From Candidatus Kapaibacterium sp. (GTDB lineage: Bacteria > Bacteroidota > Ignavibacteria > Kapaibacteriales > JAEUSM01), in the NCBI GenBank assembly GCA_016788785.1, contig JAEUSM010000013.1, forward strand, positions 56,771 through 120,770: a stretch of DNA of 64,000 nt. The letters run 5' to 3'. Below the pieces are notes generated by a model. That model was not told the DNA's origin, did not search any database, and was given only the letters and a program-made list of their open reading frames with translations. Below, piece by piece: positions 1 to 64,000 of this stretch. Numbering within the stretch: position 1 is the first letter of the stretch; every line of letters starts with the position of its first letter. The position numbers and the translations under genes were made by a program.

Positions 1-176
1 ATTGCAACTGATGCAATGAAAAAACAAAGGAGGAAGTAGCGATACATAGCTATTCTTTTTTGAATGATTTGTTGTTATAGTATTGACGTCTCTTTTTTCA
101 CTGTATTATTGATGATAAAACACTCATCAACTATAAAAGTTACAACTGAAACTATTACATCCATACTATACGTTTT

Positions 177-2531
177 TTAGTATAACGCTGATTTTACAAA
201 GAAGGTTTCCATTTCCCCTTTGCCTTTAATATAAATCATTCCTCGAGAAACAAATTCGAACTCTCCTTCATATTGTTCTAAAGCAGATTTCATTTCTTTA
301 GAAATATGAATTTTACCTGGTGAACCATGTGATTCCATTCTCGAAGCAGTATTAACGACATCTCCCCAAACATCATAGGCAATTTTCTTAGTTCCAATAA
401 CTCCGGCTACCGTTTCACCAGTATGAATGCCTATTCTCATTAAGAGATTAAGTCCCTCTTTTTCTATGAATTTTTTAATCCATTGTGAACAATCGATAGC
501 AAATTTTGTAATTAAATATGCATGATGTTCTTGATATTCTGGCACTCCTGATGCAACCATATAAGCATCACCAATGGTTTTGATTTTCTCTAAACCATAC
601 CGTTCTGCTATTGTATCAAATTCTGTAAAAATAGTAGAAAGTAGCTGCACAATTTTGACAGGATCAGAACTTTTTGCATATTCGGTAAAACCTGCTAAAT
701 CTGCAAAAAGGATGGTTGTATGAGGAAATTTTTCCGCAATGAGTTTTTCACCTTCTTTAAGCCGTTGAGAAATACTCTTTGGCAAAATGGTATCTAAAAG
801 TCGCTCTGTCTCACGATTTGCAAGTATCAACTCATCATTTTTTATAGCCAATTCTTGTGTTTGTTTTGCTACTTCATCTCGCAAGGATTGATTATAATTT
901 TTGAGTAACTCTTCTGCTTGTTTTTGTTCTGATATATCGCGAATGAATGCTGAAAAAGAATACGTATTTTCTGTTTTAATTGGCAAAATTGTTAACTCTA
1001 CTGGAATTATAACTCCATCTTTTCGAATTGCTGTTATTTCAATTCTAGAATGAAGCACCTTGTATTCTCCAGTAGTCATGAAACGTTGCAATCCTTTTTC
1101 ATGAGCTATTCGATATTCAGGTGGTATAATAAAATCAGAAAGCTTATTGCCAAGTACTTCTTCTGAAGTCCAACCAAATATTTTTTCTGCTTGTGGATTC
1201 CAAGTAGTAACATTACCATTTTGATCCATTGAAATAACTCCGTCAAGTGCAGAATCCAAAATTTGTTTCATACGTTCATTGGAAAGCTGTTGTTCAGACA
1301 TCTTCACATTTGCCAAATCCAATTGAATTACCATTGATTGTAACTTAGAATTTTTTTCTTTACTTTCAGATTCAATTTGAATTTCATCATACCGTTTGAA
1401 ATACACCAATGCATCTTTATAGTTACCTTGCAGTTCCAATAACTGAGAATGCATCTTATATGCTTGCAATCTCATTACAGGATTATCTTCAATATCTAAC
1501 AGTGAATAGGTTGCTTCTAATATTTCTTCTGTTTTTTCATAGTTTTTCAATTCAAAATACAAAAAACCAATGAGTAAATTGTTTGAGATTCTTTGACTAA
1601 ACAATGGCAGTTTGTCTAAATACAATTGTGTCTCTTGAGCAAATTTTAGAGCTTGTTCAAACTTTTTTTGTGAATAGAAAACAGTTGCTTTTGAATGCAA
1701 TACACTTGCCAAATACCGTTTTTCTTCAATATTTGATGTAAGACTTATTGCCTCATCAAGTAGTTCATCGATTTCTTGATAATATTCTAAATCCCTATAA
1801 ACTTCAACTAAATTTTTTATTCCATTACAATATCCATCAATGATAGATAGATGTTTACATATCTCTATAGACTCTTTGAAATACTCTATTGCACGCTTTA
1901 TATTATCAAATTTGTAGCTTAATGTTCCCAAGTTGTGAAGCAACTGTGCTTTTAAATGTGCGTCTTTCGATTTATGAGTATATTCTAAACTTTTGTGATA
2001 GTATTTGAATGATTCTTGATATTCCTTTTTCGTATCATGAATCATTCCTAATAACATAAATGAATATGCCAATCCTTTATCATCATTTCGATGATTTTTA
2101 ATTTGTATGCTTTTAAATGAAGTTTCAATTGCTTCATCAAATAGTTTTACTTGAAAATAAGCACGTGAAAGGTTACTATAGACTATTGCTAAATCTCGAG
2201 AGGAATCATTCACATCAAAAATCGAAATTGCTTTTTGAAAACAAGGAATTGCTTCTTGGAAGTATTCTAAATTTATTAGCAGTTTCCCAACTTGAATTGA
2301 ATATTCCTTGACTATTTCATGGTCGTTTTGAGCTTCAGCTAACGCAATTATTTCGTAATAACATGAAATAGCTTGTTCATAATCGTGAACTGCACTAAAC
2401 TCTTCAATAGTAGTTTGAAGTGTTTGTAATTGTTTTTGATAATTTTTCTGTTCCAATGTTTTTATTTCAATTATTGGGGTGTTTTTTAGGCGTTTGATTA
2501 CTAATTTACTACTATTTATTGCCGTGAACAA
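177..2531 (-). CDS. TPR-repeat / PAS-domain / class III adenylate (nucleotidyl) cyclase
   Basis: 784-aa ORF. The N-terminus has TPR-like repeats and a central PAS-like segment ('LDSALDGVISMDQNGNVTTWNPQAEKIFGW...'). The C-terminal class III cyclase catalytic domain carries the diagnostic motifs 'ILFADLAGFTEY', 'IKTIGDAYMVASG' and 'RIGIHTGETVAGVIG...YDVWGDVVNTASRMES'. Confidence 0.85.
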   Translation of the reverse strand: MFTAINSSKLVIKRLKNTPIIEIKTLEQKNYQKQLQTLQTTIEEFSAVHDYEQAISCYYEIIALAEAQNDHEIVKEYSIQVGKLLINLEYFQEAIPCFQKAISIFDVNDSSRDLAIVYSNLSRAYFQVKLFDEAIETSFKSIQIKNHRNDDKGLAYSFMLLGMIHDTKKEYQESFKYYHKSLEYTHKSKDAHLKAQLLHNLGTLSYKFDNIKRAIEYFKESIEICKHLSIIDGYCNGIKNLVEVYRDLEYYQEIDELLDEAISLTSNIEEKRYLASVLHSKATVFYSQKKFEQALKFAQETQLYLDKLPLFSQRISNNLLIGFLYFELKNYEKTEEILEATYSLLDIEDNPVMRLQAYKMHSQLLELQGNYKDALVYFKRYDEIQIESESKEKNSKLQSMVIQLDLANVKMSEQQLSNERMKQILDSALDGVISMDQNGNVTTWNPQAEKIFGWTSEEVLGNKLSDFIIPPEYRIAHEKGLQRFMTTGEYKVLHSRIEITAIRKDGVIIPVELTILPIKTENTYSFSAFIRDISEQKQAEELLKNYNQSLRDEVAKQTQELAIKNDELILANRETERLLDTILPKSISQRLKEGEKLIAEKFPHTTILFADLAGFTEYAKSSDPVKIVQLLSTIFTEFDTIAERYGLEKIKTIGDAYMVASGVPEYQEHHAYLITKFAIDCSQWIKKFIEKEGLNLLMRIGIHTGETVAGVIGTKKIAYDVWGDVVNTASRMESHGSPGKIHISKEMKSALEQYEGEFEFVSRGMIYIKGKGEMETFFVKSALY

Positions 2532-2643
2532 AATTTCTTAGCAATACTTTGTAGCCAATCTTGGCTATATGTGTTATAATAGTTGAAAATTGATTATTTT
2601 AAAAATTAAATTCAGTAATTCTACCACTAATTTCAACATTGTT

Positions 2644-4098
2644 ATGAGAACTATCTTTTCTACACTCGTTATTTTTTTAATTCTGCTTACAAATGCAATT
2701 TCTTCTAATTTGGAAGTTGGTGCAGGAAAACTATATACAACAATTCCTCAGGCATTAAATGTCGTTCAACCGGGTGATACCGTCGTTGTATATTCAGGAA
2801 CGTATAGTGGTGGTATTTTCAAAGAAAATTTGAAAGGAACTGCTGATAAATGGATTGTTCTTAAAACTGCTCCAGGAGAAGAAGTTATCATCAATGGTGG
2901 TTCGAATGCAATGCAGTTAAGTTCGTTTGCATATTTACTCATTGATGGTTTTACCATTCAAGGACAAACTGCTAATGGTCTTAATTTAGATGACGGAGGT
3001 ACTCTTGTTACTCCTTCTCATCATTTGATTCTGCAAAATTGTACGTTTTTGGGACTTAATGCTACTGGAAACAATGATCAGTTAAAAATGTCTGGCATTG
3101 ATACATTCACTGTTACAAAATGTAAATTCTTCAATGGCTCACCAGGTGGTTCGAGCATAGATATGGTGGGATGTCATGTTGGTAATTTTGTTGAAAATTA
3201 TTTTGAGAATGCAGGGTCAAATTGTATTCAAAATAAAGGTGGAACCAGCAATATTTTCATTCAACGAAATTATATGAATCGTGGTGGTGAACGAGCATTG
3301 AATATTGGAGGGTCAACTGGGCTTCAATTCTTTCGACCACCAGGAGCATTGTACGAAGCTAAACAAATTTATGTTCATTCAAATGTATTCGTTGGATCTA
3401 CAGGTCCCATTTCATTTGTTGGTGCCGTTGATTGTGAAGTCGTCAATAATACTATCATCAATCCAACACGATGGGCTATACGAATTTTACAGGAAAATAA
3501 CGAACCTGGGTTTGTGCAATGTAGCAACAATAAGTTCATCAATAATATAGTATATTTTACCCCAACTGGTCAACCAGTTATCAATATTGGCGGGAACACT
3601 TTACCTGAAACATTCCAGTTTTCCCACAATTTGTGGTATAATCCTGAAAATGCTCAATGGACACCAAATACTCCTGTGAATGAACCAGGTCGCATTATTG
3701 CAAATCCTCTTTTTTTAGATTCAATGGGGAGAATTGGTATGGAGTCTCCTGCCGCTTATGCTGGTTTTTTAGTGAATTTACCGAATATGGATTTTACTGG
3801 AAACACATTTTGGAAAATTGAACATCCAATTGGTGCATTTCAACCACCTCATCATTTGTCTGTAAAAGAAGAACGTGAATTGGGGCTATGCTATCCCAAC
3901 CCAACAAATGCAGCGCTTACAATAGAGTCTCTGCATTTACAAGATGAATATGTGGAAATAATCTCCATTACAGGTGAAAAAGTATACTCTGTAAACGTAA
4001 AAAGTGGCTCAACAATTTCTGTGAACCACCTTTCAAATGGAGTGTATACGATTAGAAATAAAGAAGGAAAACTTCTGAGTAGATTTGTTAAATACTAA
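2644..4098 (+). CDS. secreted right-handed beta-helix (pectate-lyase-like) protein with T9SS C-terminal sorting domain
   Basis: The ORF spans 2590..4098, and the start at 2644 ('MRTIFSTLVIFLILLTNAIS') gives a plausible signal peptide. The sequence has repetitive Asn/Gly-rich beta-helix-like segments ('NNTIINPTRWAIRILQENNEPGF...'). The C-terminal ~80 aa ('LCYPNPTNAALTIE...VYTIRNKEGKLLSRFVKY') resembles the Por/T9SS secretion tail. Confidence 0.65.
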   Translation: MRTIFSTLVIFLILLTNAISSNLEVGAGKLYTTIPQALNVVQPGDTVVVYSGTYSGGIFKENLKGTADKWIVLKTAPGEEVIINGGSNAMQLSSFAYLLIDGFTIQGQTANGLNLDDGGTLVTPSHHLILQNCTFLGLNATGNNDQLKMSGIDTFTVTKCKFFNGSPGGSSIDMVGCHVGNFVENYFENAGSNCIQNKGGTSNIFIQRNYMNRGGERALNIGGSTGLQFFRPPGALYEAKQIYVHSNVFVGSTGPISFVGAVDCEVVNNTIINPTRWAIRILQENNEPGFVQCSNNKFINNIVYFTPTGQPVINIGGNTLPETFQFSHNLWYNPENAQWTPNTPVNEPGRIIANPLFLDSMGRIGMESPAAYAGFLVNLPNMDFTGNTFWKIEHPIGAFQPPHHLSVKEERELGLCYPNPTNAALTIESLHLQDEYVEIISITGEKVYSVNVKSGSTISVNHLSNGVYTIRNKEGKLLSRFVKY

Positions 4099-4100
4099 TA

Positions 4101-5045
4101 TTAAACACCAAGTAATGTGTCTTTTCGAACATCAAATGGGGTTTTACCAAATTGGTTTTTGAACAACCTGCTCAATGAAGATTGATCTTCATATCCCACT
4201 GACATTGCCACATCAAAGATAGAAAGCGATGTAGTTTGTAATAACTGCAACGCTTTTTTCATTTTACGTTGCAACACATCTTGATATGGACTTCTACCGT
4301 ACATTTTTTTGTATAAACGAATAAAATGGAATTCGGAAAGTGACGATTTTTTTGCTAAATTACTGACTGTTAACTGTGATGGGTCAGAAAATTGAATGAG
4401 TTCATTTGCAATTTCCATTCTTCTGATTAATTCTTCTTTCGTTGATTTCTTTTTTACATCCGAAAGTGAGGCGAAATATCCACCATATCGTGCATTTTCT
4501 TGGAAATACCATTCAAAAATATCCGCTAAAAAGTCATCTTTTTCTTCAACTTTTGATGCATCATTTTTAGTCAACATTGTTTTTAATTTGTTACTAAATT
4601 CTGATGCTTTTTGGGTAAAATTCCAAATGTGAGAAATTGGTTTAAAATGTTCATTTATTAATTCAGGGTTGTCTAACAGTCTCTCATTCGTTTCTGTATA
4701 TGCAGCAGCTGCTGAACGTAATTGATGAGGATTAACAGCCACTCCCACTTGCAAAACATCATTAGATTGCAATGGCACTTTCAATGAATAATCTGAATAT
4801 TCATTAAACAATGCAACAGTTGGAGTATAAATTTGGTATTGATTTCGGTCAATGGTGTATGTCATAGAACCACCCAAAATAAACCGAACACCAAATCGCG
4901 AGACATGGGCTCCAGAATCAAAACCAGACCCACTAATAGGGAATATCCCAGTTTTCAGAGTATCAAAAGATGTCATATGTCGTGAGCAATATACCTCACC
5001 TTTGGTTACATCTAAACCATTACTGCAATAATGACAATGACTCAT
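4101..5045 (-). CDS. AraC-family transcriptional regulator
   Basis: The C-terminal 100 aa form an AraC-type helix-turn-helix (HTH) domain ('FHFIRLYKKMYGRSPYQDVLQRKMKKALQLLQTTSLSIFDVAMSVGYEDQSSLSRLFKNQFGKTPFDVRK'). The gene converges on the preceding beta-helix gene with a 2-nt gap. Confidence 0.8.
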   Translation of the reverse strand: MSHCHYCSNGLDVTKGEVYCSRHMTSFDTLKTGIFPISGSGFDSGAHVSRFGVRFILGGSMTYTIDRNQYQIYTPTVALFNEYSDYSLKVPLQSNDVLQVGVAVNPHQLRSAAAAYTETNERLLDNPELINEHFKPISHIWNFTQKASEFSNKLKTMLTKNDASKVEEKDDFLADIFEWYFQENARYGGYFASLSDVKKKSTKEELIRRMEIANELIQFSDPSQLTVSNLAKKSSLSEFHFIRLYKKMYGRSPYQDVLQRKMKKALQLLQTTSLSIFDVAMSVGYEDQSSLSRLFKNQFGKTPFDVRKDTLLGV

Positions 5046-5169
5046 AACAATTCCAAATTAAAATCACGTTGTTGAATTAGAACTAAAAACGAAGAACACC
5101 TAAATTCTAATAGAAAATAAACCTATTTTTTTTCAAAATTAGCAACAATTGTCAAAAAATGAAGAAATA

Positions 5170-5295
5170 CAATTTCCTCCAAAGGAGGGGAATTTGACCG
5201 ATAAACTGTAGAAACAAGGCATGCCCTGTCCCTACAAAAACACGATAACACCCTCGCCCCTATGGGGAGAGGGATGGGGAGAGGGGTCATTTACA
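5170..5295. repeat. GC-rich mosaic hairpin array 1, comprising a short CCTCC-AAA-GGAGG hairpin, a degenerate 30-bp palindrome and the 'CCCTCGCCCC-N-GGGGAGAGGG-TGGGGAGAGGGG' module
   Basis: The span 5251-5290 'ccctcgcccctatggggagagggatggggagaggggtcat' recurs at 13863, 16005 (reverse complement), 32938, 34806 and 53013 (reverse complement). The span 5206-5240 is a degenerate copy of the perfect palindrome at 34973. Local GC is far above the flanking AT-rich DNA. Confidence 0.8.
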
Positions 5296-5303
5296 ATGAT
5301 ACC

Positions 5304-5867
5304 TTACATCTTTATAATAGCTTGTTTGATTTTTTTGATTAGTCTGGTGTGTTGTTTGCGGACTGAGAGAATGTTCTTATTGAGAGAAACTGCTACTTCC
5401 TGAAGTCTCATTCCGTGATCATAATACAGCTGAATTAACTGTTGATCTTTGACTGTGAAGGTACGAACAATTTCGTTGATTTTTTCCTGTGTATCAGAAA
5501 TTTCTTTTGAATCTAACTGATCATCAGTATGTACAAATTCATCAAATTCTACAGAAGCAGATAGTGGATTTTTTACTGATTCTTTATATTTATTCTTACA
5601 CAGCTTTTGACAGATACCACAAAGAAAGGAATAGAAGTTATTCACTTCCATTCCTTTCTTTAGTTTCACAATCAACACAATAAGACCTTCTTGATAAATA
5701 TCCTGAATATCCTCACTACATTTCAACTTTGTTTTAAGAAAAGAATGTAAACGATGCTTGTATCTACGCTCTAATTCCTTTGTTGCATTTTCTCGTTCGT
5801 ACGTTGTATCGCTTTGTAAAAAGCGACACAACATCGAGTCAGGTAATTCAGAATATTCTTTGTTCAT
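5304..5867 (-). CDS. sigma-70 family RNA polymerase sigma factor (ECF-like)
   Basis: This 187-aa protein has a sigma region 2-like segment ('DIQDIYQEGLIVLIVKL') and a region 4 HTH ('LQEVAVSLNKNILSVRKQHTRLIKKI'). Its size is typical of ECF sigma factors. Confidence 0.7.
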   Translation of the reverse strand: MNKEYSELPDSMLCRFLQSDTTYERENATKELERRYKHRLHSFLKTKLKCSEDIQDIYQEGLIVLIVKLKKGMEVNNFYSFLCGICQKLCKNKYKESVKNPLSASVEFDEFVHTDDQLDSKEISDTQEKINEIVRTFTVKDQQLIQLYYDHGMRLQEVAVSLNKNILSVRKQHTRLIKKIKQAIIKM

Positions 5868-5908
5868 AAAATCTTGTGAAAAAAAAGAATCATCATCATT
5901 TCAAATTC

Positions 5909-6607
5909 CTAACAATCATCACCACATGGAACTAAATTACCTCTTCGCCAATCCCTAAATTGATTCTGTAAAGTACAAGAACCAATTCTTTTTCGATTTA
6001 TCTCTTTAATTTTAATATTTTTACCAAAGAAAGGACTTGAAGAACTAGATAAACATATTGTATAAGTTCTTTCACAACAAGTTCTTCCACATTCATGCCA
6101 TCTGTAATGATCTACCCACCAATCACCATCTTTAAAGTAATGTGGCATTGGAGGAGAAAAACCGGAATCGCAAATAACTGTTGTAGGATTTACTTTATAG
6201 CTACATTTTACCCATACTCCACACATCGCAGTATAAAATTGAACCGTTATTAATGAATCAACTGAACAATTAGGTATAGTTGAGCTATCTTTAGTAATCT
6301 TTCTCATTAAACCTAATTCTAATAAATTTCTAAATGTACTAAAGTCATAATGATAAATTCTAAAGGTATCTAAAAAATTTCCATTTTCTATTGCTATAGC
6401 AGAATCAATAATAAATCTAACTACTCCATTGCAATTTTGTACTCTGTAGAAAACTAAACCAGAAACATCACTAAAGTATGTAAGTTTAATGGTGTCTGCA
6501 TGTGAAGTCCATGTAGTACAAGAATCATCAGGTGGACATGTTTGAGATAATAAACTTAAATTACAAATCCCTGCTAAGCAGAATATAACAATTACTAAAT
6601 ATTTCAT
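5909..6607 (-). CDS. secreted cysteine-rich protein, paralogue B (unknown family)
   Basis: It has a signal peptide 'MKYLVIVIFCLAGICNLSLLSQ' and about 16 Cys residues. It is a clear paralogue of the 8705..9442 protein, sharing the motifs 'CNG..F..DSA', 'YH..FS.FR.L', 'NC..S..T......A.CGVWV.C.Y', 'CDSGF..P.P.Y', 'CG..CCE.TYT.C' and 'CTLQNQFRD.R......C.D.C'. Confidence 0.6.
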   Translation of the reverse strand: MKYLVIVIFCLAGICNLSLLSQTCPPDDSCTTWTSHADTIKLTYFSDVSGLVFYRVQNCNGVVRFIIDSAIAIENGNFLDTFRIYHYDFSTFRNLLELGLMRKITKDSSTIPNCSVDSLITVQFYTAMCGVWVKCSYKVNPTTVICDSGFSPPMPHYFKDGDWWVDHYRWHECGRTCCERTYTICLSSSSSPFFGKNIKIKEINRKRIGSCTLQNQFRDWRRGNLVPCGDDC

Positions 6608-6623
6608 ATTATTCTTCCTGATT

Positions 6624-7205
6624 TCAAAATGTTTGTATATTTCTTATAATTGTTTGATTATTTTTGGTCATAATCAAATAATAATTTCTATATTTAATGT
6701 TTTGGATATTAATGCTTAACTTATTTTCTCCTTGATGAATAAATGCATCACCAAGTTTAATACAATTTTTTTCTAACAAATGTAATAAATAAAAACTTGC
6801 GTTACTTTCAACTTTACTAGTACATTCAACTTCAAGTATATTAGTAATTTCATTGAAATTAACTGACAAAATTGTGTTCGAAGAATTATTTATGCTTTTT
6901 AGATGTAATGGTGATTTATTTGTCCAAGTATATTTATCTACCGAAAAAAGCGAACTTCCATCTAAAAACGAAGCATCAATTTGAATAGACTGTTCAATTG
7001 TACCATGTAAAGATAATTTTCCATCTTTTTTTGATAATTTCCATCTTTCAAAACCAAGTTTATTGTATTTTTCTCCATTTAATAATTCAAATTCAAACTG
7101 CTTAAAATTTTTAGTTAAAGAACTTTGAGATTGAATAGTATTTTGTGCCTGAACTATTAATGCAGAAAAAATACAGCAAAAAACAAATGTTAAAGTAGTT
7201 TTCAT
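6624..7205 (-). CDS. secreted hypothetical protein
   Basis: The 193-aa protein begins with an N-terminal signal peptide 'MKTTLTFVFCCIFSALIVQAQ'. It lies between the two Cys-rich paralogue genes in the same orientation with short gaps. Confidence 0.55.
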   Translation of the reverse strand: MKTTLTFVFCCIFSALIVQAQNTIQSQSSLTKNFKQFEFELLNGEKYNKLGFERWKLSKKDGKLSLHGTIEQSIQIDASFLDGSSLFSVDKYTWTNKSPLHLKSINNSSNTILSVNFNEITNILEVECTSKVESNASFYLLHLLEKNCIKLGDAFIHQGENKLSINIQNIKYRNYYLIMTKNNQTIIRNIQTF

Positions 7206-7230
7206 ATAAACCTTATATAAATCATGATTT

Positions 7231-8715
7231 TCAATTAAGAATTATAAATTGTTTTGTGTATTGCTCTTTTCCAATAGTAAGGACTGCTTGATATGTACCT
7301 GAAGGAAATTCGATAACATCAATTGGAATTACTATTTTGCCAGTTGCTTGTTCAATTCTCATTGTTTTATGTGTAACACCTGAAACATCGACTATTGAGA
7401 GTGATGCTCCATTCAGAAAACCATAGTAATGTATCGAAAGTGTTACATTCTCTTGAACGCTTGGAATAGGATATACTTCCATTTGAATTGGTTTTTCATT
7501 TGATTTTCTCGAATCAACTGAAGATACTATTTTTGGATTTGTATAAATCAATAAAGCAAGAGGGTTTGCAAAATAAATAGTATCACCAATGTAAGCAATA
7601 TCTGTAATTGTAAAAGGATGATCAAAAAAACCACCATACCTTAATAATTTGTATCTGCTATCAATACTATCACGGGTATAAAACGTTATTTGTTCTTTTT
7701 TTGGTTTATTTTCATCAATTGTAAAAAAACCAAAATCTGTTCCACACATTTTTAATCCATTTTCTCGATTTAGTAAAATGTTATGAACTCCTAACGTAGC
7801 AGGGTATCTGTTTTTCATAAATAAACGTCCTGCTATTCCATCTGCAGAATCCCATTTCGTAATTATTCCCTCTGGTGTTATTTTATAAACACCATTATAA
7901 ACTCCTCTTATAGAATAACTATCACCGCTATTAGAAGTAAACCACATATTATTATTACCATCAAATGCCATTGATGATATTCTTCTATAAATACCGTCTA
8001 AAGAAAAAGGAATATCTGTAAAGTCAATTTTTCCATTTGAAAATGTCATTAGATTATTTATACCAGAAGCAATAATACAGACTATTGAATTATCATCTCT
8101 CTTCGCCATTGCTTGAATAGCTCCATTATCAAACCGAGGATCATAAGCAAATTTATAAATTACTTCAAATGATACTTCTTGCTTACTTGTAAATAATTTT
8201 AATAATTCATTATTAGTACTATCGTAAACAACATACTCTGTACCATTGATTGTCTCACGAAATCGTTCAAATCCAATTAAAACACTAACAAACATGTCGT
8301 TATTATTGTCAAAGCAAAAATCTCGGAATTGTCTTGTTGGCAATAAATCTGCAGGTATAGGTACTGAGTCCCATTGACCTTGTTCATATTTCCAAAGATT
8401 ATTTCTTCCGAATGTCCATATGACACCATAGTTGTCAAAATGAACTTTTGAGTTGACATTTAAACCTAAATCAATACCTTCTGTTATATTTATAAAAACC
8501 GTGTCAGCATTGGTTTTTAAATAAACTGACAAAACTCCAGTTGTTTGAAGATCTTTACCCATAATTAATACCTTATCTTGAAATGTATCTATTACCTTAG
8601 GAGCTAAGCCATCTTTGAATAAATCATCTGTTTGAGAATAAATTAAAGTATTCAAAAGAAAAAAAATTGAAATTTTAAAAGAATAAGAGAATAAATGTTT
8701 CATATTAGCAACCAT
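7231..8715 (-). CDS. secreted protein with T9SS C-terminal sorting domain (possible beta-propeller-like body)
   Basis: The 494-aa protein has a hydrophobic N-terminal signal ('ISIFFLLNTLIYSQ'). Its C-terminal ~80 aa ('LSIVDVSGVTHKTMRIEQATGKIVIPIDVIEFPSGTYQAVLTIGKEQYTKQFIILN') resemble the Por secretion tail. The 3' end overlaps the next gene by 11 nt. Confidence 0.65.
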   Translation of the reverse strand: MVANMKHLFSYSFKISIFFLLNTLIYSQTDDLFKDGLAPKVIDTFQDKVLIMGKDLQTTGVLSVYLKTNADTVFINITEGIDLGLNVNSKVHFDNYGVIWTFGRNNLWKYEQGQWDSVPIPADLLPTRQFRDFCFDNNNDMFVSVLIGFERFRETINGTEYVVYDSTNNELLKLFTSKQEVSFEVIYKFAYDPRFDNGAIQAMAKRDDNSIVCIIASGINNLMTFSNGKIDFTDIPFSLDGIYRRISSMAFDGNNNMWFTSNSGDSYSIRGVYNGVYKITPEGIITKWDSADGIAGRLFMKNRYPATLGVHNILLNRENGLKMCGTDFGFFTIDENKPKKEQITFYTRDSIDSRYKLLRYGGFFDHPFTITDIAYIGDTIYFANPLALLIYTNPKIVSSVDSRKSNEKPIQMEVYPIPSVQENVTLSIHYYGFLNGASLSIVDVSGVTHKTMRIEQATGKIVIPIDVIEFPSGTYQAVLTIGKEQYTKQFIILN

Positions 8716-9442
8716 CCTGACATTGAATTAATTGATTAGTTCTACCGTCGCGAAACTGATTTTGTAACGTACAATTTGGAGTTTCTTGATGCCGTTGTTT
8801 TTGAATTTGTTTAACAAAAGTAATTGGTTCTAGACCTGTAAAATTGTTTTTTACACAAACAGTATAAGTTTTTTCACAACAAATCTCTCCACAAGATTCA
8901 TATTTCAATATATCTACATATTTAATTCCATTAAAAGTATAATCTGGAAATGGAGCAGCAAAACCACTATCACACATCCTACTATTTGTATCGATCTCGT
9001 ATCTACATCGTACCCATACGCCACATGCAGCTGAATATATTTTTGTAATTGTATTACTATCTGGACAATTTGGCATATTCATAATACCAATACTTTCTTC
9101 AACTATATATAAATCTATTAAGTCTCTAAAAGCTGAAAAATTATGATGGTAAATCATCAAAGAATCTAAGAATTTTGAATTATCAAACATTACCGCACTA
9201 TCTAACAAAAACTCCCATCGACCATTACATATCCTTGCTCTATAATATATAATACCATTAAGGCCAATGGTAGTATCTTGATCAAAATTATCTATTTGTA
9301 TGTTTTCTACTTGTTCCCACCATTGAGAAGTGTCACAAGGGAAATCACATCCTGTAGATTGTGCTTTTATAGATATAGTAGAAAGTACAAAGAGGCAAAT
9401 TATTACAATCCAAGGTACTTTCAAATAAAAACGTTTTTTCAT
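8705..9442 (-). CDS. secreted cysteine-rich protein, paralogue A (unknown family)
   Basis: The 245-aa protein has a signal peptide ('IVIICLFVLSTISIKAQS'). Its Cys framework is conserved with the 5909..6607 protein, and the two C-termini are nearly identical ('CTLQNQFRDGRTNQLIQCQDGC' versus 'CTLQNQFRDWRRGNLVPCGDDC'). Confidence 0.6.
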   Translation of the reverse strand: MKKRFYLKVPWIVIICLFVLSTISIKAQSTGCDFPCDTSQWWEQVENIQIDNFDQDTTIGLNGIIYYRARICNGRWEFLLDSAVMFDNSKFLDSLMIYHHNFSAFRDLIDLYIVEESIGIMNMPNCPDSNTITKIYSAACGVWVRCRYEIDTNSRMCDSGFAAPFPDYTFNGIKYVDILKYESCGEICCEKTYTVCVKNNFTGLEPITFVKQIQKQRHQETPNCTLQNQFRDGRTNQLIQCQDGC

Positions 9443-9465
9443 TTATACATCCTTTATAAAATAGA

Positions 9466-10149
9466 TTATTTGCTCATGATGGTTATTGGAATTAGAGACT
9501 TTTTGAGATAGGTTGAGCCAGAATACTGTAATTCAACAGTACCAATATAATTACCCTTAGATTTTGTTATTACTTCAATTTGCACTAAGGAAGTGTTATT
9601 TGCTTTGATGGTTTTTCCGCCAAAGAAATGAAGCTTTGCTTCACATCCATTGAGGGTAATAGATTCAGAGCTAATCGTAATGTCCTTGTTGCTTTCGTTC
9701 ACGAGCATTACCTCTGAAAATACCGTTGTACCACTATCAGCGATAATATACGGAAATTTTTCTGGTTCGACGATTATCTCCCGCATTACTATCCCTTGCA
9801 AATACATCGAGGCAGTAGATCGCATGGGATCATTGGAGACAAAATCCACCCTGCTTGCACGTTCACCAGTATATTTACTCACATCAAATTTCAATTCAAT
9901 TTGTACTGAATCTTGTGGTATAATGGTTTTATTCGTAAGAGGAACGAAGGTACATCCACACGATGCAGAAATATCCGATATCTCCAATTCTGCATTTCCA
10001 TTATTATAGACTGTAACTGGAACTATATGAACCGTCGGTGCAATTTTTCCCAAAAACAACACACTATCCACAGACAGATGTAATTTGGGTTGTGATACTA
10101 AACAACAGAATGTTGTGAGAAAAATTACTGTAAATATAACCGTTTTCAT
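9466..10149 (-). CDS. DUF1573-domain secreted protein
   Basis: It has a signal peptide ('MKTVIFTVIFLTTFCCLVSQ') and the hallmark DUF1573 motif 'ISASCGCT' that is common in Bacteroidota and Chlorobi. It is the first gene of the minus-strand secreted-protein operon. Confidence 0.7.
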   Translation of the reverse strand: MKTVIFTVIFLTTFCCLVSQPKLHLSVDSVLFLGKIAPTVHIVPVTVYNNGNAELEISDISASCGCTFVPLTNKTIIPQDSVQIELKFDVSKYTGERASRVDFVSNDPMRSTASMYLQGIVMREIIVEPEKFPYIIADSGTTVFSEVMLVNESNKDITISSESITLNGCEAKLHFFGGKTIKANNTSLVQIEVITKSKGNYIGTVELQYSGSTYLKKSLIPITIMSK

Positions 10150-10436
10150 TAGCGAAGCAAGAGTGTAAAAAGAATGATAAGTAGGTCTCTTTATTGGTAA
10201 GTGTCATTTTTTAGCAAAAAAGTGACATTTGAAGAAAAAATATTTCATTTTTCTGTATTTTGTTGAATATGTTGACCACACAAAACTATCAAAAATCAAT
10301 TCTATATCGTAATAACAATTGAAAAAAATAAAAATCCCAACTATTTTCAAATTTTGTTTGAAAGTGTGGGATTATGGGTTATGTTATTTTTGATATTTTT
10401 TCGATTTCGTGAAATTGGATTTTTTTTGATTCAGAA

Positions 10437-10610
10437 TGCCCCCTCACCCCAGCCCTCACCCTCGTAGGGGAGAGGGAGTTGATTTTTGGTGGAAAGTTGT
10501 TCTATAAATATGTGACCACTCCGTGTCAAGAGAAGCCACCCCGCCACACTTCGACTTCGCTCAGTGACCAGTGGCACCCCTCCTAATTTAGGAGGGGAGT
10601 TTGACCCCAC
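10437..10610. repeat. GC-rich mosaic hairpin array 2
   Basis: The span 10437-10488 'cccctcaccccagccctcaccctcgtaggggagagggag' matches module A-prime at 34726 and the reverse complement at 53146. The span 10535-10581 'gccaccccgccacacttcgacttcgctcagtgaccagtggcacccc' matches module D, with reverse-complement copies at 32882 and 34914 and a variant at 53246. The span 10575-10597 holds the perfect hairpin 'cccctcctaatttaggagggg'. Confidence 0.8.
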
Positions 10611-10627
10611 TAATTTGAATTTACTTC

Positions 10628-12994
10628 CTAAAACTCTACTCTTACTCCACCAATTGGGAATACGCCTAATTGGTATGCAGTAGAGACATTGTCGTTGCGA
10701 GGGCTATATAAACGGAATGATACATTTTGTGTGTTGAGCATATTTTCAACGGAAACAAAGCTGATGAGTGACCAACCGTTGAAATTTTGGCGGAAATCTA
10801 TTCGTCCGTCGAACCTTGAGAAATTTGGGTTGCGTTCGGTATTCACCAAATTGTTATTCAAACGTGTGGCATTGAAGGCACGAGATTGTTCCAAATCTAC
10901 TGGTGTATATGGTGCTCCACCAGCAACGGTGAATTTTCCGGAAAACTCGATAGAAAATGTTTCGTCAATTTTCCATTCATACCCTGCAAGTAAATTACCA
11001 ATAAATTGATTATCAAATGCTCCCCATCTCCAAACACCATCAGAGCCAGTAAATTCTTGGCGTACTATTGAACCAGTTGCAGTTATATAATACCCATCTG
11101 AGAAGTTTTTTTGGAATGTAAGTTCAGCACCATACGTACGACCTTTCCCACCATTGAAATAGGTGTCTTCTATTGCAATGGAACCGAATTGAGCACCTGC
11201 ATTTAAAAATGATACGCCATTAATTTGGTTTTTCATTACAGGAGCATTAGAATAGTCTTTATAATATCCTTCCACTTTAACAAGCATATCAGATGCTAAT
11301 TGAACAGAGTACCCAGTTACATAATGAATTGCTTGGGTAAAATCTAATTGAGCATTGTCTTGGGTGGCAAAATACATTTGCAACGATTGAGATTGACGAT
11401 ATATTCCCGTTCCAAAACTGAAGTTTTGTCCCTCAAATGGCGACCAATTAAGGGAAAAACGAGGTTCAACTGACCATTTTTTCGAAATATCCAGATACTG
11501 AGTATGAACACCTGTATTGATTCTCAAATTATCAGTGATTCGCCAATTCCAATTCACATAGTTCAGTGATTGAAAAGCGGTACCTTCATTGCCAATTTTC
11601 GAAATTGGTTGTGTCCCAATATAAAAGAATGGATAGGTAAAACGTTCAATCGCAATATCAAAATATCGGTAACGACCTTCGATTCCAGCTGAAAACACAT
11701 TCGAAGCGTCTGGTGCCCAAACGTATCGTAATTTTGCAGTATGGTATCCTTCAGTAGAGTTGTTTTTCAACCAAGGATCTATGGAAGTAACATTTTCTTT
11801 TGAAGTCGCGGTGATGGAATCCACTTGTACAAAATACTTGTTGTAAACCGTTCCAACAGTAAGAATAGCATACGAACGTTCTGTCAGAAGTCGTTGCCAA
11901 TTTACTGCAGTTACGAAAATATCTGTTCCATTGATGATATTTTGATCACCGGTGAAAACTGTGTCGACAGTTGTTTGATCGATATTGATATTACTTGTTC
12001 CATACAAAGTAGTAATGGAAATTTTATCGTCTTTTGAAGGAGCCAAATCAACCTTTGCAGAAAAATCTTGAAATTCTGGTACACCTGCCCAACCAAAATT
12101 AATGCCCATTGCTTTGAGTAATCCCAAATACGAGTATCGATAATTCGCCATAAACGAACCATTCAATGCTTTAAGAGGTCCTTCTATACCTAATTCAAGA
12201 CCATTAAAACCAAATTGACCAATGTATTCAAATTTTTCTTCGTTTCCTTTACGTGTTCTCAAATCGAACACACCAGAAAGTCTGTCTCCATATTCCGAAG
12301 GAAATGAGCCTGTTAAAAAGTCACTATTTGCTAACAAGTTAATGTTGATAGCAGAAATTGGTCCACCAGTTGCACCTTGTGTCGCAAAGTGATTTGGATT
12401 TGGAATATCCAAACCGTCTAATCTCCACAATAACTCCGTAGGTGAACCGCCACGAATGATGATATCATTACGCTGGTCAGAAGCACCCAAAACACCTGCA
12501 AAGTTTTGAGCCATACGAGCTGGATCTCCACGTGAACCTGCGAATCTATACGCATCATCAACCGTAAATACATTCGAACTAACTATAGCAGCTTCATTTA
12601 TTGCTTTGAATTGCGAACGAGCATCGTCTACGACAACTTCCTCAATTTTCACAATTTTTTCCAAAAGTTCTATACTGACGACCAATTCCTTGCCTGATGT
12701 TACAACAATTTGGGAAGAATATGGTTCAAACCCTACACCAGTCGCCATCAAAACATAGCGACCTGTAGGAACATTTTTGATGCGGAAATCACCATTGGCA
12801 GTACTAATAGCACCATTTTTTGTATCCACAATTCCGACACGAATACCTTTCAACGGTTGCTTAGTACTACTTGAAACCACAGTCCCTCGCACTATTTGTG
12901 TAGGAGTTTTTTCTTCTTGAGCAGAAGAAGTTTGGAAATCACAAAAAAAGAGCAATCCCAATAGAACAACAAGTAAAAAACGATACGTTTTCAT
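10628..12994 (-). CDS. TonB-dependent receptor with N-terminal carboxypeptidase-regulatory-like domain
   Basis: The 788-aa protein has a signal peptide followed by a CarbopepD_reg-like segment ('IVRGTVVSSSTKQPLKGIRVGIVDTKNGAISTANGDFRIKNVPTGRYVLMA'). A plug region and a long beta-barrel follow, ending in the aromatic C-terminus '...GGVRVEF'. Confidence 0.85.
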   Translation of the reverse strand: MKTYRFLLVVLLGLLFFCDFQTSSAQEEKTPTQIVRGTVVSSSTKQPLKGIRVGIVDTKNGAISTANGDFRIKNVPTGRYVLMATGVGFEPYSSQIVVTSGKELVVSIELLEKIVKIEEVVVDDARSQFKAINEAAIVSSNVFTVDDAYRFAGSRGDPARMAQNFAGVLGASDQRNDIIIRGGSPTELLWRLDGLDIPNPNHFATQGATGGPISAININLLANSDFLTGSFPSEYGDRLSGVFDLRTRKGNEEKFEYIGQFGFNGLELGIEGPLKALNGSFMANYRYSYLGLLKAMGINFGWAGVPEFQDFSAKVDLAPSKDDKISITTLYGTSNINIDQTTVDTVFTGDQNIINGTDIFVTAVNWQRLLTERSYAILTVGTVYNKYFVQVDSITATSKENVTSIDPWLKNNSTEGYHTAKLRYVWAPDASNVFSAGIEGRYRYFDIAIERFTYPFFYIGTQPISKIGNEGTAFQSLNYVNWNWRITDNLRINTGVHTQYLDISKKWSVEPRFSLNWSPFEGQNFSFGTGIYRQSQSLQMYFATQDNAQLDFTQAIHYVTGYSVQLASDMLVKVEGYYKDYSNAPVMKNQINGVSFLNAGAQFGSIAIEDTYFNGGKGRTYGAELTFQKNFSDGYYITATGSIVRQEFTGSDGVWRWGAFDNQFIGNLLAGYEWKIDETFSIEFSGKFTVAGGAPYTPVDLEQSRAFNATRLNNNLVNTERNPNFSRFDGRIDFRQNFNGWSLISFVSVENMLNTQNVSFRLYSPRNDNVSTAYQLGVFPIGGVRVEF

Positions 12995-13052
12995 AAAAAA
13001 TAAATGTTAATTAGAAATTGAACATTGTTCATTAATAAATCAAAAAAAACTG

Positions 13053-13655
13053 TTATTGCATTTGCAAAAACATTGCCTCCACTGCAGCAAGGCTATTGGA
13101 CACTTCAGCACCTTCATCACAAAACATTCGTTTCGATTGAATGAGTGTAACAATCCCATGGACAGTACCCCAGATATACAACGAAGCAGCATACACATCG
13201 GTTTTCGCCAAATATCCATCATCCATACATTGTTGCACACTGGATACCAAGGCTTGAAACGAAGCAGCACTCACAGGAATATCATTATCCTTTTCTACGT
13301 GCTTCATTGGAGATTTTAGTACAAACATAATCTCATACATTGCTGGATTTTCAAATGCAAATTCGATATATTCTCTGGCATGCTGTTTCATTCGTTCTAA
13401 CGAATCTTCAATGGTCGCAAGTTTTTGCTGACGATGATAAAACAATTCGAACCCTTGTTTGAACAGTGAGAAAAATATCTCGTCTTTATCTTTGAAATAA
13501 AGGTACAATGTACCAACACTGTATTCAATAGCATCTGCAATGGTACGCATCGACACGTTCTCGAAGCCTAATTGCACAAATAATTTGAGGGAAGTTTCCA
13601 AAATGAGTTTCCTCATTTCTTCCTTTTCACGCTCTCTTCTTTCTACGATACCCAT
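13053..13655 (-). CDS. TetR/AcrR-family transcriptional regulator
   Basis: The N-terminus carries a TetR HTH ('ETSLKLFVQLGFENVSMRTIADAIEYSVGTLYLYFKDKDEIF'), and the protein is 200 aa long. Confidence 0.85.
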   Translation of the reverse strand: MGIVERREREKEEMRKLILETSLKLFVQLGFENVSMRTIADAIEYSVGTLYLYFKDKDEIFFSLFKQGFELFYHRQQKLATIEDSLERMKQHAREYIEFAFENPAMYEIMFVLKSPMKHVEKDNDIPVSAASFQALVSSVQQCMDDGYLAKTDVYAASLYIWGTVHGIVTLIQSKRMFCDEGAEVSNSLAAVEAMFLQMQ

Positions 13656-13749
13656 TGAATACCACTCACTTACTAAACACTGTTTAGTGTATGAACGTAC
13701 ATTATTTTTGATTATTGTTGTAAGGTGAATTTTTTTTTAAAATTTAGAT

Positions 13750-13905
13750 TCCACCCTTGTGTAGCGGAGTCATCATCGCAAACCGTAGAGACGCAAAATT
13801 TTGCGTCTCTACAAAAAGTACATCCAATACTCTTCCAAAGGAGGAAATCAAAAAAAAACATCTCCCTCGCCCCTTTGGGGAGAGGGTCGGGGAGAGGGGT
13901 TTCTC
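13750..13905. repeat. GC-rich mosaic hairpin array 3
   Basis: The span 13785-13811 is the perfect palindrome 'tagagacgcaaaattttgcgtctcta' (module C). The span 13830-13850 reads 'ctcttccaaaggaggaaatc', and 13863-13900 is module A ('ccctcgcccctttggggagagggtcggggagaggggt'). The array lies between the TetR gene start and the 3' end of adenylate cyclase gene 2. Confidence 0.8.
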
Positions 13906-13924
13906 TGCATTAAAAGTATTTAAC

Positions 13925-15898
13925 TTACTTCCCTTTCTCCAACCAAAATGTGTTCATTGTTCCTTTTCCTTTAATGGAAATTTCTCCACGTGGAATGAGT
14001 GAAAATTCTTGGTGTGATTCGATGGATTTTGCGAATTGTTCACTGATGTGGATGCGACCGGCCTCTGAGTTTGATTCCATTCGTGAGGCTACATTTACTG
14101 CATCGCCCCATAGGTCATAGGTGTATTTGTTTTTGCCAATGATACCTGCAACGACTTCACCAGTGTGAATACCGATGCGAATTTCGATGTTGTTCATATT
14201 CTTTATCCATTCAGTAGCACCCAAATCTGATGGAATATTGACTACAAAATCTTTCATAGTTTCGAGAAGTTGCAGCGCAGCAAGTGCGGTTGCTTTTTGG
14301 TGTTCTTTGAGCGGAGTAGTCACATTCGCTACAGCCAAATACCCATCACCAATGGTTTTTATTTTTTCTAAACCAAAGGTTTCCACCACTTCATCTGCTT
14401 TTTGGAAAATTGCATCGAGTAAGAAGACAAGTTGTTTTGGTGGTGCAATGGATGCGAGTGTTGTAAACCCAACCAAATCCATAAAAAGTACAGAAGCAGT
14501 TTCAAAGTGGTCGGCAATAGGATTTTCACCCTTTACCAAACGATCTGTTACAGAATCAGGAAGTATATTTCGAAGGATACTTTCTCGCCCTAATAATTTT
14601 CCTCGTTCTTCAGCTATTTTAATTTCTTGTTCCGCTAATTTACGTTGGAGGTGAAAATTATCTGCTTGTTTTTTTGCTTCGATAGTTTGGATTTCTTTTT
14701 CTAAGGAAACGAATTTTTTGTGATATTCTAAAGATTCTTCAAATCTCATTTCATTTTGTCGTAACGTATGAATATGTTCATATGCATCTTTAATTATATC
14801 TTTTGCACCGATTTCTTCTGCAAGTAGTAGCGACTTTTGCAAATATTCTTCTGCTTTTTTTGTATCATAGTACGCTGATTCTTTTGTTGAGTATACACTT
14901 CCGATATTTCCGAGATTTTTTGCAATAGTATTTTTTCTCCCAATTACTTGGGAGATTTGTAAAGCTTTTGAGTAAAATTCCAAGGCTTGTGAGTCATCAG
15001 AAAGTTCCTTGTATACATTACCAATATTTCCAAGATTTGTAGCAATACCATCATTGTTTCTACTTTCTTCATTGATGTGTAAAGCTTTTGAATAATACTC
15101 TAACGCTTTGGGGTAGTCTGAAAGTTTTTTGTAAATAACTCCAATATTACCAAGGTTAGATGCAATACCATTTTTGTTTCCAATTTCTTTATTTATATGT
15201 AAAGTTTGATGAAAATACTCTAAGGCTTTTTGGTAATCAGAAAGATTTGCGTAAACAGTCCCAATATTACCAAGCGCATTTGCTTGAAATTGCTTATGTC
15301 CTATTTCTTCTGTGATTAATAATGCCTTTCCATAGAACTCTAATGCTTTCTGATAGTCAGAAAGTTCCTTGAAAACATTACCAATATTCACCAAATTTCC
15401 ACTAATTTCACCTTTATTTCCAATTTCTTCATTAATAAGTAGTGCTTTTGAATAAAACTCTAATGCATTTGGATATTCTGATAGATACCATTTAACACTC
15501 CCAATATTCCCAAAGTTTCTAGCAATTCCATTTTTGTTGCCAATTTCTTCAAAAATTTTTAACGCTTTTGAAAAATACTCTAAAGCTTTAGGGTAGTCTG
15601 AAAGAATCTGGTAAACTATACCAATATTCCCAAGATTATTTGCAATTTCACCTTTGTTTCCTCTTTTTTCATAGATGTGTAGTGATTTTTCATAATATTC
15701 TATTGCTTTGAAACAGTCTGAAAGATAACTGTATATAGCCCCAAGATAACTACAGACCTTTGCAAGTGAATTAGGGTCTTCTTGGATTGCTTTATTCTCT
15801 ATGAGTTCTTCAGCAAATGATTTTGCTTCTTGATTTTGTGATTTATTCACCAAATCTTTTAATTTTTCAATTGAGGCATTTATATCTTCGGGAGTCAT
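13925..15898 (-). CDS. TPR-repeat class III adenylate cyclase (paralogue 2)
   Basis: The 657-aa protein has about eight 40-aa TPR-like units ('NLGNIG.VY..LSDYPKALEYYSKAL.I.EEIGNK.GIA.'), then a coiled-coil and a cyclase catalytic domain ('VLFMDLVGFT', 'IKTIGDGYLAV', 'RIGIHTGEVVAGIIGKNKYTYDLWGDAVNVASRMES'). It is roughly 88% identical at the DNA level to 50935..52974 in the C-terminal half. Confidence 0.85.
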   Translation of the reverse strand: MTPEDINASIEKLKDLVNKSQNQEAKSFAEELIENKAIQEDPNSLAKVCSYLGAIYSYLSDCFKAIEYYEKSLHIYEKRGNKGEIANNLGNIGIVYQILSDYPKALEYFSKALKIFEEIGNKNGIARNFGNIGSVKWYLSEYPNALEFYSKALLINEEIGNKGEISGNLVNIGNVFKELSDYQKALEFYGKALLITEEIGHKQFQANALGNIGTVYANLSDYQKALEYFHQTLHINKEIGNKNGIASNLGNIGVIYKKLSDYPKALEYYSKALHINEESRNNDGIATNLGNIGNVYKELSDDSQALEFYSKALQISQVIGRKNTIAKNLGNIGSVYSTKESAYYDTKKAEEYLQKSLLLAEEIGAKDIIKDAYEHIHTLRQNEMRFEESLEYHKKFVSLEKEIQTIEAKKQADNFHLQRKLAEQEIKIAEERGKLLGRESILRNILPDSVTDRLVKGENPIADHFETASVLFMDLVGFTTLASIAPPKQLVFLLDAIFQKADEVVETFGLEKIKTIGDGYLAVANVTTPLKEHQKATALAALQLLETMKDFVVNIPSDLGATEWIKNMNNIEIRIGIHTGEVVAGIIGKNKYTYDLWGDAVNVASRMESNSEAGRIHISEQFAKSIESHQEFSLIPRGEISIKGKGTMNTFWLEKGK

Positions 15899-15929
15899 AG
15901 TTTTGTTGGAAGGTTGTATTGGTTTTTTG

Positions 15930-16245
15930 TCGTACGAATATACGAAAATAAGGGCATTCAGCCACTATCTAAAGATAGTGGAAATTCAAAACATTAGAAC
16001 ATGTACCCCCTCTCCCCGTACCCTCTCCCCAAAGGGGCGAGGGAGTTATCGTGTTTTTTGTAGTGACGCACAATTTGCATCTCTGAAGAAACCACCCCGA
16101 CCTTCGGTCACCCTTCCAAAGGAGGGGAATAGACCAACAACCCACAATTTCCAACATAGGGCTTACACTCTATGCAGTGATAGTACGCCCCTTCAGGGCT
16201 TGACCTCTCTGATTTTTGAGACGCCCATATAGGGCGTCTCTACGA
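15930..16245. repeat. GC-rich mosaic hairpin array 4, in the divergent intergenic region between adenylate cyclase 2 and nnr
   Basis: Module B 'gccactatctaaagatagtgg' is at 15961-15981 and module A (reverse complement) at 16005-16045. A degenerate module C is at 16058-16090, followed by 'ccttccaaaggaggggaa' and module G 'gccccttcagggcttgacc' at 16194-16214. The module C palindrome 'gagacgcccatatagggcgtctc' sits at 16217-16241. The first ~130 bp are collinear with array 7 (52950-53100). Confidence 0.8.
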
Positions 16246-16302
16246 TTGCATTGTTATGATTGAATATATGGAATAAATAATACCCATATTCTTTGTGCGT
16301 TT

Positions 16303-17841
16303 ATGAAGTTGAACCATTATGAGAATACTATGATACCAATTAGGTCAGTACAAGAATGCAAGGAATTTGAACAATTGATTATGGAGAAATACCATATTTC
16401 ATCGCTTATGTTGATGGAAATGGTAACAACAAATATAATCGATGAACATTTGCATTTTTTTGGGTGTACAACTATTTCAATTTTTTGTGGGACTGGGAAA
16501 AATGGTGGCGATGGGTTTTCTCTTGCTCGAAAACTCTCCAACAGATATACTGTAACAGTGTTTTGGTACGGTGACGAAAGCAAAATGACCCCAGAAACAG
16601 CCTATCAATATCAATGTACTTCTCAAATTGTAAAGGTGATTCACTTACAAACTCAAGAAGATTTGGAACGATATATTCACTCTGCTGATGTGGCAATAGA
16701 TTGTTTTATTGGGTTGCAATCGACGCACGAATTGCGAGGTTTTGTTGTGAATATTATACAGCATCTTCGTACCATTAATTTCCGATATCTCTTTGCTATT
16801 GATGTTCCAACTGGAGTGAATTCAACTACTGGAGATGCACACGAATTCGCCATTGAACCAACAGATGTATTAACTATAGGCAGTGTAAAACCGGGATTAG
16901 TTAGTGGAGAAGTTGGAAACACACTCCCATTTCCACAAGTTGTTACGCTAACTGATTTCAAAACATCTATCGAACAAAAAAGCAATAGATCAATGTTTGA
17001 ATTTGATGATGTACGCCAAATACTCCCGGATAGAAAATCGAATGTTTGGAAATTCGATATGGGTCATGCGGTTGTTGTTGCAGGTTCATCGTCGATGTTG
17101 GGTGCAGGTGTTTTTGTTGCGAATACCGCCATCAGCGTAGGTGCAGGACTCGTAACGTTGCTCACAACTTCACGACATCCAAGTATCAAACCGGAAGTTA
17201 TGGTGCATACTATAACTTCACAAGAGCATGGTAATATGACGATTCTGAGTTTTGACGAAATGAAGCCGTTTTTGGACAAAGCGACCGTCATTGCCATAGG
17301 ACCTGGTTTAGGCAATTCGTATGAATCTATCAAATTAACGGAACGTATTATCGAAGAATATCATACCAAAGTGCCAATTGTTGTTGATGCAGATGGCCTT
17401 TTGGCAATTGATACAGAGAAAGTATATAGTTCTAATGTTGTTTTGACGCCTCATTTAGGGGAATTCAAACGACTTGCTTCTATTGATTTTGATATTGCAA
17501 AAAAAGAATACATTGATAGAACTTCTTCTTTAGCGTCTACAATGAATTGTATCATTCATACCAAATCTGCTCCATCGATTACCAGCAATGGCATTGAAGA
17601 ATTTTGGTTACCGGCAGATGCACCGAGTTTGGCAACTGCAGGAAGTGGCGATGTATTAACAGGAATTATTACTGGGATGATAGCACAAGGAGTAGATACA
17701 TTTCGTGCTACAGGTTTGGGAGCATTTCTCCATCGAGAAGCTGCAAAACGATTTGAGAAATCAAATGCAGAAGAACTATTAACTGCGTCAAAACTGATTG
17801 ACTATATCGATTTTAAACCACACGATGATAACTGGCACTAA
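16303..17841 (+). CDS. nnr: bifunctional NAD(P)H-hydrate repair enzyme (epimerase + ADP-dependent dehydratase)
   Basis: The N-terminal YjeF-N epimerase domain and C-terminal carbohydrate-kinase-like dehydratase domain are both present. The motifs 'VVVAGSSSMLGAGVFVANTAISVGAGLVTLLT', 'TPHLGEFKRL' and 'AGSGDVLTGIITGM' support the call, as does the length of about 510 aa. Confidence 0.85.
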   Translation: MKLNHYENTMIPIRSVQECKEFEQLIMEKYHISSLMLMEMVTTNIIDEHLHFFGCTTISIFCGTGKNGGDGFSLARKLSNRYTVTVFWYGDESKMTPETAYQYQCTSQIVKVIHLQTQEDLERYIHSADVAIDCFIGLQSTHELRGFVVNIIQHLRTINFRYLFAIDVPTGVNSTTGDAHEFAIEPTDVLTIGSVKPGLVSGEVGNTLPFPQVVTLTDFKTSIEQKSNRSMFEFDDVRQILPDRKSNVWKFDMGHAVVVAGSSSMLGAGVFVANTAISVGAGLVTLLTTSRHPSIKPEVMVHTITSQEHGNMTILSFDEMKPFLDKATVIAIGPGLGNSYESIKLTERIIEEYHTKVPIVVDADGLLAIDTEKVYSSNVVLTPHLGEFKRLASIDFDIAKKEYIDRTSSLASTMNCIIHTKSAPSITSNGIEEFWLPADAPSLATAGSGDVLTGIITGMIAQGVDTFRATGLGAFLHREAAKRFEKSNAEELLTASKLIDYIDFKPHDDNWH

Positions 17842-18614
17842 TCATCTTCGAATGGGTCAGACTCTGAGGGTTGTTCAATAGCTTCATCGTCAATTTCTCT
17901 GCGAAATCGGGTATAGAATAATGCATAGACTTGTCTGATACCACTGAGAAAAATGTACAGCAATAGTACCGGAAATATGTATTCACCTTTACTGACGACA
18001 ATCACCACAAAGGAAAGAGTGAAAAAGAGAAAGAAAAATGGGCGTAATTTGAAATCTTTTCGTGTTGGTTTTGGTATATGATCAAAACGAATCGTTGAAA
18101 CCATTGCTAAAGAGGTGAGAATAGAAACTCCAATAGCAGTATGCAACCTAAATTCAGTTGGAATGATTGCATTATTTCCATAGAAAACGATATAGGAACA
18201 AATAGTCAATGCACCTGCAGGAATTGGCATACCACGAAAATACACCTTATCCTCAAATCCGGATACTTGTATGTTGAATCTTGCTAAACGATACACACCT
18301 GCCAAAGCAGGAAATGATGCTAATAACACTCCCCAATCTCCCATTTGGTGGAGAATAGACATATAGAGCATAAAAGATGGAGCAACTCCAAAGGACACTG
18401 CATCACACAACGAATCTAACTCAACTCCAAGTTCGGAAGTGGAATTTATCAACCGAGCAACCATTCCGTCAAGCATATCAAAAATAGCTGCAAGAACTAT
18501 GAAGAGACCTGCTTCGTAAAAATTGTGATGTGTTGACTGAATAAGTGAAGCAAATCCGCAAAAAAGATTTGCTAATGTCAACAAGTTTGGAATAATCGAG
18601 CGTGTTACTATCAT
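17838..18614 (-). CDS. pssA: CDP-diacylglycerol--serine O-phosphatidyltransferase (CDP-alcohol phosphatidyltransferase family)
   Basis: The N-terminus 'IIPNLLTLANLFCGFASLI' and the CDP-OH phosphatidyltransferase motif 'DMLDGMVARLINSTSELGVELDSLCDAVSFGVAP' closely parallel Bacillus-type PssA. Confidence 0.7.
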   Translation of the reverse strand: MIVTRSIIPNLLTLANLFCGFASLIQSTHHNFYEAGLFIVLAAIFDMLDGMVARLINSTSELGVELDSLCDAVSFGVAPSFMLYMSILHQMGDWGVLLASFPALAGVYRLARFNIQVSGFEDKVYFRGMPIPAGALTICSYIVFYGNNAIIPTEFRLHTAIGVSILTSLAMVSTIRFDHIPKPTRKDFKLRPFFFLFFTLSFVVIVVSKGEYIFPVLLLYIFLSGIRQVYALFYTRFRREIDDEAIEQPSESDPFEDD

Positions 18615-18620
18615 TCTATC

Positions 18621-20822
18621 TTATGCCACATCTATAAATGTATCCTTACCAAAACGGAGTTGAAGCTCCTTGCGAATAATTTCGTGTTCAGGTTTGCGAA
18701 GATGTGGGTCGTTTTCTAATAATGTAAATGCAAAGTTACGAACAGTTTCGATATATTGAACATCTTTTACCAAATCGGTAATACGAAAATGTGGCGAACC
18801 GGACTGTCGAGTTCCCAAAATATCGCCCGGACCACGAAGTTCCAAATCAATTTCCGAGATTTTAAAACCATCTGTTGTGTCAACCATTGCTTCAAGACGA
18901 ATTTCTAACGATTTCTTTGCTGAAAATTCCATTTCCGTCATATTTGTTGCATACGAAATGTCTTTTGTTGCCAGAAAACAGTATGATTGTTCGGAACCTC
19001 TTCCAACACGACCACGAAGCTGATGCAATTGCGATAATCCAAACCGTTCGGCATTGTTAATCAGCATCACAGACGCATTAGGTACATCGATTCCAACTTC
19101 AATGACGGTTGTACATACCAATATATCATATTCATTAGTTGCAAATGCCTTCATTGTTGCTTCTTTTTCATTCCATTTCATTTGTCCATGAAGCAATCCA
19201 CACCGCAAATCAGCAAATTCGGTTTCTTGTAACAATTCGAAGTACTCTTCTACCGATTTTGCTCTAATTTTTTCCGATTTTTCTACTAAGGGGAACACAA
19301 TGTATGCTTGTCGACCTTTAGCGATTTCAGCACGAATAAATTCATAACTAAATTGTAAATTGGATTCATACACAATTTTAGTTACGATAGGTTTTCGATT
19401 TCGAGGAGGATTTTGTAAAATGGAAACATCCAAATCTCCAAAAACTGTCAACGACAAGGTGCGTGGAATTGGCGTTGCAGACATCACCAACATGTGTGGT
19501 ACAATCTGTTTATTATTTTCCACTACTAAACATTTTTGACGTAAGGTAGCACGTTGTTCAACACCAAAACGATGTTGTTCATCGATGACAATCAATCCGA
19601 CATTTGGGAATGTATACTCAACCTCAAAGAGAGCGTGAGTACCAATGAGAATCGCAGGAGTACCAGATGAAAAAATATCTTGGATTTCTTTCCGTTTTTT
19701 GGTTTTTGACGACCCTGTCAAAAGAGCCAACGTAACACCAAATTGAGAACAATACTTTTCAAAATAATGATATTGCTGTTCAGCGAGTATTTCCGTTGGA
19801 GCCATAAAAATGGACTGACAACCATTATCAAGTACGCACAAAACGCACAATAACGCTACAATAGTTTTACCAGAACCAACATCGCCTTGCAACAAACGGT
19901 TCATTGGATGCCCAGTTCCCAAATCTGCAACTATTTCGTTGAGAACTTTCTTTTGAGAAGAAGTTAATTCAAAAGGAAGTGAATTGACAACTATTCTTGC
20001 CGTTGGACTTTTAGGATTCATTACACGTCCGAAAGACTGTTTGGTTATTAATCGTTTGCGAAGTGCAATCATCAACTCAAAATAGAAAATTTCTTCAAAT
20101 TTGATTGAGCGAAACCCAAGTTCAACATCCGCAAAAGAAGAGGGTGTATGGATTTTTTGCCAAACGTTTTTTTGTGGTAGTAGCTCCCAAAGTTCTTGTA
20201 TATACTCTGGTATCGTTTCTTTTTCTGCCTCAATGGAGTACGATACAGTTTCTTCAATAATTGCCCTTACTGTCCGCATTGTCATTCCTATTTGTCGCAT
20301 TACCATCGACAGAGAATAATTTGGCAACAAGGCATTTTTTGCATACAATTCTTGGTCTGAGTCTACTTTTTCAATTTCGGGATGGGTGAATTGAATTTGA
20401 TGGAAGCGTTTATCGAAAGTAGGTTTTCCGATGATTAGGATGGTTTGACCCTCGGAATAAACCTTTTTGTAGTATTCTAATCTATTCCAGAATATCAAAT
20501 CAACAGTGTATCCAGAACCATCAGCAATGGTAAACACCAACATTGATTTGTTTTTGCCAACAATTGTTTCTTTCTTTTTGGCTATTTTGCCTTGCAGTAC
20601 TGCTTGTGCTTGAAAAGATTGAGAAGCTGATTGAGAACTTTCGTAACTTTTAAACCGTTCTTTAGCATAAAAAGCCGCAATTGATTGAAGTGAATCTCTA
20701 CTTGAATACGAATGGGGAAGATAGTAGAGCAAATCCTCGATGGTTTTGACACCAACTGCGTCAAAAAGTTCGATTCGTTTTAGAAGTCGGTTTTTTTTTG
20801 AAGAACCGCTTTCGCTTTTCAT
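18621..20822 (-). CDS. recG: ATP-dependent DNA helicase RecG
   Basis: The 733-aa protein has the Walker A motif 'LQGDVGSGKTIVAL', the DEQH box 'VIDEQHRFGVEQR' and helicase motifs 'MSATPIPRTL' and 'QLRGRVGRG', preceded by an N-terminal wedge-like region. Confidence 0.9.
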   Translation of the reverse strand: MKSESGSSKKNRLLKRIELFDAVGVKTIEDLLYYLPHSYSSRDSLQSIAAFYAKERFKSYESSQSASQSFQAQAVLQGKIAKKKETIVGKNKSMLVFTIADGSGYTVDLIFWNRLEYYKKVYSEGQTILIIGKPTFDKRFHQIQFTHPEIEKVDSDQELYAKNALLPNYSLSMVMRQIGMTMRTVRAIIEETVSYSIEAEKETIPEYIQELWELLPQKNVWQKIHTPSSFADVELGFRSIKFEEIFYFELMIALRKRLITKQSFGRVMNPKSPTARIVVNSLPFELTSSQKKVLNEIVADLGTGHPMNRLLQGDVGSGKTIVALLCVLCVLDNGCQSIFMAPTEILAEQQYHYFEKYCSQFGVTLALLTGSSKTKKRKEIQDIFSSGTPAILIGTHALFEVEYTFPNVGLIVIDEQHRFGVEQRATLRQKCLVVENNKQIVPHMLVMSATPIPRTLSLTVFGDLDVSILQNPPRNRKPIVTKIVYESNLQFSYEFIRAEIAKGRQAYIVFPLVEKSEKIRAKSVEEYFELLQETEFADLRCGLLHGQMKWNEKEATMKAFATNEYDILVCTTVIEVGIDVPNASVMLINNAERFGLSQLHQLRGRVGRGSEQSYCFLATKDISYATNMTEMEFSAKKSLEIRLEAMVDTTDGFKISEIDLELRGPGDILGTRQSGSPHFRITDLVKDVQYIETVRNFAFTLLENDPHLRKPEHEIIRKELQLRFGKDTFIDVA

Positions 20823-21952
20823 TTACTCGAATTGATGGGAACGGTAAAGAAAAATGATGTTCCTTGACCTAATGAACTTTTCACCCAAAATGTTCCACCA
20901 TTTCTCTGAATGAGATCTTTGCATAGCAACAAACCAAGACCCGTACCTAATTCACCAGATGTTCCAGCTGTTGTTTCAGTAGAATCTGTGAAAAATAGTT
21001 TCTTGATTTGATCTTCGGCAATACCAATCCCTGTATCAGAAATTGAAATCGTAACACTATTTTCCGACGGTTTATTTTCTGCCGTTATCGTAATTTTCCC
21101 ATATTCTGGAGTAAATTTCATTGCATTATTCATTATATTTCGAATAACAGAACTTACCATATTGGTATCACAAAATACCTGAATACTATCATCAATTTCG
21201 CTAATTACATCTTGAGATTTTTTAAAACTCATTGGATACAACAGTGAAACATTTTGGTCAATTATTTCTTTCAATGATGACTGTTTGAATTTAAGAACAC
21301 TTTGACCAGATTGAAGTTTTGACCACTCTAATAGGTTTATCAAGAGTAAATATCCTTGATCAATGCCTGACTCTAACAACGAAAAATATTCGATAGTATC
21401 CTCGTCCAATCCTTCAGTCATTAATGTGAGATTTTTCGACAGTCCTTGCAGACCAACAAACACATTTTTCAAATCATGGGCAATGATAGCCAGTACTTGG
21501 TCTTTTAATATGATTACTTCATTTCTGAATTGAAGTGATTTATATTCTCTTATTGATTTTGCAATTCTGAATTGAATTTCTGTTATAGAATCTGTTGCAA
21601 AAACAATTTCCACATTTCGAATGGAAGTATTCGTACTAATCGCCTCATAATCTGAAATTTGAATATCCTTTGGATTGGAGATGACAGCAACAAAAGGATA
21701 AGGCAAAGGATTGGTAAGTGGAGTAGATAGGAAATGTTGTATAAACGTTACTTCACCTTCTAAGAGCAAAACAGAAGCATGACGAAAATCTTGCTGGTTT
21801 TCCCTAAAATTTTCTACAGAAGTTTGTAGTATTTCCCCAATTCCCGATTTTGATAATATATCAAAAAAACTGGAATTTGATGTTGAATTTGTAAGAAAAA
21901 CTATTTTCAACGTATATTCTTTGCTATGACTGATTTTGCACCAATGATACAA
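20819..21952 (-). CDS. sensor histidine kinase (cytoplasmic; HisKA + HATPase_c)
   Basis: The H-box is 'IAHDLKNVFVGLQG' and the ATPase G-boxes are 'ISDTGIGIAEDQIKKLF' and 'GTGLGLLLCKDLIQRNGGTFWVKSSLGQGTSFFFTVP'. No transmembrane segment is present, and the gene overlaps the recG start by 4 nt. Confidence 0.8.
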   Translation of the reverse strand: MYHWCKISHSKEYTLKIVFLTNSTSNSSFFDILSKSGIGEILQTSVENFRENQQDFRHASVLLLEGEVTFIQHFLSTPLTNPLPYPFVAVISNPKDIQISDYEAISTNTSIRNVEIVFATDSITEIQFRIAKSIREYKSLQFRNEVIILKDQVLAIIAHDLKNVFVGLQGLSKNLTLMTEGLDEDTIEYFSLLESGIDQGYLLLINLLEWSKLQSGQSVLKFKQSSLKEIIDQNVSLLYPMSFKKSQDVISEIDDSIQVFCDTNMVSSVIRNIMNNAMKFTPEYGKITITAENKPSENSVTISISDTGIGIAEDQIKKLFFTDSTETTAGTSGELGTGLGLLLCKDLIQRNGGTFWVKSSLGQGTSFFFTVPINSSK

Positions 21953-22022
21953 ATATACAATAAATATTAAACCTACAAAGAAAATAGTGTGAATTTTCTG
22001 TTCTTGTAGGTACTATGGTGAA

Positions 22023-23192
22023 TTAATTTTGCTTTGTCTTCTCAATTGCTAAAAAATATGCTTCAACATCATCATAGGCACCAATCTGCTTAGCAATTGA
22101 TAATGCAATTCCCCTGTATTGTGCAACTGAATGCAAGTCTTCTTTTTCTTTACTGTTATTATAGAGAATTGTTGCACAGGAAATATAGATTGGAAATGTT
22201 TCTTTTTTGATTGATTCAGAATCATCGAATTGTTCACCATACAAATCCATTCGAAGATAATCTAAACGGAATTTGCTCCAATTATTGCGTATAATTTTTG
22301 CATTATCAATTACTTGCGTTGAATATTGATAGACTGTACCGATAACGTACAAAGAGTCTTTTACCATTGCCAATAACTTGCCGCTAAAATTCCCCGCAAA
22401 ACAAATTGGTTTTTGGGAATATTTTACTAAAACTGCTAATGTGTTAAAGAAAGGTTCTGATAAATTTTTTGCAGAATTGATATTGTTATAAAAAACGGAA
22501 AAATTCTGAAAGGAATTTTTGCCAAATACCGTTGTTCGACAATTGTTTTCGGCTAATGTTTTTTGGTTGAGAATTTGAACTTCTTTGCGAATATTTTTAG
22601 TGTATTGGAGTACAACCAATGCTTCAAATAACAAATCTGAATCTACGACAACAATACCGTTTGCTGGAGTTGAAATAAGAGTATTATAAGCAAAATTCAT
22701 CATTTGTGATGGTATAACTGCCGTAGCATAAATTCTTTTTGCAGCATTCGTGATTGCAGAATCGTTGTTTGTCATCAATGCAACATACAAACCTCCAATA
22801 ACAATAGCAGGGTCATTGGGTTGTAATTTTTGAGCTTGCAAAAAGAATGGAACCTTTTCAGTAGAAAGTAGTACAGAATTCCATTGACAAAGGTTATAGA
22901 CAAAGGAATTTGGAATGGCACTGTTCATTTCAGTTAAAATGCTATCTAAAGACCGTTGTTGGTTTTGTAAACTTCTATCTGAAGCACTACCGAACAACTG
23001 TTTTGAAACTTCATAATACTTTCTCCAAAGTTGCTCCGACTTCTTATTTTTCTTTAATTCACTTTTTACTGTAGAGATTTGAGCCCGTAGCGAATCCAAG
23101 GAAGTTTTAGACTGAATACCTTGTGAGTAGAGAGAAGAAGTTGTTACTAAAGCAAGAACGACAAACAAGTATAAACTGAGTTTTTTCATCAT
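22023..23192 (-). CDS. secreted hypothetical protein
   Basis: The six-frame ORF runs 22023..23249, but the likely start is 'MMKKLSLYLFVVLALVTTSSLYSQG' (a signal peptide), which abuts the upstream gene's stop at 23189. There are no recognisable catalytic motifs. Confidence 0.5.
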   Translation of the reverse strand: MMKKLSLYLFVVLALVTTSSLYSQGIQSKTSLDSLRAQISTVKSELKKNKKSEQLWRKYYEVSKQLFGSASDRSLQNQQRSLDSILTEMNSAIPNSFVYNLCQWNSVLLSTEKVPFFLQAQKLQPNDPAIVIGGLYVALMTNNDSAITNAAKRIYATAVIPSQMMNFAYNTLISTPANGIVVVDSDLLFEALVVLQYTKNIRKEVQILNQKTLAENNCRTTVFGKNSFQNFSVFYNNINSAKNLSEPFFNTLAVLVKYSQKPICFAGNFSGKLLAMVKDSLYVIGTVYQYSTQVIDNAKIIRNNWSKFRLDYLRMDLYGEQFDDSESIKKETFPIYISCATILYNNSKEKEDLHSVAQYRGIALSIAKQIGAYDDVEAYFLAIEKTKQN

Positions 23193-24241
23193 AGTGTTTT
23201 CGTAGAATTTACTTGTAATAAAGGTACTTTTAAAAAAGGAAGAATCCATTTCTGTTGTAATGTTTGTGCATCCATATATTCTGCAATCCCAACAAAATCA
23301 TTGTAAATTTCGGACTCAAAATGTACTTCTGCAGTAATTGCAAACCGTAAATAAAACGGACCTTGTTCTTTTATTCTTTTTGTTGAAATGAGAATCTTAA
23401 CATTTTTACCACTTTTTGTTGTACACAAAAACAAGTATTTGGTAGCATATCGAATTCCCATGAATGAAATTTTATAGCAAGAATATTTTACATCAACAAC
23501 GGTTAATTCCTCAAAAGAATCATCGGTGGACAAGGTAACGGTTGCTTCACAATTTCTATTTTGAAATGCTAAGACATCGTAAAAAACCAAAGAATATTTT
23601 TCTGACTGTAAATTCCCCCAATACCATTGAGAAAAGTGAAGATGCAAAGGTTCAACACCACAATTATGGTCATGATAAGCATAACCGTTGATTGATTCAT
23701 TCAATACGATTTGGTCATATTCAAATAGACTAAACGTAGCATTAAATCTTGCTCTTGGAGCAACTAAAGTCCATAGATGATCAATTAATTCACAACGAGT
23801 ATTATCTATTGGTGCGGTAATAGAAAGTTTGAAACTTCCCTTTAGTGTTGTTGGTATATTTTGGTTTGATGTATCAATAGTTACAGAATATGAATTAGAT
23901 TCTTCATCGAATGCGAAGCTATTAGCACCAAAAACTCCTTGACAATTAGAAATTGAAAAATCACTTTCATTACCCATTCCTTCTTGAAGAGTCGTAAAAA
24001 TGCGTTTATTTTTATGGTACACATTTACTGAAATCCCACAATTTTCGATAGGGTCTAAATGTTTTTCAGGATTTGTATACGATGAAATGTAGGTCGCCGA
24101 CATTGGAATGCCGACAAAAAAAATAATGACAAAGGAATAGTCCGAATCTGTGCTTATTCCATCAAAATACCACCACTCATAGGAACCATTCGTTCGAAGA
24201 TTGTGAAAAACATCATCAATATGACCAAAAGATACCTGCAT
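23189..24241 (-). CDS. CrtC/AttH-like lipocalin-fold protein (possible carotenoid 1,2-hydratase or secreted-hydrolase family)
   Basis: The N-terminal 'YEWWYFDGIS' matches the EWWY(F) signature that I recall for the hydroxyneurosporene synthase/AttH superfamily. The length of 350 aa fits. The assignment rests on motif recollection only. Confidence 0.4.
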   Translation of the reverse strand: MQVSFGHIDDVFHNLRTNGSYEWWYFDGISTDSDYSFVIIFFVGIPMSATYISSYTNPEKHLDPIENCGISVNVYHKNKRIFTTLQEGMGNESDFSISNCQGVFGANSFAFDEESNSYSVTIDTSNQNIPTTLKGSFKLSITAPIDNTRCELIDHLWTLVAPRARFNATFSLFEYDQIVLNESINGYAYHDHNCGVEPLHLHFSQWYWGNLQSEKYSLVFYDVLAFQNRNCEATVTLSTDDSFEELTVVDVKYSCYKISFMGIRYATKYLFLCTTKSGKNVKILISTKRIKEQGPFYLRFAITAEVHFESEIYNDFVGIAEYMDAQTLQQKWILPFLKVPLLQVNSTKTL

Positions 24242-24247
24242 TTGAAC

Positions 24248-25216
24248 CTATCGAATGAAGAAAAACCAAAGTAATATTGCAACAATAGTCGCTGCTGTTG
24301 TTCTGATTGCGACATCTTTTCCTAATGCTCGAAACGAAACTGCTGTTTCTAATTTTGCATCAAAGGAAAGAACAGTTGCATTTAATAAGACTGGATAAAA
24401 CAGCAATAACGTGTACCACATTCTATCAATTATTGAATGAGAATTATAGGATAATAATTGAGGAATAAGAGTGCTAATAGCAAGAATTACTATGAAACTT
24501 AGGATGTAGAGTGCTGTTTTTATCGTTGGTTTGGTTGTAATGTACAAAAAGTAATTGCATAACAAAAATATCATCAGCAATTTTGTTGAAGAACTAACAG
24601 AAAACGGAAATTGTACTTCGAAAGATGATATTAAGGGTATATTTTGAAATACCAAGACAGCAATAATAACCGAAATTGCAACAGGAACAATCGCTTGGAG
24701 TCGATATTTCCACGGATTTTGTTTATAGATTGTCAGTGATGATAGAACCAACAATACCAAAAGAATATGTGCTTGAGGCACTACTACTGATAATAATGAG
24801 ATAAGTACGCCAAGAAAAACTCCTTTTGTTGTAGTAGGAACTAACATATAATTGAACAAAAGGTGCAAATAGACTATTAAAGCAGCATACCAAGCAACCA
24901 AATGCCCACACTCTTGTAAAGAACGAATCAACGTAACGTTCGTGGAAAATCCAAGCGTTGTAAGTCCCAGAACAGAAAAGTATTTATATCGTAAACCTTT
25001 ACTAAAAGTCGCACTATAAAAAAACTTTGACGTCAATAACACTGTTATGATGAAAAGCCCTACATTTCCGGCAACCATCATCACCGAATAATCTTGCGAT
25101 GGCATTGTAGCAAAAGTAATGATACTTACTACAAGAAGAACTAATACAGAAAGTAGATAAAAACCTTTGACTAAAAGTTTTTTGGTTTTTTGACTTGCTG
25201 AACCTTTTATTGACAT
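24248..25216 (-). CDS. polytopic integral membrane protein (8-10 predicted TM helices), unknown function
   Basis: The 322-aa protein is hydrophobic throughout and lies immediately downstream of the CrtC-like gene and divergent from the GT2 gene. A CruF-like role is speculative. Confidence 0.55.
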   Translation of the reverse strand: MSIKGSASQKTKKLLVKGFYLLSVLVLLVVSIITFATMPSQDYSVMMVAGNVGLFIITVLLTSKFFYSATFSKGLRYKYFSVLGLTTLGFSTNVTLIRSLQECGHLVAWYAALIVYLHLLFNYMLVPTTTKGVFLGVLISLLSVVVPQAHILLVLLVLSSLTIYKQNPWKYRLQAIVPVAISVIIAVLVFQNIPLISSFEVQFPFSVSSSTKLLMIFLLCNYFLYITTKPTIKTALYILSFIVILAISTLIPQLLSYNSHSIIDRMWYTLLLFYPVLLNATVLSFDAKLETAVSFRALGKDVAIRTTAATIVAILLWFFFIR

Positions 25217-25287
25217 TTACTATATCCTTTTGAACACACACGAAAAAGAATGTGTTCGTCATTGGGTAAAATTTAATCTACGAAACT

Positions 25288-26442
25288 ATGATATTATACT
25301 ATCAATTAGCAATCACAGCCGCATTATTGATCTTTTTTGGAATTGCAATTCGGAATCTATTCTTATTCCCAAAAATAAAGAAATCCAATACGAATACAAA
25401 TATACGGACTTTCCCAAAGGTTTCCATCATGGTACCTGCCAGAAATGAGGAAAAATCAATTCAAGCATGTGTCGAATCATTACTTTCGATGGATTATCCA
25501 GATTTTGAAGTTATTGTCTTAAATGACAATTCTACTGATGCTACTGGGTCAATTTTAGAATCTATTGTAGAACGATATCCTGAAAAACTAACTGTCATCA
25601 ACGGAACTCCACTTCCACAAGGATGGGTAGGGAAACCATGGGCTTGCCATCAATTGTCGCAACATGCTAAAGGAGAATTATTGCTATTCACAGATGCAGA
25701 TACAGTCCATTCATCAGAATCTTTACGTGCCGTTGTAGAATACTTTCTGACAGAAAAAGTAGATTTTGTATCAATGATTCCATACGAAAAGATGGACACT
25801 TGGGGTGAGGCAACCATTATTCCTATGATACATTATTTATATTTTGCATATTTGCCGAATGATTGGATAGCAAAAAAACCGTCAGTGTCGGTTTCAGCGG
25901 CAAATGGGCAATATATGTTTTTCAAATCTGAGGTTTATCGAGCTATCGGTGGGCATACTGCCGTCAAAAACAATGTTGTTGAAGATGTTTTTTTAGCTCG
26001 AACAGTGAAAAAAGAAGGATACATAACAGGATTGATAAATGGATCGGAAATAGTTACATGCAAAATGTATTGGAATTTCAAAGAAACGTTTGAAGGATTT
26101 TCGAAAAACTTTTACCCTGGAATGTCCTACAGACCATTTGCAATGTTTACTTCTATTACACATTTTTTTCTGCTTTATATTGCTCCCGTAATTTTTCTAA
26201 TATTTGCTTTAGTAACTCAAAACTTCTCATTTGAACTATTTTGGTTGCCCTTACTACATTACACAATCTTTACAACTATTCGGGGGATAATAACCTATTC
26301 TTTTTCTATGCCAATCTATCAAATGTTTCTTCATCCATTATGTGCGGCTTTAGCCATTGGAATTGGCATCAATTCGGTTCGATGGTCTCGCTCCAAAATT
26401 CAATGGAAGGGAAGAAGTTATTCCAAAGAAGAAACGATTTAG
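25288..26442 (+). CDS. family 2 glycosyltransferase with C-terminal transmembrane extension (CrtQ/CruC-like architecture)
   Basis: The GT2 core is 'VSIMVPARNEEKSIQACVESLLSMDYPDFEVIVLNDNSTDATGSIL', with a 'DAD' motif in 'LLFTDADTVHSS'. The last ~100 aa form several TM helices, an architecture typical of carotenoid/diaponeurosporenoate glycosyltransferases. Confidence 0.75.
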   Translation: MILYYQLAITAALLIFFGIAIRNLFLFPKIKKSNTNTNIRTFPKVSIMVPARNEEKSIQACVESLLSMDYPDFEVIVLNDNSTDATGSILESIVERYPEKLTVINGTPLPQGWVGKPWACHQLSQHAKGELLLFTDADTVHSSESLRAVVEYFLTEKVDFVSMIPYEKMDTWGEATIIPMIHYLYFAYLPNDWIAKKPSVSVSAANGQYMFFKSEVYRAIGGHTAVKNNVVEDVFLARTVKKEGYITGLINGSEIVTCKMYWNFKETFEGFSKNFYPGMSYRPFAMFTSITHFFLLYIAPVIFLIFALVTQNFSFELFWLPLLHYTIFTTIRGIITYSFSMPIYQMFLHPLCAALAIGIGINSVRWSRSKIQWKGRSYSKEETI

Positions 26443-27671
26443 TGCAAAAATGATCGAATAATTTCGCCAATACGTTGCGATTCGCCAATGGATGGTTGAA
26501 AAATTTCTTCAATTCGATTTCTATTTAATTCTATCCATTCCTTTTCTGTCAAAACTTTTAGCAACATTGTTTCAACTTCTACTTTATTACGAACGATGCA
26601 AAGAACACCTGCTCTTTGAAACGTGGTAGCATCAGGAGAAGAGCTGACATTTGGTCCACAAAACGTTGGTATGCCATACGCAATTGCCTCAGCTGTTGAA
26701 TGCACGCATCTTCCAAATCCTCCCCCCACAAAAGCAACACTTGCAATGCTATATAACGAAAGCAATTTTCCTACAGTATCGACAATTACTATTTGATTAT
26801 CAACTATTTCCTCTTGCCGAAGTTGAGAAAGGAGTACTGAGTTAGGAAATACTCCTTGTAAACGCTCAATTGTTGCATTGTCTGGTTTATGGGGTACAAT
26901 GATACAATGAAATTTATCTAACAAATCAGAAGAAATTGAATGAAGGAGCATCTCTTCATCTTTCCACGAACTTCCCAATACTAACGTTGGTTTTTGTGGT
27001 AAAGTGTACCAACGTTCTACCTCATATGTTCGAACTTTTTCAATAATTCTATCAATGCGTGTGTCAGCAGATCGATGTACATTGGAACTTTCAATCAATT
27101 GAGTGAATTTATCGAAGTTTTGCTCATTGACAGCATAAATTCCTTCAGCATTTGACAGTAGTTTTTTCAAAAATGAACGTCCGATTGACTCCCAAAACCA
27201 ACTATTGGGAAATGTTGCATTCACATAAAAGTATGGAATTGATTTTGCAGAGAGTAGTTGTAGTAGATTAGGCCATATTTCATAGCGAATAAATACAACG
27301 ACGTCAGGATGAACCTTTAAAATAAATTGTTCCATTCCACAGATAGTATCTATAGGAATATAGGTGATAACATCCGCAAATGGATAGTTTTTTTGGTTAT
27401 CGTACCCAGAAGGTGAAAAAAACGTTACGAGAATGGAAAGTTGCTTCTCTTTTGAACGAATGTATTCTATAATAGGTTTAGCTTGTTCAAATTCCCCCAT
27501 TGAAGCAGCATGAACCCATAGAACTTTTTGATTGGCTGGAATTATAGATTTTTTTTTCGCAAATTCAAAGATTACTTTTTCACGAGATTTGAATTCTGCA
27601 AAAAACAAAGCCCCAATTTTGAACAAAAGCCAAAGTATTGGAGCAATGAAATATGTATAGAAAAAACCCAT
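26439..27671 (-). CDS. waaA: 3-deoxy-D-manno-octulosonic acid (Kdo) transferase
   Basis: The N-terminal membrane anchor is followed by the KdtA signature 'LWVHAASMGEFEQAKPIIEYIR' (compare E. coli 'IWLHAVSVGE'). The length of 410 aa fits, as does the GT-B C-terminal half ('VDTVGKLLSLYSIASVAFVGGGF'). Confidence 0.8.
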   Translation of the reverse strand: MGFFYTYFIAPILWLLFKIGALFFAEFKSREKVIFEFAKKKSIIPANQKVLWVHAASMGEFEQAKPIIEYIRSKEKQLSILVTFFSPSGYDNQKNYPFADVITYIPIDTICGMEQFILKVHPDVVVFIRYEIWPNLLQLLSAKSIPYFYVNATFPNSWFWESIGRSFLKKLLSNAEGIYAVNEQNFDKFTQLIESSNVHRSADTRIDRIIEKVRTYEVERWYTLPQKPTLVLGSSWKDEEMLLHSISSDLLDKFHCIIVPHKPDNATIERLQGVFPNSVLLSQLRQEEIVDNQIVIVDTVGKLLSLYSIASVAFVGGGFGRCVHSTAEAIAYGIPTFCGPNVSSSPDATTFQRAGVLCIVRNKVEVETMLLKVLTEKEWIELNRNRIEEIFQPSIGESQRIGEIIRSFLH

Positions 27672-27672
27672 T

Positions 27673-28455
27673 TTATCGAGAAGTGAATTCTGGGCTACGT
27701 TTTTCTAAAAACGCTTTTGTACCTTCTTTGAAATCTTCGGTAGCACATAACGAACCAAAAATTGTCGCCTCTACATCCATTCCATCAGTACTTGGATTTG
27801 TGGAGGCTCTAATCGCATCCAAAGAAGCTCGAACTGCTAATTGTCCTTTTGAAGAAACAATATCTATGAAAGATTCAACCTTCATCATCAATTCTTCCAT
27901 TGGACAAACGGCATTTACCAAACCAAGTGACAGTGCCTCATTTGCTGAGATCATCACACCAGAAATAGTAAGTTCTATTGCTTTTGCAACTCCTACTAAT
28001 TTCGGTAAACGTTGAGTACCACCGTATCCCGGTATAATGCCTAAGGAAACTTCCGGCTGTGCGAACTTTGCATTTTCCGAAGCATATCGAATGTGTGCCG
28101 ACATTGCAAGTTCACATCCACCACCAAGTGCAAAGCCATTGACTGCCGCTATAACAGGAATCGAAAAGTTTTCAATACGTGAAAATACTTTCTGACCAAA
28201 TTCAGCAAATGATTTTCCCGTTGAACCGTTTTGTTCATGGAGTTGTGCAATGTCAGCTCCTGCTGCAAATGATTTTGGACCACTACCTGTTAGAACCAAA
28301 CAACAAGTATTGGCACTATCTTGTTCAACAATTGTTAATGCAGCATCAAGTTCTTGCAAGACTGTGGCATTCAATGCATTGAGTTTATCAGGTCGGTTCA
28401 ATGTCAGTAGATAATGTGTCGCTTTCTTTTCTAATAGTATTGTCGTAAATTCCAT
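27673..28455 (-). CDS. enoyl-CoA hydratase/isomerase (crotonase family)
   Basis: Crotonase-fold motifs include 'CLVLTGSGPKSFAAGADIAQL', 'PVIAAVNGFALGGGCELAMSAHIRYASENAKFAQPEVSLGIIPGYGGTQRL'. The start is placed at 'MEFTTILLEK' (28455) rather than the ORF maximum at 28575. Confidence 0.8.
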   Translation of the reverse strand: MEFTTILLEKKATHYLLTLNRPDKLNALNATVLQELDAALTIVEQDSANTCCLVLTGSGPKSFAAGADIAQLHEQNGSTGKSFAEFGQKVFSRIENFSIPVIAAVNGFALGGGCELAMSAHIRYASENAKFAQPEVSLGIIPGYGGTQRLPKLVGVAKAIELTISGVMISANEALSLGLVNAVCPMEELMMKVESFIDIVSSKGQLAVRASLDAIRASTNPSTDGMDVEATIFGSLCATEDFKEGTKAFLEKRSPEFTSR

Positions 28456-28507
28456 TATTAATTTCCTAAATGGTAACAAAATCAATTCTTGAGACAAATG
28501 TACCACT

Positions 28508-29026
28508 TTGTTCGGTATTTTCATAATGGAACAAGATTTTTTCTTCGTAAAAAAACTGCTGTACCGTAAAGCCAAACGACGAAATTTGGAGTATTTGTTT
28601 ATTCTTTTGGCTATGGGTACGTCAACATTTTTGTTTAGTTCCTATTTGGAATTAATCCCCATTTTATTGATATCTGCAGGAGTTTCGGGCGTTGGGTATG
28701 GCATAACAATACTTCGAGAATTTCGTCGGTTTTTACCCATTGATGATAAAAAACGAATTCTTCACTCAATGATAGAATCCATTGTTTTAACAAGTATCGT
28801 CCTCATAATTGGTCTCATTTCCTTCTTGGAAGTTTTTGATTCATTGCTCTTTCATGGTTATACTTCCTTGGGAATGTTTATATTTGTATTTTCGAATGTG
28901 TGGGGAGAAAATAGTTTTCGAAAAAAATATCTGACGTCAATTTCGTTTGAACAATTACAGACATTTTTTGAAAATACGCCTTCTTCGCTATTTCAACAAT
29001 TTTCTATAAAAAAAACAAACCGATAA
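28508..29026 (+). CDS. small membrane protein, hypothetical
   Basis: The 172-aa ORF has 3-4 hydrophobic helices and no recognisable motifs. The start is uncertain. Confidence 0.35.
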   Translation: MFGIFIMEQDFFFVKKLLYRKAKRRNLEYLFILLAMGTSTFLFSSYLELIPILLISAGVSGVGYGITILREFRRFLPIDDKKRILHSMIESIVLTSIVLIIGLISFLEVFDSLLFHGYTSLGMFIFVFSNVWGENSFRKKYLTSISFEQLQTFFENTPSSLFQQFSIKKTNR

Positions 29027-29028
29027 CG

Positions 29029-30648
29029 ATGATGAATCAACATACATTTCTTTTTAGACCATTCAAAATTGTCTTGCTAATGATTTTATCATTAGCTATG
29101 ATGATACCGATACATATTGAACTTTCAGCATCATCTGTCAAAACATTCTTACTGAAAAAAAAGCCCAAAAAAGGGAAAAGTAAGGGAAAAGCCACTTCAA
29201 AAAAAAGTAAATCCTCAAAAAAATCCCGTTCTTCAAAAAAAGGGAAAAAAGGACGTAGAAGTAGTTCTAGATCCTCAAGAACAGCTCCAGCACCTCAAAA
29301 ACCCACAATTCAAACGACATCTGGTTTGGAGGATATTCGTTCAACTCCTCAAAGTTCATCCTTGACTTCGTTTGAATTAGTAACGGAAGAACGAATCACT
29401 TCTGGATTATCCTATAAAGTCTATCAGGCTACCGTAGGAACCAATGTTCACATTGCTCACGTTTTAGCAATGGACTGTGCAAACAAAGCAAATGACATAA
29501 AAATTGTCAAAGGGAAAGATCTTGTCGACGGATTAGAAAAACTTTCGACAATGGTTTCAAGAGTTAATTCAACCAGTAAAATCGATAAACTAATTGGTGC
29601 TGTCAATGCTAATTTTTGGCGAGCTGAAGACGATACTCCCATTGGTCCCACTGTTATCAACGGTGAAATTGTTGAAATGAATTCCTATAAAAAATGGACG
29701 AGTGGTTTTTTTGACAAGGACAATCGACTCTACATTGGTAATTTCGATATGACTGGTAAATTGGACTGTTCTAATGGAAACAAATATCAAATAAGTGATG
29801 TGAATTTCCGAAAAGATTCCATCGGAATCGTTTTATACAATGAATATGCTGGGAAAGAAATACCTTTTGTCAAAGAAACGGATGTCACAAAAGAATTAGA
29901 ACAACGACTCAAAAGTGATTCAATACTTCGATTAGTTGGTGATGATACTGAAGACGTTCGATCTATTGAAGAACTCAAACGCGATATTTTGCTCTCTCGT
30001 CAAGCTCGAAAAATAGATATTTCTACTCCAAAAATATTACTTCGATACTTGAAATCACCTGCAGTCAATCAAGAAACGAAATGTTTAGTGATAGATGCAG
30101 TATCCGAAGGTTCCGTTCCAATGCCAATTCATGGATGTGTTGTAACATTTGGAAAACAATATGATATCTCAGAATTACCAAAGGTAGGAGATACCGTTGT
30201 AGTGAAATTCTCCACTTCCGCAACTGCAAAAGTTCCCTTTTATAACGCAGTATGCGGAACTCCTCGTTTGGTTCGCAATGGTATACCAAAACATGAAGCT
30301 CGCGAGGAAGGTTCTCGTTCTACACGGTTTATCGATCACCAGCTTCCAAGAACAGCAATTGGAACGGATAAAAAACAAACCGTTGTTTACATTGCAGCGA
30401 TTGAACCCACAAAAACTACCACTGGTACAAAAGGGGTATCATTATCGACACTATCCTCAATAATGTCAGAGATTGGTTGTTATAATGCGATGAATTTGGA
30501 TGGTGGTGGTTCAACTGGAATGATTGTACAAAATAAAAACGTTCTTTTTCCTAACGCAGCGTCTACTGGCAGAAGTATTTCCGTTGGGTTAGGAATATCT
30601 ATAAAAAACAGAGTCTATTCTCCGAAAAAAACAGCCTCAAACAAATAA
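29029..30648 (+). CDS. secreted phosphodiester glycosidase (NAGPA/DUF2233) domain protein with polybasic Lys/Ser-rich linker
   Basis: A signal peptide is followed by the low-complexity segment 'KKKPKKGKSKGKATSKKSKSSKKSRSSKKGKKGRRSSSRSSR'. The C-terminal domain has the 'AMNLDGGGSTGM' signature of the phosphodiester glycosidase family. Confidence 0.7.
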   Translation: MMNQHTFLFRPFKIVLLMILSLAMMIPIHIELSASSVKTFLLKKKPKKGKSKGKATSKKSKSSKKSRSSKKGKKGRRSSSRSSRTAPAPQKPTIQTTSGLEDIRSTPQSSSLTSFELVTEERITSGLSYKVYQATVGTNVHIAHVLAMDCANKANDIKIVKGKDLVDGLEKLSTMVSRVNSTSKIDKLIGAVNANFWRAEDDTPIGPTVINGEIVEMNSYKKWTSGFFDKDNRLYIGNFDMTGKLDCSNGNKYQISDVNFRKDSIGIVLYNEYAGKEIPFVKETDVTKELEQRLKSDSILRLVGDDTEDVRSIEELKRDILLSRQARKIDISTPKILLRYLKSPAVNQETKCLVIDAVSEGSVPMPIHGCVVTFGKQYDISELPKVGDTVVVKFSTSATAKVPFYNAVCGTPRLVRNGIPKHEAREEGSRSTRFIDHQLPRTAIGTDKKQTVVYIAAIEPTKTTTGTKGVSLSTLSSIMSEIGCYNAMNLDGGGSTGMIVQNKNVLFPNAASTGRSISVGLGISIKNRVYSPKKTASNK

Positions 30649-30662
30649 TTTGAAAAAAAGTT

Positions 30663-31301
30663 ATGCTATACATTTATGGTTTCTTCTTTGCAGTTGGTGC
30701 TGTACTGTTAGCATTCTCATTATTTACTGGGAAAGATGCTGATGCTGATACCGATGTCCACGTTGGTGGAGACGCTGACATTAATGGAATTGGTAAATTA
30801 GATGCTGGAGCATTAGCAAAAGCGGATATTTCGCTACATGCTGATTCATCTATTACAACTACAGATGCAAGTGTCAGCGAGTCCATTCTCAGTTTCCTTT
30901 CCATTAGAAATTTGATGTTCTTTGGAACATTTTTTGGTGCAACTGGAATTACACTTACCTTTCTAAGCTATCCTTCCTTTCTTACCTTTCTTTCCTCTAT
31001 CGGTGTTGGTTCTATCTTAGGACTAAGTTCACATTATATATTTAAATTTCTCAAAACAAATGAAATCTTAGAAGAAACTACGTTTTCTGATTTTATTGGA
31101 ATGACCGCCAAAGTTAAAGTACCTGTTGCAAAAGGTCGTTCTGGTAAAATTATCGTAACACAAAAAGGAAGAACCGTAGAAATTTTGGCAAAATTAGATG
31201 AAGATGCTGAAGAAGAAATAGCAAATGTTGGAGAAATGGTGTATATTGTATCAATGAATTCTAATATAGCAACAATTATTGTCAATAGTGATATTTCCTA
31301 A
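30663..31301 (+). CDS. NfeD-like membrane protein (short form, OB-fold C-terminus)
   Basis: The N-terminal TM helices and C-terminal beta-rich segment 'MTAKVKVPVAKGRSGKIIVTQKGRTVEILAKLDEDAEEEIANVGEMVYIVSMN' are typical of YuaF/NfeD. The gene lies immediately upstream of the flotillin gene. Confidence 0.6.
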   Translation: MLYIYGFFFAVGAVLLAFSLFTGKDADADTDVHVGGDADINGIGKLDAGALAKADISLHADSSITTTDASVSESILSFLSIRNLMFFGTFFGATGITLTFLSYPSFLTFLSSIGVGSILGLSSHYIFKFLKTNEILEETTFSDFIGMTAKVKVPVAKGRSGKIIVTQKGRTVEILAKLDEDAEEEIANVGEMVYIVSMNSNIATIIVNSDIS

Positions 31302-31322
31302 ACCCCATAAAGTGAGTATTGT

Positions 31323-32678
31323 ATGGAAGAATTTGTAAGTTTTTTGTTTTCCGTAGGTGGAATTACCTTTGTTGGATTTTTTTTCTTACTTATTTTCATT
31401 AAAAAGTTATTGATTATTTGCCATCCAAATGAAATTGTCATTTTATCTGGAAGGAAAAGATCTTTACCTGATGGTAGTATAGTTGGGTACCGTATCATTC
31501 GTGGTGGCAGAGCATTGCGTATCCCTATCATAGAAAAAGCTGCTCGAATGTCGTTGGAAGTGATTCCAATCGAATTGCACGTTTCGAATTGTTATTCAAA
31601 GGGTGGTATTCCTTTGACTGTCAACGCTATTGCAAACATTAAAATTGACTCCAAAGAGCCGACCTTAGGTAATTCCGTTGAACGATTTTTGGGTATGAAA
31701 CGTGAAGAAATCTTACAAATTGCCAAAGATACTTTAGAAGGAAATTTACGTGGTGTTTTAGCTTCTCTTACTCCCGAAGAGGTGAATGAGGATCGACTCA
31801 AATTTGCTCATACCCTTATTGATGAGGCAGAAGACGATTTGAAACAATTGGGTCTACAACTTGATACGTTAAAAATCCAAAATGTTGTTGATGAAGCAGG
31901 ATATTTGGACTCTATCGGTCGGAGAAAAACTGCTGAAGTATTAGCTCAAGCTCGTACAGCTGAGGCGGAACGTCAGTCTGAAGCAGAACGTGCTGAGGCA
32001 GTTTCTCGTCAAGAGGCAGAAGTTGCAAAAGCAAAATCTGAACTTGCTATCAAAAACGCACAAATTGATAAAGATCGTGAAATACGTGTCAATCAAACCC
32101 TTGCTCAACAACAAATTGAGATAGAAAACAACAATCTTCGTGTGAAAAAAGCGGAATTAGAGAAAATTTCCATCATCAAAGAAAATGAAGCTCAAATTGC
32201 CGGTGAAATTACGAAAGTAAAATACGAACAAGAAATGGAACAAGAACGTATTGCACTTCAACAACGTCGATTGATGGCTGATGTTATCGAACCTGCTCGT
32301 GCGAAAAAAGAGGCAACAGAATTAGAAGCAAAAGCTCAAGCAGCATTGATTTTGGAAAGTGGAAATGCGAATTTGGAAATCTTTAAACGAACTACTGAGT
32401 TATTCCAAAAAGCTGGATCCGATGCAGAACGCATTATGATTTTGAATATGTTTCCGAAAATTTTGGAACAATTAACTTCAGTTGTGCAAGATGTGAATAT
32501 AGATAGAATTTCTGTGATAGATAATGGCGGTCAAGGAAGTGATGGAAGTGGACTTTCAAAAGTCATTAACCAATTGCCATCTGCTGTTGTGAATTTCGGT
32601 GAAGTTGTCAAAAACGCCACTGGAATTGACATTTTTAAACAACTTCAGGATTCAAAGACTCCTGATACTAAGGAATAA
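31323..32678 (+). CDS. flotillin-like SPFH/band-7 protein (FloT/YqiK-type)
   Basis: An N-terminal TM segment is followed by the SPFH domain ('PNEIVILSGRK...RIIRGGRALRIPIIEKAARMSLEVIPIELHV') and a long Ala/Glu-rich coiled coil ('AEAERQSEAERAEAVSRQEAEVAKAKSELAIKNAQID'). Confidence 0.85.
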   Translation: MEEFVSFLFSVGGITFVGFFFLLIFIKKLLIICHPNEIVILSGRKRSLPDGSIVGYRIIRGGRALRIPIIEKAARMSLEVIPIELHVSNCYSKGGIPLTVNAIANIKIDSKEPTLGNSVERFLGMKREEILQIAKDTLEGNLRGVLASLTPEEVNEDRLKFAHTLIDEAEDDLKQLGLQLDTLKIQNVVDEAGYLDSIGRRKTAEVLAQARTAEAERQSEAERAEAVSRQEAEVAKAKSELAIKNAQIDKDREIRVNQTLAQQQIEIENNNLRVKKAELEKISIIKENEAQIAGEITKVKYEQEMEQERIALQQRRLMADVIEPARAKKEATELEAKAQAALILESGNANLEIFKRTTELFQKAGSDAERIMILNMFPKILEQLTSVVQDVNIDRISVIDNGGQGSDGSGLSKVINQLPSAVVNFGEVVKNATGIDIFKQLQDSKTPDTKE

Positions 32679-32737
32679 TATTGCTTAATTAACACTGTTA
32701 CTTTTCCAAATTTTTATCATTTTCAAGCAATTTTTAT

Positions 32738-32768
32738 GGGGCGAAAGAAATTTCGCCCCTTTTTTTTG
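32738..32768 (+). terminator. intrinsic terminator (module F hairpin GGGGCGAAA-GAAA-TTTCGCCCC followed by a T8 run)
   Basis: The sequence 'ggggcgaaagaaatttcgcccctttttttt' lies 60 nt after the flotillin stop. The identical element recurs at 34690. Confidence 0.8.
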
Positions 32769-33024
32769 TGTTCGGTCTTTCACGATGGGTTAAAACCCAT
32801 CGCTACAAAAGGAAGCCCCTTCAGGGCTTGACCGGAAAACAGTAAAGACAGTGTCAGAAGATAAGTTCCCCGCTTGAGGGGTGCCACCGGTCACTGAGCG
32901 TAGTCGAAGTGTGGCGGGGTGGAATCTGAAGAAAATCTTCCTCTCCCCTTTGAGGGAGAGGGATGGGGTTAGGGGGTATTCGGAATAAAACGGGCAACCG
33001 TAAATGTTGCCCGTACTTTTTTTG
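32738..33024. repeat. GC-rich mosaic hairpin array 5
   Basis: Terminator module F is followed by the hairpin 'gatgggttaaaacccatc' (32783-32800) and module G 'gccccttcagggcttgacc' (32813-32834). Module E 'ccccgcttgagggg' is at 32869-32882 and module D (reverse complement) at 32882-32925. Module A 'cctctcccctttgagggagagggatggggttaggggg' is at 32938-32975, and the terminator-like 'acgggcaaccgtaaatgttgcccgt' plus a T7 run is at 32990-33024. Confidence 0.8.
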
Positions 33025-33116
33025 TTAAAAAGATTCCAACACATCGTAAAAGTCACCTATTTCATTTGATATTTTTGAATTTTAATTTTTTTTTCCTATA
33101 TTAGAAGTTATTAATT

Positions 33117-34661
33117 GTGGTCCATCAAAATAAGGAGAAAATCATGAAATACTTCTTTCTTTTATTATGTGCAACATCGTTATCCATTGCACAAGGAATA
33201 AATCAAAAACCTCCGTTTCTATGGGAAAACATATACACCGAAGGAATAATGAGAAGAGGAACTTTTAGGTTCTTTCATCCATTTGACCAACAATCTGTTT
33301 TAGTTATTAGTGAGCAATTAACTGATACTTCTTTTTCGCTTAGATTTTTTCAAAAGTATAATATACTTTCTGGCGAAATTGAGTGGACAAAACCCGGAGA
33401 AGTTGAAGGAAAGCCATTAGACATTCCAATCGCCCCAACTTTTTATTATCAACCGACAAAAGTTGACAATAAAATTTTGATTTCCTCATTAGCTAAACCT
33501 GCAGGTGATCTTGGCTCTACTTTTAGCTTTAGAAGGCAATTTTCTATTGATTCCGATGGAAACACTAAGTTTGAGAGGCTTTATGAAAACAACAGAGAGA
33601 TATTTAAGTCAAAACATCTTAAAGTTGTTGACCAGAATGAGTATATTTATCTTTCGGAGCTTATAAGTTCTGAACAAAATTTTTCAGATAGTACTCTTTT
33701 TAATTACGAGAAAGATGGTATAATTTCTTCTTACCCATTGAAACGCTTTTCTATGATGCATAGTTCACAATGGAATTTGTCAAATGCATGGAAAAGAGCT
33801 GATGGAAAAATTGATTTTATATTAGCGTCTTACAATGAAGATACTAATTGTATTTCATTTAGAACTCTTGATGTAGAAAAGGAAACAATATCAGATGTTA
33901 GTATTATGGGAGAAGAACTTGGTTTAACACCTGATGCATTTCTGACAGTGAGAGATTCTAAGAAAATTGACCACTATTATTATGTTGTTGTTGATGTAGG
34001 TTACTATTACGCTCCTGATAATATACTTTTAAAATTAGACCAAAATGGTAATGTGCTCAAACAAACTGGTTTTAGTGGTTACTCATCTACATGGGGTATG
34101 GAAAAAGGTCCAAATAACTCTATCATCTTGTATGGAGGTACATTTATACCAAATGAAAATCCTAACACCAAAACTAACCAATGGATTGCTCAATTTGATA
34201 CCGAATTGAATAAAATGAATGAGTTTATTTGGGGTACAAACGAAGTTGACATTACAACAGTTGCTACTTATTTTGACGGTGTAGGGTTACTTACCGGTGG
34301 TTTTTATAATAAAAACGATAAAAATTATACATGTACACCTCAAATTGGTCTCATCCCTGAATCTGTGTTTTTGGATGTGTCTTCTGTTGCTGAAAAAAAA
34401 TCAGAAACACTTACAATGCAAATTGTAGAAGATGCTTCTGCAAATTCCTCTTTAGTAGTGAATTCTAAACATCAGCAAACAGTTACTATTAATTTACTTG
34501 ATGCTAATGGAAGATTGGTATCTGTTGTTTCAACAGGAATTCTTTCAGAAGGTGAAAACCGATTTACCTTACCAACATCACTCTCGAATGGAATGTATCT
34601 GGTGAGTTGTGAGCAAAATGGTACTATACTTAGCTCTGAAAAATTCATTATCAAAAAATAG
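33117..34661 (+). CDS. secreted protein with T9SS C-terminal sorting domain, unknown function
   Basis: It has a signal peptide ('MKYFFLLLCATSLSIAQG'). The C-terminal ~90 aa ('...VVNSKHQQTVTINLLDANGRLVSVVSTGILSEGENRFTLPTSLSNGMYLVSCEQNGTILSSEKFIIKK') resemble the Por secretion tail. An ATG at 33144 is an alternative start. Confidence 0.6.
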   Translation: MVHQNKEKIMKYFFLLLCATSLSIAQGINQKPPFLWENIYTEGIMRRGTFRFFHPFDQQSVLVISEQLTDTSFSLRFFQKYNILSGEIEWTKPGEVEGKPLDIPIAPTFYYQPTKVDNKILISSLAKPAGDLGSTFSFRRQFSIDSDGNTKFERLYENNREIFKSKHLKVVDQNEYIYLSELISSEQNFSDSTLFNYEKDGIISSYPLKRFSMMHSSQWNLSNAWKRADGKIDFILASYNEDTNCISFRTLDVEKETISDVSIMGEELGLTPDAFLTVRDSKKIDHYYYVVVDVGYYYAPDNILLKLDQNGNVLKQTGFSGYSSTWGMEKGPNNSIILYGGTFIPNENPNTKTNQWIAQFDTELNKMNEFIWGTNEVDITTVATYFDGVGLLTGGFYNKNDKNYTCTPQIGLIPESVFLDVSSVAEKKSETLTMQIVEDASANSSLVVNSKHQQTVTINLLDANGRLVSVVSTGILSEGENRFTLPTSLSNGMYLVSCEQNGTILSSEKFIIKK

Positions 34662-34689
34662 TTTTTTTTCTAATCAGTGTCATATCTTA

Positions 34690-34720
34690 GGGGCGAAAGA
34701 AATTTCGCCCCTTTTTTTTA
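34690..34720 (+). terminator. intrinsic terminator (second copy of module F)
   Basis: The sequence 'ggggcgaaagaaatttcgcccctttttttt' begins 29 nt after the stop of 33117..34661. Confidence 0.8.
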
Positions 34721-35005
34721 TATTACCCCTCACCCCAGCCCTCTCCCTCAAAGGGAGAGGGAGTTTACTAATAACATTCTCTAATATTTCAAAATATAGG
34801 TTGTTCCCTCGCCCCATTGGGGAGAGGGTTAGGGAGAGGGGGTTTTTCTTCATAAATGGGCGTAAGCAATACGCCCCTACAATACCAATAAACGATAAGT
34901 TCCCCTCTTGAGGGGTGTCACCGGTCACTGATCGTAGTCGAAGTGTGGCGGGGTGGAATCGTCATCGAAACGTGTAGAGACAGGGCATGCCCTGTCTCTA
35001 CAAAA
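34690..35005. repeat. GC-rich mosaic hairpin array 6
   Basis: Module F is followed by module A-prime (34726-34765) and module A (34806-34845). The hairpin 'gggcgtaagcaatacgccc' is at 34858-34877, module E 'cccctcttgagggg' at 34902-34915 and module D (reverse complement) at 34914-34958. A perfect 30-bp palindrome 'tgtagagacagggcatgccctgtctctaca' occupies 34973-35002. Confidence 0.8.
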
Positions 35006-35030
35006 CCAAACGAAAGTTAGTAGGCTTTTT

Positions 35031-35393
35031 TTATGATTTGGAAAGCATTTGTAATTCAATTTGTTGTGCTTTTTTCAATTTAGAAATGACTAAATTGTAC
35101 GAGTTATCAATAATTTCTCGTAAGAATGCATCAGAAAGACATTCCTCCAATGGTATAGTAGCCCAATGTTGTTTATTCATATGATAACCCGGTTTTACGC
35201 ATGGAAATTCACTTTGTAATTCGGCATTACGTTCTGGTTCTATTTTCACATTCATCGAAACGGCATCCGGAACATCAACAAGTAAAAACATTTTTCCCAT
35301 TACTTTGAAAACGAGTGTATCCTCTCCAAAAGGGAATTCTGCTACAACCCCATTTTTTTGACTGCAGATTGCCTCAAGTTCTTGAAACGTCAT
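35031..35393 (-). CDS. MmcQ/YjbR-family DNA-binding protein
   Basis: The 120-aa N-terminus 'MTFQELEAICSQKNGVVAEFPFGEDTLVFKVMGKMFLLV' matches the YjbR/MmcQ family pattern. Confidence 0.7.
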   Translation of the reverse strand: MTFQELEAICSQKNGVVAEFPFGEDTLVFKVMGKMFLLVDVPDAVSMNVKIEPERNAELQSEFPCVKPGYHMNKQHWATIPLEECLSDAFLREIIDNSYNLVISKLKKAQQIELQMLSKS

Positions 35394-35629
35394 TTATTAC
35401 TCCTACATTAAATATGTCTATGAATCGTTTACAATGGTATGCGTACTAAAACAATCACAGCGACATCTTCGTTAGTCAAAGGCACCATCAAAGGCGGTTC
35501 GTTTTTGAGTGTTGCTTTAGTTCGTTTTGCCAATCTTCACCCTCTTACAAACACCATTCCCGAATCCTACTGATTCAAATTTCCATTCATTGGTGTTTTT
35601 TCTATACTAATTTACTAAAATTTTAATTA

Positions 35630-36979
35630 TTGGAGCAATATACTATGTATACCCCTACATATTCTATACAATCAAAAGATGTACATTCAACGCTGTCGAA
35701 CTATATGTTAGCCGATGGATTTGACTATGTACTTGACGATAAAAACAGCAAAGACGGTTATTTTGTTGATGCACGTTCAGGGAAAAAATATCTCGATTTC
35801 TTTTCTTGTTTTGCATCAGTTCCTATTGCACTTAATCACCCAAAATTACTTCAAAATGATTTTGCTACATATTTGGGTTCAATTGCCTTACACAAACCCT
35901 CGAATTCTGATGTATATTCAGAAGTAATGGCAACATTTGTCAAAACTCTTTTTGAACTTTGTTTGCCATCAGATTTTAAATACAGTTTTTTCATCGAAGG
36001 GGGAGCATTGGCAAATGAAAACGCACTAAAAACCGCTTTCGATTGGAAAATTCGTCAAAATTTCCGCAAAGGGTACACCTACGAAAAAGGTACAAAAGTA
36101 CTTCATTTTCAACAAGCCTTTCACGGTCGTTCAGGATACACAATGTCATTGACCAATACTGACCCAACCAAAGTGAAATATTTTCCTAAATTCGACTGGC
36201 CTCGTGTAGAAAATCCGTTTATTCATTTTCCTCTTACTGAAGAAAGTTTGCAAAATGTAATTGAGGCTGAAAAGCGCTCTCTTGCACAAATTAAAATGGC
36301 TTTCCGTGAACATACCGATGAGATTGCTGCGATTATCATTGAACCAATTCAAGGCGAAGGTGGAGATAACCACTTTAGACCAGAATTTTTACAGCAACTT
36401 CGCACTATTGCTGATGAAGAACAAGCATTATTGATATTCGATGAAGTGCAAACTGGAGTAGGAATTACTGGTACAATGTGGGCATTTCAACAATTAGGTG
36501 TAGTTCCTGATATCGTTACATTTGGTAAAAAGATGCAAGTGTGTGGTATGGCTGTAACTAATCGCGTTGATTCAGAGCCTGAAAATGTTTTCAAAGTTTC
36601 TTCTCGAATTAATTCAACTTGGGGTGGGAACTTAGTAGATATGGCTCGTGTAACACGCTATTTGGAAATTATTGATGAGGATAATCTCGTTAATAATGCA
36701 AAAGTACAAGGCGAAGAATTGTTAAAACAGTTAAATTCTTTACAACAGGAATTTCCAGAGGTTGTTTCTTCTCCACGTGGGCGTGGTCTTTATTGTGCAT
36801 TTACACTTTCAACGCCTGAATTACGCTCCAAATTGGTGAATAAAACATTTGACAACGGATTGTTTGTTATCGGTTCTGGAACACGCTCAATGCGTTTTAG
36901 ACCAACCTTGGATATCACCACTGAACATATCACAAAAGGTATTGATATCATTAGAACTTCTTTGAAAGAAATTCTCTAA
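35630..36979 (+). CDS. lat: L-lysine 6-transaminase (class III PLP aminotransferase)
   Basis: The segment 'KPSNSDVYSEVMATFVKTLFELCLPSDFKYSFFIEGGALANENALKTAFDWKIRQN' closely parallels lysine epsilon-aminotransferases such as M. tuberculosis Rv3290c. Further matches are 'FDEVQTGVGITGTMWAFQQLGVVPDIVTFGKK' and 'SRINSTWGGNL'. Confidence 0.8.
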   Translation: MEQYTMYTPTYSIQSKDVHSTLSNYMLADGFDYVLDDKNSKDGYFVDARSGKKYLDFFSCFASVPIALNHPKLLQNDFATYLGSIALHKPSNSDVYSEVMATFVKTLFELCLPSDFKYSFFIEGGALANENALKTAFDWKIRQNFRKGYTYEKGTKVLHFQQAFHGRSGYTMSLTNTDPTKVKYFPKFDWPRVENPFIHFPLTEESLQNVIEAEKRSLAQIKMAFREHTDEIAAIIIEPIQGEGGDNHFRPEFLQQLRTIADEEQALLIFDEVQTGVGITGTMWAFQQLGVVPDIVTFGKKMQVCGMAVTNRVDSEPENVFKVSSRINSTWGGNLVDMARVTRYLEIIDEDNLVNNAKVQGEELLKQLNSLQQEFPEVVSSPRGRGLYCAFTLSTPELRSKLVNKTFDNGLFVIGSGTRSMRFRPTLDITTEHITKGIDIIRTSLKEIL

Positions 36980-37003
36980 TATCATTTCAATTTGATACAA
37001 AAA

Positions 37004-37042
37004 GAAACCCTCGTTTACTGACGTGAACGAGGGTTTATTTTT
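37004..37042. terminator. bidirectional intrinsic terminator between the convergent lat and desaturase genes
   Basis: The sequence 'aaaccctcgtt-tactgacgtg-aacgagggttt' is flanked by an A-run upstream and 'atttttat' downstream. Confidence 0.7.
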
Positions 37043-37064
37043 ATATAAATATGTTAACAATTCT

Positions 37065-37973
37065 TTAAGAAAGTACTGTTTCTGGTTGTTTTTCTGAAAT
37101 TACTTTTGGAACTTCTTCAACAGGTACCTGATTTTTTATCCATGTTTTGTTGTTTGGATCCATTAAATCTTTCGGTACCGGACGAAGTTTCCAAATCAAA
37201 CCTAACCAAGATAACACCTTCAGACCATAATAGGTGATGTCAATTTCATACCAAAAGAATCCATTTCGAGCGGAAGCTTGAAAACGGTGGTGATTGTTGT
37301 GCCATCCTTCACCTAATGTAACCAATGATAGAATGAAGTTGTTTCGGCTTGTATCAGTGGTTGAATAACGACGTTTACCCCATGTATGTGATAACGAGTT
37401 AATAGTAAAAGTCCCATGCCACAAAAACGTAGTAGCAATAGCAAAACCCCAAAGTAATCCTGGCCATCCGAAAATGAGCGTAATTGCAATCGCATAGGTG
37501 ACAGGTGCAATTTGCCAGTATTTATTCAAAAATACTAACTCTGGAAACTTCATAAAATCACGAATCAACGCTTCATTATGTTGTTTGTAATCTGGAGATA
37601 GAACCCAACCTGCATGAGAATGCCAAAAACCACCATATTTAGGAGAATGGATATCACCTTCTAAATCAGAATGAGCATGATGATGACGATGATGTGATGC
37701 CCACCATAACACTCCTTTTTGGGAAGATGTCATCGCCATAAACGCCAAGAAAAACTGAAACCAACGTGAGGTTTCATAGGTTTTATGGGAAAAATAACGG
37801 TGATAAGCACCAGTAATAAAAAACATACGTAAATAATACGAACCAACTGCCAAACCAACATACCACCAGTGAAAGTCGATAAAAAAGGCTATAAAACATG
37901 ATAAATGAATTCCCCAAAATAACAAGGTGCTATTTTGAGTTAGTTGGTACGGAATGTACTTTTTGAGTGACAT
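37065..37973 (-). CDS. acyl-CoA (stearoyl-CoA-type) delta-9 fatty acid desaturase
   Basis: The three His boxes are present: 'HRYFSH', 'HHRHHHAHSD' and 'HNNHHRF'. The protein has four TM helices and is 302 aa long. Confidence 0.85.
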   Translation of the reverse strand: MSLKKYIPYQLTQNSTLLFWGIHLSCFIAFFIDFHWWYVGLAVGSYYLRMFFITGAYHRYFSHKTYETSRWFQFFLAFMAMTSSQKGVLWWASHHRHHHAHSDLEGDIHSPKYGGFWHSHAGWVLSPDYKQHNEALIRDFMKFPELVFLNKYWQIAPVTYAIAITLIFGWPGLLWGFAIATTFLWHGTFTINSLSHTWGKRRYSTTDTSRNNFILSLVTLGEGWHNNHHRFQASARNGFFWYEIDITYYGLKVLSWLGLIWKLRPVPKDLMDPNNKTWIKNQVPVEEVPKVISEKQPETVLS

Positions 37974-38180
37974 AATTTTTTTTACAGAAAAATGTAAAAG
38001 TAAGTAGCTTGTGTTTTACAAATATACAATCTTCATTTGAATTTTAGTAATAATTTCATGAATTTATTGCGTTGTATTTTGATAAATAGTAGACGTTTCA
38101 ACTGTGAGATAATTATCCCTTAAAACACTAAAGACCAATATATTCGTTATATTTTGTTGTTTCAAATCAAGAACCGTTGA

Positions 38181-39659
38181 ATGAATTCAAATACAGAACA
38201 ACCGAAACTAATTACCAAACTTCAATTTGTTGATCTTGATGGCACTTTGATCACTTCAGACTGCCTTTGGGAAACCTTTTTACTATTTCTTAAAAAGAAC
38301 CCTTTTAATGGTCTAATTGCTATTTGGTGGTTAATTTCTGGTGGAAAAGCTCATTTGAAACATTCAATTGCAAAAAATGTCACTTTACAACCTTCACTTC
38401 TTCCATACAATCAAGATGTAATAGAATTTATAAAGGTTCAAAAAAGTTTGGGAGCTACCATTGTTTTGGCTACTGCAACGAATAAAAGCATTGCTAATCA
38501 AATTGCTGAGCATATTGGCTTATTTGACGATGTGATTGCTTCAGATGAAACAACGAATGTTCGTGGTTCAACCAAGAAGGAACTCCTTACAACCTACGCA
38601 AATGGTCAAGAGTATGTCTATTATGGAAATAGTACGGTAGATCTTCCAGTTTGGTCAGGATGTAACCATGCTATAGTTGTTTCTTCATCACAAAATTTGG
38701 TTCAGAAAGCATCTTTAGATGGAAAAGAAATATATCATATCCCAATCAACTCTTCATTTTTTCCAGCATTAGTAAAACAAATGCGAATATATCAATGGGT
38801 GAAAAACAGCTTAATTTTTATTCCGTTGTTTTTAGCACATAAGGTTAGTATTGATTTGTGGATTGATGGTTTGTTAGCGTTTTTTGCTTTCGGTTTTGCT
38901 GCATCAAGTGTTTATGTTGTCAATGATTTATTGGATTTAGAATCTGACCGACAACATCACCGCAAAAAAAATCGTCCATTTGCTTCTGGTGTGTTATCTA
39001 TTCCATTCGGAATTGCATTATTTCCTTTACTATTGGTGATTGCATTTTCAATTTCTGCAGTGTTGTTGCCACCATTATTTACGTTATTCTTGGGTATTTA
39101 TCTTGTCATTACAACCCTGTATTCCTTTGTGTTAAAAAAGATTGTAATGATAGATGTGCTGACTCTTTCATGGCTCTATACCCATAGAGTATTTGCAGGA
39201 GCAGTTGCAACAGATACTCCTATTTCTCCATGGTTACTACTTTTTGCTATCTTTCTATTTCTTTCTTTAGCATTTGTAAAACGTTACTCTGAACTTTTAG
39301 TCGCAGTTGAACAAAATAAAACGAAAGCATCAGGCAGAGGGTATTTCACGTCCGACTCACCGTTGATTGCAAGTGTTGGACCGGTGAGTGGATATTTGGG
39401 AGTTTTTGTCTTCTTTTTGTATATTAACTCCCCAGAAGTAGTTGCTCTGTATTCTTTTCCAATGCTCTTGTGGCTGGTAGGACCATTGTTACTGTATTGG
39501 ATTTCGCGAATTTGGGTAATAACCATTCGTGGCAATATGCACGATGACCCAATTGTTTTTACTATGAAAGATCCTGTGAGCTATTTCATTGGTTTTTGTA
39601 CATTTCTCATAGTTACTTTAGCAAGCATTCTTCCTAAACTTACTTTTTTTACACGATGA
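38181..39659 (+). CDS. fusion protein: N-terminal HAD-superfamily phosphatase + C-terminal UbiA-family polyprenyl-phosphate phosphoribosyltransferase (Rv3806c-like)
   Basis: The N-terminus carries HAD motif I 'LQFVDLDGTLITSD'. The C-terminal ~300 aa are polytopic and carry the UbiA motif 'VVNDLLDLESDRQHHRKKNRPFASG' after 'QWVKNSLIFIPLFLA'. The gene is operonic with a DprE1 orthologue. Confidence 0.7.
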   Translation: MNSNTEQPKLITKLQFVDLDGTLITSDCLWETFLLFLKKNPFNGLIAIWWLISGGKAHLKHSIAKNVTLQPSLLPYNQDVIEFIKVQKSLGATIVLATATNKSIANQIAEHIGLFDDVIASDETTNVRGSTKKELLTTYANGQEYVYYGNSTVDLPVWSGCNHAIVVSSSQNLVQKASLDGKEIYHIPINSSFFPALVKQMRIYQWVKNSLIFIPLFLAHKVSIDLWIDGLLAFFAFGFAASSVYVVNDLLDLESDRQHHRKKNRPFASGVLSIPFGIALFPLLLVIAFSISAVLLPPLFTLFLGIYLVITTLYSFVLKKIVMIDVLTLSWLYTHRVFAGAVATDTPISPWLLLFAIFLFLSLAFVKRYSELLVAVEQNKTKASGRGYFTSDSPLIASVGPVSGYLGVFVFFLYINSPEVVALYSFPMLLWLVGPLLLYWISRIWVITIRGNMHDDPIVFTMKDPVSYFIGFCTFLIVTLASILPKLTFFTR

Positions 39660-40216
39660 ACCAAGTATATTCATCCATTGAAGCAGGATTGGAACAACCA
39701 CAATTGGTTTCTTCCTTGCAGTTGTCAAAACAACGATTAGAAATTTTGCCTACTTCCATTGGTGCATTTACAAATCTGACACTGCTCAATCTTTGGCTTA
39801 ATAATCTAACAACATTACCCGAGGAGATAGCTCAGCTGCACTATCTTATAACCATTGATATAAGTAATAATAATTTTTTGACATTTCCAGAAGTATTATT
39901 TTCTGAAGGTCTTCAAAATCTAAAAAACATCAATGCCCGATTTTTACAATTAGAATCACTTCCGTTAGATATACAAAAGATTACAAAATTGGAAAGTTTA
40001 GACCTTACGGGAAATAAATTAACATCTTTACCTGAGGAAATTGGGAATCTGGAACATCTTTCGATGCTTCGATTAAATCAAAACCAAATACAAACACTTC
40101 CAAAGTCATTACAACATTGTAAGAAGTTGAAAGTTTTACATATTCAGAATAATCCCATTGTAAGTAAAGAAGAAATTCAGTCATGTGTTCCTGAAACGTG
40201 CGTAATCGTATTTTAA
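39656..40216 (+). CDS. small leucine-rich-repeat (LRR) protein
   Basis: The 186-aa protein has about six LRRs ('LTLLNLWLNNLTTLPEEI', 'LESLDLTGNKLTSLPEEIGNLEHLSMLRLNQNQIQTLPKSL'). Its start overlaps the upstream stop (ATGA at 39656) and its 3' end overlaps the DprE1 gene start by 19 nt. Confidence 0.6.
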   Translation: MNQVYSSIEAGLEQPQLVSSLQLSKQRLEILPTSIGAFTNLTLLNLWLNNLTTLPEEIAQLHYLITIDISNNNFLTFPEVLFSEGLQNLKNINARFLQLESLPLDIQKITKLESLDLTGNKLTSLPEEIGNLEHLSMLRLNQNQIQTLPKSLQHCKKLKVLHIQNNPIVSKEEIQSCVPETCVIVF

Positions 40217-41523
40217 CAATGTCGCATCAATCGTGGGGAAGAATTCCCAAAGTTCAACAAGAAGTCGAAACAATTCTTTGGAAAGAAGAGATAGCACATG
40301 TTATCGTTTCTCATTCCAATATCTTGCCGTATGGTAAGGGAAGAAGTTACGGAGATTCCTGTCTCAATGACGGCAATACTATTGCAGATTTGTCAAATCT
40401 TAATCGGTTTATCGCTTTTGATGCAGAACAAGGAATTTTGCAGTGTGAAGCCGGAGTAACCTTTGCTGAAATAATTGACACATTTCTTCCTAAGGGTTGG
40501 TTTTTACCTGTTACGCCGGGAACAAAATATGTTACCGTTGGAGGAGCAATCGCCAATGATGTTCATGGGAAAAATCATCATGTGGAAGGCACAATTGGAC
40601 ATCATATTCAATCGTTGTCCTTGCTTCGATCTGATGGTCAAATAAAAACCTGTTCAAAAACAGAAAATGAAGAATTGTTTCGAGCAACTATTGGTGGGTT
40701 GGGTCTCACAGGATTTATACTCACTGCTACTATCAAGCTCAAAAAAGTAACCAACGAATATTTTGCATTCGAAAGTATCAAATTCAAAGGAATAGACGAC
40801 TTTTTTACCATCAATGAAGAGTCAGAAAAAAACTTCGACTATACTGTTTCTTGGATAGATTGTAGTTCCACCGGAAAAAAACTAGGTCGTGGGATTTATA
40901 TGCGTGGAAATCACTCGACTACCCAACATCCTCCACTACCATTCAAAAAACCATCGCTCAAATTTCCCATAGAAGCTCCAACATGGCTTTTGAATGAAAC
41001 GGCTATAAAAGCATTTAACTTCCTCTATTATCACAAACAACTTTCAACATTTGTCAAAAAAGAAGTGCCGTATAATCCATTTTTCTACCCTTTGGATTTT
41101 ATTTTAGAATGGAATAAAATGTATGGTAGCGTTGGGTTTTATCAGTTCCAATGCGTCATTCCATTCGGTGACGAACGCAGTGGAATTAAAAAACTTCTCT
41201 CCACAATAGCCGAATCGGGAAAAGCTTCGTTTTTAGCAGTACTAAAAACCTTTGGCACTAAACCGTCAGTGGGTATGATGTCCTTCCCATCACCAGGGGT
41301 TACCTTAGCTCTTGACTTCCGCAATGATGGCGAATCTACTGTTCAATTACTGCACCAATTAGAGGAGATAGTTGCCTCATACAATGGCAAAATGTATCCT
41401 GCGAAAGATGCAACCATGAGACCAAAATTTTTCCAACAATTTTACCCACAATGGGAAGAATTTTCACGATTCAAAGACCCAAAAATTAGCTCTTCATTTT
41501 GGCGTAGAGTAACAAACCAATAA
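40198..41523 (+). CDS. dprE1: decaprenylphosphoryl-beta-D-ribose 2'-oxidase-like FAD-dependent oxidoreductase (DprE1 orthologue)
   Basis: Strong collinear motif matches to M. tuberculosis DprE1 run along the whole protein. They include 'SWGRIP', 'YGKGRSYGD', 'LPVTPGTKYVTVGGAIANDVHGKNHH', 'ATIGGLGLTGFILTATIKL', 'FYPLDFILEWNKMYGSVGFYQFQCVIP', 'GKASFLAVLKTFG' and 'NGKMYPAKD'. Confidence 0.85.
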   Translation: MRNRILTMSHQSWGRIPKVQQEVETILWKEEIAHVIVSHSNILPYGKGRSYGDSCLNDGNTIADLSNLNRFIAFDAEQGILQCEAGVTFAEIIDTFLPKGWFLPVTPGTKYVTVGGAIANDVHGKNHHVEGTIGHHIQSLSLLRSDGQIKTCSKTENEELFRATIGGLGLTGFILTATIKLKKVTNEYFAFESIKFKGIDDFFTINEESEKNFDYTVSWIDCSSTGKKLGRGIYMRGNHSTTQHPPLPFKKPSLKFPIEAPTWLLNETAIKAFNFLYYHKQLSTFVKKEVPYNPFFYPLDFILEWNKMYGSVGFYQFQCVIPFGDERSGIKKLLSTIAESGKASFLAVLKTFGTKPSVGMMSFPSPGVTLALDFRNDGESTVQLLHQLEEIVASYNGKMYPAKDATMRPKFFQQFYPQWEEFSRFKDPKISSSFWRRVTNQ

Positions 41524-41546
41524 TATCTTATACTTTTTGTAGTATT

Positions 41547-42395
41547 TTGAAAATTATTTCGTATATTTGTAAAACATTTATTACGAAAGATGGAAATATG
41601 GGAAACAATTTTAATCCTGATGCGTTCAAACGACTCAATGATTTGGCAGTGATGCTCTATGGTGGTTTACCGGAAATAGCTCGTCATATGGGTAAAGCAC
41701 ATACGTATTTCTATACGTATAAGAACAAAAATGCAAGTTTTGGAAGTAAATTCTATGCTGAATTGGAAAACAAGGCTGGGATTAGTGCAAAATATATTCA
41801 ATATGGAATAGGAACTCCATTTGCCGAAACGGAAATGGGCTCAATGTTGCGTGCAAAATACGAAGAAGAAATTAAAAATATGATTGACCTTGACGAAGAA
41901 GCTTCATATTCTGTTCGTAAAGACAATTCCTCTCAAAATAATTTTTCTGCTGCATCACTGAAAGAACTCTTTGAAGCAACTCCACCGCCATTTTATGTTC
42001 CTGAAATGTTATTTAGTTTGCGAGCAGGATCGCCTACTATAAATCTTTCTACGGAAGTATCTGGTTATAGAAATATGTCTGGTACCTTCATTGCTACAAT
42101 TTCTGGTGACAGTATGGCAGATTATGGAATGTCTGATGGTGACCAAATTTTGCTAAAACGTACCTCTCAGTTTCGTAATGGTGATGTGATTGCTGCTCGC
42201 ATCAATGACTCATTGACATTAAAACGTGCAAAACAAAACAACTCTGAGCTAATTCTTGTACCGGGAAATAAAAATTACGAACCTATTCCTGTTTTACCGA
42301 CTGATGACTTTGAATGCTTAGGAATTTGGGAAGGTGGAATATTTCCTTATGAAGTGGTAAAAAAACTACGTCGTTGGGAAGAAAATCCTTCTTAA
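41547..42395 (+). CDS. S24-peptidase (LexA/CI-like) repressor with non-LexA N-terminal domain
   Basis: The C-terminal catalytic domain 'ISGDSMADYGMSDGDQILLKRTSQFRNGDVIAARINDSLTLKRAKQ' has the Ser-Lys dyad spacing of LexA ('VSGDSM...VKRLKK'). The N-terminal ~180 aa are unrelated to the LexA winged helix. An alternative start is 'MGNNFNPD' at 41598. Confidence 0.7.
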   Translation: MKIISYICKTFITKDGNMGNNFNPDAFKRLNDLAVMLYGGLPEIARHMGKAHTYFYTYKNKNASFGSKFYAELENKAGISAKYIQYGIGTPFAETEMGSMLRAKYEEEIKNMIDLDEEASYSVRKDNSSQNNFSAASLKELFEATPPPFYVPEMLFSLRAGSPTINLSTEVSGYRNMSGTFIATISGDSMADYGMSDGDQILLKRTSQFRNGDVIAARINDSLTLKRAKQNNSELILVPGNKNYEPIPVLPTDDFECLGIWEGGIFPYEVVKKLRRWEENPS

Positions 42396-42455
42396 GACAC
42401 GTTTCTTTTTTCTAAACCGTTCTTATAACATACTATATACGACACACCATCAAAA

Positions 42456-43772
42456 GTGTGTCGTAATTTTTTCTATTCTTTTTTTCATTTTCGAATGGGC
42501 GATACTTTTTCACAGTTTGTTAAGACATTTTCCTCAAAAGTTGATGAACAAGAAAAAATATCCTACATTGTTTCTATAACAAATAATCAAGATGATTTTT
42601 CACCATCCGGTGAATTGGAAATGTCTATTTGTAAATTTTATCTCAATAACACAAAACAGTTTTCACCTTCACTCGAACATCTCAAATTTTTACTTCGAAT
42701 TGCTAACATTTATTATCATTACAAACAGTTTAATGATAGTTTCACATTGTTGAAGAAAATTGAAAATCTTGCTAAAAAAAATTCTTTGCAAGAGATTGTA
42801 AATCTATCGTATTCTCTTCATGCCTTGCTTGCAATTGAACGAGGAGATTATCCTTTTGCTTTGCAATCTATGTTACAGTCAAAACCGATAATTGAAGCGA
42901 GTAATAATCCTTTGCGAATTTCTACTCTTAATAACAGTTTGGGAGTTATCTACTATCATTTGGGTGATCTCAATCAAGCGTTAGAGTATTATAAGCAATC
43001 TCTTTACAATAAGGAGGAACAAAACTATTCCTCTCAAGATTGCATCACCTTGATGAATATTGCTACAATATATATTCAACAATCTGATTTAAACTGTGCA
43101 AAAGATTATGCACTAAAATCACTTTCTGTTGCAGAAAAATTAGATATTGGCAATCTAATAGCGTTGACAAAGAACAAACTTTCTACTATTGTATCGCTTC
43201 AAAAAGACTTTCAATTAGGTCTTCAATTAGCCAATGATACGATAACATATTACGAAAAAAATGGACCACTGTTAGATTTATCTTTTTCATATATTCTTCG
43301 TGCAGACATTACTCGTGAATTGAAGGCACCATTAGAGGCACTTTCTGATTTGAATAAAGCTTTGGATATTGCATTACAATTGAACAATCTTAATTTAGAA
43401 GGTTCCATTATGCGATCTATGGCAATGGTGTTTTTAAATGATTTACAAAAATTTGAATCCGCTTTACGATACATTCAACGGTATTACGAGATTTACAAAG
43501 ATTCTGAGTTCAAAGAACATTGGTTGCAATCTCATTTTTTGTATGCGTTGTATTATTCAAAATCTCAACAACCAAAAAAAGCACTTCAATTTATTTCCAT
43601 TGCATTAGAAGATAAAGATATCGATCAATGGATTTCTTGTAAAATTGATTTTTTAGAGTTAAAATTGCAACTGAATCATTTTTTGTCTTTAAGTGAACGC
43701 AAAAAAACTGAAGAAGTTTTGACGCAAAGTAAAGAAATCTACAAAAATTCGTATAAACCACAAACAATCTAA
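42456..43772 (+). CDS. TPR-repeat protein
   Basis: There are multiple TPR-like units ('LNNSLGVIYYHLGDLNQALEYYKQSL', 'LMNIATIYIQQSDLNCAKDYALKSL'). The start is uncertain because several in-frame ATGs occur. Confidence 0.5.
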   Translation: MCRNFFYSFFHFRMGDTFSQFVKTFSSKVDEQEKISYIVSITNNQDDFSPSGELEMSICKFYLNNTKQFSPSLEHLKFLLRIANIYYHYKQFNDSFTLLKKIENLAKKNSLQEIVNLSYSLHALLAIERGDYPFALQSMLQSKPIIEASNNPLRISTLNNSLGVIYYHLGDLNQALEYYKQSLYNKEEQNYSSQDCITLMNIATIYIQQSDLNCAKDYALKSLSVAEKLDIGNLIALTKNKLSTIVSLQKDFQLGLQLANDTITYYEKNGPLLDLSFSYILRADITRELKAPLEALSDLNKALDIALQLNNLNLEGSIMRSMAMVFLNDLQKFESALRYIQRYYEIYKDSEFKEHWLQSHFLYALYYSKSQQPKKALQFISIALEDKDIDQWISCKIDFLELKLQLNHFLSLSERKKTEEVLTQSKEIYKNSYKPQTI

Positions 43773-43778
43773 CCAATA

Positions 43779-46700
43779 ATGAATCAGAAAACATATTCCC
43801 ATCGTTCTATGAAATCCTTTTTATTTCTTTTTGTTGCACTTAGCCTGTTGCTTTTTGTTGATACCCAAGCACTTACTCCCAAATGGGTTCGCAGTCCTGC
43901 CATTTCGCATGATGGTTCAACAATAGCATTTTGTTATAAAGGTGATATTTTTGTTGCGAAAACTTCCAATACTATTTCTACAACAAAACAGTTAACCACT
44001 CATTCTGCTGATGATATAGCACCTATTTTCTCTCGAGATGGAAAAACTCTTGTTTTTGCTTCAAATCGATACGGAAATTTTGACATATATTCTGTTTCTA
44101 TTGATGGTGGCACTCCTCAAAGGTTGACCTTTCACTCTGCAAATGAAATTCCAACAGATGTAACTTACGATGGTCAATTAGTTCTTTTCTCTTCTTCTCA
44201 ACTTGATTCGAAAGAAAATATTCTGTTTCCAACTCCTGCACTTTCAGAGTTATATTCAGTCCCATTAAAAGGAGGAAGAACGTCCTTAGTTTTGACAACT
44301 CCTGCAGAAGCATGCAAAGTAAATACAAATGGAAGTCTTTGGCTCTATCAAAATCGTAAGGGATATGAAAATGAATGGAGAAAACATCAAACATCCTCCA
44401 TTGCAAGAGATATTTATTCCTATAACTCTCAAACAAAGAAACATACAAAATTATTGGCAGGTAGATTCGAACAGCGAGATCCAAACTTTTATTCTTCCAA
44501 TGGTACTTCGTTTGTCGCTTTCCTTTCTGAATCTGATGGAGTTTTCAATATTTGGTCAGGACAATTGAATGCTCAAGGTGCAATCCAAGGTGATGTAAAG
44601 CAAAGAACTATATTCAAACAACATCCTACAAGAAATTTATCAGTTTCTGACAATGGATTAGCAATTTTCTCATGGGATGGAGAATTGTATACTCTCGACC
44701 TATCAAAAGAAAACACTTCTCCTACAAAGGTCGCCTTAGATATCAAGGTTGATGCGAAAGTAAACGAGCAATCGTACAAAGTATATACAAGCGATGCAAC
44801 TGAATTTGAAATTTCTCCAACGGAAAAAGAAGCAGCCTTTATTGTTAGAGGAGATGTGTTTGTCGTATCATTAGAGTTCAAAACAACAAAACGCATCACA
44901 AATACTCCTGAACAAGAACGCAATATTTCGTTTTCTCCTGATGGTAGAAGTTTGCTTTATTCTTCTGAGCGAAATGGGTCTTGGGATGTCTATACTTCCT
45001 CATTACCCGATACTTCAGATAAGTTTTTCTATGCAGCTGCAGCAATAGAAGAAAAAGCTGTGATATCAACTCCTGTGGAAGAATTTCAACCACTTTTTTC
45101 TCCAGATGGGAAATACATTGCCTATTTAGAAGAACGAGTGAAATTACGTTTATATAATCTCGAGACCAAAACTTCATCATTATTAGTCGATAGTACACAT
45201 AATTATTCCTACTCCGATGGTGATCAGTATTTTTCTTGGTCACCCGATAGTAAATGGATTGCTTTAGAGTTTATTGACAAAAAACGTTGGGTCGGTGAAG
45301 TAGGAATTGTCAATATTGAATCGAAAAAACTCCATAATCTTTCTCAAAGTGGCTACAATGATTTTGCACCACGATTTATGGGTAATGGTACTATTTTTGT
45401 TTGGTTTTCAGACCGAAATGGAATGCGTTCGCATGGTTCTTGGGGATCTCAATCCGATGCGTATGCACTGTTTTTAACCAATAAATCTTGGGAACAATTC
45501 AAACTTTCTGATGTTGATTATGAACTTCGAAAAGATGAATTTAATGACAAAGATGATGACGATGACGATGATTGGAAAAGCAAACGCAAAAAGAAATCGG
45601 AACTTATCAAAAAGAAAAAAGTTGTCAAATTAGTTCCTGAATTTGAAAATTTAGACCGTCGATATGCACGATTAACGAAATTCTCTTCAGCATTAGGTGA
45701 TGCTATACTCACTGATGATGGCGAGAAGATGTATTATCTTACTCGTTTTGAAGAAGGGTATGATTTGTGGGTAACTAATTTCAAAAAAAATGAAAACAAA
45801 CTTCTCGCTAAACTCAAAACATCGTCTGGTTCATTAAAGCTATCCTCTGACAACAAAACAATTTTTGTTTTAGCTAATGGACAATTGCAATCGGTGAATG
45901 CCGAAAGTGGGACAGTAAAACCAATTCCATTTCGTGCTGAAGTCGTTTTACAACCAGCCAAAGAACGTGAATTTTTGTTTGAACATGTGTGGCGTCAAAC
46001 ATTGAAAAAGTTCTATCTTTCTTCAATGCATGGCGTTGATTGGAATTTTTACAAAAATGAGTACAAAAAGTTTCTTCCGGAAATTGCAACAACCTTCGAT
46101 TTTTCGATATTGCTTTCAGAATTACTTGGTGAATTGAATGCCTCTCACACTGGATGTAACTTCCGTCCTCAATTTGACGCAGAAATTAATGATGTAACTG
46201 CATCGTTGGGTTGTATCTTTGACAGAAACTATCAAGGTGAAGGGTATAAAATTGACGAAATTGTCACTGGTTCTCCAATTGATATTACAGCAAAAGAAAT
46301 TCGTTCTGGTGATATTATCACCCATATAGACGGTGTTTCTTTGACTGCTTCGACTGATATTGCTTCTTTGCTCAACAAAAAGGCAGGAATCAGAACGACA
46401 ATAACTGTTGTTACCAAAGGAACAAAGAAAAATTACATTGTTAGCCCTATTTCCCTTGGTGAGTTTTCGCAATTACTGTATCAACGTTGGATAGACAATT
46501 GTGAAAAAACTGTTTTGCAAGTATCAAACAATACTATCGGTTATGTTCATGTTCGTGGTATGAACGACGCATCATTTCGTGAGACCTTTGACCGTGCATT
46601 GGGTCGACATGCAGATAAAAAAGCACTTATCGTCGATACGAGGTTCAATGGCGGTGGATGGTTACACGATGATTTGGCAACCTTTCTTTCTGGCAAACAA

Positions 46701-47075
46701 TATGTTTCTTTAGTTCCAAGAGGTCAACAGATAGGTTCTGAACCTCAAAATAAATGGCAACGAAAATCAATTGTGTTAATGTCAGAAGGCAATTATTCGG
46801 ACGCACATTTTTTCCCATATACCTACAAAGCATTAGGTTTGGGTACACTCATTGGTATGCCAGTACCAGGTACAGCAACGGCAGTGTGGTGGGAAACACT
46901 TCAAGACCCAAGTTTGGTCTTTGGTATTCCGCAAATTGGCGTTGTAGGAACTGACGGCAAATACCTTGAAAATCAAGAATTATTTCCAGATATTGAAGTT
47001 CCTATTACTCCTGAAGATGCCTCGAACGGTAAAGACACACAATTGCTCCGAGCAATTGAAGAAGCGATTAAATAA
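43779..47075 (+). CDS. tricorn-protease-like protein (TolB-like beta-propellers + PDZ + S41 peptidase)
   Basis: The 1098-aa protein has a signal peptide and TolB-type repeats ('FSRDGKTLVFASNRYGNFDIYSVSIDGG', 'FSPDGRSLLYSSERNGSWDVYT'). An acidic/basic linker 'DDDDDDDWKSKRKKK' is followed by a C-terminal S41-like region ('LIVDTRFNGGGW'). Confidence 0.65.
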   Translation: MNQKTYSHRSMKSFLFLFVALSLLLFVDTQALTPKWVRSPAISHDGSTIAFCYKGDIFVAKTSNTISTTKQLTTHSADDIAPIFSRDGKTLVFASNRYGNFDIYSVSIDGGTPQRLTFHSANEIPTDVTYDGQLVLFSSSQLDSKENILFPTPALSELYSVPLKGGRTSLVLTTPAEACKVNTNGSLWLYQNRKGYENEWRKHQTSSIARDIYSYNSQTKKHTKLLAGRFEQRDPNFYSSNGTSFVAFLSESDGVFNIWSGQLNAQGAIQGDVKQRTIFKQHPTRNLSVSDNGLAIFSWDGELYTLDLSKENTSPTKVALDIKVDAKVNEQSYKVYTSDATEFEISPTEKEAAFIVRGDVFVVSLEFKTTKRITNTPEQERNISFSPDGRSLLYSSERNGSWDVYTSSLPDTSDKFFYAAAAIEEKAVISTPVEEFQPLFSPDGKYIAYLEERVKLRLYNLETKTSSLLVDSTHNYSYSDGDQYFSWSPDSKWIALEFIDKKRWVGEVGIVNIESKKLHNLSQSGYNDFAPRFMGNGTIFVWFSDRNGMRSHGSWGSQSDAYALFLTNKSWEQFKLSDVDYELRKDEFNDKDDDDDDDWKSKRKKKSELIKKKKVVKLVPEFENLDRRYARLTKFSSALGDAILTDDGEKMYYLTRFEEGYDLWVTNFKKNENKLLAKLKTSSGSLKLSSDNKTIFVLANGQLQSVNAESGTVKPIPFRAEVVLQPAKEREFLFEHVWRQTLKKFYLSSMHGVDWNFYKNEYKKFLPEIATTFDFSILLSELLGELNASHTGCNFRPQFDAEINDVTASLGCIFDRNYQGEGYKIDEIVTGSPIDITAKEIRSGDIITHIDGVSLTASTDIASLLNKKAGIRTTITVVTKGTKKNYIVSPISLGEFSQLLYQRWIDNCEKTVLQVSNNTIGYVHVRGMNDASFRETFDRALGRHADKKALIVDTRFNGGGWLHDDLATFLSGKQYVSLVPRGQQIGSEPQNKWQRKSIVLMSEGNYSDAHFFPYTYKALGLGTLIGMPVPGTATAVWWETLQDPSLVFGIPQIGVVGTDGKYLENQELFPDIEVPITPEDASNGKDTQLLRAIEEAIK

Positions 47076-47082
47076 ATAGATT

Positions 47083-47646
47083 TTATTTATTTGGATTTAC
47101 CCACTGAACATCTTGAACATTATTTTTGAAATTGACATATCGGGCTGCTGTAAATAAGTAGTCCGAAAGTCTATTCAAAAATGGAATGATTGACTCTCCA
47201 ATATCTTCTTGCTCGGACAAATATACCGCCAAACGTTCTGCTCTTCGGCAAACCGTTCGTGCCAAATGAAGATAAGCAGCGGCTTTAGTTCCACCGGGAA
47301 GAATGAAATTTTTGAGAGGTTCTAACTCTTCATCATATTGGTCGATGAATTGCTCCAACCAAATGCTATGTGATTGGTCAATTCGTGGTATTGGGTATTT
47401 TGGCTCAGGATCAAGTGGCGTTGCTAGGTCTGCACCAACAGAAAATAACAATGAAGAGAGTTGCAATAACGTCGTTTGTACAGCCGGTGGTACATTTTCT
47501 TCTGTTAATGCAAGACCAATTGTAGCGTTCAATTCGTCTACTGTACCGTAGGTTTCGATGCGAATGGAATGTTTTGATACACGCGTTCCGCCAAAAAGTG
47601 CAGTCGTACCCTTATCCCCAGTTTTCGTATATATTTTAAATGACAT
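47083..47646 (-). CDS. PduO-type ATP:cob(I)alamin adenosyltransferase
   Basis: The N-terminus 'MSFKIYTKTGDKGTTALFGGTRVSKHSIRIETYGTVDELNATIG' is the canonical PduO/MMAB signature, and the protein is 187 aa long. Confidence 0.8.
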   Translation of the reverse strand: MSFKIYTKTGDKGTTALFGGTRVSKHSIRIETYGTVDELNATIGLALTEENVPPAVQTTLLQLSSLLFSVGADLATPLDPEPKYPIPRIDQSHSIWLEQFIDQYDEELEPLKNFILPGGTKAAAYLHLARTVCRRAERLAVYLSEQEDIGESIIPFLNRLSDYLFTAARYVNFKNNVQDVQWVNPNK

Positions 47647-47769
47647 ATTGATTGGTTTTCTGAAAAAAACTATAGACGTTTATGTATACAAGAAAATATA
47701 CAACTAATTTTTTGTATATTTGTACATTGGAAATTAAATTTATTAATATCTATCACTATTTTAAGGGCA

Positions 47770-48771
47770 TTGCTCATGAAATTTCAAAAACGAATTCTTG
47801 CTTCCTTAGTATTAGCAAGTACAGTATTCTTCGTATCGTGCGAAGAAAATTCTCTTATCGATCCGCCATCTGGAACCCCAATGGCACCAACAAATGTATT
47901 GGTTTCTACTAGATCAGAAACATCAATTGCTGTTCGTTGGTCACGTCCCTCTGCTGACACAGTTACTGCAACTGGTTATGATGTTATTGCAACTCCAGCA
48001 TCTGGATCTCCAATTACTGTTTCTGCATCTGGAACAGACTCAATTGCTACTGTAACCGGTCTAACGGAAGGAACTATATACACATTTACTGTCCGTGCAA
48101 AAGCTGGTAGCAATATGTCTGCTGCCTCATCTGGTGTAATGTGGGCTCCTGCTAAACGTACAACTGTTGCAGGAAGAATGTATGTATCAGCATCTTCTCA
48201 AGGAAGTGGTTTAAATCTTGCAACTGGTGCAAATCTTACAATTGCAAATGGTGGTCAATGGGATTTATGTTTAGATGACAAAGATGGAAATATTCTTGTT
48301 GGTTCTCCAGGGGTTTCTGGATATGTAACTGAAGCTCCTAATGGTGATTATGTTTTTTCAAATGGTCAATTAGCTAAAATCGTTCGTTTAAGAGGTGCTA
48401 CTTATAGAGCAACTTCTTTAAATGATATTTGGGAATCTTCTAGTTTAGGTGACGGTAATATTTCTGGTGATGGAGCAAATCAATTCAAAGAGCGTCTATT
48501 TGACTTAGGAACAATTAATGCTGCTCAGGGTGGCTTAGGATTTGTTGCTGCAGTTTTCTCTGGGGCAAACACTACTACTCCAATAAATTATGCTAAAGTC
48601 TTAGTTAAATCTGTTGGAGGTTCTTTTGTTCAAGGCACTGGTAGTGGTCGTTATGTCGAGGTTGAAGTTTCTTACCAAACTGCTCAAAACACTCCATACG
48701 CAATTTCTAAAATTGTTGATTTTGGTGGTGCTAGATCTACTTCTAATATGATTCTTAAAGCAAGCAACTAA
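47770..48771 (+). CDS. lipoprotein with fibronectin type III domain
   Basis: The lipobox reads 'LVLASTVFFVSCEEN'. An FN3-like segment follows ('PTNVLVSTRSETSIAVRWSRP...GTIYTFTVRAKAG'). Confidence 0.6.
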   Translation: MLMKFQKRILASLVLASTVFFVSCEENSLIDPPSGTPMAPTNVLVSTRSETSIAVRWSRPSADTVTATGYDVIATPASGSPITVSASGTDSIATVTGLTEGTIYTFTVRAKAGSNMSAASSGVMWAPAKRTTVAGRMYVSASSQGSGLNLATGANLTIANGGQWDLCLDDKDGNILVGSPGVSGYVTEAPNGDYVFSNGQLAKIVRLRGATYRATSLNDIWESSSLGDGNISGDGANQFKERLFDLGTINAAQGGLGFVAAVFSGANTTTPINYAKVLVKSVGGSFVQGTGSGRYVEVEVSYQTAQNTPYAISKIVDFGGARSTSNMILKASN

Positions 48772-48795
48772 TTTGTTTTCTTAAAAGAACAATAA

Positions 48796-48823
48796 AAGGC
48801 GACCTTTGGTCGCCTTTTTTATT
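48796..48823. terminator. intrinsic terminator between convergent lipoprotein genes
   Basis: The sequence 'aggcgacctttggtcgcctttttta' is a GC stem with a T6 run. Confidence 0.7.
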
Positions 48824-48842
48824 TAAAATTATAGCAAAGGAA

Positions 48843-49235
48843 TTATCTGCCTTGTCTTTTTTGTACAGATGCTGGTTCTGATGGAGTAGCAGGTGCAGGA
48901 GTTTCTCCGCGACCTTCACGTTTTTGAACTGATGCTGGATTTGTACCATCACCACCTGTTGATTTTGGCTTTTCAGTAGCTTTAGCTTTTGTTGCTGGAG
49001 CTTTTTTCGCTGCAGCTTCTGCTTTTGCGATTGAATCAGCTACTGCTGCTGCTTTTGCAATTGAGTCTTTGATTGCAGCCGAATCAACAACTGGCGTCGG
49101 TGCTGGTTGTTCTACAGGTGCAGGAGTTGGAGGTGGCATTGGAACTGGCTCTTCTGCCTTTTTTTGGCAAGAAACGCTAAGTACTGCAACACCGATTCCT
49201 AAAAGGAATGTTTTTGTAAGAAATGAGAATTTCAT
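48843..49235 (-). CDS. Pro/Ala-rich lipoprotein
   Basis: It has a signal plus lipobox 'LLGIGVAVLSVSCQKK', a 'PVPMPPPTPAPVEQPAPTPVV' tract and a repeated 'DSIAKAAA' unit. Confidence 0.5.
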   Translation of the reverse strand: MKFSFLTKTFLLGIGVAVLSVSCQKKAEEPVPMPPPTPAPVEQPAPTPVVDSAAIKDSIAKAAAVADSIAKAEAAAKKAPATKAKATEKPKSTGGDGTNPASVQKREGRGETPAPATPSEPASVQKRQGR

Positions 49236-49279
49236 GGAAAGTAACCTTGAAATTAATGATAAAATAGAATAGAAAAAAT

Positions 49280-49825
49280 TTATTTAACTAATTGCGAAAT
49301 TGCCTTAAATTGTTCTGTTCCTGCTATTCGAAGCAATTCGAACAGAATCGATTCTTTTGTTGTTATGATTGCACCTTCAGCTCGTAAACGCTCTACTGCA
49401 ACGTTATGGTCATTTTCGGAACGTGAACCCACACAATCGATCGGTACAACCGGTGTATATCCACGCTCTACCAAATCTAAAGCTGTTTGTAAAACACATA
49501 CATGCGTTTCAATTCCACACAGAATTACACGTTTTTTGTTCGTATCGCGAAGCAATTTCACATTTGCGTCATCGCCCAATACGGAAAAGCATATTTTCTC
49601 TGTTGGTTGATACGCCTCACCAAGTGTTTGTTTAATGGAAGGGATTGTCGTTCCCAAACCTTTTGTGTATTGCTCAAATACAAATGTTTGAACTTCTAAT
49701 GCTTTCAATCCCAATAACAACGTATTAATGGAAGTTTCTAATGGAGAGTGATTGTTAATATGTGGAAACAAACGTTCTTGGACATCAACAACGAAAGCTA
49801 TGGTATTCGAACAAGTTATTAGCAT
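49280..49825 (-). CDS. isochorismatase-family hydrolase
   Basis: Matching segments are 'IAFVVDVQERLF' and 'VILCGIETHVCVLQTALDLVERGYTPVVPIDCVGSRSENDHNVAVERLRAEGAIITT'. The start is taken at 'MLITCSN', while the ORF maximum is 49882. Confidence 0.75.
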   Translation of the reverse strand: MLITCSNTIAFVVDVQERLFPHINNHSPLETSINTLLLGLKALEVQTFVFEQYTKGLGTTIPSIKQTLGEAYQPTEKICFSVLGDDANVKLLRDTNKKRVILCGIETHVCVLQTALDLVERGYTPVVPIDCVGSRSENDHNVAVERLRAEGAIITTKESILFELLRIAGTEQFKAISQLVK

Positions 49826-49961
49826 GCAACAGGTAGATTTTAGATTATTATTTAGAAACCATTTCTCTAAATTTGGTACCAAAATACAACGTTTCTTTAT
49901 AATTTCAAAATTTAAACTATATTTGAAAATATTTCCTACTTTTTAGCTTCTACCTATATCC

Positions 49962-50855
49962 ATGAATTCTTTTTTAACTTCTCTTTTCTTGTTCGTAACT
50001 ATTTGTTCATTGACATTAAGCAATTTATACGCTCAAGATAGTTTGTATACTATCAAAGCCTATGAATATTCGTTACTTTCTAATCCTATAACGAAGCTTA
50101 AAGTACAATGGAATATACCTCAATTGTTTCCAACGAACAACTCAAAACTTCCGAAAGACTCTCCCATCTTAAGGAATTTTTTATCAATAAACAGACAGAT
50201 TCTCCAACAAACAATTCTCTTGGTAACTGATTATAAAGAACAGGCAAAGGTTCAAAAAAACATCAAAAACTATCCGTTTGAGGAATTGGATACTACCTTA
50301 CAAGTATTAGCAACCATCATAAGTCAATCTCAAGCGAATATTACCGAAGACTCCCTTATCAAAAAAGGTGGCTCAGTGATGGAATATGAAGTTTTGCATA
50401 AAGACAGCAAATTAGTATCAATTAATCAATTCTATTCACCTACTTCGGAGGACTTGGCAACGTTTTTTGTATCCTTTGCAAGTTATTATCTTCCAACTGG
50501 CGAGAAATTGGATATCAGCACTATGCTCGATGAGAAAAAAACATACTTCCTTGTTGAGGCAATTTCCTCACGCGTGAGTGACATTTCTAACAATGAAACT
50601 ACATGGCAACAATATGCAGAAGCTGTTCGAGATATTTATACCTACTGTAAATCAAAAACGAAAAATCAACAACAACTGTCATCTATGTTTTGGAAAGAAT
50701 TACAACTGGATCATTACTTCACCCCAACCCATTTAGTTTTGTGGACACCATTAGAAAACTCAACATCTATCCTCGAATCTGATGTATTGGAAGTCCCATT
50801 GTCATTATTTTCAAAAGCCATGAAGCCAAAGTATCAGAAGATGTTTGTGAAATAA
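49962..50855 (+). CDS. secreted hypothetical protein
   Basis: The 297-aa protein has a signal peptide ('MNSFLTSLFLFVTICSLTLSNLYAQ') and no recognisable motifs. Confidence 0.5.
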   Translation: MNSFLTSLFLFVTICSLTLSNLYAQDSLYTIKAYEYSLLSNPITKLKVQWNIPQLFPTNNSKLPKDSPILRNFLSINRQILQQTILLVTDYKEQAKVQKNIKNYPFEELDTTLQVLATIISQSQANITEDSLIKKGGSVMEYEVLHKDSKLVSINQFYSPTSEDLATFFVSFASYYLPTGEKLDISTMLDEKKTYFLVEAISSRVSDISNNETTWQQYAEAVRDIYTYCKSKTKNQQQLSSMFWKELQLDHYFTPTHLVLWTPLENSTSILESDVLEVPLSLFSKAMKPKYQKMFVK

Positions 50856-50934
50856 ACATAACATTTCTATAAACGGCTGAGGTTCTCGAAGCCATTGTAA
50901 TTATAACGGTGGTTTCGAGTGCCTCAACCACCCT

Positions 50935-52974
50935 TTACTTCCCCTTTTCCAACCAAAAGGTATTCATTGTTCCTTTGCCTTTTATGGAAATTTCTCCTCT
51001 GGGTATGAGTGAGAATTCTGGGTATGATTCGATTGATTTTGCAAATTGTTCGCTGATGTGGATACGACCAGCTTCTGAGTTAGATTCCATACGTGAGGCT
51101 ACGTTTACTGCATCTCCCCAGAGGTCATAGGTGTATTTGTTTTTGCCGATGATACCTGCAACGACTTCACCTGTGTGGATTCCAATGCGAATTTCGATAT
51201 CGTTCATATCCTTTATCCAATTGGTATCACCCAAATCTGATGGAATATTGACGACAAAGTCTCGCATTGTTATGAGAAGTTGGAGTGCAGCTTGGGCAGT
51301 TGCTTTTTGGTGATTTTCGAGGGGAGTTGTTACATTGCCTACTGCCAAATACCCATCACCAATGGTTTTGATTTTTTCTAAACCGAATGTTTCAACCACT
51401 TCATCCGCTTTTTGGAAGATAGCGTCAAGAAGATAAACAATTTGCTTTGGTGGTGCAATCGAGGCAAGTGACGTAAACCCAACCAAATCCATAAAAAGAA
51501 CAGAAGCAGTTTCAAAGTGGTCGGCAATAGGATTTTCGCCCTTTACTAAGCGATCAGTTACAGAATCAGGAAGTATATTTCGAAGAATACTTTCACGTTC
51601 TTCGTATCTTGCTCTTTCAACAGCTATTTGTTTTTCACGTTCAGCTGTTTTACGTTCATTGTCAAATCGATCTGCTTGTTTTTTTGCTTCGATGGATTGA
51701 ATTTCTTTTTCGAGTGCTATAGATTTAGTTTGAAATTCTAAAGCTTCTTTATAATGTTCTTCGTTTAGTCTAAGCTTATGTAATTGTTCATAAGCTTCTT
51801 TTCTTACAACTTTTGCACCTATTTCCTCAGCTAAAACTAACGATTTTTGAAGATACACTTCTGCTTTTTTTACATCATAGTATGTTGATTCTTTGGTTGC
51901 ATAAACAGACCCAATATTCCCAAGGTTACTTGCAATACCGACTTTATTCCCAATTTCTTCATTGATGTGAAATGCTTTTGAGTAATACTCTATAGCTTTG
52001 GGGTAGTCCGAAAGACTCTTGTAAACAATCCCAATATTCCCAAGGTTTATTGCAATCCCAACTTTGTTTCCAATTTCTTCATTGATATGTAATGCTTTTG
52101 TATAATACTCTAATGCTTTGGGGTAGTCTGAAAGATTCCAGTAAACAATCCCAATATTCATAAGGTTAGTTGCAATTCCAACTTTATTCCCAATTTCTTC
52201 AAAAATAGGTAATGCTTTTGAGTAATACTCTAATGCTTTTGGGTAGTCCGATAGATTAGAATAAACATTCCCAATACTCACAAGGTTACTTACAATTCCT
52301 AATTTGTTTCCAATTTCTTCAAAAATAAGTAATGCTTTTGAATAATACTCTAATGCTTTGGGGTAGTCCGAAAGATCTGAGTAAACAAGCCCAATATTCC
52401 CAAGGTTAGCTGCATTACCATATTTACTTCCAATTTCTTCACCGATGTGTAATGCTTTTGAGTAATACTCTAATGCTTTGGGGTAGTCCGAAAGATAATT
52501 ATAAACATTCCCAATATTCCCAAGGTTACTTGCAATACCAACCTTGTTTCCAATTTCTTCTAATATGAGTAATGCTTTTGAATAATACTCTAATGCTTTG
52601 GGGTAGTCCGAAAGATCTGAGTAAACAAGCCCAATATTCCCAAGGACACTAGCAATACCTCTTTTGTTTTCAATTTCTTCAGAGATAAGCAATGACTTTG
52701 AAAGATACTCTAATGCTTTGGGGTAGTCCGAAAGATTCCAGTAAACAATCCCAAGTGAATTATAGACCTCTGCAAGAGATTTGGCATCGTCTTGGATTGC
52801 TTGTTGTTCCAAGAGTTCGTAAGCAAATACCTTTGCTTCTTGATTTTGAGAAGTTCTCCAAAGATTATCTAATTTTTCTTTTGCTTGTTGTATTTCTTCG
52901 GGTGTCATTACGGTTTTGGAAGGTTGCATTGGATTTTGTCGTACGAATATACAAAAATAACGACATTCAGCCAC
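50935..52974 (-). CDS. TPR-repeat class III adenylate cyclase (paralogue 3)
   Basis: The 679-aa protein has a catalytic domain almost identical to that of 13925..15898 ('ILPDSVTDRLVKGENPIADHFETASVLFMDLVGFT...IKTIGDGYLAV...RIGIHTGEVVAGIIGKNKYTYDLWGDAVNVASRMES'). It contains about seven near-identical 40-aa TPR units. Confidence 0.85.
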   Translation of the reverse strand: MAECRYFCIFVRQNPMQPSKTVMTPEEIQQAKEKLDNLWRTSQNQEAKVFAYELLEQQAIQDDAKSLAEVYNSLGIVYWNLSDYPKALEYLSKSLLISEEIENKRGIASVLGNIGLVYSDLSDYPKALEYYSKALLILEEIGNKVGIASNLGNIGNVYNYLSDYPKALEYYSKALHIGEEIGSKYGNAANLGNIGLVYSDLSDYPKALEYYSKALLIFEEIGNKLGIVSNLVSIGNVYSNLSDYPKALEYYSKALPIFEEIGNKVGIATNLMNIGIVYWNLSDYPKALEYYTKALHINEEIGNKVGIAINLGNIGIVYKSLSDYPKAIEYYSKAFHINEEIGNKVGIASNLGNIGSVYATKESTYYDVKKAEVYLQKSLVLAEEIGAKVVRKEAYEQLHKLRLNEEHYKEALEFQTKSIALEKEIQSIEAKKQADRFDNERKTAEREKQIAVERARYEERESILRNILPDSVTDRLVKGENPIADHFETASVLFMDLVGFTSLASIAPPKQIVYLLDAIFQKADEVVETFGLEKIKTIGDGYLAVGNVTTPLENHQKATAQAALQLLITMRDFVVNIPSDLGDTNWIKDMNDIEIRIGIHTGEVVAGIIGKNKYTYDLWGDAVNVASRMESNSEAGRIHISEQFAKSIESYPEFSLIPRGEISIKGKGTMNTFWLEKGK
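51895..52765 (-). repeat. about seven tandem copies of a 120-bp (40-codon) repeat inside the adenylate cyclase 3 coding sequence
   Basis: The 120-bp unit 'caatttcttc...aatgcttttgagtaatactctaatgctttggggtagtccgaaagat...gtaaacaa.cccaatattcccaaggtta.ttgcaat.cc.a.tttgtttc' recurs with roughly 85-95% identity. Each copy encodes one 'NLGNIG.VY.(N/D)LSDYPKALEYYSKAL' unit. Confidence 0.85.
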
Positions 52975-53300
52975 TATCTAAAGATAGTGGCACTTCGTAT
53001 ATGGAAATTTGTCCCCCCTCTCCCCGTACCCTCTCCCCAAAGGGGCGAGGGAGTTGTTTTGTTCTTGTAGAGACGCACGGACGTGCGTCTCTGAAGATTC
53101 CACCCCGCCATTTAATGGCACCCCTCAAGAGGGGAACCCAAAGATATCTCCCTCTCCCCTTGAGGGAGAGGGTTGGGGTGAGGGGTCATTCTGAATCAAT
53201 GGGCAGACTCGTAGGTCTGCCCCTATAAAATTTCAAAAAAGTTCGACCTCGCCACATTACGACTACGCTCAGTGACCATGGCAGTCCTTAAGAGGGGAAC
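52950..53300. repeat. GC-rich mosaic hairpin array 7
   Basis: Module B 'gccactatctaaagatagtggc' is at 52970-52991 and module A (reverse complement) at 53013-53053. Module C 'gagacgcacggacgtgcgtctc' is at 53070-53091 and the hairpin 'gccatttaatggc' at 53107-53119. Module E 'cccctcaagagggg' is at 53122-53135 and module A-prime (reverse complement) at 53146-53190. The hairpin 'gggcagactcgtaggtctgccc' is at 53200-53222, module D at 53246-53283 and module E 'ccttaagagggg' at 53286-53297. Confidence 0.8.
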
Positions 53301-53345
53301 CAACATTTTTACAATCATTTGATGACTTATGTTGTCGAAATTGAC

Positions 53346-53380
53346 CAAAAAAAAACCTACTGTTTTCAGTAGGTTTTTTC
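53346..53380. terminator. bidirectional intrinsic terminator downstream of the SDR gene
   Basis: The sequence 'aaaaaaaaacctactgttttcagtaggttttttc' is a stem flanked by an A9 run and a T6 run. Confidence 0.7.
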
Positions 53381-53404
53381 ATTTTGAAGCCATGATAAAA
53401 CAAC

Positions 53405-54217
53405 TTATTGTTGTTCCCACCATGTAAGGTCGATAGAATCTTCACCTCCGTCAACACCAAGTACTGTTCCATTGATCCAGGCAGCTTCTTTTTGAGAAAG
53501 AAGTACTAACACATTGGCAACATCTTCTGGAGTTGTCAATTTGTGGAAAGGATTGCGGTTGTATGCATTAGCTATCAATTTGTCATTTCCTGGAATTTTG
53601 CGAAGTGCCGGTGTGTCAGTTACTCCTGCTCGAATAGTATTGCAGGTTACATTGTATGGAGCTAATTCTAACGCCAATTGTCGTGTGTACGACTCCAAAG
53701 CCGCTTTTGCTGCAGAAACCGCACCATAGGTAGGTATTGCACGATTAGAGCCAGAACTTGTAAGAGATGCTACACGCCCACCTTGAGAGAACAGACCTGC
53801 AGAAATGAGATCTTGTGTCCAATAGATAAGCGAATTAGCCATCACATCCATTGTCATTTCAATACTTTTTTGGGTAATAGAATCAGTTGGTTTTTCAGCA
53901 ATGAATGGTTTCAATGTTCCAAACGCTAATGAATGTAACATAAACCAAACTGCTCCACCAGTTTGATTGCAACGATTTTTGATTGCTTCCACAACGGTTG
54001 CACGGTTAGTAGCATCAGCAGCATTCACATTGAAAAATTCAGCTGTAACACCTTTTGCAGTTATTTCTGTTTTTAATTCTTCGACCGCTGCCAAACCTGC
54101 CGCTCTATCTAAATGAACACCAATGATGTGATATCCTTTTTCCGCCAATGCCAAACAAGCCGCTTTACCAAAACCGCTTGAGGCTCCTAAAATGACCGCA
54201 TATAATGGTGTACTCAT
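53405..54217 (-). CDS. short-chain dehydrogenase/reductase (SDR) family oxidoreductase, enoyl-ACP-reductase-like
   Basis: The dinucleotide-binding motif is 'AVILGASSGFGKAACLALAEKGYHIIGV', and the catalytic region contains '...YGAVSAAKAALES'. The start is taken at 'MSTPLY', while the ORF maximum is 54265. Confidence 0.7.
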   Translation of the reverse strand: MSTPLYAVILGASSGFGKAACLALAEKGYHIIGVHLDRAAGLAAVEELKTEITAKGVTAEFFNVNAADATNRATVVEAIKNRCNQTGGAVWFMLHSLAFGTLKPFIAEKPTDSITQKSIEMTMDVMANSLIYWTQDLISAGLFSQGGRVASLTSSGSNRAIPTYGAVSAAKAALESYTRQLALELAPYNVTCNTIRAGVTDTPALRKIPGNDKLIANAYNRNPFHKLTTPEDVANVLVLLSQKEAAWINGTVLGVDGGEDSIDLTWWEQQ

Positions 54218-54305
54218 TCTCAATCTTTCTATGTCTAAAGGTATAATTTTGAAATATATATACAAAAATACAAAGATTCTATCAAAATAGAAAGTTTATA
54301 GAAAT

Positions 54306-56048
54306 TCACGCCCCAAACCACACATATTTGTATTTAAGTAAGTTCATTGCGTTCATAGGGTTGTCCTTTACGTATGGTTGCAATAAACGGTAGTGCATTT
54401 CATAGAACAGGATTATCGAAGGGACATCATTGGTGGCAAGTTGTTCTGCTTCTCGGTACAAAGCGTATTGTTTGGTAGGGTCAGTTGTTTGCACTGCTTG
54501 TTGCAACAAGTTATTGACAGTTGGGTTGTTGTAGCGAGTATTGTTTGGATACGATGGTAAGGTCGTGTCCGACGGAACAGTTGTACCATCCCAAAGCATA
54601 ATATAATTTTCTGGGTCTGGGTAATCTCCATACCAACGAGAACCCCAAAAAGGAAGTTTCCCCAAATCTGTGAATTGCAAAAATTCTGAAAACTGAATGA
54701 TTTGCAATCGAACTTTTATATTGAGTGTTTCTGTGAGCATTTGCTGAATGGCTTCTGCAACCTGCACTAATTTCGGTTCTTGGTAAATAAAGAGTGTAAT
54801 TTCTGGGAAATTACTTCCATTGGGATATCCAGCTTTTGCCATATTTTCTAAGGCTAAAGTAGGATTATAATTCATTCCCTTGATAGAATCAATTGGATAG
54901 GCAGGTATAACTGGTGGGGTGATACCATGGTTTCCGGGTTTATAAGGAGAATTTCGCAATACATACCGAACTATTTTTTCTTTATCAATTGCATAGGCAA
55001 AAGCTCGACGTACATACACATTATTGTAAGGATATTTTTGGGTGTTAAAATGAAACATCCACGTTAAAAGTGCTGGTTCTGCTTGTAAGGTAACAGAACG
55101 ATAGGCTTTTGTTGTTTTAGTTTTTGATGGGTCAACAACATTGTCGAAAAATTCCGTTGGAATAGTATATGACTCCTCAAAAGAGCCTTTCATAAATTCA
55201 GAAAATTGAATTTTATCATCTTTGATAAAGGAAAATTCTATTTCATTAAGAAAAGGTAATCGATTATTGTGGTTGTCATATTCCCAGTAATTTGGATTGC
55301 GTTTGAGAAGAATATGCATATCGTCTTTCCATTCTGAAAACACGAATGGACCTGAACCAACGGGATTACGAAAATACATATCTTTGTAATACTCAACTGC
55401 TTCTTTCGGCAACACCATTGCAAACGAATTACCGAGTAACATCAACAATGGTGAATACGGCTGAATAAGTGTGATAGTGAACGTAGAGTCGTTCAGAGCC
55501 TTCAGTCCAGTTAATTCCTTAATAGGTGTTCCACCATTTGTTCGAGAAGTATAATATTCTGTGGCACCGACAACCTTATCTTTGAATGCCCAAAAATGAG
55601 CTGTTTTCGTCGTTGGGTCACACGAACGAGATAAAGAATAGACAACATCAGAGGCGATTACTTTTCGACCTTTACCATTTGGAAAGCATTTGTTGTCGTG
55701 AAAAAATGCGTCCGTACGAAGATGAAAGGTATACAGTAAGCCATCAGGACTTATTTCCCAAGATTTGGCAAGTTCTGGTTTGACAACCATATTCGAGTCA
55801 AAGGTCAAAAGATGGTCATAAATCTGCGAAGAGATATCGGATGCTAATTTGCTGGTTATCAAAACAGGATCTAAAGCATTGGGATTACCTCGCACCATAT
55901 TAACCCTATAAATTCCACCGAAATTTTTTCCACCATTCGCTGGTTTTAGATTCGCAACAATTTGCTCCTCAGAACTTCCATTGTTACAAGAACTTATAGT
56001 GGAAATTAGACAAATAATTGCAAATAAATATGTATATTTGGGAAACAT
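54306..56048 (-). CDS. ABC transporter substrate-binding lipoprotein, family 5 (oligopeptide/dipeptide-type)
   Basis: The 580-aa protein has a lipobox 'LISTISSCNNG'. Its overall SBP_bac_5-like organisation rests on the length and conserved Trp/Tyr-rich segments ('NPNYWEYD', 'WGSRWYGDYPDPENY'). Confidence 0.7.
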   Translation of the reverse strand: MFPKYTYLFAIICLISTISSCNNGSSEEQIVANLKPANGGKNFGGIYRVNMVRGNPNALDPVLITSKLASDISSQIYDHLLTFDSNMVVKPELAKSWEISPDGLLYTFHLRTDAFFHDNKCFPNGKGRKVIASDVVYSLSRSCDPTTKTAHFWAFKDKVVGATEYYTSRTNGGTPIKELTGLKALNDSTFTITLIQPYSPLLMLLGNSFAMVLPKEAVEYYKDMYFRNPVGSGPFVFSEWKDDMHILLKRNPNYWEYDNHNNRLPFLNEIEFSFIKDDKIQFSEFMKGSFEESYTIPTEFFDNVVDPSKTKTTKAYRSVTLQAEPALLTWMFHFNTQKYPYNNVYVRRAFAYAIDKEKIVRYVLRNSPYKPGNHGITPPVIPAYPIDSIKGMNYNPTLALENMAKAGYPNGSNFPEITLFIYQEPKLVQVAEAIQQMLTETLNIKVRLQIIQFSEFLQFTDLGKLPFWGSRWYGDYPDPENYIMLWDGTTVPSDTTLPSYPNNTRYNNPTVNNLLQQAVQTTDPTKQYALYREAEQLATNDVPSIILFYEMHYRLLQPYVKDNPMNAMNLLKYKYVWFGA

Positions 56049-56136
56049 TGTAAATTCTTTTTGTAATTGTAAAAAGCAATTTTTCGTAAGAAACGAACAA
56101 AAAATACGAATTTTTCTTCAGTAAGCACTAAAAAAT

Positions 56137-58722
56137 ATGATACCATTCAAAACATTTGTCGTAACACCAGTACTACCACAGCGTATTGCAAGTTTGAAAG
56201 AATTGGCATTTAACTATTGGTGGACATGGCAATCCGATGCAAAAGACCTCTTTAAACAAATAGATAAAAAAATATGGGAAGAAGTCAATCACAACCCAGT
56301 TGCATTGATTAATCGTTTATCACAACAACAACTCATTGAACTATCAGAACGCGAAGCATTTGTGAGCTATTTGGATTACGTATATCAACGTTTTTCAACC
56401 TATATGAATGATACAACTTGGCACAAAACTGAACATAGTGAACAATCTGATACGATTGCCTATTTTTCCTTAGAATTTGGTATCAACGAAAGTTTCCCAA
56501 TTTATTCTGGTGGTTTGGGAATTTTGGCTGGTGATCATATGAAAAGTGCAAGTGATCTAGGGTTGCCATTAGTAGGAGTTGGTTTACTGTATCAACAAGG
56601 GTATTTCCATCAGTATCTTTCACAAAGCGGGTACCAAAAAGAGCGTTATTCATTTAATGACTTCAATTCAATGCCTTTGGTACTTATGAGAAACGAGCAA
56701 GGAACACCAATCACCATTTCCGTACAATTACCAACCGGGGATGCGTATGCACAAATATGGCGAGCTCAAATTGGACGAGTTCCATTGTACTTATTGGATA
56801 CCAATATTGAACAAAATTTGCACAACACTGATTTACGCGATATCACAGACCAACTGTACGGTGGTGATCGTGATAGAAGAATTCAACAAGAGATTGTCTT
56901 GGGAATTGGTGGTATTCGTGCATTACAAGCAATTGGCGTAACACCATCTGTTGTGCATATCAATGAAGGACACGCAGGATTTGCATTAATGGAACGCACT
57001 CGAAATATAATGGTCGAAAAAGGAATTACCTTTCAAGAAGCGAAAGAACTTTCTCGTTCTGGTTCTATTTTTACGACCCACACACCTGTTCCGGCAGGGA
57101 ATGAAGTTTTTACCTTAGACATTATTCAACGATATATGACTTCCTATGCTCAACAATTAGGAATTTCCATGTATGAATTTTTGGAAATGGGAAGAATTTA
57201 TTCAAATGATGAGCAAGAAAAATTCTCCATGACTGTTTTGGGATTAAAACTATCAACTTACCATAATGGTGTTAGTAAATTACACGGTGCTGTTGCAAGA
57301 AATATGTGGAAAGAAATATGGACTGATTTTCCCGAAAAAGAAGTTCCAATTGACCATATTACAAATGGTATTCACACAAAAACGTGGATTTCTAAAGACT
57401 TTGCAGAATTATACGATCGTTATCTTGGAACTAAATGGCGATATGAAGCTGACAATCAACAATTTTGGGATTTGGTCGATTCTATTCCGGATGAAGACCT
57501 TTGGCGAACAAAACAAAAGGTTCGTGCAGATTTGGTGTTGTATGCACGAGATCATTTATTAAAAAAACGTGGACTGTATTTAGAACCAGAAGAATTAAAT
57601 CGCACAGGAGAATATTTAGATTCTAATACTCTAACCATTGGTTTCGCACGACGTTTTGCCACCTACAAACGAGCAATGTTACTTTTTTCTGATATTGAAC
57701 GTTTAACTAAATTGCTGACGAACAAAACTCATCCAGTTCAAATCGTTATTGCAGGAAAGGCTCATCCTCGTGATACTCAAGGGAAAGAAGTATTACAAGA
57801 AATTATCCATAAAGTGAAAACGCATAAATTACAACGCTATGTTGTGTTTTTGGAAGATTATGATATGGAAGTTTCGTCTGTTATGTTGGCAGGGTCTGAT
57901 ATTTGGCTCAATACTCCTATTCGTCCTTTGGAAGCAAGTGCTACATCAGGTATGAAAGCAGTATTGAATGGAACTGTCCATATGTCCATTTTAGATGGTT
58001 GGTGGGACGAAGCTTATAATGGAAACAATGGTTTTGCTATCGGAAAAGGTGAGGAGTATCCTACCGAACAAGAATCGTATGAAGCAGAAGCTGAAACGCT
58101 GTATTCGCTCTTAGAAGATTTTGTTGTTCCATTATTCTACAGAAAGGATGACTCATTTTATTCCAAAAAATGGGTTCAATATATGAAAAACTCCATTCGG
58201 ACAAATAGTGGCGTTTATTCAACTCAACGAATGGTTCGAGAGTATGCGACTAAATACTATTATCCTGCAATGAAAACATATAACGCTATCAATACCTCTT
58301 CCGAGGATATTGTTGCTTTTAGAAGATGGAAAGAAAAAATCTGGTCTAATTGGCATAATGTAGAGGTGAAAGATTTGTATTTAGAAGGCACCAAAGATGC
58401 GTATGTTGGAAAAGAATTTGAGGCAACAGCTGTAATTTATTTGAATGGATTAGCTCCAACAGACATAAAAGCAGAATTGCTTTATGGCTCAGTCAATGCT
58501 ATGGGTAAATTCCAAAACGCAACGTACACATCCTTGCAATTAGTAGAATCTAACGATGAAACGAAAACACATAAATACAAAGGTACAGCTATTTGCGTGG
58601 ACTCAGGAATGCAAGGATGTACTGTTCGTGTTGTACCAAAACATCAATTTCTTTCCAACCCAGCTGAGATGTATGTATGCTCTTGGTCAAATGATATTAA
58701 GGGCGAAAACGAGCTTTCCTAA
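56137..58722 (+). CDS. glgP: alpha-glucan (glycogen/maltodextrin) phosphorylase, GT35
   Basis: The 861-aa protein matches GT35 in 'GGLGILAGDHMKSASDLGLPLVGVGLLYQQGYF' and 'GTKWRYEADNQQFWDLVDSIPDEDLWRTKQKVRADLV'. A pyridoxal-phosphate region reads 'EASATSGMKAVLNG' (compare the GT35 consensus 'EASGTSNMK'). Confidence 0.9.
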   Translation: MIPFKTFVVTPVLPQRIASLKELAFNYWWTWQSDAKDLFKQIDKKIWEEVNHNPVALINRLSQQQLIELSEREAFVSYLDYVYQRFSTYMNDTTWHKTEHSEQSDTIAYFSLEFGINESFPIYSGGLGILAGDHMKSASDLGLPLVGVGLLYQQGYFHQYLSQSGYQKERYSFNDFNSMPLVLMRNEQGTPITISVQLPTGDAYAQIWRAQIGRVPLYLLDTNIEQNLHNTDLRDITDQLYGGDRDRRIQQEIVLGIGGIRALQAIGVTPSVVHINEGHAGFALMERTRNIMVEKGITFQEAKELSRSGSIFTTHTPVPAGNEVFTLDIIQRYMTSYAQQLGISMYEFLEMGRIYSNDEQEKFSMTVLGLKLSTYHNGVSKLHGAVARNMWKEIWTDFPEKEVPIDHITNGIHTKTWISKDFAELYDRYLGTKWRYEADNQQFWDLVDSIPDEDLWRTKQKVRADLVLYARDHLLKKRGLYLEPEELNRTGEYLDSNTLTIGFARRFATYKRAMLLFSDIERLTKLLTNKTHPVQIVIAGKAHPRDTQGKEVLQEIIHKVKTHKLQRYVVFLEDYDMEVSSVMLAGSDIWLNTPIRPLEASATSGMKAVLNGTVHMSILDGWWDEAYNGNNGFAIGKGEEYPTEQESYEAEAETLYSLLEDFVVPLFYRKDDSFYSKKWVQYMKNSIRTNSGVYSTQRMVREYATKYYYPAMKTYNAINTSSEDIVAFRRWKEKIWSNWHNVEVKDLYLEGTKDAYVGKEFEATAVIYLNGLAPTDIKAELLYGSVNAMGKFQNATYTSLQLVESNDETKTHKYKGTAICVDSGMQGCTVRVVPKHQFLSNPAEMYVCSWSNDIKGENELS

Positions 58723-58744
58723 AAATTCGCTTTTTCTATTTAAC

Positions 58745-58782
58745 AAAAAAGCTCTTCGAACCAAGTTCAAAGAGCTTTTTTT
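58745..58782. terminator. bidirectional intrinsic terminator between glgP and the heme-oxygenase-like gene
   Basis: The sequence 'aaaaaagctcttcgaaccaagttcaaagagcttttttt' is present. Confidence 0.7.
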
Positions 58783-58798
58783 ATGAAAGATATTATGT

Positions 58799-59413
58799 CT
58801 ACAGGCTGTGGAATTTGGTCATCCAATCATCTAAGCTTTGGAAGGTTTGCTTAGCTGATTCTACAATTTCATCATGTTCATCTGGTGTGCAAGAACGTTC
58901 TACCAGCATTGCAAAGTTCTTCCAATTAGGACCGGTCATTTCTCCATAAGGAAAATAAAATTGTGTACAATTTGCCACTGCATCACCGAGTTTAGATTTC
59001 AAATGTCGCGTTATAACAGAACCACCCAATGTTGAGCCTTCTAAAACGTACAAGATTCCTAATTTTTTCGCAGAACTGTTTGTTTCTGGTAAATTAGAAC
59101 AAACTGGAATTGATGCAATCGACTCTTCAGTATGTTTACCCATTGCAAGAAGGTCAGCTTTCAACAATGATAATTTTTCCCGTTGAGGAACATTAAATTC
59201 ACCTAACCATTGCTCTGTAGCATTTTCGAATAACTTCGGTTCTAGAGCTGCATAATACCCCCAAAATGCTTCTATTATTTTGTGATATTCTTCCATCGAT
59301 ATTGAATCAGATGTAACTTGTTCTAAATAAGGATTTTTTTCTATAGCGTCGTGCATTGGTCTGGTTTCTTCTTTTAGACGCTTCATTACTGATATTTGTT
59401 CTTGGATTTCCAT
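58799..59413 (-). CDS. heme-oxygenase-family protein (biliverdin-producing HO/BphO-like)
   Basis: The 204-aa protein has an N-terminal 'LKEETRPMHDAIEKNPYL' consistent with the HO family 'L+..T...H...E...F' pattern. The size fits, but there is no neighbouring phytochrome. Confidence 0.5.
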   Translation of the reverse strand: MEIQEQISVMKRLKEETRPMHDAIEKNPYLEQVTSDSISMEEYHKIIEAFWGYYAALEPKLFENATEQWLGEFNVPQREKLSLLKADLLAMGKHTEESIASIPVCSNLPETNSSAKKLGILYVLEGSTLGGSVITRHLKSKLGDAVANCTQFYFPYGEMTGPNWKNFAMLVERSCTPDEHDEIVESAKQTFQSLDDWMTKFHSL

Positions 59414-59434
59414 GTTGTTTTAATGATTTTAATG

Positions 59435-60952
59435 TTAAAATTTAGGGAAGATACTGATAGTAAATCTTGGAATTGCCAATATAGTGTTTACATCTAATAT
59501 TGCACGTTGTTCTGGTTCATTGCGGTAACATTCATAAATACTACTTTCACGTCCAATAGGATTTGACGTAAATCTTCTTGCACCAGTTGGAAAATTTACT
59601 CGAAATTCTGCGGAAGGAACAATAACACCCCACGAAAAATCAATATTACCCATTAGTCCAACATTCAATATTGGTCCAATGCGAGTTACAGTTTCGTTAT
59701 TAGCACCATAGGTAGCACTGGAAAAAGATACACCAGAACCTGCAAAAAAATTGATTCGTCCATATTGATTAGGAATTAATTTGAAAGCAAAATCAATGTT
59801 TCTATATGAATCAATTATAGGAGGCTCACCAGCATTTGTAAACAAACTAGATTGGTGCGATGACGTATTAAATCCAGCTTCCAATTGAATCCATTCGACG
59901 GGATAGTACATTATTTGTGCTCCGAACGCTGCTATTGCTGCCAAAGACACCCATTGATCTCTATCTTTTCGACAACCATTCAAGAACGTTAGATTATCTA
60001 CGATAGTATTGGAACCAATTAAAGCACCTATTCCGATTAATTTTGGATAAGGATGTTCTAAAATTTCAATATCCGTTTCTTTTTCATCTTCAAAATCAAT
60101 TCTTCCTCGTTGAGAAAAACTATCTGTTGCTATAAAAAATAGTACTAAAGAGAAAATTGCAAATAATGATGCCGCATTTTTTGTGGTTTGTTGAATCATG
60201 GTTTCTACAGTTGTTGAACGAATTTCTGCTATTTTATGTGCTATATATTGGACGTATGATGGTTCGTTTCGTTTTCCACGATAAGGAACTGGTGCCATAT
60301 AAGGGGAATCTGTTTCTATCATAATCCTCTCTTCTGGAATAAATTGAATACATTCTGCTAATGTGGATTTTTTATAGGTTACATTTCCTGTAAAGGAAAT
60401 ATGAAATCCTGCATCAAGTACTTTTTCTGCATATTCTGGAGATGACGAAAAGCAATGGAATACTCCACGGAGTTTTTCATCTTGATGTTCCTTCACGATG
60501 GATAAAACATCTTCATCAGAATCTCTATTGTGGATTATAACAGGCAAATTAAGCTCTTTTGCTAATTCTAATTGACGATGAAATACTGCTTGTTGTTGTG
60601 ATTTTGGAGCAAAATCATAGTAATAATCCAATCCAATTTCACCCAACGCTTTTACCGTTGAAGTATTTTCACCATACAATAGTTTTATCATATCTGCTGT
60701 ATCGCTTTCAAATTCACTCGCATTATGGGGGTGAACACCCAAACCACAAGAAAGATAAGGAGATTTGTTTGCAACGGAAAGTAAATGCTGAAAATCACTC
60801 GGACGTATTGCAGGAATGATAATGTGCTCAACGCCAGAGGATATTGCTCGAGCTAAGACCTCATCTCTGTCTTCATTGAATTGCTCTACATCTAAATGGC
60901 AATGAGTATCTATCATTAAGGGTGATTTGTCGGATAAATTAGAAATTTTCAA
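59435..60952 (-). CDS. TatD/YcfH-family metal-dependent hydrolase fused in-frame to a hydrophobic segment and a ~230-aa C-terminal putative beta-barrel domain
   Basis: The N-terminal ~270 aa are collinear with E. coli YcfH ('MIDTHCHLDV', 'IGLDYYYDFAPKSQQQAVFHRQLELAKELNLPVIIHNRDS', 'ETDSPYMAPVPYRGKRNEPSYV', and the canonical C-terminal end 'TTKNAASLF'). No stop codon follows. Instead the ORF continues through 'AIFSLVLFFIATDSFSQ' into a Gly/Ser/aromatic-rich domain ending in '...RFTISIFPKF'. Confidence 0.65.
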   Translation of the reverse strand: MKISNLSDKSPLMIDTHCHLDVEQFNEDRDEVLARAISSGVEHIIIPAIRPSDFQHLLSVANKSPYLSCGLGVHPHNASEFESDTADMIKLLYGENTSTVKALGEIGLDYYYDFAPKSQQQAVFHRQLELAKELNLPVIIHNRDSDEDVLSIVKEHQDEKLRGVFHCFSSSPEYAEKVLDAGFHISFTGNVTYKKSTLAECIQFIPEERIMIETDSPYMAPVPYRGKRNEPSYVQYIAHKIAEIRSTTVETMIQQTTKNAASLFAIFSLVLFFIATDSFSQRGRIDFEDEKETDIEILEHPYPKLIGIGALIGSNTIVDNLTFLNGCRKDRDQWVSLAAIAAFGAQIMYYPVEWIQLEAGFNTSSHQSSLFTNAGEPPIIDSYRNIDFAFKLIPNQYGRINFFAGSGVSFSSATYGANNETVTRIGPILNVGLMGNIDFSWGVIVPSAEFRVNFPTGARRFTSNPIGRESSIYECYRNEPEQRAILDVNTILAIPRFTISIFPKF

Positions 60953-60996
60953 TTGTTGCTATATACCGAACAACATCCTATTCTATTGTTTTTCTT

Positions 60997-62973
60997 TTAT
61001 TCAACTATTTCTTCGTGATTTTTGGGTAATGAACATAAAATTCTCCAACCCTCACGTATTAGTTTCATAGTCTTTTCAATTTCATTTTCTTCCAAAGGAT
61101 TATCTACCAAATCAATGGTTATATCTTTGTTCGTTCGTTGTTGTGCAAATTTTGGAAGTTTTCGAAGTTCATTTTTTGAAATATACACAAATTCCAATTT
61201 GGGAAAATTTTGTATTTCAATTAAACTAATCTGATTATTTGAGCAAATCAATCGTTGAAGCCGTGAAAATTTCTTTCCTTTGAGTTGCACCTCCTGAATT
61301 GAATTGGAGCTAATGTCTATGACTTCAAGAAGTTTACATTCTAAAAGTTCATTCGGAAAAAATTCTAAAGAACATGAACGCAATGAAATGGAATGCAACT
61401 GTTTACAATGGAGTAATGGTGCAACATTCGTAAGAACTTCATCAGTGATTTGTAATGATTTGAGAGATGGTAGTTTTTCAATACCATCAAGTAATTGAAT
61501 TCCTGTTGACCGCAACGCAAGTGAATGTAATTTTTTTGAGACCACTCCAATTTCTGTAATATTTGATAGTGCAAACCCTGCAATAGTTACTTCTTCTAAT
61601 GAGGTATTCGAAGAGAATTGAATGGAATGCAAAGACGAATTCAAATTGAAATTTTCCAAAGAAAGTTTTTTGAGAGAACGAATTTTCGTGATTTTTTTAT
61701 ACAAATCATTAGAAAATTCGTATTCTAATTGAGAAATCGAAATCGAACAACATTGAGGAAATTTCATTCGATACATTGGTGAGTTTTTCGAAGGAACGAT
61801 TTTTACATCTGAAATAAGAAGGAATTGCAATTTCGGCAGCGATTCTATCAAGGTACAAAAATCTTGTTCTGATATTTCGCAATGAAGTAAGGACAAATAT
61901 CTAACCGAAAGGAGTGTTGAAGCAGTAAACGAGAAAATTTCACAATGTTGTACGGACAGGTATTGCAATTCATTCAATGATTTCAAATTCTCAAGTTTCA
62001 GAGTCAATGCATCAATATTTTTCATCACAATTCCGGAAATTGTTTCGAAAAATTCTGGTCGAAATTGCTCCTCCACTAACGAAGCAACCACCATCGATGC
62101 TTGTTTGGAAGCTAATAATTCTTGTGTTGTTGGTATGGTTGTAAGCTGGTATGCAGTCTCTTGAAACAATTGACCATTCATAGACACTGTTTCTAAAAAA
62201 GCAGAAACATCGTGAAAAAACTTTGGATTGTAGCTGTATTTCGTGGGTTGTTTGAACCAATGCAATCGCAAAGCATCTTTTTGTTCATCATTGAGATATT
62301 CTTTCAAATATTCTCGAGCTTGTAATCGAATTGCTTTCGAGCTTCCGAAAAGTTCTAATGCAAAGAGTGATGTCGTGATTTCATCTATTGACAAATTGTT
62401 TTGTTGGTTGGATTGCTGAAGAACTGAATTGACAAATTCTTTGACAACCAGTACATTTGTTTGAATTTGTTGAATTGAATACCGTTCAAAATATCGTTTT
62501 AGATGATATTCAACCGTCATCGGGAGTCCAAGATGTGTACACAATGACAACTCTTTTTCATTTGGTCGAACACCTAAAAGAATATGAGAATAGCGTTCTT
62601 CATTCTTTTTGGAGAAATGCTCAATGTTCCAACCAAGAGATTGTACCATTTGTTGTATAGATGGTAAGGAAAAACACAAAAGATTCCCGCAGATACCAAT
62701 GAAAACAGTATCGTTGTTAGACAGATTTTTGAAAGGATTTTCTAAAAGAAAACTCAATGAATTGAGAGCATGTGTTGCATTTTGAGCATTCCCAATTGAT
62801 AAGATTTCCAATTGTTGTTCAACGGAGGTTACTGATTCGGTGTAAACTGGATTGTAAAATTCGTCGGAATTGAAAAACGGTTGGAACGATGAATGTTTGG
62901 AAACACCCCTTCTGTTTTTTTCTTTGTATTTTGAGCGATAATCGTTGACAAATGGGTCAGGAAACTTCGACAT
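60997..62973 (-). CDS. large cytoplasmic leucine-rich-repeat protein
   Basis: The C-terminal ~300 aa contain more than ten LRRs ('LKSLQITDEVLTNVAPLLHCKQLHSISLRSCSLEFFPNELLECKLLEVIDISSNSIQEV', 'LQRLICSNNQISLIEIQNFPKLEFVYISKNELRKLP'). The N-terminal ~350 aa have no recognised domain. Confidence 0.6.
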   Translation of the reverse strand: MSKFPDPFVNDYRSKYKEKNRRGVSKHSSFQPFFNSDEFYNPVYTESVTSVEQQLEILSIGNAQNATHALNSLSFLLENPFKNLSNNDTVFIGICGNLLCFSLPSIQQMVQSLGWNIEHFSKKNEERYSHILLGVRPNEKELSLCTHLGLPMTVEYHLKRYFERYSIQQIQTNVLVVKEFVNSVLQQSNQQNNLSIDEITTSLFALELFGSSKAIRLQAREYLKEYLNDEQKDALRLHWFKQPTKYSYNPKFFHDVSAFLETVSMNGQLFQETAYQLTTIPTTQELLASKQASMVVASLVEEQFRPEFFETISGIVMKNIDALTLKLENLKSLNELQYLSVQHCEIFSFTASTLLSVRYLSLLHCEISEQDFCTLIESLPKLQFLLISDVKIVPSKNSPMYRMKFPQCCSISISQLEYEFSNDLYKKITKIRSLKKLSLENFNLNSSLHSIQFSSNTSLEEVTIAGFALSNITEIGVVSKKLHSLALRSTGIQLLDGIEKLPSLKSLQITDEVLTNVAPLLHCKQLHSISLRSCSLEFFPNELLECKLLEVIDISSNSIQEVQLKGKKFSRLQRLICSNNQISLIEIQNFPKLEFVYISKNELRKLPKFAQQRTNKDITIDLVDNPLEENEIEKTMKLIREGWRILCSLPKNHEEIVE

Positions 62974-63112
62974 AATGTACGGTAATGTTGACTAATGTTC
63001 TACGATATTACCATCGTAGAACATTTATCGTACAGACACCTTTGGTGAAAGGTGAGAATAAATTGGGGTTCCTACATGGTATACTGTTTTTAGCAGAAAA
63101 AAGTTCCCATTT

Positions 63113-63151
63113 TCAAAAAAAAACCTTGAAATTTTTCAAGGTTTTTTTTCA
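63113..63151. terminator. bidirectional intrinsic terminator downstream of the acyl-CoA dehydrogenase gene
   Basis: The sequence 'aaaaaaaaaccttgaaatttttcaaggttttttttc' is present. Confidence 0.7.
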
Positions 63152-63170
63152 ATTTATCGATTTATGGGAG

Positions 63171-64000
63171 CTATTGAGCAATAATATTTCTTGCAATTAC
63201 TATTCGTTGTACTTCAGAAGTACCTTCGCCAATGGTCAGTAGCTTCGAATCTCTCCAAAGTTTTTCAACTGGGTAATCTTTGATATATCCATAACCACCA
63301 TGAATTTGAATTGCTTCTTCGGATACTTGTACTGCCACTTCTGAGGCAAATAGTTTCGCATGAGATGCAGCCAAAGAATAATCTTCACCATTGTCTCTTA
63401 ACATAGCTGCTTTGTAGGTCAAAAGTCGAGCCGCATCAATATTCATAGACATTTGTGCCAATTTGAATTGAATCGCTTGGAAACTTGCCAATGATTTATT
63501 GAATTGGTGACGCTCATTTGCATACTTCAATGCTGCTTCAAATGCACCTTGTGCTAAACCAACAGATAACGCAGCAATAGAAATTCTTCCACCATCAAGA
63601 ATTTGTAAGGCTTGAATAAATCCTTCGTTCTCATTTCCAATGAGATTTTCAGCTGGTACTCGAACATTTTCTAACGTTAAAGACGCTGTATCACTACAAC
63701 GCATTCCGACTTTATTTTCTTTTTTCGAACCATAAAATCCTGGCATAGATTTATCAACAACGAATGCTGAGATACCGCGGTTTTTCTTTTCTCTATCAGT
63801 AACCGCCATAATCACAGCAGTGTTACCGACATTTCCATGCGTAATGAAGTTTTTGGAACCATTGATTATCCAGCCATCACCATCACGAACAGCAACAGTT
63901 TGCATACCACCAGCATCAGAACCAGAATTTGGTTCAGTTAGTCCCCAAGCACCTAAAGCCCTTCCGGATGCAAGGTCAGCTACATATTTTTTTCTCAATG
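63171..64000 (-). CDS. acyl-CoA dehydrogenase (C-terminal ~275 aa; N-terminus lies beyond the window edge)
   Basis: Acyl-CoA dehydrogenase (ACAD) middle and C-terminal domain motifs are present: 'LGAWGLTEPNSGSDAGGMQTVA', 'GSKNFITHG', 'IHGGYGYIKDYPVEKLWRDSKLLTIGEGTSEVQRIVIARNIIAQ'. Confidence 0.8.
   Translation of the reverse strand, partial: LRKKYVADLASGRALGAWGLTEPNSGSDAGGMQTVAVRDGDGWIINGSKNFITHGNVGNTAVIMAVTDREKKNRGISAFVVDKSMPGFYGSKKENKVGMRCSDTASLTLENVRVPAENLIGNENEGFIQALQILDGGRISIAALSVGLAQGAFEAALKYANERHQFNKSLASFQAIQFKLAQMSMNIDAARLLTYKAAMLRDNGEDYSLAASHAKLFASEVAVQVSEEAIQIHGGYGYIKDYPVEKLWRDSKLLTIGEGTSEVQRIVIARNIIAQ

Follow-up and report, generated by a model that had tools for sequence, protein, structure and literature searches.

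Hairpin arrays in the intergenic regions of the window

The window, a 64-kb stretch of 35% GC DNA, carries a cluster of GC-rich hairpin modules in each of its seven intergenic gaps of at least 259 nt, and none in its gaps of 124–237 nt. All seven regions (5170–5295, 10437–10610, 13750–13905, 15930–16245, 32738–33024, 34690–35005 and 52950–53300; arrays 1 to 7) contained the module sequences quoted for them in a first-pass annotation. GC-rich islands (24-nt windows of at least 66% GC) were confined almost wholly to these regions, and 18 of the 19 perfect GC-rich hairpins with stems of at least 7 bp were intergenic, 16 in arrays and two, terminator-like, elsewhere; the remaining one lies inside a cyclase gene. 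The strict pattern of module A matched five times in the window (at most three mismatches; 0.00 expected from shuffles), and CCACCCCG, part of the unit formed by D, E and H, also five times (0.23 expected), always inside arrays. The description of the arrays as a real, non-random, REP-like hairpin set in mosaic order was upheld. When folded as DNA, modules C, B, F and one REP+G hairpin reached z values of −6 to −9, while folding was weaker for D (about −3), the A hairpin (only about −1.6) and the second G composite (−0.7). Tandem genes flank five of the arrays, divergent genes one and convergent genes one, so that the earlier placement of most arrays in divergent or 5′ regulatory regions was inaccurate.

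Instead of the nine independent modules first proposed, there are about four repeat families together with one terminator and one palindrome specific to the paralogues. The four families are BoxC/PIT/TM_ECO, GTAG-tagged REP palindromes, a ‘CCACCCC’ double-hairpin unit (D, E and H together; the D unit) and an Acido-Lenti-1-like two-hairpin unit. The features are as follows (a dot marks those given without strand).

5170–5295 (.): array 1, between an AraC-family gene (4101–5045, −) and a sigma-70 gene (5304–5867, −)
5176–5199 (+): D-type remnant, stem-2 hairpin CCTCCAAAGGAGGGGAA then TTTGACC (direct reading)
5207–5236 (.): GTAG-tagged REP palindrome, imperfect C variant TGTAGAAACAAGGCATGCCCTGTCCCTACA; repeat family D17
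5251–5287 (+): BoxC/TM_ECO, joined to the preceding REP by linker CTACAAAAACACGATAAC; 33 of 36 nt as in an E. coli K-12 copy
5295–10625 (.): window-specific gene segment, sigma-70 gene to DUF1573 operon, bounded by arrays 1 (left) and 2; absent from relatives L251 and L305
10440–10480 (−): BoxC/TM_ECO (A′), array 2; sequence match to K-12 copies
10535–10606 (+): D unit, long: CCACCCCG, extended hairpin 1, CCCCTCCTAA-TTT-TTAGGAGGGG, then TTTGACC
13739–16274 (.): window-specific segment, array 3, cyclase paralogue and array 4; absent from L251 and L305
13785–13812 (.): GTAG-tagged REP palindrome GTAGAGACGCAAAATTTTGCGTCTCTAC, array 3; folding z = −8.7
13830–13849 (+): D-type stem-2 remnant CTCTTCCAAAGGAGGAAATC, between REP and BoxC (direct reading)
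13864–13900 (+): BoxC/TM_ECO, array 3; breakpoint of the cyclase segment about 10 nt or less from its 3′ end
15961–15982 (.): palindrome B, CCACTATC TAAA GATAGTGG; in the duplicated cyclase upstream region, not dispersed; family D11
16006–16046 (−): BoxC/TM_ECO, array 4
16060–16084 (+): degenerate GTAG-tagged REP GTAGTGACGCACAATTTGCATCTCT; on the − strand, conserved linker to the adjacent BoxC (direct reading)
16092–16135 (+): D unit, short: CCACCCCG ACC TTCG GGTC ACCCTTCC AAA GGAGGGGAA
16155–16206 (+): two-hairpin unit with G; Acido-Lenti-1 near-match, 33.8 bits against a gathering score of 37
16218–16243 (−): GTAG-tagged REP GTAGAGACGCCCTATATGGGCGTCTC; same REP twice in relative L252
32683–35019 (.): window-specific segment, array 5, T9SS-tail gene and array 6; absent from relatives L429 and L430
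32738–32767 (+): F, intrinsic terminator of the flotillin gene; direct repeat with 34689–34720; family D16
32783–32833 (+): REP hairpin, CTAC linker and G hairpin; Acido-Lenti-1-like, 29.4 bits
32860–32926 (−): D unit, long; 96% identical to 34894–34960; family D10
32938–32977 (+): degenerate BoxC/TM_ECO
34689–34720 (+): F, intrinsic terminator of the T9SS-tail gene (33117–34661)
34726–34764 (−): BoxC/TM_ECO; inverted pair with 34806–34843
34806–34843 (+): BoxC/TM_ECO; 35 of 36 nt as in E. coli K-12 copy no. 21
34858–34880 (−): GTAG-tagged REP (GTAG GGGCGTA TTGC TTACGCCC)
34894–34960 (−): D unit, long
34973–35002 (.): GTAG-tagged REP palindrome TGTAGAGACAGGGCATGCCCTGTCTCTACA; folding z = −8.5
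52969–52992 (.): palindrome B, paralogous copy, array 7
53014–53054 (−): BoxC/TM_ECO, array 7
53067–53092 (+): GTAG-tagged REP GTAGAGACGCACGGACGTGCGTCTCT
53100–53136 (+): D unit, short (GCCAT TTA ATGGC)
53150–53186 (+): BoxC/TM_ECO
53201–53226 (−): REP-type hairpin GGGCAGAC..GTCTGCCC with variant tag CTAT; same hairpin with CTAC in relatives L251 and L303
53244–53301 (+): degenerate long-form D unit (direct reading)

Identification of the repeat families

Module A′ was rejected as a separate module, being the reverse complement of A; the two are one element on two strands, with nine copies in the window (five on + and four on −). Judged by sequence, this element is the BoxC/PIT/TM_ECO triplex motif of E. 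coli: all nine copies share 31–35 of 35–36 nt with E. coli K-12 copies, six of the nine fit the published TM_ECO pattern exactly, and one window copy used as query gave 62,132 matches, all unannotated, in 5,390 of 5,426 E. coli genomes. Outside this lineage, the strict A pattern turned up in 34 stretches of viral contigs and at least 120 of genomes, the latter from Alpha-, Beta- and Gammaproteobacteria, Planctomycetota, Acidobacteriota, Chloroflexota, Nitrospirae and others. BoxC is near-identical across these phyla, including a conserved mismatch (CCCTCGCCCC versus GGGGAGAGGG), in hosts of 35% to 74% GC. The linker CTACAAAAACACGATAAC joins a REP to BoxC in four window copies and in three copies of relatives, and a REP adjoined BoxC in 9 of 121 metagenome matches.

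Module C and five other hairpins of the window share a GTAG/CTAC tag. Most hairpins other than A and D, in the window and in relatives, start with GTAG or end with CTAC, the background for such a tag being 1.2% per 8-nt window. The GTAG tag is the defining mark of the REP superfamily (PMC3733652, PMC2817692), and PMC3733652, citing primary studies, states that REP DNA is cut by a RAYT at the GTAG motif. By this mark, the C-type hairpins are classed as GTAG-tagged REP-type palindromes. The C palindrome also occurred in 93 viral-contig stretches (36–69% GC) and on plasmids of Nostocales (cyanobacteria).

Modules D, E and H were likewise rejected as separate modules, as they are parts of one unit consisting of CCACCCCG, a variable covarying hairpin and then CCCCTCC-loop-GGAGGGGAA. 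The window holds six copies in long and short forms and two remnants with stem 2 only, and a further 83 copies were found in 48 viral-contig stretches of 34% to 67% GC. The flanks are invariant. Stem 1 shows all four Watson–Crick pair types, with a covariation score of 0.252 (shuffles, 0.094; slid controls, 0.081 at most), and is nearly without G–U pairs, the most variable pair having 2 in 69. No published description of this unit was found in the literature.

Module G is the second hairpin of the two-hairpin unit, which scored 33.8 and 29.4 bits against Rfam Acido-Lenti-1; in the Rfam scan of the modules no family reached its gathering score. Module F is a duplicated intrinsic terminator, its two copies (94% identical) lying in sense just 3′ of two genes. 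Palindrome B was discarded as an independent module: it is confined to two paralogous cyclase upstream regions within a segmental duplication (13925–16058 and 50935–53066).

Each of the four families is also present outside this lineage. The modules are not restricted to the window but recur in relatives and, taken one family at a time, in many other taxa. Nor does the module set differ from every described family, as had been claimed: most of the repeats are of families described before in E. coli and other bacteria. A/A′, the commonest module, is a described element (PMC4666352), an outcome that the first-pass annotation itself had set against its claim, and the C type carries the GTAG tag of the REP superfamily.

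Array turnover and gene content among relatives

Array content at orthologous sites differed module by module among close relatives, with turnover in the AraC|TonB, TetR|nnr and flotillin|YjbR gaps. The AraC|TonB gap holds only a terminator-like hairpin and no modules in L305, REP, G, C, A and REP in L251, and two arrays with a 5.3-kb cassette in the window. In the flotillin|YjbR gap, L429 has 57 nt without modules, L430 has 250 nt that include F, D and a truncated A, and the window has 2.3 kb that include a gene. At nnr, the promoter-proximal sequence is kept in relatives and the array upstream is reshuffled. In relatives at 60% Nnr identity, 12 kb of sequence was free of modules.

Breaks in synteny lie inside arrays, and two are no more than about 10 nt from a BoxC element. 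Of the four gene-content differences seen, three have arrays as their boundaries, and relatives without the cassettes carry arrays at the same sites; the fourth is a TPR gene (42456–43772) that L430 lacks, and its junctions are free of arrays. Since long intergenic regions tolerate both repeats and breakpoints, this association (n=4) may be passive. The loci compared yielded neither target-site duplications nor clean empty/filled pairs for a single module.

A RAYT or other mobilising enzyme, proposed earlier as a candidate, did not emerge: Pfam analysis of all ORFs of at least 100 aa in the 64-kb window gave no transposase, RAYT or integrase, nor did the genes called in relatives’ loci totalling about 100 kb, and no recurrent transposase family stood beside BoxC in 154 loci from other taxa. 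The BoxC literature likewise has no linked transposase.

Proposed origin and role of the arrays

We consider it probable that the arrays are BIME-like clusters in which unrelated selfish small-repeat families have accumulated in the same intergenic regions of an uncultured Kapabacteria genome, marking recombination-prone junctions rather than acting as gene-specific regulators. The modules would behave as selfish or near-neutral elements at the DNA level. They may spread in trans, those of the GTAG type as single-stranded hairpin DNA handled by an HUH/Y1 (RAYT-like) transposase; modules might be homogenised through gene conversion and land preferentially beside existing hairpins. The arrays would then serve as recombination-prone junctions for the gain and loss of gene cassettes, and any effect on transcription of neighbouring genes would be incidental. 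In E. coli, rearrangement between strains is more frequent at TM_ECO loci than at control sites (PMC4666352). Against a selfish nature we count the near-identity of BoxC across phyla, which could reflect a conserved function.

This near-identity, mismatch included and at 35% to 74% GC, also speaks for a less likely explanation, that the modules are DNA structural sites serving the host and kept by selection, forming hairpins, cruciforms or intrastrand triplexes that would help to organise the chromosome or set its topology, make replication or transcription pause, or offer preferred sites where gene cassettes integrate and excise. BIMEs of E. coli are bound by gyrase, IHF and Pol I. The D arms are invariant, and on direct reading the G-strand of D fits purine-motif triad rules like BoxC, its arms GGAGGGG and GGGGTGG being mirror repeats with T opposite A. 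The arrays at three of the four cassette differences, and their persistence in cassette-less relatives, fit such sites, as do the in vitro triplex formation of TM_ECO and its association with rearrangement (PMC4666352). However, neither the content nor even the presence of arrays is conserved at orthologous sites (no modules at L429 flotillin|YjbR or L305 AraC|TonB), the relatives at 60% Nnr identity lack modules in the 12 kb, BoxC varies from 1 to 29 copies per E. coli strain (PMC4666352), and in the published tests summarised there PIT elements acted neither as promoters nor as terminators and did not block polymerase in vivo.

A role at the RNA level, as terminators, insulators, 3′-end mRNA stabilisers or small RNAs, was suggested by the first-pass annotation and appears more doubtful still. 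All modules are intergenic with stable folds, the F copies and a hairpin at 32990 look like terminators and have the same orientation as the upstream genes, the REP+G unit is similar to Acido-Lenti-1, a candidate sRNA in Rfam, and, according to published abstracts, E. coli REPs can influence 3′ UTR stability and termination. Neither A (18 sense, 16 antisense) nor D (15 sense, 17 antisense) shows a strand bias in tandem gene contexts, however, and four of the six window D copies are antisense to local genes; the run that follows C-type palindromes consists of A rather than T, and the scarcity of G–U pairs in D stem 1, the sub-threshold Rfam scores and the reshuffling upstream of a conserved nnr promoter-proximal sequence all count against RNA function. 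With orientation unbiased and array content not conserved at orthologous gaps, no regulatory role, such as the proposed insulation or mRNA stability function, was borne out. An artefact, either chance low-complexity sequence or metagenome mis-assembly joining repeats, is highly improbable. Short-read assemblies of the same organism do break inside arrays (Logan contig L001 begins at window position 16220, within a REP hairpin, and L253 within a BoxC element), but shuffles expect essentially no matches, independent ENA, JGI and Logan assemblies have the same arrays and gene orders, and the modules are present in complete E. coli genomes and many isolate genomes; an artefact is already contradicted.

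Comparison with known systems

BoxC/PIT/TM_ECO (Bergler 1992 and Hoyne-Maher 2000, as cited in Holder et al. 2015, PMC4666352) shares with A/A′ both sequence and architecture (10-nt C-arm, 3-nt loop, G-arm, 2–3-nt loop, mirror G-arm), including the frequent ‘mm’ mismatch form CCCTCGCCCC. Both are intergenic, on both strands, with some inverted pairs (34726/34806 here), without a linked transposase and sited at rearranged loci. The host differs, being an AT-rich Bacteroidota (Kapabacteria) MAG here, whereas the 2015 survey gives TM_ECO only in 262 proteobacterial genomes; moreover, about half of the window copies are fused via the conserved linker to a GTAG-tagged REP, and they are embedded in multi-family arrays.

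The closest system for the C type is that of the GTAG REPs, REPINs and RAYTs (Nunvar 2010, PMC2817692; Bertels & Rainey 2011, PMC3116915; Di Nocera 2013, PMC3733652). Common to both are palindromes of about 20–30 nt with 7–13-bp stems, short loops and a GTAG head or CTAC tail, stem variation from copy to copy, and an extragenic, clustered distribution polymorphic among relatives. In contrast, the 2013 survey reports only CGTC types, not GTAG REPs, for Bacteroidetes; in several window copies the tag belongs to the palindrome, which then has GTAG and CTAC as its two ends; a RAYT gene was not found in the sequence available here; and regular inverted doublets, as in REPINs, are not the dominant arrangement in the window. 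Acido-Lenti-1 (RF01687; Weinberg 2010, PMC2864571) and the G unit share a 46-nt layout (8-bp hairpin, 12-nt linker, 5-bp hairpin with a UUC-type loop), and the alignment of each window copy spans the whole model, at scores (33.8 and 29.4 bits) under the gathering score of 37. That RNA is known from Acidobacteria and Lentisphaerae, and its first hairpin is here CTAC-tagged and behaves as one more array module.

As far as mentioned in PMC3733652, the BIMEs of enterobacteria and the mosaic arrays of Neisseria resemble the window in having several short motifs in variable order and orientation that inflate particular intergenic regions. Loci from other taxa fetched by the pattern of one family, unlike the window, essentially lacked the other families. 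The small dispersed repeats (SDR) of heterocyst-forming cyanobacteria (Elhai et al. 2008) are reportedly tiny palindromes that insert beside or into each other in AT-rich genomes, a likeness that serves as a lead only, with the C palindrome present on Nostocales plasmids. Classical BIMEs contain one REP type in alternating opposite orientations with defined linkers, whereas here BoxC, REP, D and Acido-Lenti-1-like units are interleaved.

Intergenic hairpin arrays of the window

The first-pass annotation had described nine hairpin or palindrome modules (A, A′ and B to H), clustered in seven intergenic arrays: arrays 1–7, at 5170–5295, 10437–10610, 13750–13905, 15930–16245, 32738–33024, 34690–35005 and 52950–53300. 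On reading of the seven regions, all of the quoted sequences were present, and they were non-random compared with shuffles; the arrays are real and were carefully observed. The GC content of the window is approximately 35%, and 24-nt windows of at least 66% GC were confined almost wholly to the seven array-bearing regions. With up to three mismatches allowed, the strict module A pattern gave five matches in the window, compared with 0.00 expected from dinucleotide shuffles, while CCACCCCG, the 5′ end of module D, gave five matches, all within arrays, compared with 0.23 expected. The window has 19 perfect GC-rich hairpins whose stem reaches 7 bp or more; 18 are intergenic, and the remaining one is located within a cyclase gene.

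Folding of the modules, a check proposed with the annotation and carried out here on single-stranded DNA, gave strong z scores for C, B, F and one REP+G hairpin (−6 to −9) and a score of about −3 for D, but weak scores for the A hairpin (only about −1.6) and a second G composite (about −0.7). The weak score of the A hairpin reflects the fact that shuffles of A form similar stems from composition alone. Based on the ORF list of the window, all seven intergenic gaps of at least 259 nt bear an array, and none of the gaps of 124–237 nt does. The placement proposed earlier, mostly in divergent or 5′ regulatory regions, does not hold: five of the seven arrays lie between tandem genes, one (array 4) between divergent genes and one (array 6) between convergent genes.

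The nine modules are real repeats but represent fewer families: A′ is A on the opposite strand, D, E and H form one unit, B belongs to a duplicated region and F is a terminator. The array finding is mostly explained by known kinds of element. A search of the whole window against Rfam gave zero matches at gathering scores, and a permissive search of the window and five D-rich loci gave only sub-threshold matches to Acido-Lenti-1 and noise. A full-length but weak match to AaHKsRNA41 at 58747–58924 on the − strand (34.5 bits against a gathering score of 97, E = 3e-4) is probably noise, seemingly driven mainly by the terminator hairpin located 3′ of the gene at 58799–59413.

Identity of module A with the BoxC element

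The first-pass annotation recognized no described repeat family among the modules and named a match to one as evidence against its proposal; such a match was found for the commonest module. Judged by its sequence, module A is the E. coli element variously termed BoxC, PIT and TM_ECO. In E. coli K-12, 23 copies have been listed, and TM_ECO was equated with the ‘BoxC’ repeat of the 1990s and the ‘PIT’ of the Maher group (Holder 2015, PMC4666352). The window contains nine copies in total, five on the + strand and four on the − strand, all nine being intergenic within the 64 kb, and more copies were detected in three relatives (L251, L252 and L305). The published TM_ECO pattern, CCCTCNCCC N3–6 GGGNGAGGG N3 GGGNGAGGG (Holder 2015, PMC4666352), was exact in six of the nine window copies, and the remaining three differed by loop length or by one or two bases. 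When compared with the K-12 copies (Table 1 of PMC4666352), all nine were identical at 31–35 of 35–36 nt, with a single-base difference between the copy at 34806 and K-12 copy no. 21. BLASTN of 34795–34850 against complete E. coli genomes gave 62,132 matches in 5,390 of 5,426 genomes, with a median of 13 per genome and a best match of 93% over 44 nt, none of which was annotated. The strict BoxC pattern was also found in 34 stretches of the viral collection, with a GC content of 52–74% throughout, and in at least 120 genome stretches, which included, among the matches listed, Alpha-, Beta- and Gammaproteobacteria, Planctomycetota, Acidobacteriota, Anaerolineae, Nitrospirae, Victivallales and others.

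Knowledge of BoxC in E. coli dates back to 1992; the function of the element and its means of spread have not been established, and earlier work detected neither promoter nor terminator activity (PMC4666352). TM_ECO was always intergenic, without strand bias and without linked mobility genes, and inverted pairs were frequent; it forms a triplex in vitro and is associated with strain-to-strain rearrangement (PMC4666352). The BoxC arms of the window obey the triad rules on direct reading, and folding with ViennaRNA models the hairpin alone. A G-quadruplex reading, possible on direct reading of the four G runs, was set aside, the published CD and NMR data being in favour of the triplex.

GTAG-tagged hairpins and their fusion to BoxC

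Module C groups with five other hairpins having a GTAG head or a CTAC tail, and on sequence grounds the C-type hairpins are GTAG-tagged REP-type palindromes. CTAC at 16218, 32783 and 34858 means that the tag reads GTAG on the − strand.

Tagged hairpins of the window
5207, GTAG at one end and CTAC at the other
13785, GTAG at one end and CTAC at the other
34973, GTAG at one end and CTAC at the other
16060, GTAG only
53067, GTAG only
16218, CTAC (GTAG on the − strand)
32783, CTAC (GTAG on the − strand)
34858, CTAC (GTAG on the − strand)
53201, variant tag CTAT

The chance background of GTAG is 1.2% per 8-nt window, and the tag was also detected on hairpins of four relatives (L251, L252, L303 and L305). 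The REP hairpins of the window, at a density of approximately 9 per 64 kb, are all intergenic, with a stem of 7–13 bp and a loop of 4–6 nt, in agreement with the shape of the REP superfamily (extragenic palindromes of 20–40 bp with a stem of 6–13 bp). This superfamily is defined by the terminal GTAG (Nunvar 2010, PMC2817692; Di Nocera 2013, PMC3733652), a tag linked to RAYT (REP-associated tyrosine transposase) enzymes, which cleave at it (PMC2817692, PMC3733652). In the 2013 survey, GTAG REPs were found in Proteobacteria, Cyanobacteria, Chloroflexi and the PVC group, and the REPs of Bacteroidetes were CGTC-tagged only (PMC3733652). The C palindrome, GTAGAGACGC-N8-GCGTCTCTAC, was present in 93 stretches of the viral collection (GC 36–69%) and in plasmids of Calothrix, Kovacikia, Halotia and Nostoc; no mosaic array was found within 24 kb on a Calothrix plasmid that carries it. 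A full-text literature search for C sequence strings returned unrelated eukaryotic or primer matches only.

Module G is the second hairpin of a two-hairpin REP+G unit. Against the Rfam model RF01687 (Acido-Lenti-1), this unit aligned over the full model length with 33.8 bits at 16155–16200 and 29.4 bits at 32783–32828; both scores are below the gathering score of 37, and the unit resembles Acido-Lenti-1 without being a member. A pattern scan of viral contigs for G gave no match.

In four window copies and three copies of relatives, the REP hairpin is joined to BoxC by the linker CTACAAAAACACGATAAC(T) in one relative orientation, with the REP stem differing among the copies. A metagenome scan for CTACAA-N6–28-BoxC detected at least 120 stretches, most of which are probably chance adjacencies. 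Nine of the 121 matches listed nevertheless have a perfect hairpin (6 bp or longer) that terminates precisely at CTAC, indicating that the REP–BoxC adjacency exists elsewhere. In the loci of other taxa fetched by the A, C or D pattern (1.27, 0.82 and 0.44 Mb, respectively), the other two families were essentially absent, and the interleaving of all families looks like a feature of the lineage of the window.

The D unit

Modules D, E and H constitute a single unit, consisting of CCACCCCG, hairpin 1, (C)ACCCCTC(C), a loop of 3–4 nt and GGAGGGGAA.

D units of the window
10535, long form
32860, long form
34894, long form
53244, degenerate long form
16092, short form
53100, short form
5176, remnant with stem 2 only
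13830, remnant with stem 2 only

Using the generalized pattern CCACCCCG N8–38 ACCCCTC N2–5 GAGGGGAA, we detected 83 copies in 48 stretches of the viral collection (GC 34–67%), some single and others in inverted dimers, with no more than five per 10 kb. When 69 distinct copies were aligned, no variation was seen in the flanks or stem 2; stem 1 is fully variable yet still paired. Pair 14–26 of stem 1 was CG in 22 copies, GC in 18, AU in 16 and UA in 10, giving a covariation score of 0.252 compared with 0.094 for shuffles and at most 0.081 for slid controls. G–U pairs were nearly absent from stem 1, and pair 12–28 was non-standard in 23 of the 69 copies, with T opposite C in the aligned rows. Direct reading of the G-rich strand gives a C-arm (CCCCTCC), a G-arm (GGAGGGG), a hairpin and a second G-arm (GGGGTGG). 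As mirror repeats of each other with T opposite A, the two G-arms conform to the rules for purine-motif triads, and we infer that D is built like BoxC except that its second loop contains a hairpin. The CCACCCC repeats around hairpin 1 were considered as a target-site duplication and rejected, because the second copy mirrors the C-arm and is not a direct repeat.

No Rfam match to D was obtained, D-rich loci included, and a full-text literature search for D sequence strings returned unrelated eukaryotic or primer matches only. The D unit, which is widespread, is apparently uncatalogued. The exact 34-nt pattern of the long form gave zero matches in the genome and metagenome collections, and this form seems specific to the Kapabacteria lineage of the window. 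BLASTN with the D consensus gave no match in the phage collection and one marginal match among plasmids. One D-rich prophage-like locus encodes a capsid protein nearest to those of Clostridia/Bacillota phages, with 38% identity. In five phage-like contigs (L282, which is IMG/VR 3300028602_000293, L259, L266, L295 and L300), D units lie between structural genes, often as inverted dimers 15–70 nt apart, and those of L282 are nested in a larger repeat containing TTAAGAG. In the relative L430, a unit at 11446–11485, CCCCTCAG-[GTCC TTCG GAC]-AGCTCCCC-TTTGAA-GGGGAGC, has the topology of D (arm, small hairpin, C-arm, loop, G-arm) with other arm sequences, a hint that the recurring feature is the architecture and not the sequence.

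Modules B and F

Module B was found in the upstream regions of two of three paralogous TPR-adenylate/guanylate-cyclase genes, and module F directly 3′ of two other genes.

Cyclase genes and F terminators of the window
177–2531, TPR-adenylate/guanylate-cyclase gene
13925–15898, paralogous cyclase gene
50935–52974, paralogous cyclase gene
32738–32759 and T8, F intrinsic terminator after the flotillin gene (31323–32678)
34689–34712 and T8, F intrinsic terminator after the T9SS-tail gene

The cyclase genes at 13925–15898 and 50935–52974 share 120-nt periodic repeats (TPR units), and their upstream regions, 15925–16058 and 52934–53066, are 91–92% identical, indicating a recent segmental duplication of 13925–16058 and 50935–53066. 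The copy at 13925–15898 is absent from L251 and L305. The palindrome B, CCACTATC TAAA GATAGTGG, was found at 15961–15982 and 52969–52992 in these two upstream regions only, and is thus not a dispersed module. It is AT-richer than the other modules, was not found elsewhere in the fetched sequence and, in both paralogues, precedes the likely start codon by approximately 63 nt; it is a candidate operator or 5′-UTR hairpin. The second paralogue was called with a GTG start at 52974, which overlaps B and probably lies too far upstream; homology places the start near 52907.

F is a pair of 94% identical hairpins, each followed by T8. The two hairpins have the features of an intrinsic terminator, namely, a GC-rich hairpin and a T run, in sense orientation, just downstream of a gene.

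Array turnover and gene cassettes in relatives

The flanking proteins are typical of Bacteroidota (T9SS sorting tail, CarboxypepD_reg TonB-type receptor and DUF1573), and the flotillin of the window (31323–32678) shares 100% identity with an NCBI protein entered as ‘MAG: flotillin [Candidatus Kapabacteria bacterium]’. Homologues of Nnr, encoded by a gene flanking an array, showed 99, 90, 86, 81, 73, 71 and 60% identity, and then less than 40%. Orthologous regions from six relatives were compared, with synteny determined by BLASTN. In this comparison, which the earlier annotation had suggested, the presence of modules differed at orthologous intergenic sites. The AraC–TonB gap of L305 is 185 nt long with a single terminator-like hairpin only, that of L251 is 267 nt long with REP, G, a C variant, BoxC and REP, and that of the window holds two arrays and a cassette. 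Similarly, the flotillin–YjbR gap is 57 nt in L429, with a bidirectional terminator only, 250 nt in L430, with an F-like terminator, two D-type units and a truncated BoxC, and 2.3 kb in the window. The short D of L430 (GCCAT GTA ATGAC) lies exactly at the site of the long D of the window, indicating the replacement of hairpin 1 in place with conservation of the flanks. No modules were found in 12 kb of the relatives at 60% Nnr identity.

Three window-specific segments have array borders.

Window-specific segments bordered by arrays
5295–10625, sigma-70 to DUF1573 operon, between arrays 1 and 2
13739–16274, cyclase paralogue with arrays 3 and 4
32683–35019, T9SS-tail gene with arrays 5 and 6

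Array borders were thus found for three of four gene-content differences, a small and uncontrolled sample, and two synteny breakpoints lie within approximately 10 nt 3′ of a BoxC element. The T9SS-tail gene is flanked by direct repeats of F (32738–32772 and 34690–34724, 94% identical, spacing 1952) and of long D (32860–32926 and 34894–34960, 96% identical, spacing 2034), an arrangement compatible with recombinational integration as well as with the original intergenic region having been duplicated. As a counter-example, the TPR-repeat gene at 42456–43772 is present in the window and L429 and absent from L430, with arrays at neither junction.

In the window-specific DUF1573 cassette, four consecutive ORFs spanning 5909–9442 (232, 193, 494 and 245 aa) had no Pfam match at E ≤ 1e-5. 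Upstream of nnr, two relatives with 71–73% Nnr identity carry a small phage-like or gene-transfer-agent-like cluster with a large terminase and several unannotated ORFs (L252, 2503–8588; L303, 2763–8890); at that site, the window and L251 have TetR and a TonB-type receptor. Short-read assemblies from the organism itself or from related ones break within arrays: the Logan contig L001 (SRR12144710; 16,683 nt) starts at 16220, inside a REP hairpin, and is expected to end near 32902, inside the long D, and L253 (Logan SRR35796757) starts inside a BoxC element. Such breaks could be caused by the palindromes, or by the two D copies in the window, alone.

Possible routes of spread

RAYT, the Y1/HUH transposase gene cognate to GTAG REPs, is typically flanked by REPs (PMC2817692, PMC3733652). 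A search for it, suggested with the annotation, found no transposase in the 64-kb window, and neither a transposase nor RAYT was found among the called genes of the relatives’ loci. The GGGGWSAS motif of ‘TIRYT’ inverted repeats (PMC3733652) prompted a search for Y1/HUH transposases near BoxC; none recurred in 154 loci of other taxa (2,555 ORFs clustered), where the ORF families were generic (ABC transporters, acyl-CoA dehydrogenases and gene-transfer-agent/prophage genes).

In tandem contexts, orientation was unbiased, with 15 sense and 17 antisense copies of D and 18 and 16 of A, respectively, based on crude ORF calls. The modules are of multiple families, widespread, polymorphic at orthologous sites, unbiased in orientation and associated with cassette junctions. 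A DNA structure that serves the host and a regulator acting at the RNA level are less likely readings; both agree poorly with the absence of conservation at orthologous sites and of strand bias. As elements that spread, the GTAG-type hairpins would be moved by an HUH/Y1 enzyme encoded elsewhere in the genome, and BoxC and D would also spread, possibly by hitch-hiking as REP–BoxC composites. Copies could then be homogenized by gene conversion, and arrays may grow as hairpins attract more insertions; ectopic recombination at the arrays would be promoted, or at least tolerated, so that cassettes are added or removed. A broader reading, in which BoxC and the ‘CCACCCC’ double-hairpin unit D, an undescribed repeat family of phage-derived and other contigs with 34–67% GC, share a C-arm, a G-arm and a mirror third arm that obeys the triad rules (in D with a freely covarying hairpin in the second loop) and form a class of triplex-type mobile DNA elements with common recognition or mobilization machinery, and in which the BoxC–REP fusion points to a RAYT-like enzyme, appears to us unlikely as a whole.

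Significance and comparison with known systems

Three points of interest remain: that BoxC is nearly identical over such a range of phyla, that it is fused to GTAG REPs in this lineage, and that the D unit appears undescribed. A near-identical 36-nt BoxC occurs in a Bacteroidota genome and, according to the scans, across many phyla; near-identity at such distance needs horizontal mobility or a shared constraint. BoxC is repeatedly fused to a GTAG REP, and it lies at junctions whose gene cassettes differ between relatives with 81–98% flanking-protein identity. The AT-rich background of this lineage makes the BoxC copies stand out and easy to find, and the lineage offers a concrete system for asking whether a RAYT-type enzyme moves BoxC and whether arrays promote the gain and loss of cassettes. 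Recognition of the D unit, a small repeat with clear stem covariation, by gene callers and RNA-motif searches would avoid mis-annotation.

A BIME in the strict sense has one REP type, regular spacing, alternating orientation and defined linker motifs. In the arrays, the families are interleaved with irregular order and orientation, and only the REP–linker–BoxC pairing is regular. On reading of the arrays and orthologous alignments, we saw no array-wide terminal inverted repeats or target-site duplications of the kind that characterize a MITE, a 70–300-bp unit bounded by terminal inverted repeats and accompanied by target-site duplications. The 2015 survey detected TM_ECO in 262 genomes, all proteobacterial (PMC4666352). 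In contrast to this restriction to Proteobacteria, BoxC was found here in a Bacteroidota host of 35% GC and over a wider range of phyla, which extends the picture of TM_ECO and leaves the identity of the element unchanged.

Follow-up and report, generated by a model that had tools for sequence, protein, structure and literature searches.

What might a run of six bacterial genes accomplish that encodes two Cys-rich secreted proteins outside any described family, candidate cargo of the T9SS and a sigma factor of its own? This question is raised by a locus in the 64,000-nucleotide stretch of Candidatus Kapaibacterium sp. DNA that we analysed (hereafter the window). A preliminary description, made by reading the letters, had suggested a surface, adhesion or toxin-like module with its own regulator. 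Following it up with profile searches, structure prediction and comparison with related loci (designated by L numbers), we propose that the six-gene island is probably a fast-evolving cell-surface module, and that its make-up is most economically explained by a self-regulated surface module. Six co-oriented open reading frames had been reported on the minus strand, and all are present, at exactly these coordinates:

9466-10149, minus strand: DUF1573 gene, 227 aa
8705-9442, minus strand: gene for Cys-rich protein A (CysA), 245 aa, with a signal peptide and a mature part containing 14 Cys
7231-8715, minus strand: gene for a Reg_prop beta-propeller with a T9SS type A tail, 494 aa
6624-7205, minus strand: gene for a small exported protein, 193 aa
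5909-6607, minus strand: gene for Cys-rich protein B (CysB), 232 aa, a CysA paralog with the same 14-Cys framework
5304-5867, minus strand: gene for an ECF-type sigma-70 family factor, 187 aa, the last in the unit

Results

Six genes in a conserved order

The genes follow one another at spacings of 23, -11, 25, 16 and 41 nt; the earlier claim of overlaps or gaps of at most 25 nt applies to the first four of these and fails for the last, between CysB and the sigma gene. The six-gene order is shared by four Kapabacteria lineages with differing flanks, and the 11-nt overlap of the propeller start with the CysA end is found in four lineages. Together with the single upstream promoter-like block and the joint gain and loss described below, this conserved order bears out the view that the genes act as one unit, and we infer that they are co-transcribed.

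The domains assigned beforehand were each confirmed by a profile score above the cut-off, namely DUF1573 (PF07610, 46.8 bits versus a cut-off of 26.1), the T9SS sorting domain of the 494-aa protein (TIGR04183, 25.5 bits versus 23) and the sigma factor (TIGR02937, 66.5 versus 42.9). As read from the sequence, each of the five non-sigma products begins with a Sec signal peptide and has Gln at +1, recognisable in the 494-aa protein as a hydrophobic stretch followed by a Ser-Gln junction; Gln at this position is common in this lineage (PMC5837995). Searches of Pfam, NCBIfam, PADLOC and PHROGs revealed no toxin, peptidase, nuclease, pore-forming or lectin domain in the six proteins, the fold searches did not bring up a toxin domain either, and no inhibitor domain was detected. 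Besides, Rfam gave no match within 4000-10700, and a scan for the sigma-70 consensus found sites no commoner than in shuffled sequence. A phage origin was considered and rejected.

The Cys-rich proteins belong to an undescribed family

CysA and CysB can be aligned over their whole length (36% identity, E=1e-55) with their 14 Cys in register, in agreement with the paralogy proposed earlier. Three of the shared blocks quoted at that time (CDSGF..P.P.Y, CG..CCE.TYT.C and CTLQNQFRD.R......C.D.C) are exact in both proteins, and the one quoted first, NC.DS.TI......A.CGVWV.C.Y, holds only if a 1-residue indel is admitted. A word-indexed protein search returned only 7 to 12 relatives; it was an exhaustive profile search that revealed the family, which numbers at least 136 clusters when grouped at 50% identity, with named sources among Kapabacteria, Ignavibacteriae and Chlorobi NICIL-2 MAGs. 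Scans for related loci yielded four loci in genomes and only two short contigs in metagenomes.

This family is without annotation anywhere. Pfam gave no meaningful match for any of 103 members, NCBIfam, PADLOC and PHROGs gave none for the Cys-rich proteins, and PDB sequences gave none at E<=10, whether the query was a single sequence or a 103-sequence profile. An initial AlphaFold run on an 8-sequence alignment reached a pLDDT of 63 and its model was set aside; a confident, compact AlphaFold model of a Cys-rich protein has no fold match in PDB or BFVD. The impression that the pair matches no nameable family has thus survived both profile and structure checks: CysA and CysB are members of an undescribed family without a recognisable fold among solved and viral structures.

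Across the 103 members, Cys residues co-vary in pairs (C36/C72, phi 0.96; C126/C196, phi 0.80), an extra Cys pair co-occurs perfectly (phi 1.0), and the Cys count is even in 87. This pattern of co-loss and even counts indicates seven structural disulfides per Cys-rich domain and, combined with the signal peptides, upholds the portrayal of both proteins as exported and disulfide-rich. The 14-Cys framework, intact reading frames and gene order are kept across lineages down to ~25% identity. A lipoprotein reading was rejected because the residue before the first Cys is Gln, not Gly, Ala or Ser. Any difference in variability between the N-terminal and C-terminal parts of the Cys-rich proteins is weak at most.

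A constant neighbour, usually T9SS cargo

A T9SS tail is missing from the Cys-rich proteins themselves. A gene for a 440-553-aa protein follows the Cys-rich gene, directly or one ORF on, in 11 of 11 contexts, and in nine of them its product bears a Pfam-backed T9SS tail; the partners in L019 and L021 went undetected by the propeller HMM and show no tail in Pfam. With the Pfam model Por_Secre_tail (PF18962), the window's own propeller protein scores 19.5, below the gathering score of 27, and its orthologs all match (10/10, the best at 8e-10). A profile built from the orthologs matches the BT4663 sensor propeller (4a2l; 1e-15) and PorZ (5m11; 2e-5); homology between the window propeller and the distant partners is weak. 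Further T9SS-tailed proteins are encoded in the window at 2590-4098 and 33105-34658.

The small 193-aa protein consists of a ~100-aa N-terminal domain and a T9SS-tail-like C-terminus. In the window copy this C-terminus falls below the T9SS-tail threshold and aligns with those of the orthologs; five of eight positional orthologs match Por_Secre_tail, one of them (L010) with 29.7 bits, which exceeds the gathering score. Earlier labelled as a small secreted protein, it is, in view of its tailed orthologs, probably a second T9SS cargo.

It had also been asked whether the Cys-rich pair always accompanies the cargo and DUF1573 genes. For the cargo, the 11 contexts bear this out as far as the partner gene goes, nine with a tail; DUF1573, by contrast, is missing from distant module members, as is the sigma gene, so that neither is essential to the core function. 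Judged from gene content across these contexts, the universal core is a Cys-rich protein plus the 440-553-aa partner gene, and the second Cys-rich paralog, DUF1573 and the sigma factor are clade-specific additions. In the distant locus L018 there is again a second Cys-rich paralog along with a small tailed protein. Several distant loci possess one Cys-rich gene per two cargos, or one per one without the small protein, and the pairing is therefore not strict.

A sigma factor and a promoter-like block

The sigma factor has the layout of the ECF class (group 4), containing only regions 2 (Sigma70_r2, residues 34-95) and 4 (140-181), with regions 1.1 and 3 absent. Both regions are conserved across lineages, the N-terminus and linker vary, and four Cys are invariant. 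No anti-sigma factor gene is found in the island, and the other five products have no anti-sigma or cytoplasmic domain. 3' of the sigma gene lie hairpins and then an AraC gene of the backbone. Upstream of the unit, two elements stand out:

10222..10247, minus strand: promoter-like block TGAAAT-N15-GTCAC, with ECF-like -35 and -10 elements, 72 nt upstream of the DUF1573 ATG
10334..10372, minus strand: imperfect palindrome ATCCCAnnnTTTCAAA...TTTGAAAnnnnTGGGAT, a candidate operator

The promoter-like block occurs a single time in the window and is invariant upstream of DUF1573 in L001-L007; neither the spacer between CysB and the sigma gene nor any other internal part of the unit contains a second copy. 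In L006, it also precedes an unlinked propeller paralog, with similarity stopping just past GTCAC. Its -35/-10 spacing, 14-15 nt to (T)GTC, is slightly short compared to classical ECF promoters. The palindrome is kept in five of five aligned upstream regions despite different flanking genes. The invariance of the block and the conservation of regions 2 and 4 would fit a sigma factor that recognises the promoter of its own operon.

A hypervariable accessory island

In a close relative (L027/L028), the locus is represented by an empty site, where the upstream 788-aa gene and the AraC gene are 184 nt apart. Four elements mark or lie near the ends of the occupied site in the window:

10590..10606, minus strand: left 17-nt direct repeat GGTCAAACTCCCCTCCT, part of the hairpin that follows the upstream 788-aa gene, and the island's left edge
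10441..10476, strand not assigned: GC-rich hairpin element with CCCTCNCCCC arms, a dispersed repeat inside the left end of the island
5251..5285, strand not assigned: second GC-rich hairpin element of this dispersed repeat, at the island's 3' end
5183-5199, minus strand: right 17-nt direct repeat GGTCAAATTCCCCTCCT, overlapping a terminator-like hairpin (5188-5176), the right edge of the island

The 17-nt repeat has exactly two copies in the 64 kb (0.01 expected), both at the island edges, and one copy in the empty site of L027; beyond the right repeat, the window is collinear with the empty site up to AraC. By this comparison, the segment from ~5183 to 10606 is a ~5.4-kb presence/absence accessory island, the six genes being acquired or lost as one. 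It shares the empty site and flanking repeats with mobile islands, and there is no integrase, transposase or other mobility gene among its six genes; at the L001 island, no flanking direct repeat was found. The preliminary description had further noted a hairpin array and a divergent AraC regulator next to the sigma gene. The array is real (5176-5290), but made of copies of a GC-rich repeat that is spread over the genome, with 19 arm matches at seven intergenic sites where 0.07 would be expected. The AraC-like gene (4101-5045) lies on the same strand as the unit and is hence not divergent, and the empty site assigns it to the conserved backbone instead of the module.

Between near-identical genomes, the flanking genes and DUF1573 show 89-99% protein identity (DUF1573 93%) and dS values of 0.22-0.53, and identity is 65% for CysA, 44% for the propeller, 33% for the small protein, 64% for CysB and 59% for the sigma factor. 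In these five genes dS is saturated (0.83-2.0) and dN/dS amounts to 0.18-0.36, versus 0.02-0.12 in the flanks. The breakpoint between conserved and variable sequence is sharp, at ~9440, and GC content is 24-33% in the island versus 36-38% in the flanks. Their dN/dS ratios, which stay below 1, show that each of the five variable genes is under purifying selection, and the raised dS reflects old allelic divergence or recombination and not necessarily positive selection. DUF1573, 86-93% identical across lineages and with a backbone-like dS of 0.47, is by the same measures a conserved island component under an evolutionary regime unlike that of the other five genes. That five of six genes diverge so strongly between near-identical genomes is what suggests a fast-evolving surface module. 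As in polymorphic toxin-immunity systems, there are hypervariable adjacent pairs; the library and fold searches gave no recognisable toxin domain beside a cognate immunity gene.

Discussion

Our preferred reading takes the island for a self-contained, fast-evolving envelope or surface module that would work by the following steps, a proposal which, taken as a whole, we put forward tentatively and rate slightly below an even chance. The ECF-type sigma factor encoded at the 3' end would read the TGAAAT-N15-GTCAC promoter and thereby drive its own operon by positive feedback, along with any unlinked propeller paralog bearing the same block. In the periplasm, the Cys-rich proteins would fold oxidatively into 7-disulfide domains, a process that the DUF1573 protein may assist. 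The latter is Ig-like, has a signal peptide and contains a CGC motif (in SASCGCTF); since PMC9312934 counts DUF1573 among the selenoprotein families, with UGC as its motif, a redox-active CGC site is implied. Each Cys-rich protein would then bind its cognate T9SS cargo, CysA the propeller and CysB the small protein, and the resulting complex might be shown on, or freed from, the outer membrane, with a role in binding or recognition. Exposure at the surface could explain why genomes that are nearly identical elsewhere differ in a swapped and diversified cassette.

A more specific proposal, which we consider rather unlikely, is that the Cys-rich proteins are new-fold cognate partners of T9SS cargo, which bind their tailed neighbour in the periplasm and then either piggy-back on its export without a tail or keep it inactive; with the private, co-diversifying sigma factor they would make up a polymorphic cassette for T9SS-dependent recognition or antagonism, exchanged between Kapabacteria strains. 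T9SS cargo generally counts as autonomous, in need of no more than its signal peptide and C-terminal tail. A tail-less, disulfide-rich family adjoining a partner gene of 440-553 aa whose product is usually T9SS-tailed suggests a class of cargo partners that has so far gone unrecognised. Compact and equipped with a sigma factor and promoter of its own, the island should be small enough for a heterologous host. Besides, with one conserved gene (DUF1573) set sharply against five hypervariable ones, it offers a natural record of surface diversification in a poorly known phylum.

The same divergence of adjacent, translationally coupled pairs between strains, extreme within a conserved backbone, might instead betray a polymorphic antagonism locus, comparable to a bacteriocin or effector accompanied by its immunity protein, in which the T9SS-exported or the Cys-rich proteins are toxins, the paired partner is a periplasmic inhibitor that protects the producer and the private sigma factor acts as the switch. 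Presence/absence polymorphism, relocation of the unit between contexts and the seeming two cargo/Cys-rich pairs in the window and in L018 would fit such a locus, and disulfide-rich secreted proteins are frequent among toxins and inhibitors. However, none of the toxin-associated or lectin domains searched for was found in the six proteins, the Reg_prop propeller fold of the cargo serves binding or sensing in known relatives, and the loose pairing of cargo and Cys-rich protein in distant loci speaks against dedicated toxin-inhibitor couples. We thus regard this explanation as unlikely.

Still less probable, in our view, is a periplasmic redox or metal-stress module, with Cys-rich proteins that buffer or bind metals or oxidants, DUF1573 (CGC) as a redox enzyme and the Cys-bearing, anti-sigma-less sigma factor as a direct sensor. 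This would be in line with the selenoprotein-type redox family to which DUF1573 belongs and with a sigma factor whose four Cys are invariant and which lacks an anti-sigma partner, for which precedent exists (ECF238, CorE2, SigZ; PMC7826278). A CDF cation-efflux gene after the island in L001, and an RND pump and sulfur-related genes flanking the L010 module, could be cited in support, yet the flanking transport genes change at every locus. Moreover, even Cys counts and pairwise co-loss favour structural disulfides over free ligand thiols, a hypervariable and dispensable state between near-identical genomes is unexpected for stress buffers, and the universal partner is a T9SS-exported propeller, which is neither a redox nor a transport protein. 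Finally, the module might lack a coherent function altogether: fast-decaying or orphan ORFs would be clustered here on a degenerate mobile element, and the Cys-rich proteins would represent a lineage-specific family without any special role. The low GC content, the general absence of annotations and island behaviour without mobility genes could suggest as much, but this explanation is very improbable and already disfavoured by the conservation statistics: purifying selection acts on each of the five variable genes, the Cys framework, frames and gene order withstand deep divergence, the AlphaFold model is confident and compact, and the promoter block is invariant.

Comparison with known systems

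Returning to the surface module, its components resemble several known systems in part. By profile, the 494-aa partner is like PorZ of Porphyromonas gingivalis (5m11) and the periplasmic sensor propeller of BT4663, a Bacteroides hybrid two-component system (HTCS; 4a2l), but it comprises approximately one propeller (~400 aa before the tail), has no kinase or regulator domains and is not known to act in the T9SS machinery. It is always preceded by a Cys-rich gene, and no such gene has been described at PorZ and HTCS loci.

The island sigma factor, with its conserved Cys and no anti-sigma candidate, is reminiscent of anti-sigma-less ECFs, which are controlled via their cysteines or solely at the level of transcription (ECF238 CorE2/SigZ; ECF282; PMC7826278). 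However, its Cys are located in the N-terminus and region 2 and not in a C-terminal extension, it stays far short of the cut-offs of SigZ and other equivalog models, and, unlike known ECFs, it is hypervariable between close genomes. In having only regions 2 and 4 and an ECF-like promoter before the sigma-containing operon, the island resembles autoregulated ECF sigma operons. Those have the sigma gene first, whereas here it comes last, and the remark that its 3' position is atypical holds in this respect.

The first gene of the island is a bona fide member of the DUF1573/OS_HP2 (seleno)protein family (PF07610, NF041425), with CGC where the selenoproteins have UGC. The island ties this widespread selenoprotein-type domain to disulfide-rich candidate clients, a link proposed here and not described before.

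As a whole, the locus invites comparison with flexible genomic islands, since such hypervariable regions encode exposed surface structures or polymorphic antagonism genes. Flexible surface islands share with it a conserved backbone, sharp bounds, saturated divergence, an empty site, direct repeats and exported products. The window's island differs from them in containing no glycan biosynthesis genes, recognised toxin, integrase or transposase, and in bringing along a sigma factor of its own and a conserved, redox-type DUF1573 gene.

Anatomy of the six-gene unit

The unit consists of six open reading frames on the minus strand, whose coordinates are exactly those of the preliminary description. 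The accompanying claim that neighbours overlap or lie at most 25 nt apart holds for four junctions (23, -11, 25 and 16 nt, the negative value denoting an overlap) and fails for the last one, where 41 nt separate CysB from the sigma factor gene. The calls for DUF1573 (PF07610, 46.8 bits against a cut-off of 26.1), the T9SS sorting tail of the 494-aa protein (TIGR04183, 25.5 against 23) and the ECF-type sigma factor (TIGR02937, 66.5 against 42.9; region 2 at residues 34-95, region 4 at residues 140-181) were borne out by profile matches. Likewise, the two Cys-rich proteins, CysA (245 aa) and CysB (232 aa), are paralogs as proposed, being 36% identical along the entire alignment (E=1e-55) and having 14 aligned cysteines in common in their mature parts. 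All five non-sigma products carry a hydrophobic N-terminus followed by an A/S-Q boundary, in line with the preference for Gln at +1 that has been reported in Ignavibacterium (Q-value 77%; PMC5837995).

Genes of the unit and their comparison with the L003/L004 lineage (protein identity; dS; dN/dS; GC)
9466-10149, minus strand, DUF1573 protein: 93%; 0.47; 0.07; 36%
8705-9442, minus strand, CysA: 65%; 1.02; 0.26; 30.5%
7231-8715, minus strand, T9SS-tailed propeller: 44%; 1.44; 0.36; 29.6%
6624-7205, minus strand, small protein: 33%; 2.03; 0.34; 23.7%
5909-6607, minus strand, CysB: 64%; 1.56; 0.18; 30.3%
5304-5867, minus strand, sigma factor: 59%; 0.83; 0.34; 32.6%
Five backbone genes: 89-99%; 0.22-0.53; 0.02-0.12; 38-39%

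Two claims about the surroundings had to be revised. The AraC-like gene at 4101-5045 shares the strand of the unit and is therefore not divergent; it belongs to the conserved backbone (89-95% identical in relatives), and its Cys/His-rich N-terminus (MSHCHYCSNG...CSRH) is unlike classical AraC sensor domains. The hairpin array after the sigma factor gene does exist, but belongs to a dispersed GC-rich repeat with CCCTCNCCCC arms. Convergent with the AraC-like gene, a T9SS-tailed Pel9A/chondroitinase-B-like beta-helix protein (2590-4098, 502 aa) is encoded, and another T9SS-tailed protein of 518 aa lies at 33105-34658. Because of these two further proteins, heavy use of the T9SS by the source organism seems likely.

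A presence/absence island with a variable interior

An ortholog search with the downstream AraC-like gene uncovered a site (L027/L028) with the same backbone, i.e. RecG, CDP-alcohol transferase, YjeF, TetR, a 788-aa CarboxypepD_reg protein, a 184-nt spacer, the AraC-like gene and a Pel9A-like T9SS protein, and with none of the six genes (0/6). We set the edges by aligning this empty site with both junctions of the window. Within the 64 kb, a 17-nt sequence, GGTCAAAYTCCCCTCCT, has exactly two copies, arranged as direct repeats at 10590-10606 and 5183-5199 (0.01 expected); the empty site has one. Given the empty site and the repeat at the edges, the unit is a presence/absence island of ~5.4 kb. 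It also occurs in different neighbourhoods elsewhere, namely at L001, where it adjoins a flagellar cluster and a CDF transporter, and at L006. No integrase or transposase was found among the six genes with Pfam, NCBIfam and PHROGs.

The interior was compared gene by gene with a close relative of the window genome, whose flanks (L003) and operon (L004) are 99.8% identical across a 2.2-kb overlap and thus represent one lineage; its flank DNA is 87-89% identical to the window. A 100-nt sliding window returned 85-98% identity along DUF1573 and an abrupt drop to 45-81% from the DUF1573/CysA junction onwards. The DUF1573 gene is gained and lost with the island, yet its evolution is like that of the backbone. 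The sigma factor is 81% identical to its counterpart in L006 and 57% to that in L004, and CysA is 54% and 63% identical to the respective proteins; by these values, the cassette is a mosaic.

The GC-rich repeat stands out against a host genome of ~33% GC. It accounts for 19 arm matches in the window (0.07 expected), spread over seven intergenic sites, and related copies are present in L003 and L006. They could be elements of the REP type or mark hot spots of recombination. At a second indel, the edges coincide with such repeats.

Repeat elements and second indel in the window
5251-5285, 10441-10476, 13864-13898, 16008-16043, 34727-34828, 53016-53051 and 53150-53184: GC-rich palindromic intergenic elements
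13743-16275: segment missing from the otherwise collinear L003 and L027 backbone
13925-15898, minus strand, within this segment: gene for a 657-aa TPR and adenylate/guanylate cyclase protein
13864-13898 and 16008-16043: inverted triplets of the CCCTCNCCCC hairpin element that bracket the cyclase segment

A family of disulfide-rich proteins

The window derives from a Candidatus Kapabacteria MAG, which was matched at 100%. While a word-indexed protein search returned only 7 relatives of the Cys-rich proteins, a profile search run exhaustively over 1.84 billion cluster representatives recovered 136 at E<=1e-3 (98 at E<=1e-10), nearly all 220-260 aa long and called 'hypothetical protein' wherever the source names them. 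The named sources are mostly Kapabacteria, besides 'Chlorobi bacterium NICIL-2' and Ignavibacteriae MAGs. Pfam gave no meaningful match for any of 103 full-length members, NCBIfam, PADLOC and PHROGs gave none for the Cys-rich proteins, and no PDB chain was matched at E<=10, be it by a single sequence or by the 103-sequence profile. A confident AlphaFold2 model from the 103-sequence alignment (pLDDT 90.4, pTM 0.80) is dominated by beta structure and shows several very long hairpins and a single long helix. Foldseek found nothing for it in PDB at E<=1e-3 (TM-scores up to about 0.17) and no match in BFVD. The model thus lacks a convincing neighbour among solved and viral structures, to which this statement is confined.

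Cysteine covariation across the 103 members was informative. C184, C188 and C189, which form a CG..CC motif, are invariant, and conservation is 89% or higher for nine further cysteines. C36 and C72 come and go as a pair (phi 0.96; both absent in 14 sequences, one absent in 1), and C126 is coupled to C196 (phi 0.80). An extra pair at alignment positions 61 and 89, missing from both CysA and CysB, occurs in 61 of the 103 members with perfect co-occurrence (phi 1.0). Besides, the cysteine count after the signal peptide is even in 87 of 103 members (16 in 56, 14 in 20). Covariation and even counts together are the signature of structural disulfides, seven each in CysA and CysB, and argue against free thiols or metal ligands.

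A conserved partner gene, usually for a T9SS cargo

Eleven independent contexts offered enough downstream sequence: the window and the related loci L001, L004, L006, L009/L017, L010, L013, L014, L018, L019 and L021. In ten cases, a gene for 471-553 aa comes immediately after the Cys-family gene, the junction ranging between an overlap of 29 nt and a gap of 30 nt; L021 has an intervening 228-aa ORF ahead of a 440-aa gene. All ten aligned partners match Por_Secre_tail and five contain Reg_prop repeats. The partner profile hits 4a2l, the periplasmic propeller of BT4663, a hybrid two-component sensor of Bacteroides (1e-15), and PorZ (5m11; 2e-5). Since the L019 and L021 partners lack a Pfam match (they were also missed by a propeller HMM built from few sequences), the tail is documented in 9 of 11 contexts. 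Usually, a third gene of about 190-240 aa follows, with a T9SS tail in five of eight proteins, that of L010 above the gathering threshold; the small protein of the window scores below threshold, and its C-terminus aligns with the other third-gene proteins.

Gene order and tails thus define a universal core of a Cys-rich protein and a partner of 440-553 aa, in most cases a T9SS cargo of the propeller type; a small T9SS cargo often joins them. The distant locus L018 has a second Cys-rich paralog, in the order Cys-propeller-Cys-small, and DUF1573 and the sigma factor are additions specific to the Kapabacteria clade. Downstream of the L018 module, a third Cys-rich secreted ORF (4870-5475, 201 aa) has a similar C-terminal C..GC ending, yet is undetected by the family HMM. 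In the distant L014, genes for a thioredoxin and a pterin-4a-carbinolamine dehydratase (7161-7830) lie directly upstream of the Cys-rich/T9SS-tailed pair; this arrangement may be coincidence or another redox link.

In selenoprotein families, the Sec/Cys position is redox-active as a rule. The NCBIfam model closest to the DUF1573 protein of the window is the OS_HP2 (seleno)protein family. DUF1573 proteins with UGC are on record in a review of selenoproteins from prokaryotes (PMC9312934); the window protein carries CGC (SASCGCTF) at a comparable site. As a conserved, putatively redox-active periplasmic protein preceding two 7-disulfide proteins, DUF1573 may act as their folding or isomerase helper. 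Distant versions of the module lack it.

Putative self-regulation

About 250 nt 5' of DUF1573 move with the island in all lineages. They include an invariant block, AAAATGAAAT-N15-GTCAC, at 10222-10247, unique in the window and 72 nt before the DUF1573 ATG. In sequence, it is akin to ECF promoters of the type TGAAAC...CGTC, albeit at slightly short spacing. Upstream, an imperfect palindrome (ATCCCAnnnTTTCAAA / TTTGAAAnnnnTGGGAT, 10334-10372), conserved in all lineages with an 11-nt insertion at its centre in L001, is a candidate operator. In L006, a ~85-nt copy of this promoter region also precedes an unlinked T9SS propeller paralog (512-2137, 48% identical to the window protein), and the similarity ends just after GTCAC, as expected of a promoter common to a small regulon. 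Regions 2 and 4 of the sigma factor are nearly constant across four lineages, and its N-terminus and linker variable, a pattern compatible with the reading of an invariant promoter. The CysB-sigma spacer holds no second copy of the block, and Rfam gave no match in the 4000-10700 region.

No anti-sigma candidate was found in the island. ECF groups that are controlled via cysteines or transcription instead do exist, including ECF238 (PMC7826278). As C14, C50, C86 and C90 of the sigma factor are invariant across the four divergent lineages, direct redox or metal control as in ECF238 may be a lead.

Interpretation and comparison with known systems

The reading we tentatively prefer sees the island as an exchangeable module of the cell surface that regulates itself. 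Its sigma factor would drive its own, presumably co-transcribed operon via the conserved promoter, and the T9SS would export the propeller and the small protein. The Cys-rich proteins would be oxidatively folded partners that pair physically with these cargos, and the exposed complex would be diversified or swapped between strains, presumably under some selective agent. The variability and the paired layout speak for a polymorphic toxin/immunity-type locus; however, no toxin domain was found with Pfam, NCBIfam, PADLOC or PHROGs and the propeller is of a binding type, which makes this explanation rather unlikely. A redox or metal-stress module is less probable still, considering that the disulfide pattern is structural and the island both dispensable and hypervariable. 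That the genes form a functionless orphan cluster is barely credible in the face of purifying selection and a conserved Cys framework.

Several parts of the cell-surface module we favour are of known kinds: T9SS cargo, an ECF sigma factor, DUF1573 and a flexible genomic island. Its central Cys-rich family, however, is new to description and without a recognisable counterpart in fold among solved structures, and the literature searched does not mention that it is consistently paired with a partner gene, usually for T9SS cargo. There is a modest but real chance that the module is a cargo-partner or recognition system of a new type; more probably, it is a T9SS surface-protein island of a familiar general kind, putatively controlled by its sigma factor.

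Follow-up and report, generated by a model that had tools for sequence, protein, structure and literature searches.

Two adenylate cyclase genes, here called A and B, lie in one 64-kb stretch of DNA from Candidatus Kapaibacterium sp., and each is preceded by an array of GC-rich hairpins that resembles the other near the gene and departs from it farther out. The question raised by these loci is how the two came to share an upstream region: by a segmental duplication of gene and array, as the original prediction held, and fairly recently, or by older events whose traces have been retained for other reasons. The window, by which we mean the whole 64 kb analysed, is part of a 134.7-kb contig, and the source genome was thus seen in part.

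Two paralogous cyclase genes and the reach of their similarity

13925..15898, minus strand: gene A, coding for a 657-aa soluble protein with TPR repeats, a coiled-coil linker and a class III adenylate cyclase domain
50935..52908, minus strand: gene B, paralogue of A, 657 aa, with the same architecture

The two proteins align colinearly and without gaps at 74% amino acid identity; protein A is identical to P0001, from an NCBI MAG named 'Candidatus Kapabacteria bacterium', and protein B corresponds to P0008, encoded on the same 134.7-kb contig. Both carry a tandem TPR array, recognised by the Pfam family TPR_12 (PF13424; 6.5e-63 for A and 5.5e-74 for B) in six stretches in each and amounting in A to about 8 units of 40 aa. 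Pfam also identifies Guanylate_cyc in A (1.1e-51), and the PF00211 catalytic domain scores 175.4 bits in A and 172.6 bits in B, both above the curated cut-off of 21.9. The closest solved structures to the gene A product are adenylate cyclases, namely AC9, AC8 and mycobacterial Cya, and alignment with AC9 C1/C2 shows the catalytic residues in FMDLVGFT, KTIGDGY and YDLWGDAVNVASRME. The residue sets are complete: the metal-binding Asp residues lie in FMDLVGFT and IGDGY, the Lys/Asp pair for adenine in KTIGD and YDLWG, and the Asn/Arg pair in AVN and ASRME; we take their roles in metal binding, adenine specification and the transition state to be those known from mammalian adenylate cyclase structures. 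Each protein is predicted from its sequence to be a homodimeric cAMP synthase, and the TPR array is likely a regulatory or partner-binding module. The true start of B is the ATG at 52908 rather than the GTG at 52974 given by the list of open reading frames, as judged by the gapless alignment with A and homologues and by the conserved non-coding leader. Within each gene the DNA has a 120-nt periodicity that corresponds to the TPR units and accounts for the off-diagonal HSPs in the comparison of A with B; units of B are up to 89% alike, indicating intragenic homogenisation.

At the DNA level the paralogy proposed for 13925-16000 and 50935-53060 is borne out by a single colinear blastn HSP (13925-16099 vs 50935-53107), with 78% identity over 2186 columns. 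The roughly 88% identity first reported is too high for the whole, which stands at 77-78%, although the cyclase domain reaches 86% (503/583), with 75% in the linker, 73% in the TPR region and 70% at the N-terminus; the sampled pair on which it drew, 14001-14060 and 51021-51080, is 10 nt out of register (18/60) and matches at 52/60 when 51011-51070 is used instead. Similarity begins exactly at the stop codons, the 3' flanks being unrelated, and runs past the start codons for about 200 nt (15906-16099 vs 52916-53107), where the upstream strings originally quoted were found at 15933-15983 and 52941-52992. Aligned alone, the upstream regions are 84.1% identical over 195 columns (E 5.7e-55), and similarity is thus not confined to the coding repeats. 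That the gene and part of its array descend together was therefore a sound proposal, but the shared flank extends about 200 nt, to 16099/53107, and not the first ~130 bp of the array. At 84%, this flank is better conserved than the coding sequence (77%) and far above silent sites, and the longest identical run between the two loci is a 42-nt non-coding hairpin module, P. A recent segmental duplication should leave neutral-like similarity on both sides of the ORF; here, modules on the 5' side exceed the coding level while a spacer lies at neutral level, and on the 3' side similarity ends at the stop codon.

Age of the pair and size of its family

At fourfold-degenerate sites A and B agree in 58% of cases, where chance would give about 31%; across all pairs drawn from these two genes and four homologues of other genomes, the identity ranges from 0.47 to 0.64. 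A and B formed a sister clade in 0 of 200 bootstraps of a cyclase phylogeny that is star-like and poorly resolved, with TPR repeats that homogenise within genes, and B, at 73.5% identity to A, is nearer to proteins from other genomes (78-80%). The low silent divergence and mutual closeness expected of a recent segmental duplication are absent from the pair, and from the sequence comparison the A/B duplication is therefore old.

The TPR-cyclase family is greatly expanded in Kapabacteria. Searches returned 1931 homologues at E below 1e-50, several per contig and with tandem triplets among them, and members differ by whole 40-aa TPR units, giving lengths of 537, 577, 617, 657 or 698 aa. No synteny was found between the window and the flanks of two homologous loci from other genomes, L132 and L049, and positional orthology was for this reason unusable. 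A contig scan of the genome collection returned only distant relatives, at most 52% identical, that carry neither P modules nor the palindrome described below; the leader motif was also missing from them, apart from one weak match with 3 mismatches in L012. In a metagenome scan with the 16-mer TTYGTATATTCGTACG, L132 was the sole true family member among the matches listed (L051-L170 as loci); nearly all the others were set aside as chance matches or an unrelated ATTCGTA repeat. The literature searched contained no paper pairing Kapabacteria with adenylate cyclase.

Conserved cassette and distal arrays

Upstream of both genes the same parts occur in the same order, orientation and spacing: R, G, linker, P, spacer, palindrome, -7 box, leader and ORF.

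15899..15951, minus strand: A leader and candidate -7 box, in gene sense TTATTTTCGTATATTCGTACGAC..CCAATA.AACCTTCC..ATG
52909..52960, minus strand: B leader and candidate -7 box, TATTTTTG, conserved as in A
15961..15982, no strand: A perfect palindrome, CCACTATCT-nn-AGATAGTGG, arms 15962-15970 and 15973-15981, 64-85 nt upstream of the ATG
52970..52991, no strand: B palindrome, GCCACTATCT-nn-AGATAGTGGC, with 10-nt arms
15983..16005, no strand: A spacer from palindrome to P, 12/23 identical between A and B, a neutral level (other pairs 25-55%)
16006..16047, minus strand: A P module, a GC-rich hairpin, in gene sense CTCCCTCGCCCCTTTGGGGAGAGGGTACGGGGAGAGGGGG, a 42-nt exact match to B
53014..53055, minus strand: B P module, 42/42 against A
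16061..16089, minus strand: A G' module, a decayed GTAG/CTAC-tagged hairpin, 24/30 identical to the G of B
53067..53095, minus strand: B G module, GTAGAGACGCACGGACGTGCGTCTCT, an intact GTAG-tagged hairpin, arms 53069-53079 and 53082-53092
16090..16131, minus strand: A R module, TTCCCCTC...GGGGTGG, the last segment common to A and B (alignment ends 16099/53107)
53096..53140, minus strand: B R module, whose alignment with A ends at 53107

As RNA, the A palindrome folds at -10.5 kcal/mol (z -3.6) and the G module of B at -17.5 kcal/mol (z -5.7), while the fold of the decayed G' of A is weak (-6.8 kcal/mol, z -0.9). The -7 box, and with it a promoter, we infer for A and B from sequence motifs. A sigma-70 promoter scan had no match in the region upstream of A, and upstream of B it had none on the gene strand; five genes of the window have a TAnnTTTG box 36-47 nt upstream, and the enrichment of such boxes upstream of genes is weak (9 matches, 1.6 vs 0.69 per kb). 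P was also considered as an intrinsic terminator and rejected, no T-tract following the stem directly in either orientation; terminator-like matches occur only inside an inverted P copy of B and beside an Acido-Lenti-1-like element of A.

The cassette also stands upstream of homologues from other genomes (L172, L132, L049 and L048). Across loci from several genomes, every pair has 73-87% identity in the leader and -7 box, and the palindrome, which occurs in A, B, L132 and L172 and in degenerate form in L049, is restricted to sites upstream of one class of these genes (class I) in the 1.17 Mb searched. In a second promoter class (L048, L046, L171 and L173), a G-type hairpin or its remnant takes the place of the class-I palindrome. 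The P module of A and B matches that of L132 at 39/42 and that of L048 at 37/43, L172 has the same variant, and L048 has an R module as well; the composite of G, linker and P is found in addition upstream of L172, L171 and L173. Promoter-proximal copies of P carry a private TAC variant, GGGTACGGGG, that is absent from other P copies, of which the window holds further examples at 5251, 13864, 34806, 34761 and 53150. The common order, orientation and spacing, together with this private variant, argue that gene and promoter-proximal flank derive from one ancestral unit. The 5' flank looks selected, or continually homogenised, rather than a decaying relic, and for this reason cannot serve as the clock of array turnover for which it had been proposed: it exceeds the coding sequence in identity (84% vs 77%), P is unchanged beside a 12/23 spacer, and the cassette recurs in other genomes.

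Two observations stand as counterpoints to selection on the cassette. That P is 42/42 identical between two loci of a single genome may in part be due to gene conversion, and G, linker and P also occur together away from cyclase genes (5207-5290 of the window), so that mobile elements may have contributed.

Beyond the cassette the arrays of A and B part, as originally described, and differ in module order.

16150..16206, plus strand: A only, Acido-Lenti-1-like (AL1) two-hairpin element, antisense to gene A
16213..16245, minus strand: A only, G1 module, GTAGAGACGCCCTATATGGGCGTCTC, a GTAG-tagged hairpin, 32/33 identical to the colinear L048 module
53143..53300, no strand: B only, distal array with an inverted P copy (53143-53190), a hairpin (53197-53226) and a long R module (53238-53300)

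The order of the B array is unrelated to that of A, and pieces of it match modules at 10426, 13860, 32889, 32935 and 34725. In A and L048 the distal arrays are colinear (G1, AL1, R, P), although silent sites of the two are only 62% identical, a result that for locus A contradicts the claim that arrays change faster than coding sequences diverge. About seven hairpin arrays occur within the 64 kb; for GTAG-REPs, more than about 100 copies per genome would be expected. Their G and Y modules include extragenic palindromes of 20-40 bp that bear a GTAG tag (13785, 16243(-), 32806(-), 34880(-), 34974 and 53067), a tag that P and R modules lack. No RAYT (Y1 transposase) was found among the 10 small ORFs of the window. 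The ORFs that span arrays (15903-16232, 52692-53228 and 13757-14002, all on the plus strand) are regarded as incidental to GC-rich modules lying in an AT-rich genome, since module order differs between loci.

The match of the AL1 copy in the window to RF01687 (16155-16200) scores 33.8 bits, short of the gathering score of 37, with an E of 6.5e-4 for the whole window; its counterparts in L048 (colinear, 49.2 bits) and L049 (45.1 bits) exceed that score. Compensatory changes at 7 of 12 pairs among 5 sequences support the two-hairpin structure, for which a model of its own (R1) was also built, and 5 of the 6 copies detected lie within 300 nt upstream of TPR-cyclase genes and antisense to them. 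At gathering score, Rfam gave nothing in the window or in 149 kb of distant loci, and the other sub-threshold matches were discarded as terminator or low-complexity artefacts by their appearance.

Origin of the shared upstream region and known systems

We consider it probable that A and B are old members of an expanded Kapabacteria family whose ancestral upstream cassette was copied with the ORF and kept as a shared cis-regulatory unit. The ancestor of these proteins, soluble TPR plus class IIIa adenylate cyclases, would already have possessed the cassette, comprising in gene sense R, a GTAG-tagged G, linker, P, a spacer of ~23 nt, a perfect palindrome of 20-22 bp, a -7 box of Bacteroidota type and a leader of 45 nt, and every duplication would have copied cassette and ORF together. 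Silent sites and spacers would afterwards have drifted towards saturation while leader, -7 box, palindrome and P stayed almost unchanged, with purifying selection on the common unit as the most likely cause of this constancy. A dimeric regulator may bind the palindrome as its operator and so control the class-I paralogues jointly, transcription and translation initiation would depend on the -7 box and leader, and the P hairpin may serve a structural or boundary function or be bound by a protein. At a greater distance from the genes, the arrays are mosaics of REP/BIME-like hairpin modules in which A and B differ. The decayed G' hairpin of A fits an old shared insertion.

The same likeness could arise through gene conversion, that is, concerted evolution of the two 5' regions by recent exchange and not selection. 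Repeat-rich paralogues are prone to conversion, as the homogenised TPR units of B illustrate, and both the identity of P and the presence of G'/G in A and B only, among the first six loci compared, would be accounted for. A conversion tract would, however, have to skip the neutral-level spacer between P and palindrome. Moreover, the A-B identities of leader (81%) and palindrome (90%) are no higher than those across genomes (A-L132 85%, B-L132 94%), L172 has the same P variant and G-P-palindrome order in another genome, and the G copy of A has decayed relative to that of B, and we think this explanation unlikely. We hold it to be similarly improbable that a mobile REP/MITE-like composite (G, linker and P, with R) inserted independently at both loci by target-site preference, the 95-nt promoter region alone being shared by descent. 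The composite or its modules are indeed dispersed, both in the window (5207-5290, 13785-13900, 34700-35000) and at multiple sites of L132, L171 and L173, and G and Y modules bear GTAG, the tag of REPs whose mobilisation is attributed to RAYTs (PMC3733652). Yet A, B and L172 agree in order, orientation and distance to the palindrome, only promoter-proximal P copies have the TAC variant, the degenerate G of A argues against a recent insertion, and a search of the small ORFs of the window gave no RAYT. Finally, a recent duplication of gene and ~130 bp of array, with a passively decaying flank and arrays remodelled faster than the coding sequence, would explain why similarity runs colinearly through the 5' flank and why the distal arrays diverge, but is very improbable in view of the silent-site divergence, a flank more conserved than the coding sequence, an intact P beside a decayed spacer, the cassette in other genomes, the failure of A and B to group as sisters, and the colinearity of the distal array of A with that of L048.

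With inheritance of an old, constrained cassette as the preferred reading, A and B would be an ordinary case of a paralogous family keeping a common regulatory region. A very large Kapabacteria TPR-cyclase family with a shared promoter, leader and operator-like palindrome points to coordinated cAMP signalling in an uncultured lineage. In addition, REP-like modules at these promoters have kept their sequence and position well past the point where silent sites saturate, and the spacers have meanwhile decayed, which is unusual for elements normally seen as mobile filler and makes these loci tractable for asking what the modules and Acido-Lenti-1 do. It is conceivable, though we are rather doubtful, that the promoter-side hairpins (P, G and the AL1-like element) are not selfish filler but domesticated, constrained cis-elements, or a divergently made small RNA, that are inherited with a cAMP-signalling gene family and act on it; if so, REP-like repeats and the orphan Acido-Lenti-1 motif would gain a concrete regulatory role.

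Class III adenylate cyclases bearing an N-terminal sensor or scaffold domain have undergone lineage-specific expansion elsewhere, for example in mycobacteria, Leptospira, rhizobia and cyanobacteria. The present family resembles them in its Guanylate_cyc domain with full adenylate-specific residues, its modular N-terminus (here TPR_12) and its many paralogues per genome, but is specific to Kapabacteria and Ignavibacteria-like MAGs, and its members share a conserved promoter and leader cassette. In paralogous regulons, a conserved operator and promoter are copied along with the gene; comparably, a perfect palindrome precedes the start codon by a constant distance in one gene family only, although it is not the E. 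coli CRP consensus.

GTAG-tagged REPs and BIME arrays are thought to be mobilised by RAYT transposases (PMC3733652, PMC2817692), and one survey placed GTAG repeats in Proteobacteria, Cyanobacteria, Chloroflexi and PVC, with only CGTC repeats in Bacteroidetes and Chlorobi. The modules described here are likewise extragenic GC-rich palindromes of 20-40 nt, of which G and Y start with GTAG, and as in BIMEs their mosaics vary in order and orientation in all types of intergenic region. They differ in that the tag of G modules pairs with a 3' CTAC, P and R modules lack GTAG, and individual copies keep their position across genomes. Acido-Lenti-1 (RF01687) was described from Acidobacteria and Lentisphaerae and has no known function (PMC2864571; Weinberg et al. 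2010); the cyclase-upstream copies have the same two-hairpin architecture, but are placed here within REP-like arrays.

Genes A and B and the extent of their similarity

The window is AT-rich (GC ~35%) and forms part of a 134.7-kb contig from an NCBI MAG named 'Candidatus Kapabacteria bacterium', on which the genes designated A (protein P0001) and B (P0008) are located as follows:

13925-15898, minus strand: gene A, 657-aa protein
50935-52908, minus strand: gene B, 657-aa protein

Each protein joins ~8 TPR units of 40 residues, through a coiled-coil linker, to a class III nucleotide cyclase domain at the C-terminus (Pfam matches down to 5.5e-74 for TPR_12 and ~1e-51 for Guanylate_cyc). Based on gapless alignment with A and homologs and on the conserved non-coding leader, the start of B is assigned to the ATG at 52908 rather than the upstream GTG given by ORF calling. 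The solved structures closest to the cyclase domain are the adenylate cyclases AC9, AC8, AC5, and mycobacterial Cya, and alignment to solved cyclases identified the metal-binding Asp residues, the adenine-specifying Lys/Asp pair, and the Asn/Arg pair, roles that we take these residues to have. With these nearest structures and this residue set, both proteins are predicted to be homodimeric cAMP synthases. The TPR regions are built of 120-nt units (14866-15766 in A, 51876-52776 in B), which are far more alike in B (mean 71%, maximum 89%) than in A (mean 60%), suggesting that those of B were homogenized intragenically. The window also encodes leucine-rich-repeat proteins (60997-62973, minus; 39656-40216, plus; LRR_4 and LRR_8 matches), a further repeat-protein family of this genome.

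As originally predicted, the two regions are paralogous in DNA and their similarity reaches into the 5' flank: a single colinear blastn HSP (13925-16099 vs 50935-53107, 78% identity) begins exactly at both stop codons, where the 3' flanks are unrelated, and continues ~200 nt past the start codons. The upstream parts alone share 84.1% identity over 195 columns (E 5.7e-55). The ~88% reported for a sampled stretch was correct in value (52/60), but its coordinates were offset by 10 nt. At the nucleotide level the cyclase domain is the most similar segment (86%), followed by the linker (75%), the TPR part (73%), and the N-terminus (70%); secondary HSPs are due to the 120-nt TPR unit. The longest identical run is a 42-nt upstream hairpin, termed P, and the longest within the coding sequence is 38 nt. 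Directly 3' of B lies a 54-nt long-hairpin element (50875-50928, -34 kcal/mol) that matches at 100%, in reverse orientation, L049 1251-1304 from another metagenome, 5' of the P0019 cyclase gene.

Age of the duplication

A recent duplication is at odds with the divergence of the genes. A and B agree at 58% of fourfold-degenerate sites (110/190; composition expectation ~31%), and homologs on four other metagenome contigs (L046, L048, L049, L132) are equally far from A, B, and one another, with pairwise identities throughout this set of 71-81% in amino acids and 0.47-0.64 in fourfold sites. B is nearer to foreign proteins (P0014, 80%; P0006 and P0007, 78%) than to A (73.5%). An A+B clade appeared in 0/200 NJ bootstraps of the linker and cyclase region, the commonest partner of A being P0006 (L048) or P0034. 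The family itself is large, with 1931 matches at E < 1e-50, several per contig, and length classes spaced by 40 aa (537, 577, 617, 657, and 698 aa). Together, the fourfold-site divergence, the equidistant foreign genes, the lack of an A+B clade, and the family size indicate an old radiation and not a recent segmental duplication. A and B are solitary and 35 kb apart; on other Kapabacteria contigs, tandem runs of 2-3 paralogs, some with overlapping stop/start codons, occur at L046 1-4974, L049 1501-4734, and L172 8001-13373.

A shared upstream cassette

From distal to proximal, in gene sense, the common flank comprises:

16090-16131 (A), 53096-53140 (B): R hairpin
16061-16089 (A), 53067-53095 (B): G hairpin, GTAG/CTAC-tagged
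between G and P: A-rich linker
16006-16047 (A), 53014-53055 (B): P hairpin
between P and palindrome: spacer of ~23 nt
15961-15982 (A), 52970-52991 (B): perfect palindrome CCACTATCT-nn-AGATAGTGG
after the palindrome: TTATTTT(C/T)GTATATTCGTACGAC, holding TAnnTTTG-like boxes
then, up to the ATG: leader of ~45 nt with CCAAT..AACCTTCC

Identity along this flank is very uneven, being high in P (42/42), the palindrome segment (28/31), the leader and box (43/53), and G (24/30), and low in the spacer (12/23) and linker (7/13). G of B folds strongly (-17.5 kcal/mol, z -5.7), whereas that of A is decayed (-6.8 kcal/mol, z -0.9). The leader and box recur in nine upstream regions from several samples, at 73-87% in every pair measured. 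The palindrome, present in A, B, L132, and L172 and degenerate in L049, was found solely upstream of these TPR-cyclase genes in 1.17 Mb searched; in a second promoter class (L048, L046, L171, L173), a G-type hairpin or remnant takes its position. L172 has the order G, linker, P, spacer, palindrome, box, leader of A and B and the same P variant. At A, B, L172, and L048, the P copy next to the promoter contains GGGTACGGGG, where other P copies carry TCG, ATG, TTAG, TTG, or TCAG; this private variant favors common descent of the promoter-proximal copy over repeated insertions drawn from the general pool.

The best reading is that A and B are ancient paralogs that inherited a common cis-regulatory cassette, apparently kept under constraint. 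We infer that the cassette is functional because its modules contrast with its spacers and are conserved across genomes. A sigma-70 promoter scan gave no hit on the gene strand upstream of A or B; the TAnnTTTG-like boxes hint at a promoter, and the palindrome is a candidate operator. A TetR-family regulator gene (13053-13655, minus), directly downstream of A across a hairpin array, could supply a candidate palindrome binder; B has no such neighbor. Part of the perfect identity of P may stem from gene conversion between the two genes, a process that can account neither for the neutral spacer mid-tract nor for cross-genome identities that equal or exceed those between A and B. A mobile G-P composite could in principle have inserted independently upstream of both genes, but the private P variant, the constant geometry, and the decay of G in A make this a poor fit.

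The array 5' of A (G1, Acido-Lenti-1-like element, R, P) runs colinearly with that of the L048 gene, with high identity in modules (G1, 32/33; Acido-Lenti-1-like element, 46/54; linker and P, 46/55; leader, 48/55) and low identity in spacers (3/7, 11/23, 15/58). The upstream neighbor genes differ, and thus the array travels with the gene. Silent sites of these genes are 62% identical, such that the array of A is more stable than silent sites over the A-L048 timescale; the distal array of B is unlike that of A. Gene and proximal flank stand as one unit of descent, as first proposed, but the array turnover postulated to outpace coding change, and the clock built on it, find no support: the A/L048 comparison points the opposite way.

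Hairpin modules and known repeat families

The element at 16155-16200 (plus) scores 33.8 bits against Rfam Acido-Lenti-1 (RF01687), under the gathering score of 37; copies in L048 and L049 exceed it (49.2 and 45.1 bits). Five such sequences show compensatory changes in 7/12 pairs across two hairpins, and a model built from them recovered six copies in 299 kb:

16150-16206, plus; 32778-32834, plus: window
L048 168-224, minus; L049 1349-1405, minus; L173 2627-2686, minus; L171 7711-7769, minus: other loci

Five of the six, including the L171 copy, which lay outside the training set, lie antisense to a TPR-cyclase gene, <300 nt 5' of it; a search of 149 kb of more distant loci yielded no copy.

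Similar hairpin arrays occupy all kinds of intergenic context (window 5150-5300, 10430-10610, 13750-13910, 32780-32990, 34700-35000, 53000-53300) as mosaics of P, R, and GTAG-tagged G/Y modules, all GC-rich against the AT-rich background of the genome, and a composite seen repeatedly (a hairpin with terminal CTAC, then AAAAACACGATAA, then P) is found away from cyclases too. ORFs of 81-178 aa across the arrays (15903-16232, 52692-53228, and 13757-14002, all plus) are probably artefacts of these modules, not genes. A 16-mer metagenome scan also picked up, among the matches listed, ATTCGTA-unit repeats (ACGAATATACGAA ... TTCGTATATTCGTACG ATTCGTAATTCGTAG) in unrelated contigs (many of L051-L170, e.g. 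L062, L105, L128, L147), which appear to be a separate dispersed family of other organisms.

Paralogy with a shared flank is in itself ordinary; what merits attention is how strongly REP-like modules are conserved in position and sequence, together with the link of Acido-Lenti-1 to the TPR-cyclase family. GTAG-tagged REPs form BIME mosaics and are thought to be mobilized by RAYTs (PMC3733652, PMC2817692). Ten small ORFs examined in the window included no RAYT. The intergenic mosaics resemble REP/BIME arrays, and the G and Y modules, each a GTAG followed by a GC-rich stem-loop, share the form of these REPs (PMC3733652, PMC2817692). The Acido-Lenti-1 motif, described only for Acidobacteria and Lentisphaerae, here resides in arrays of Kapabacteria.
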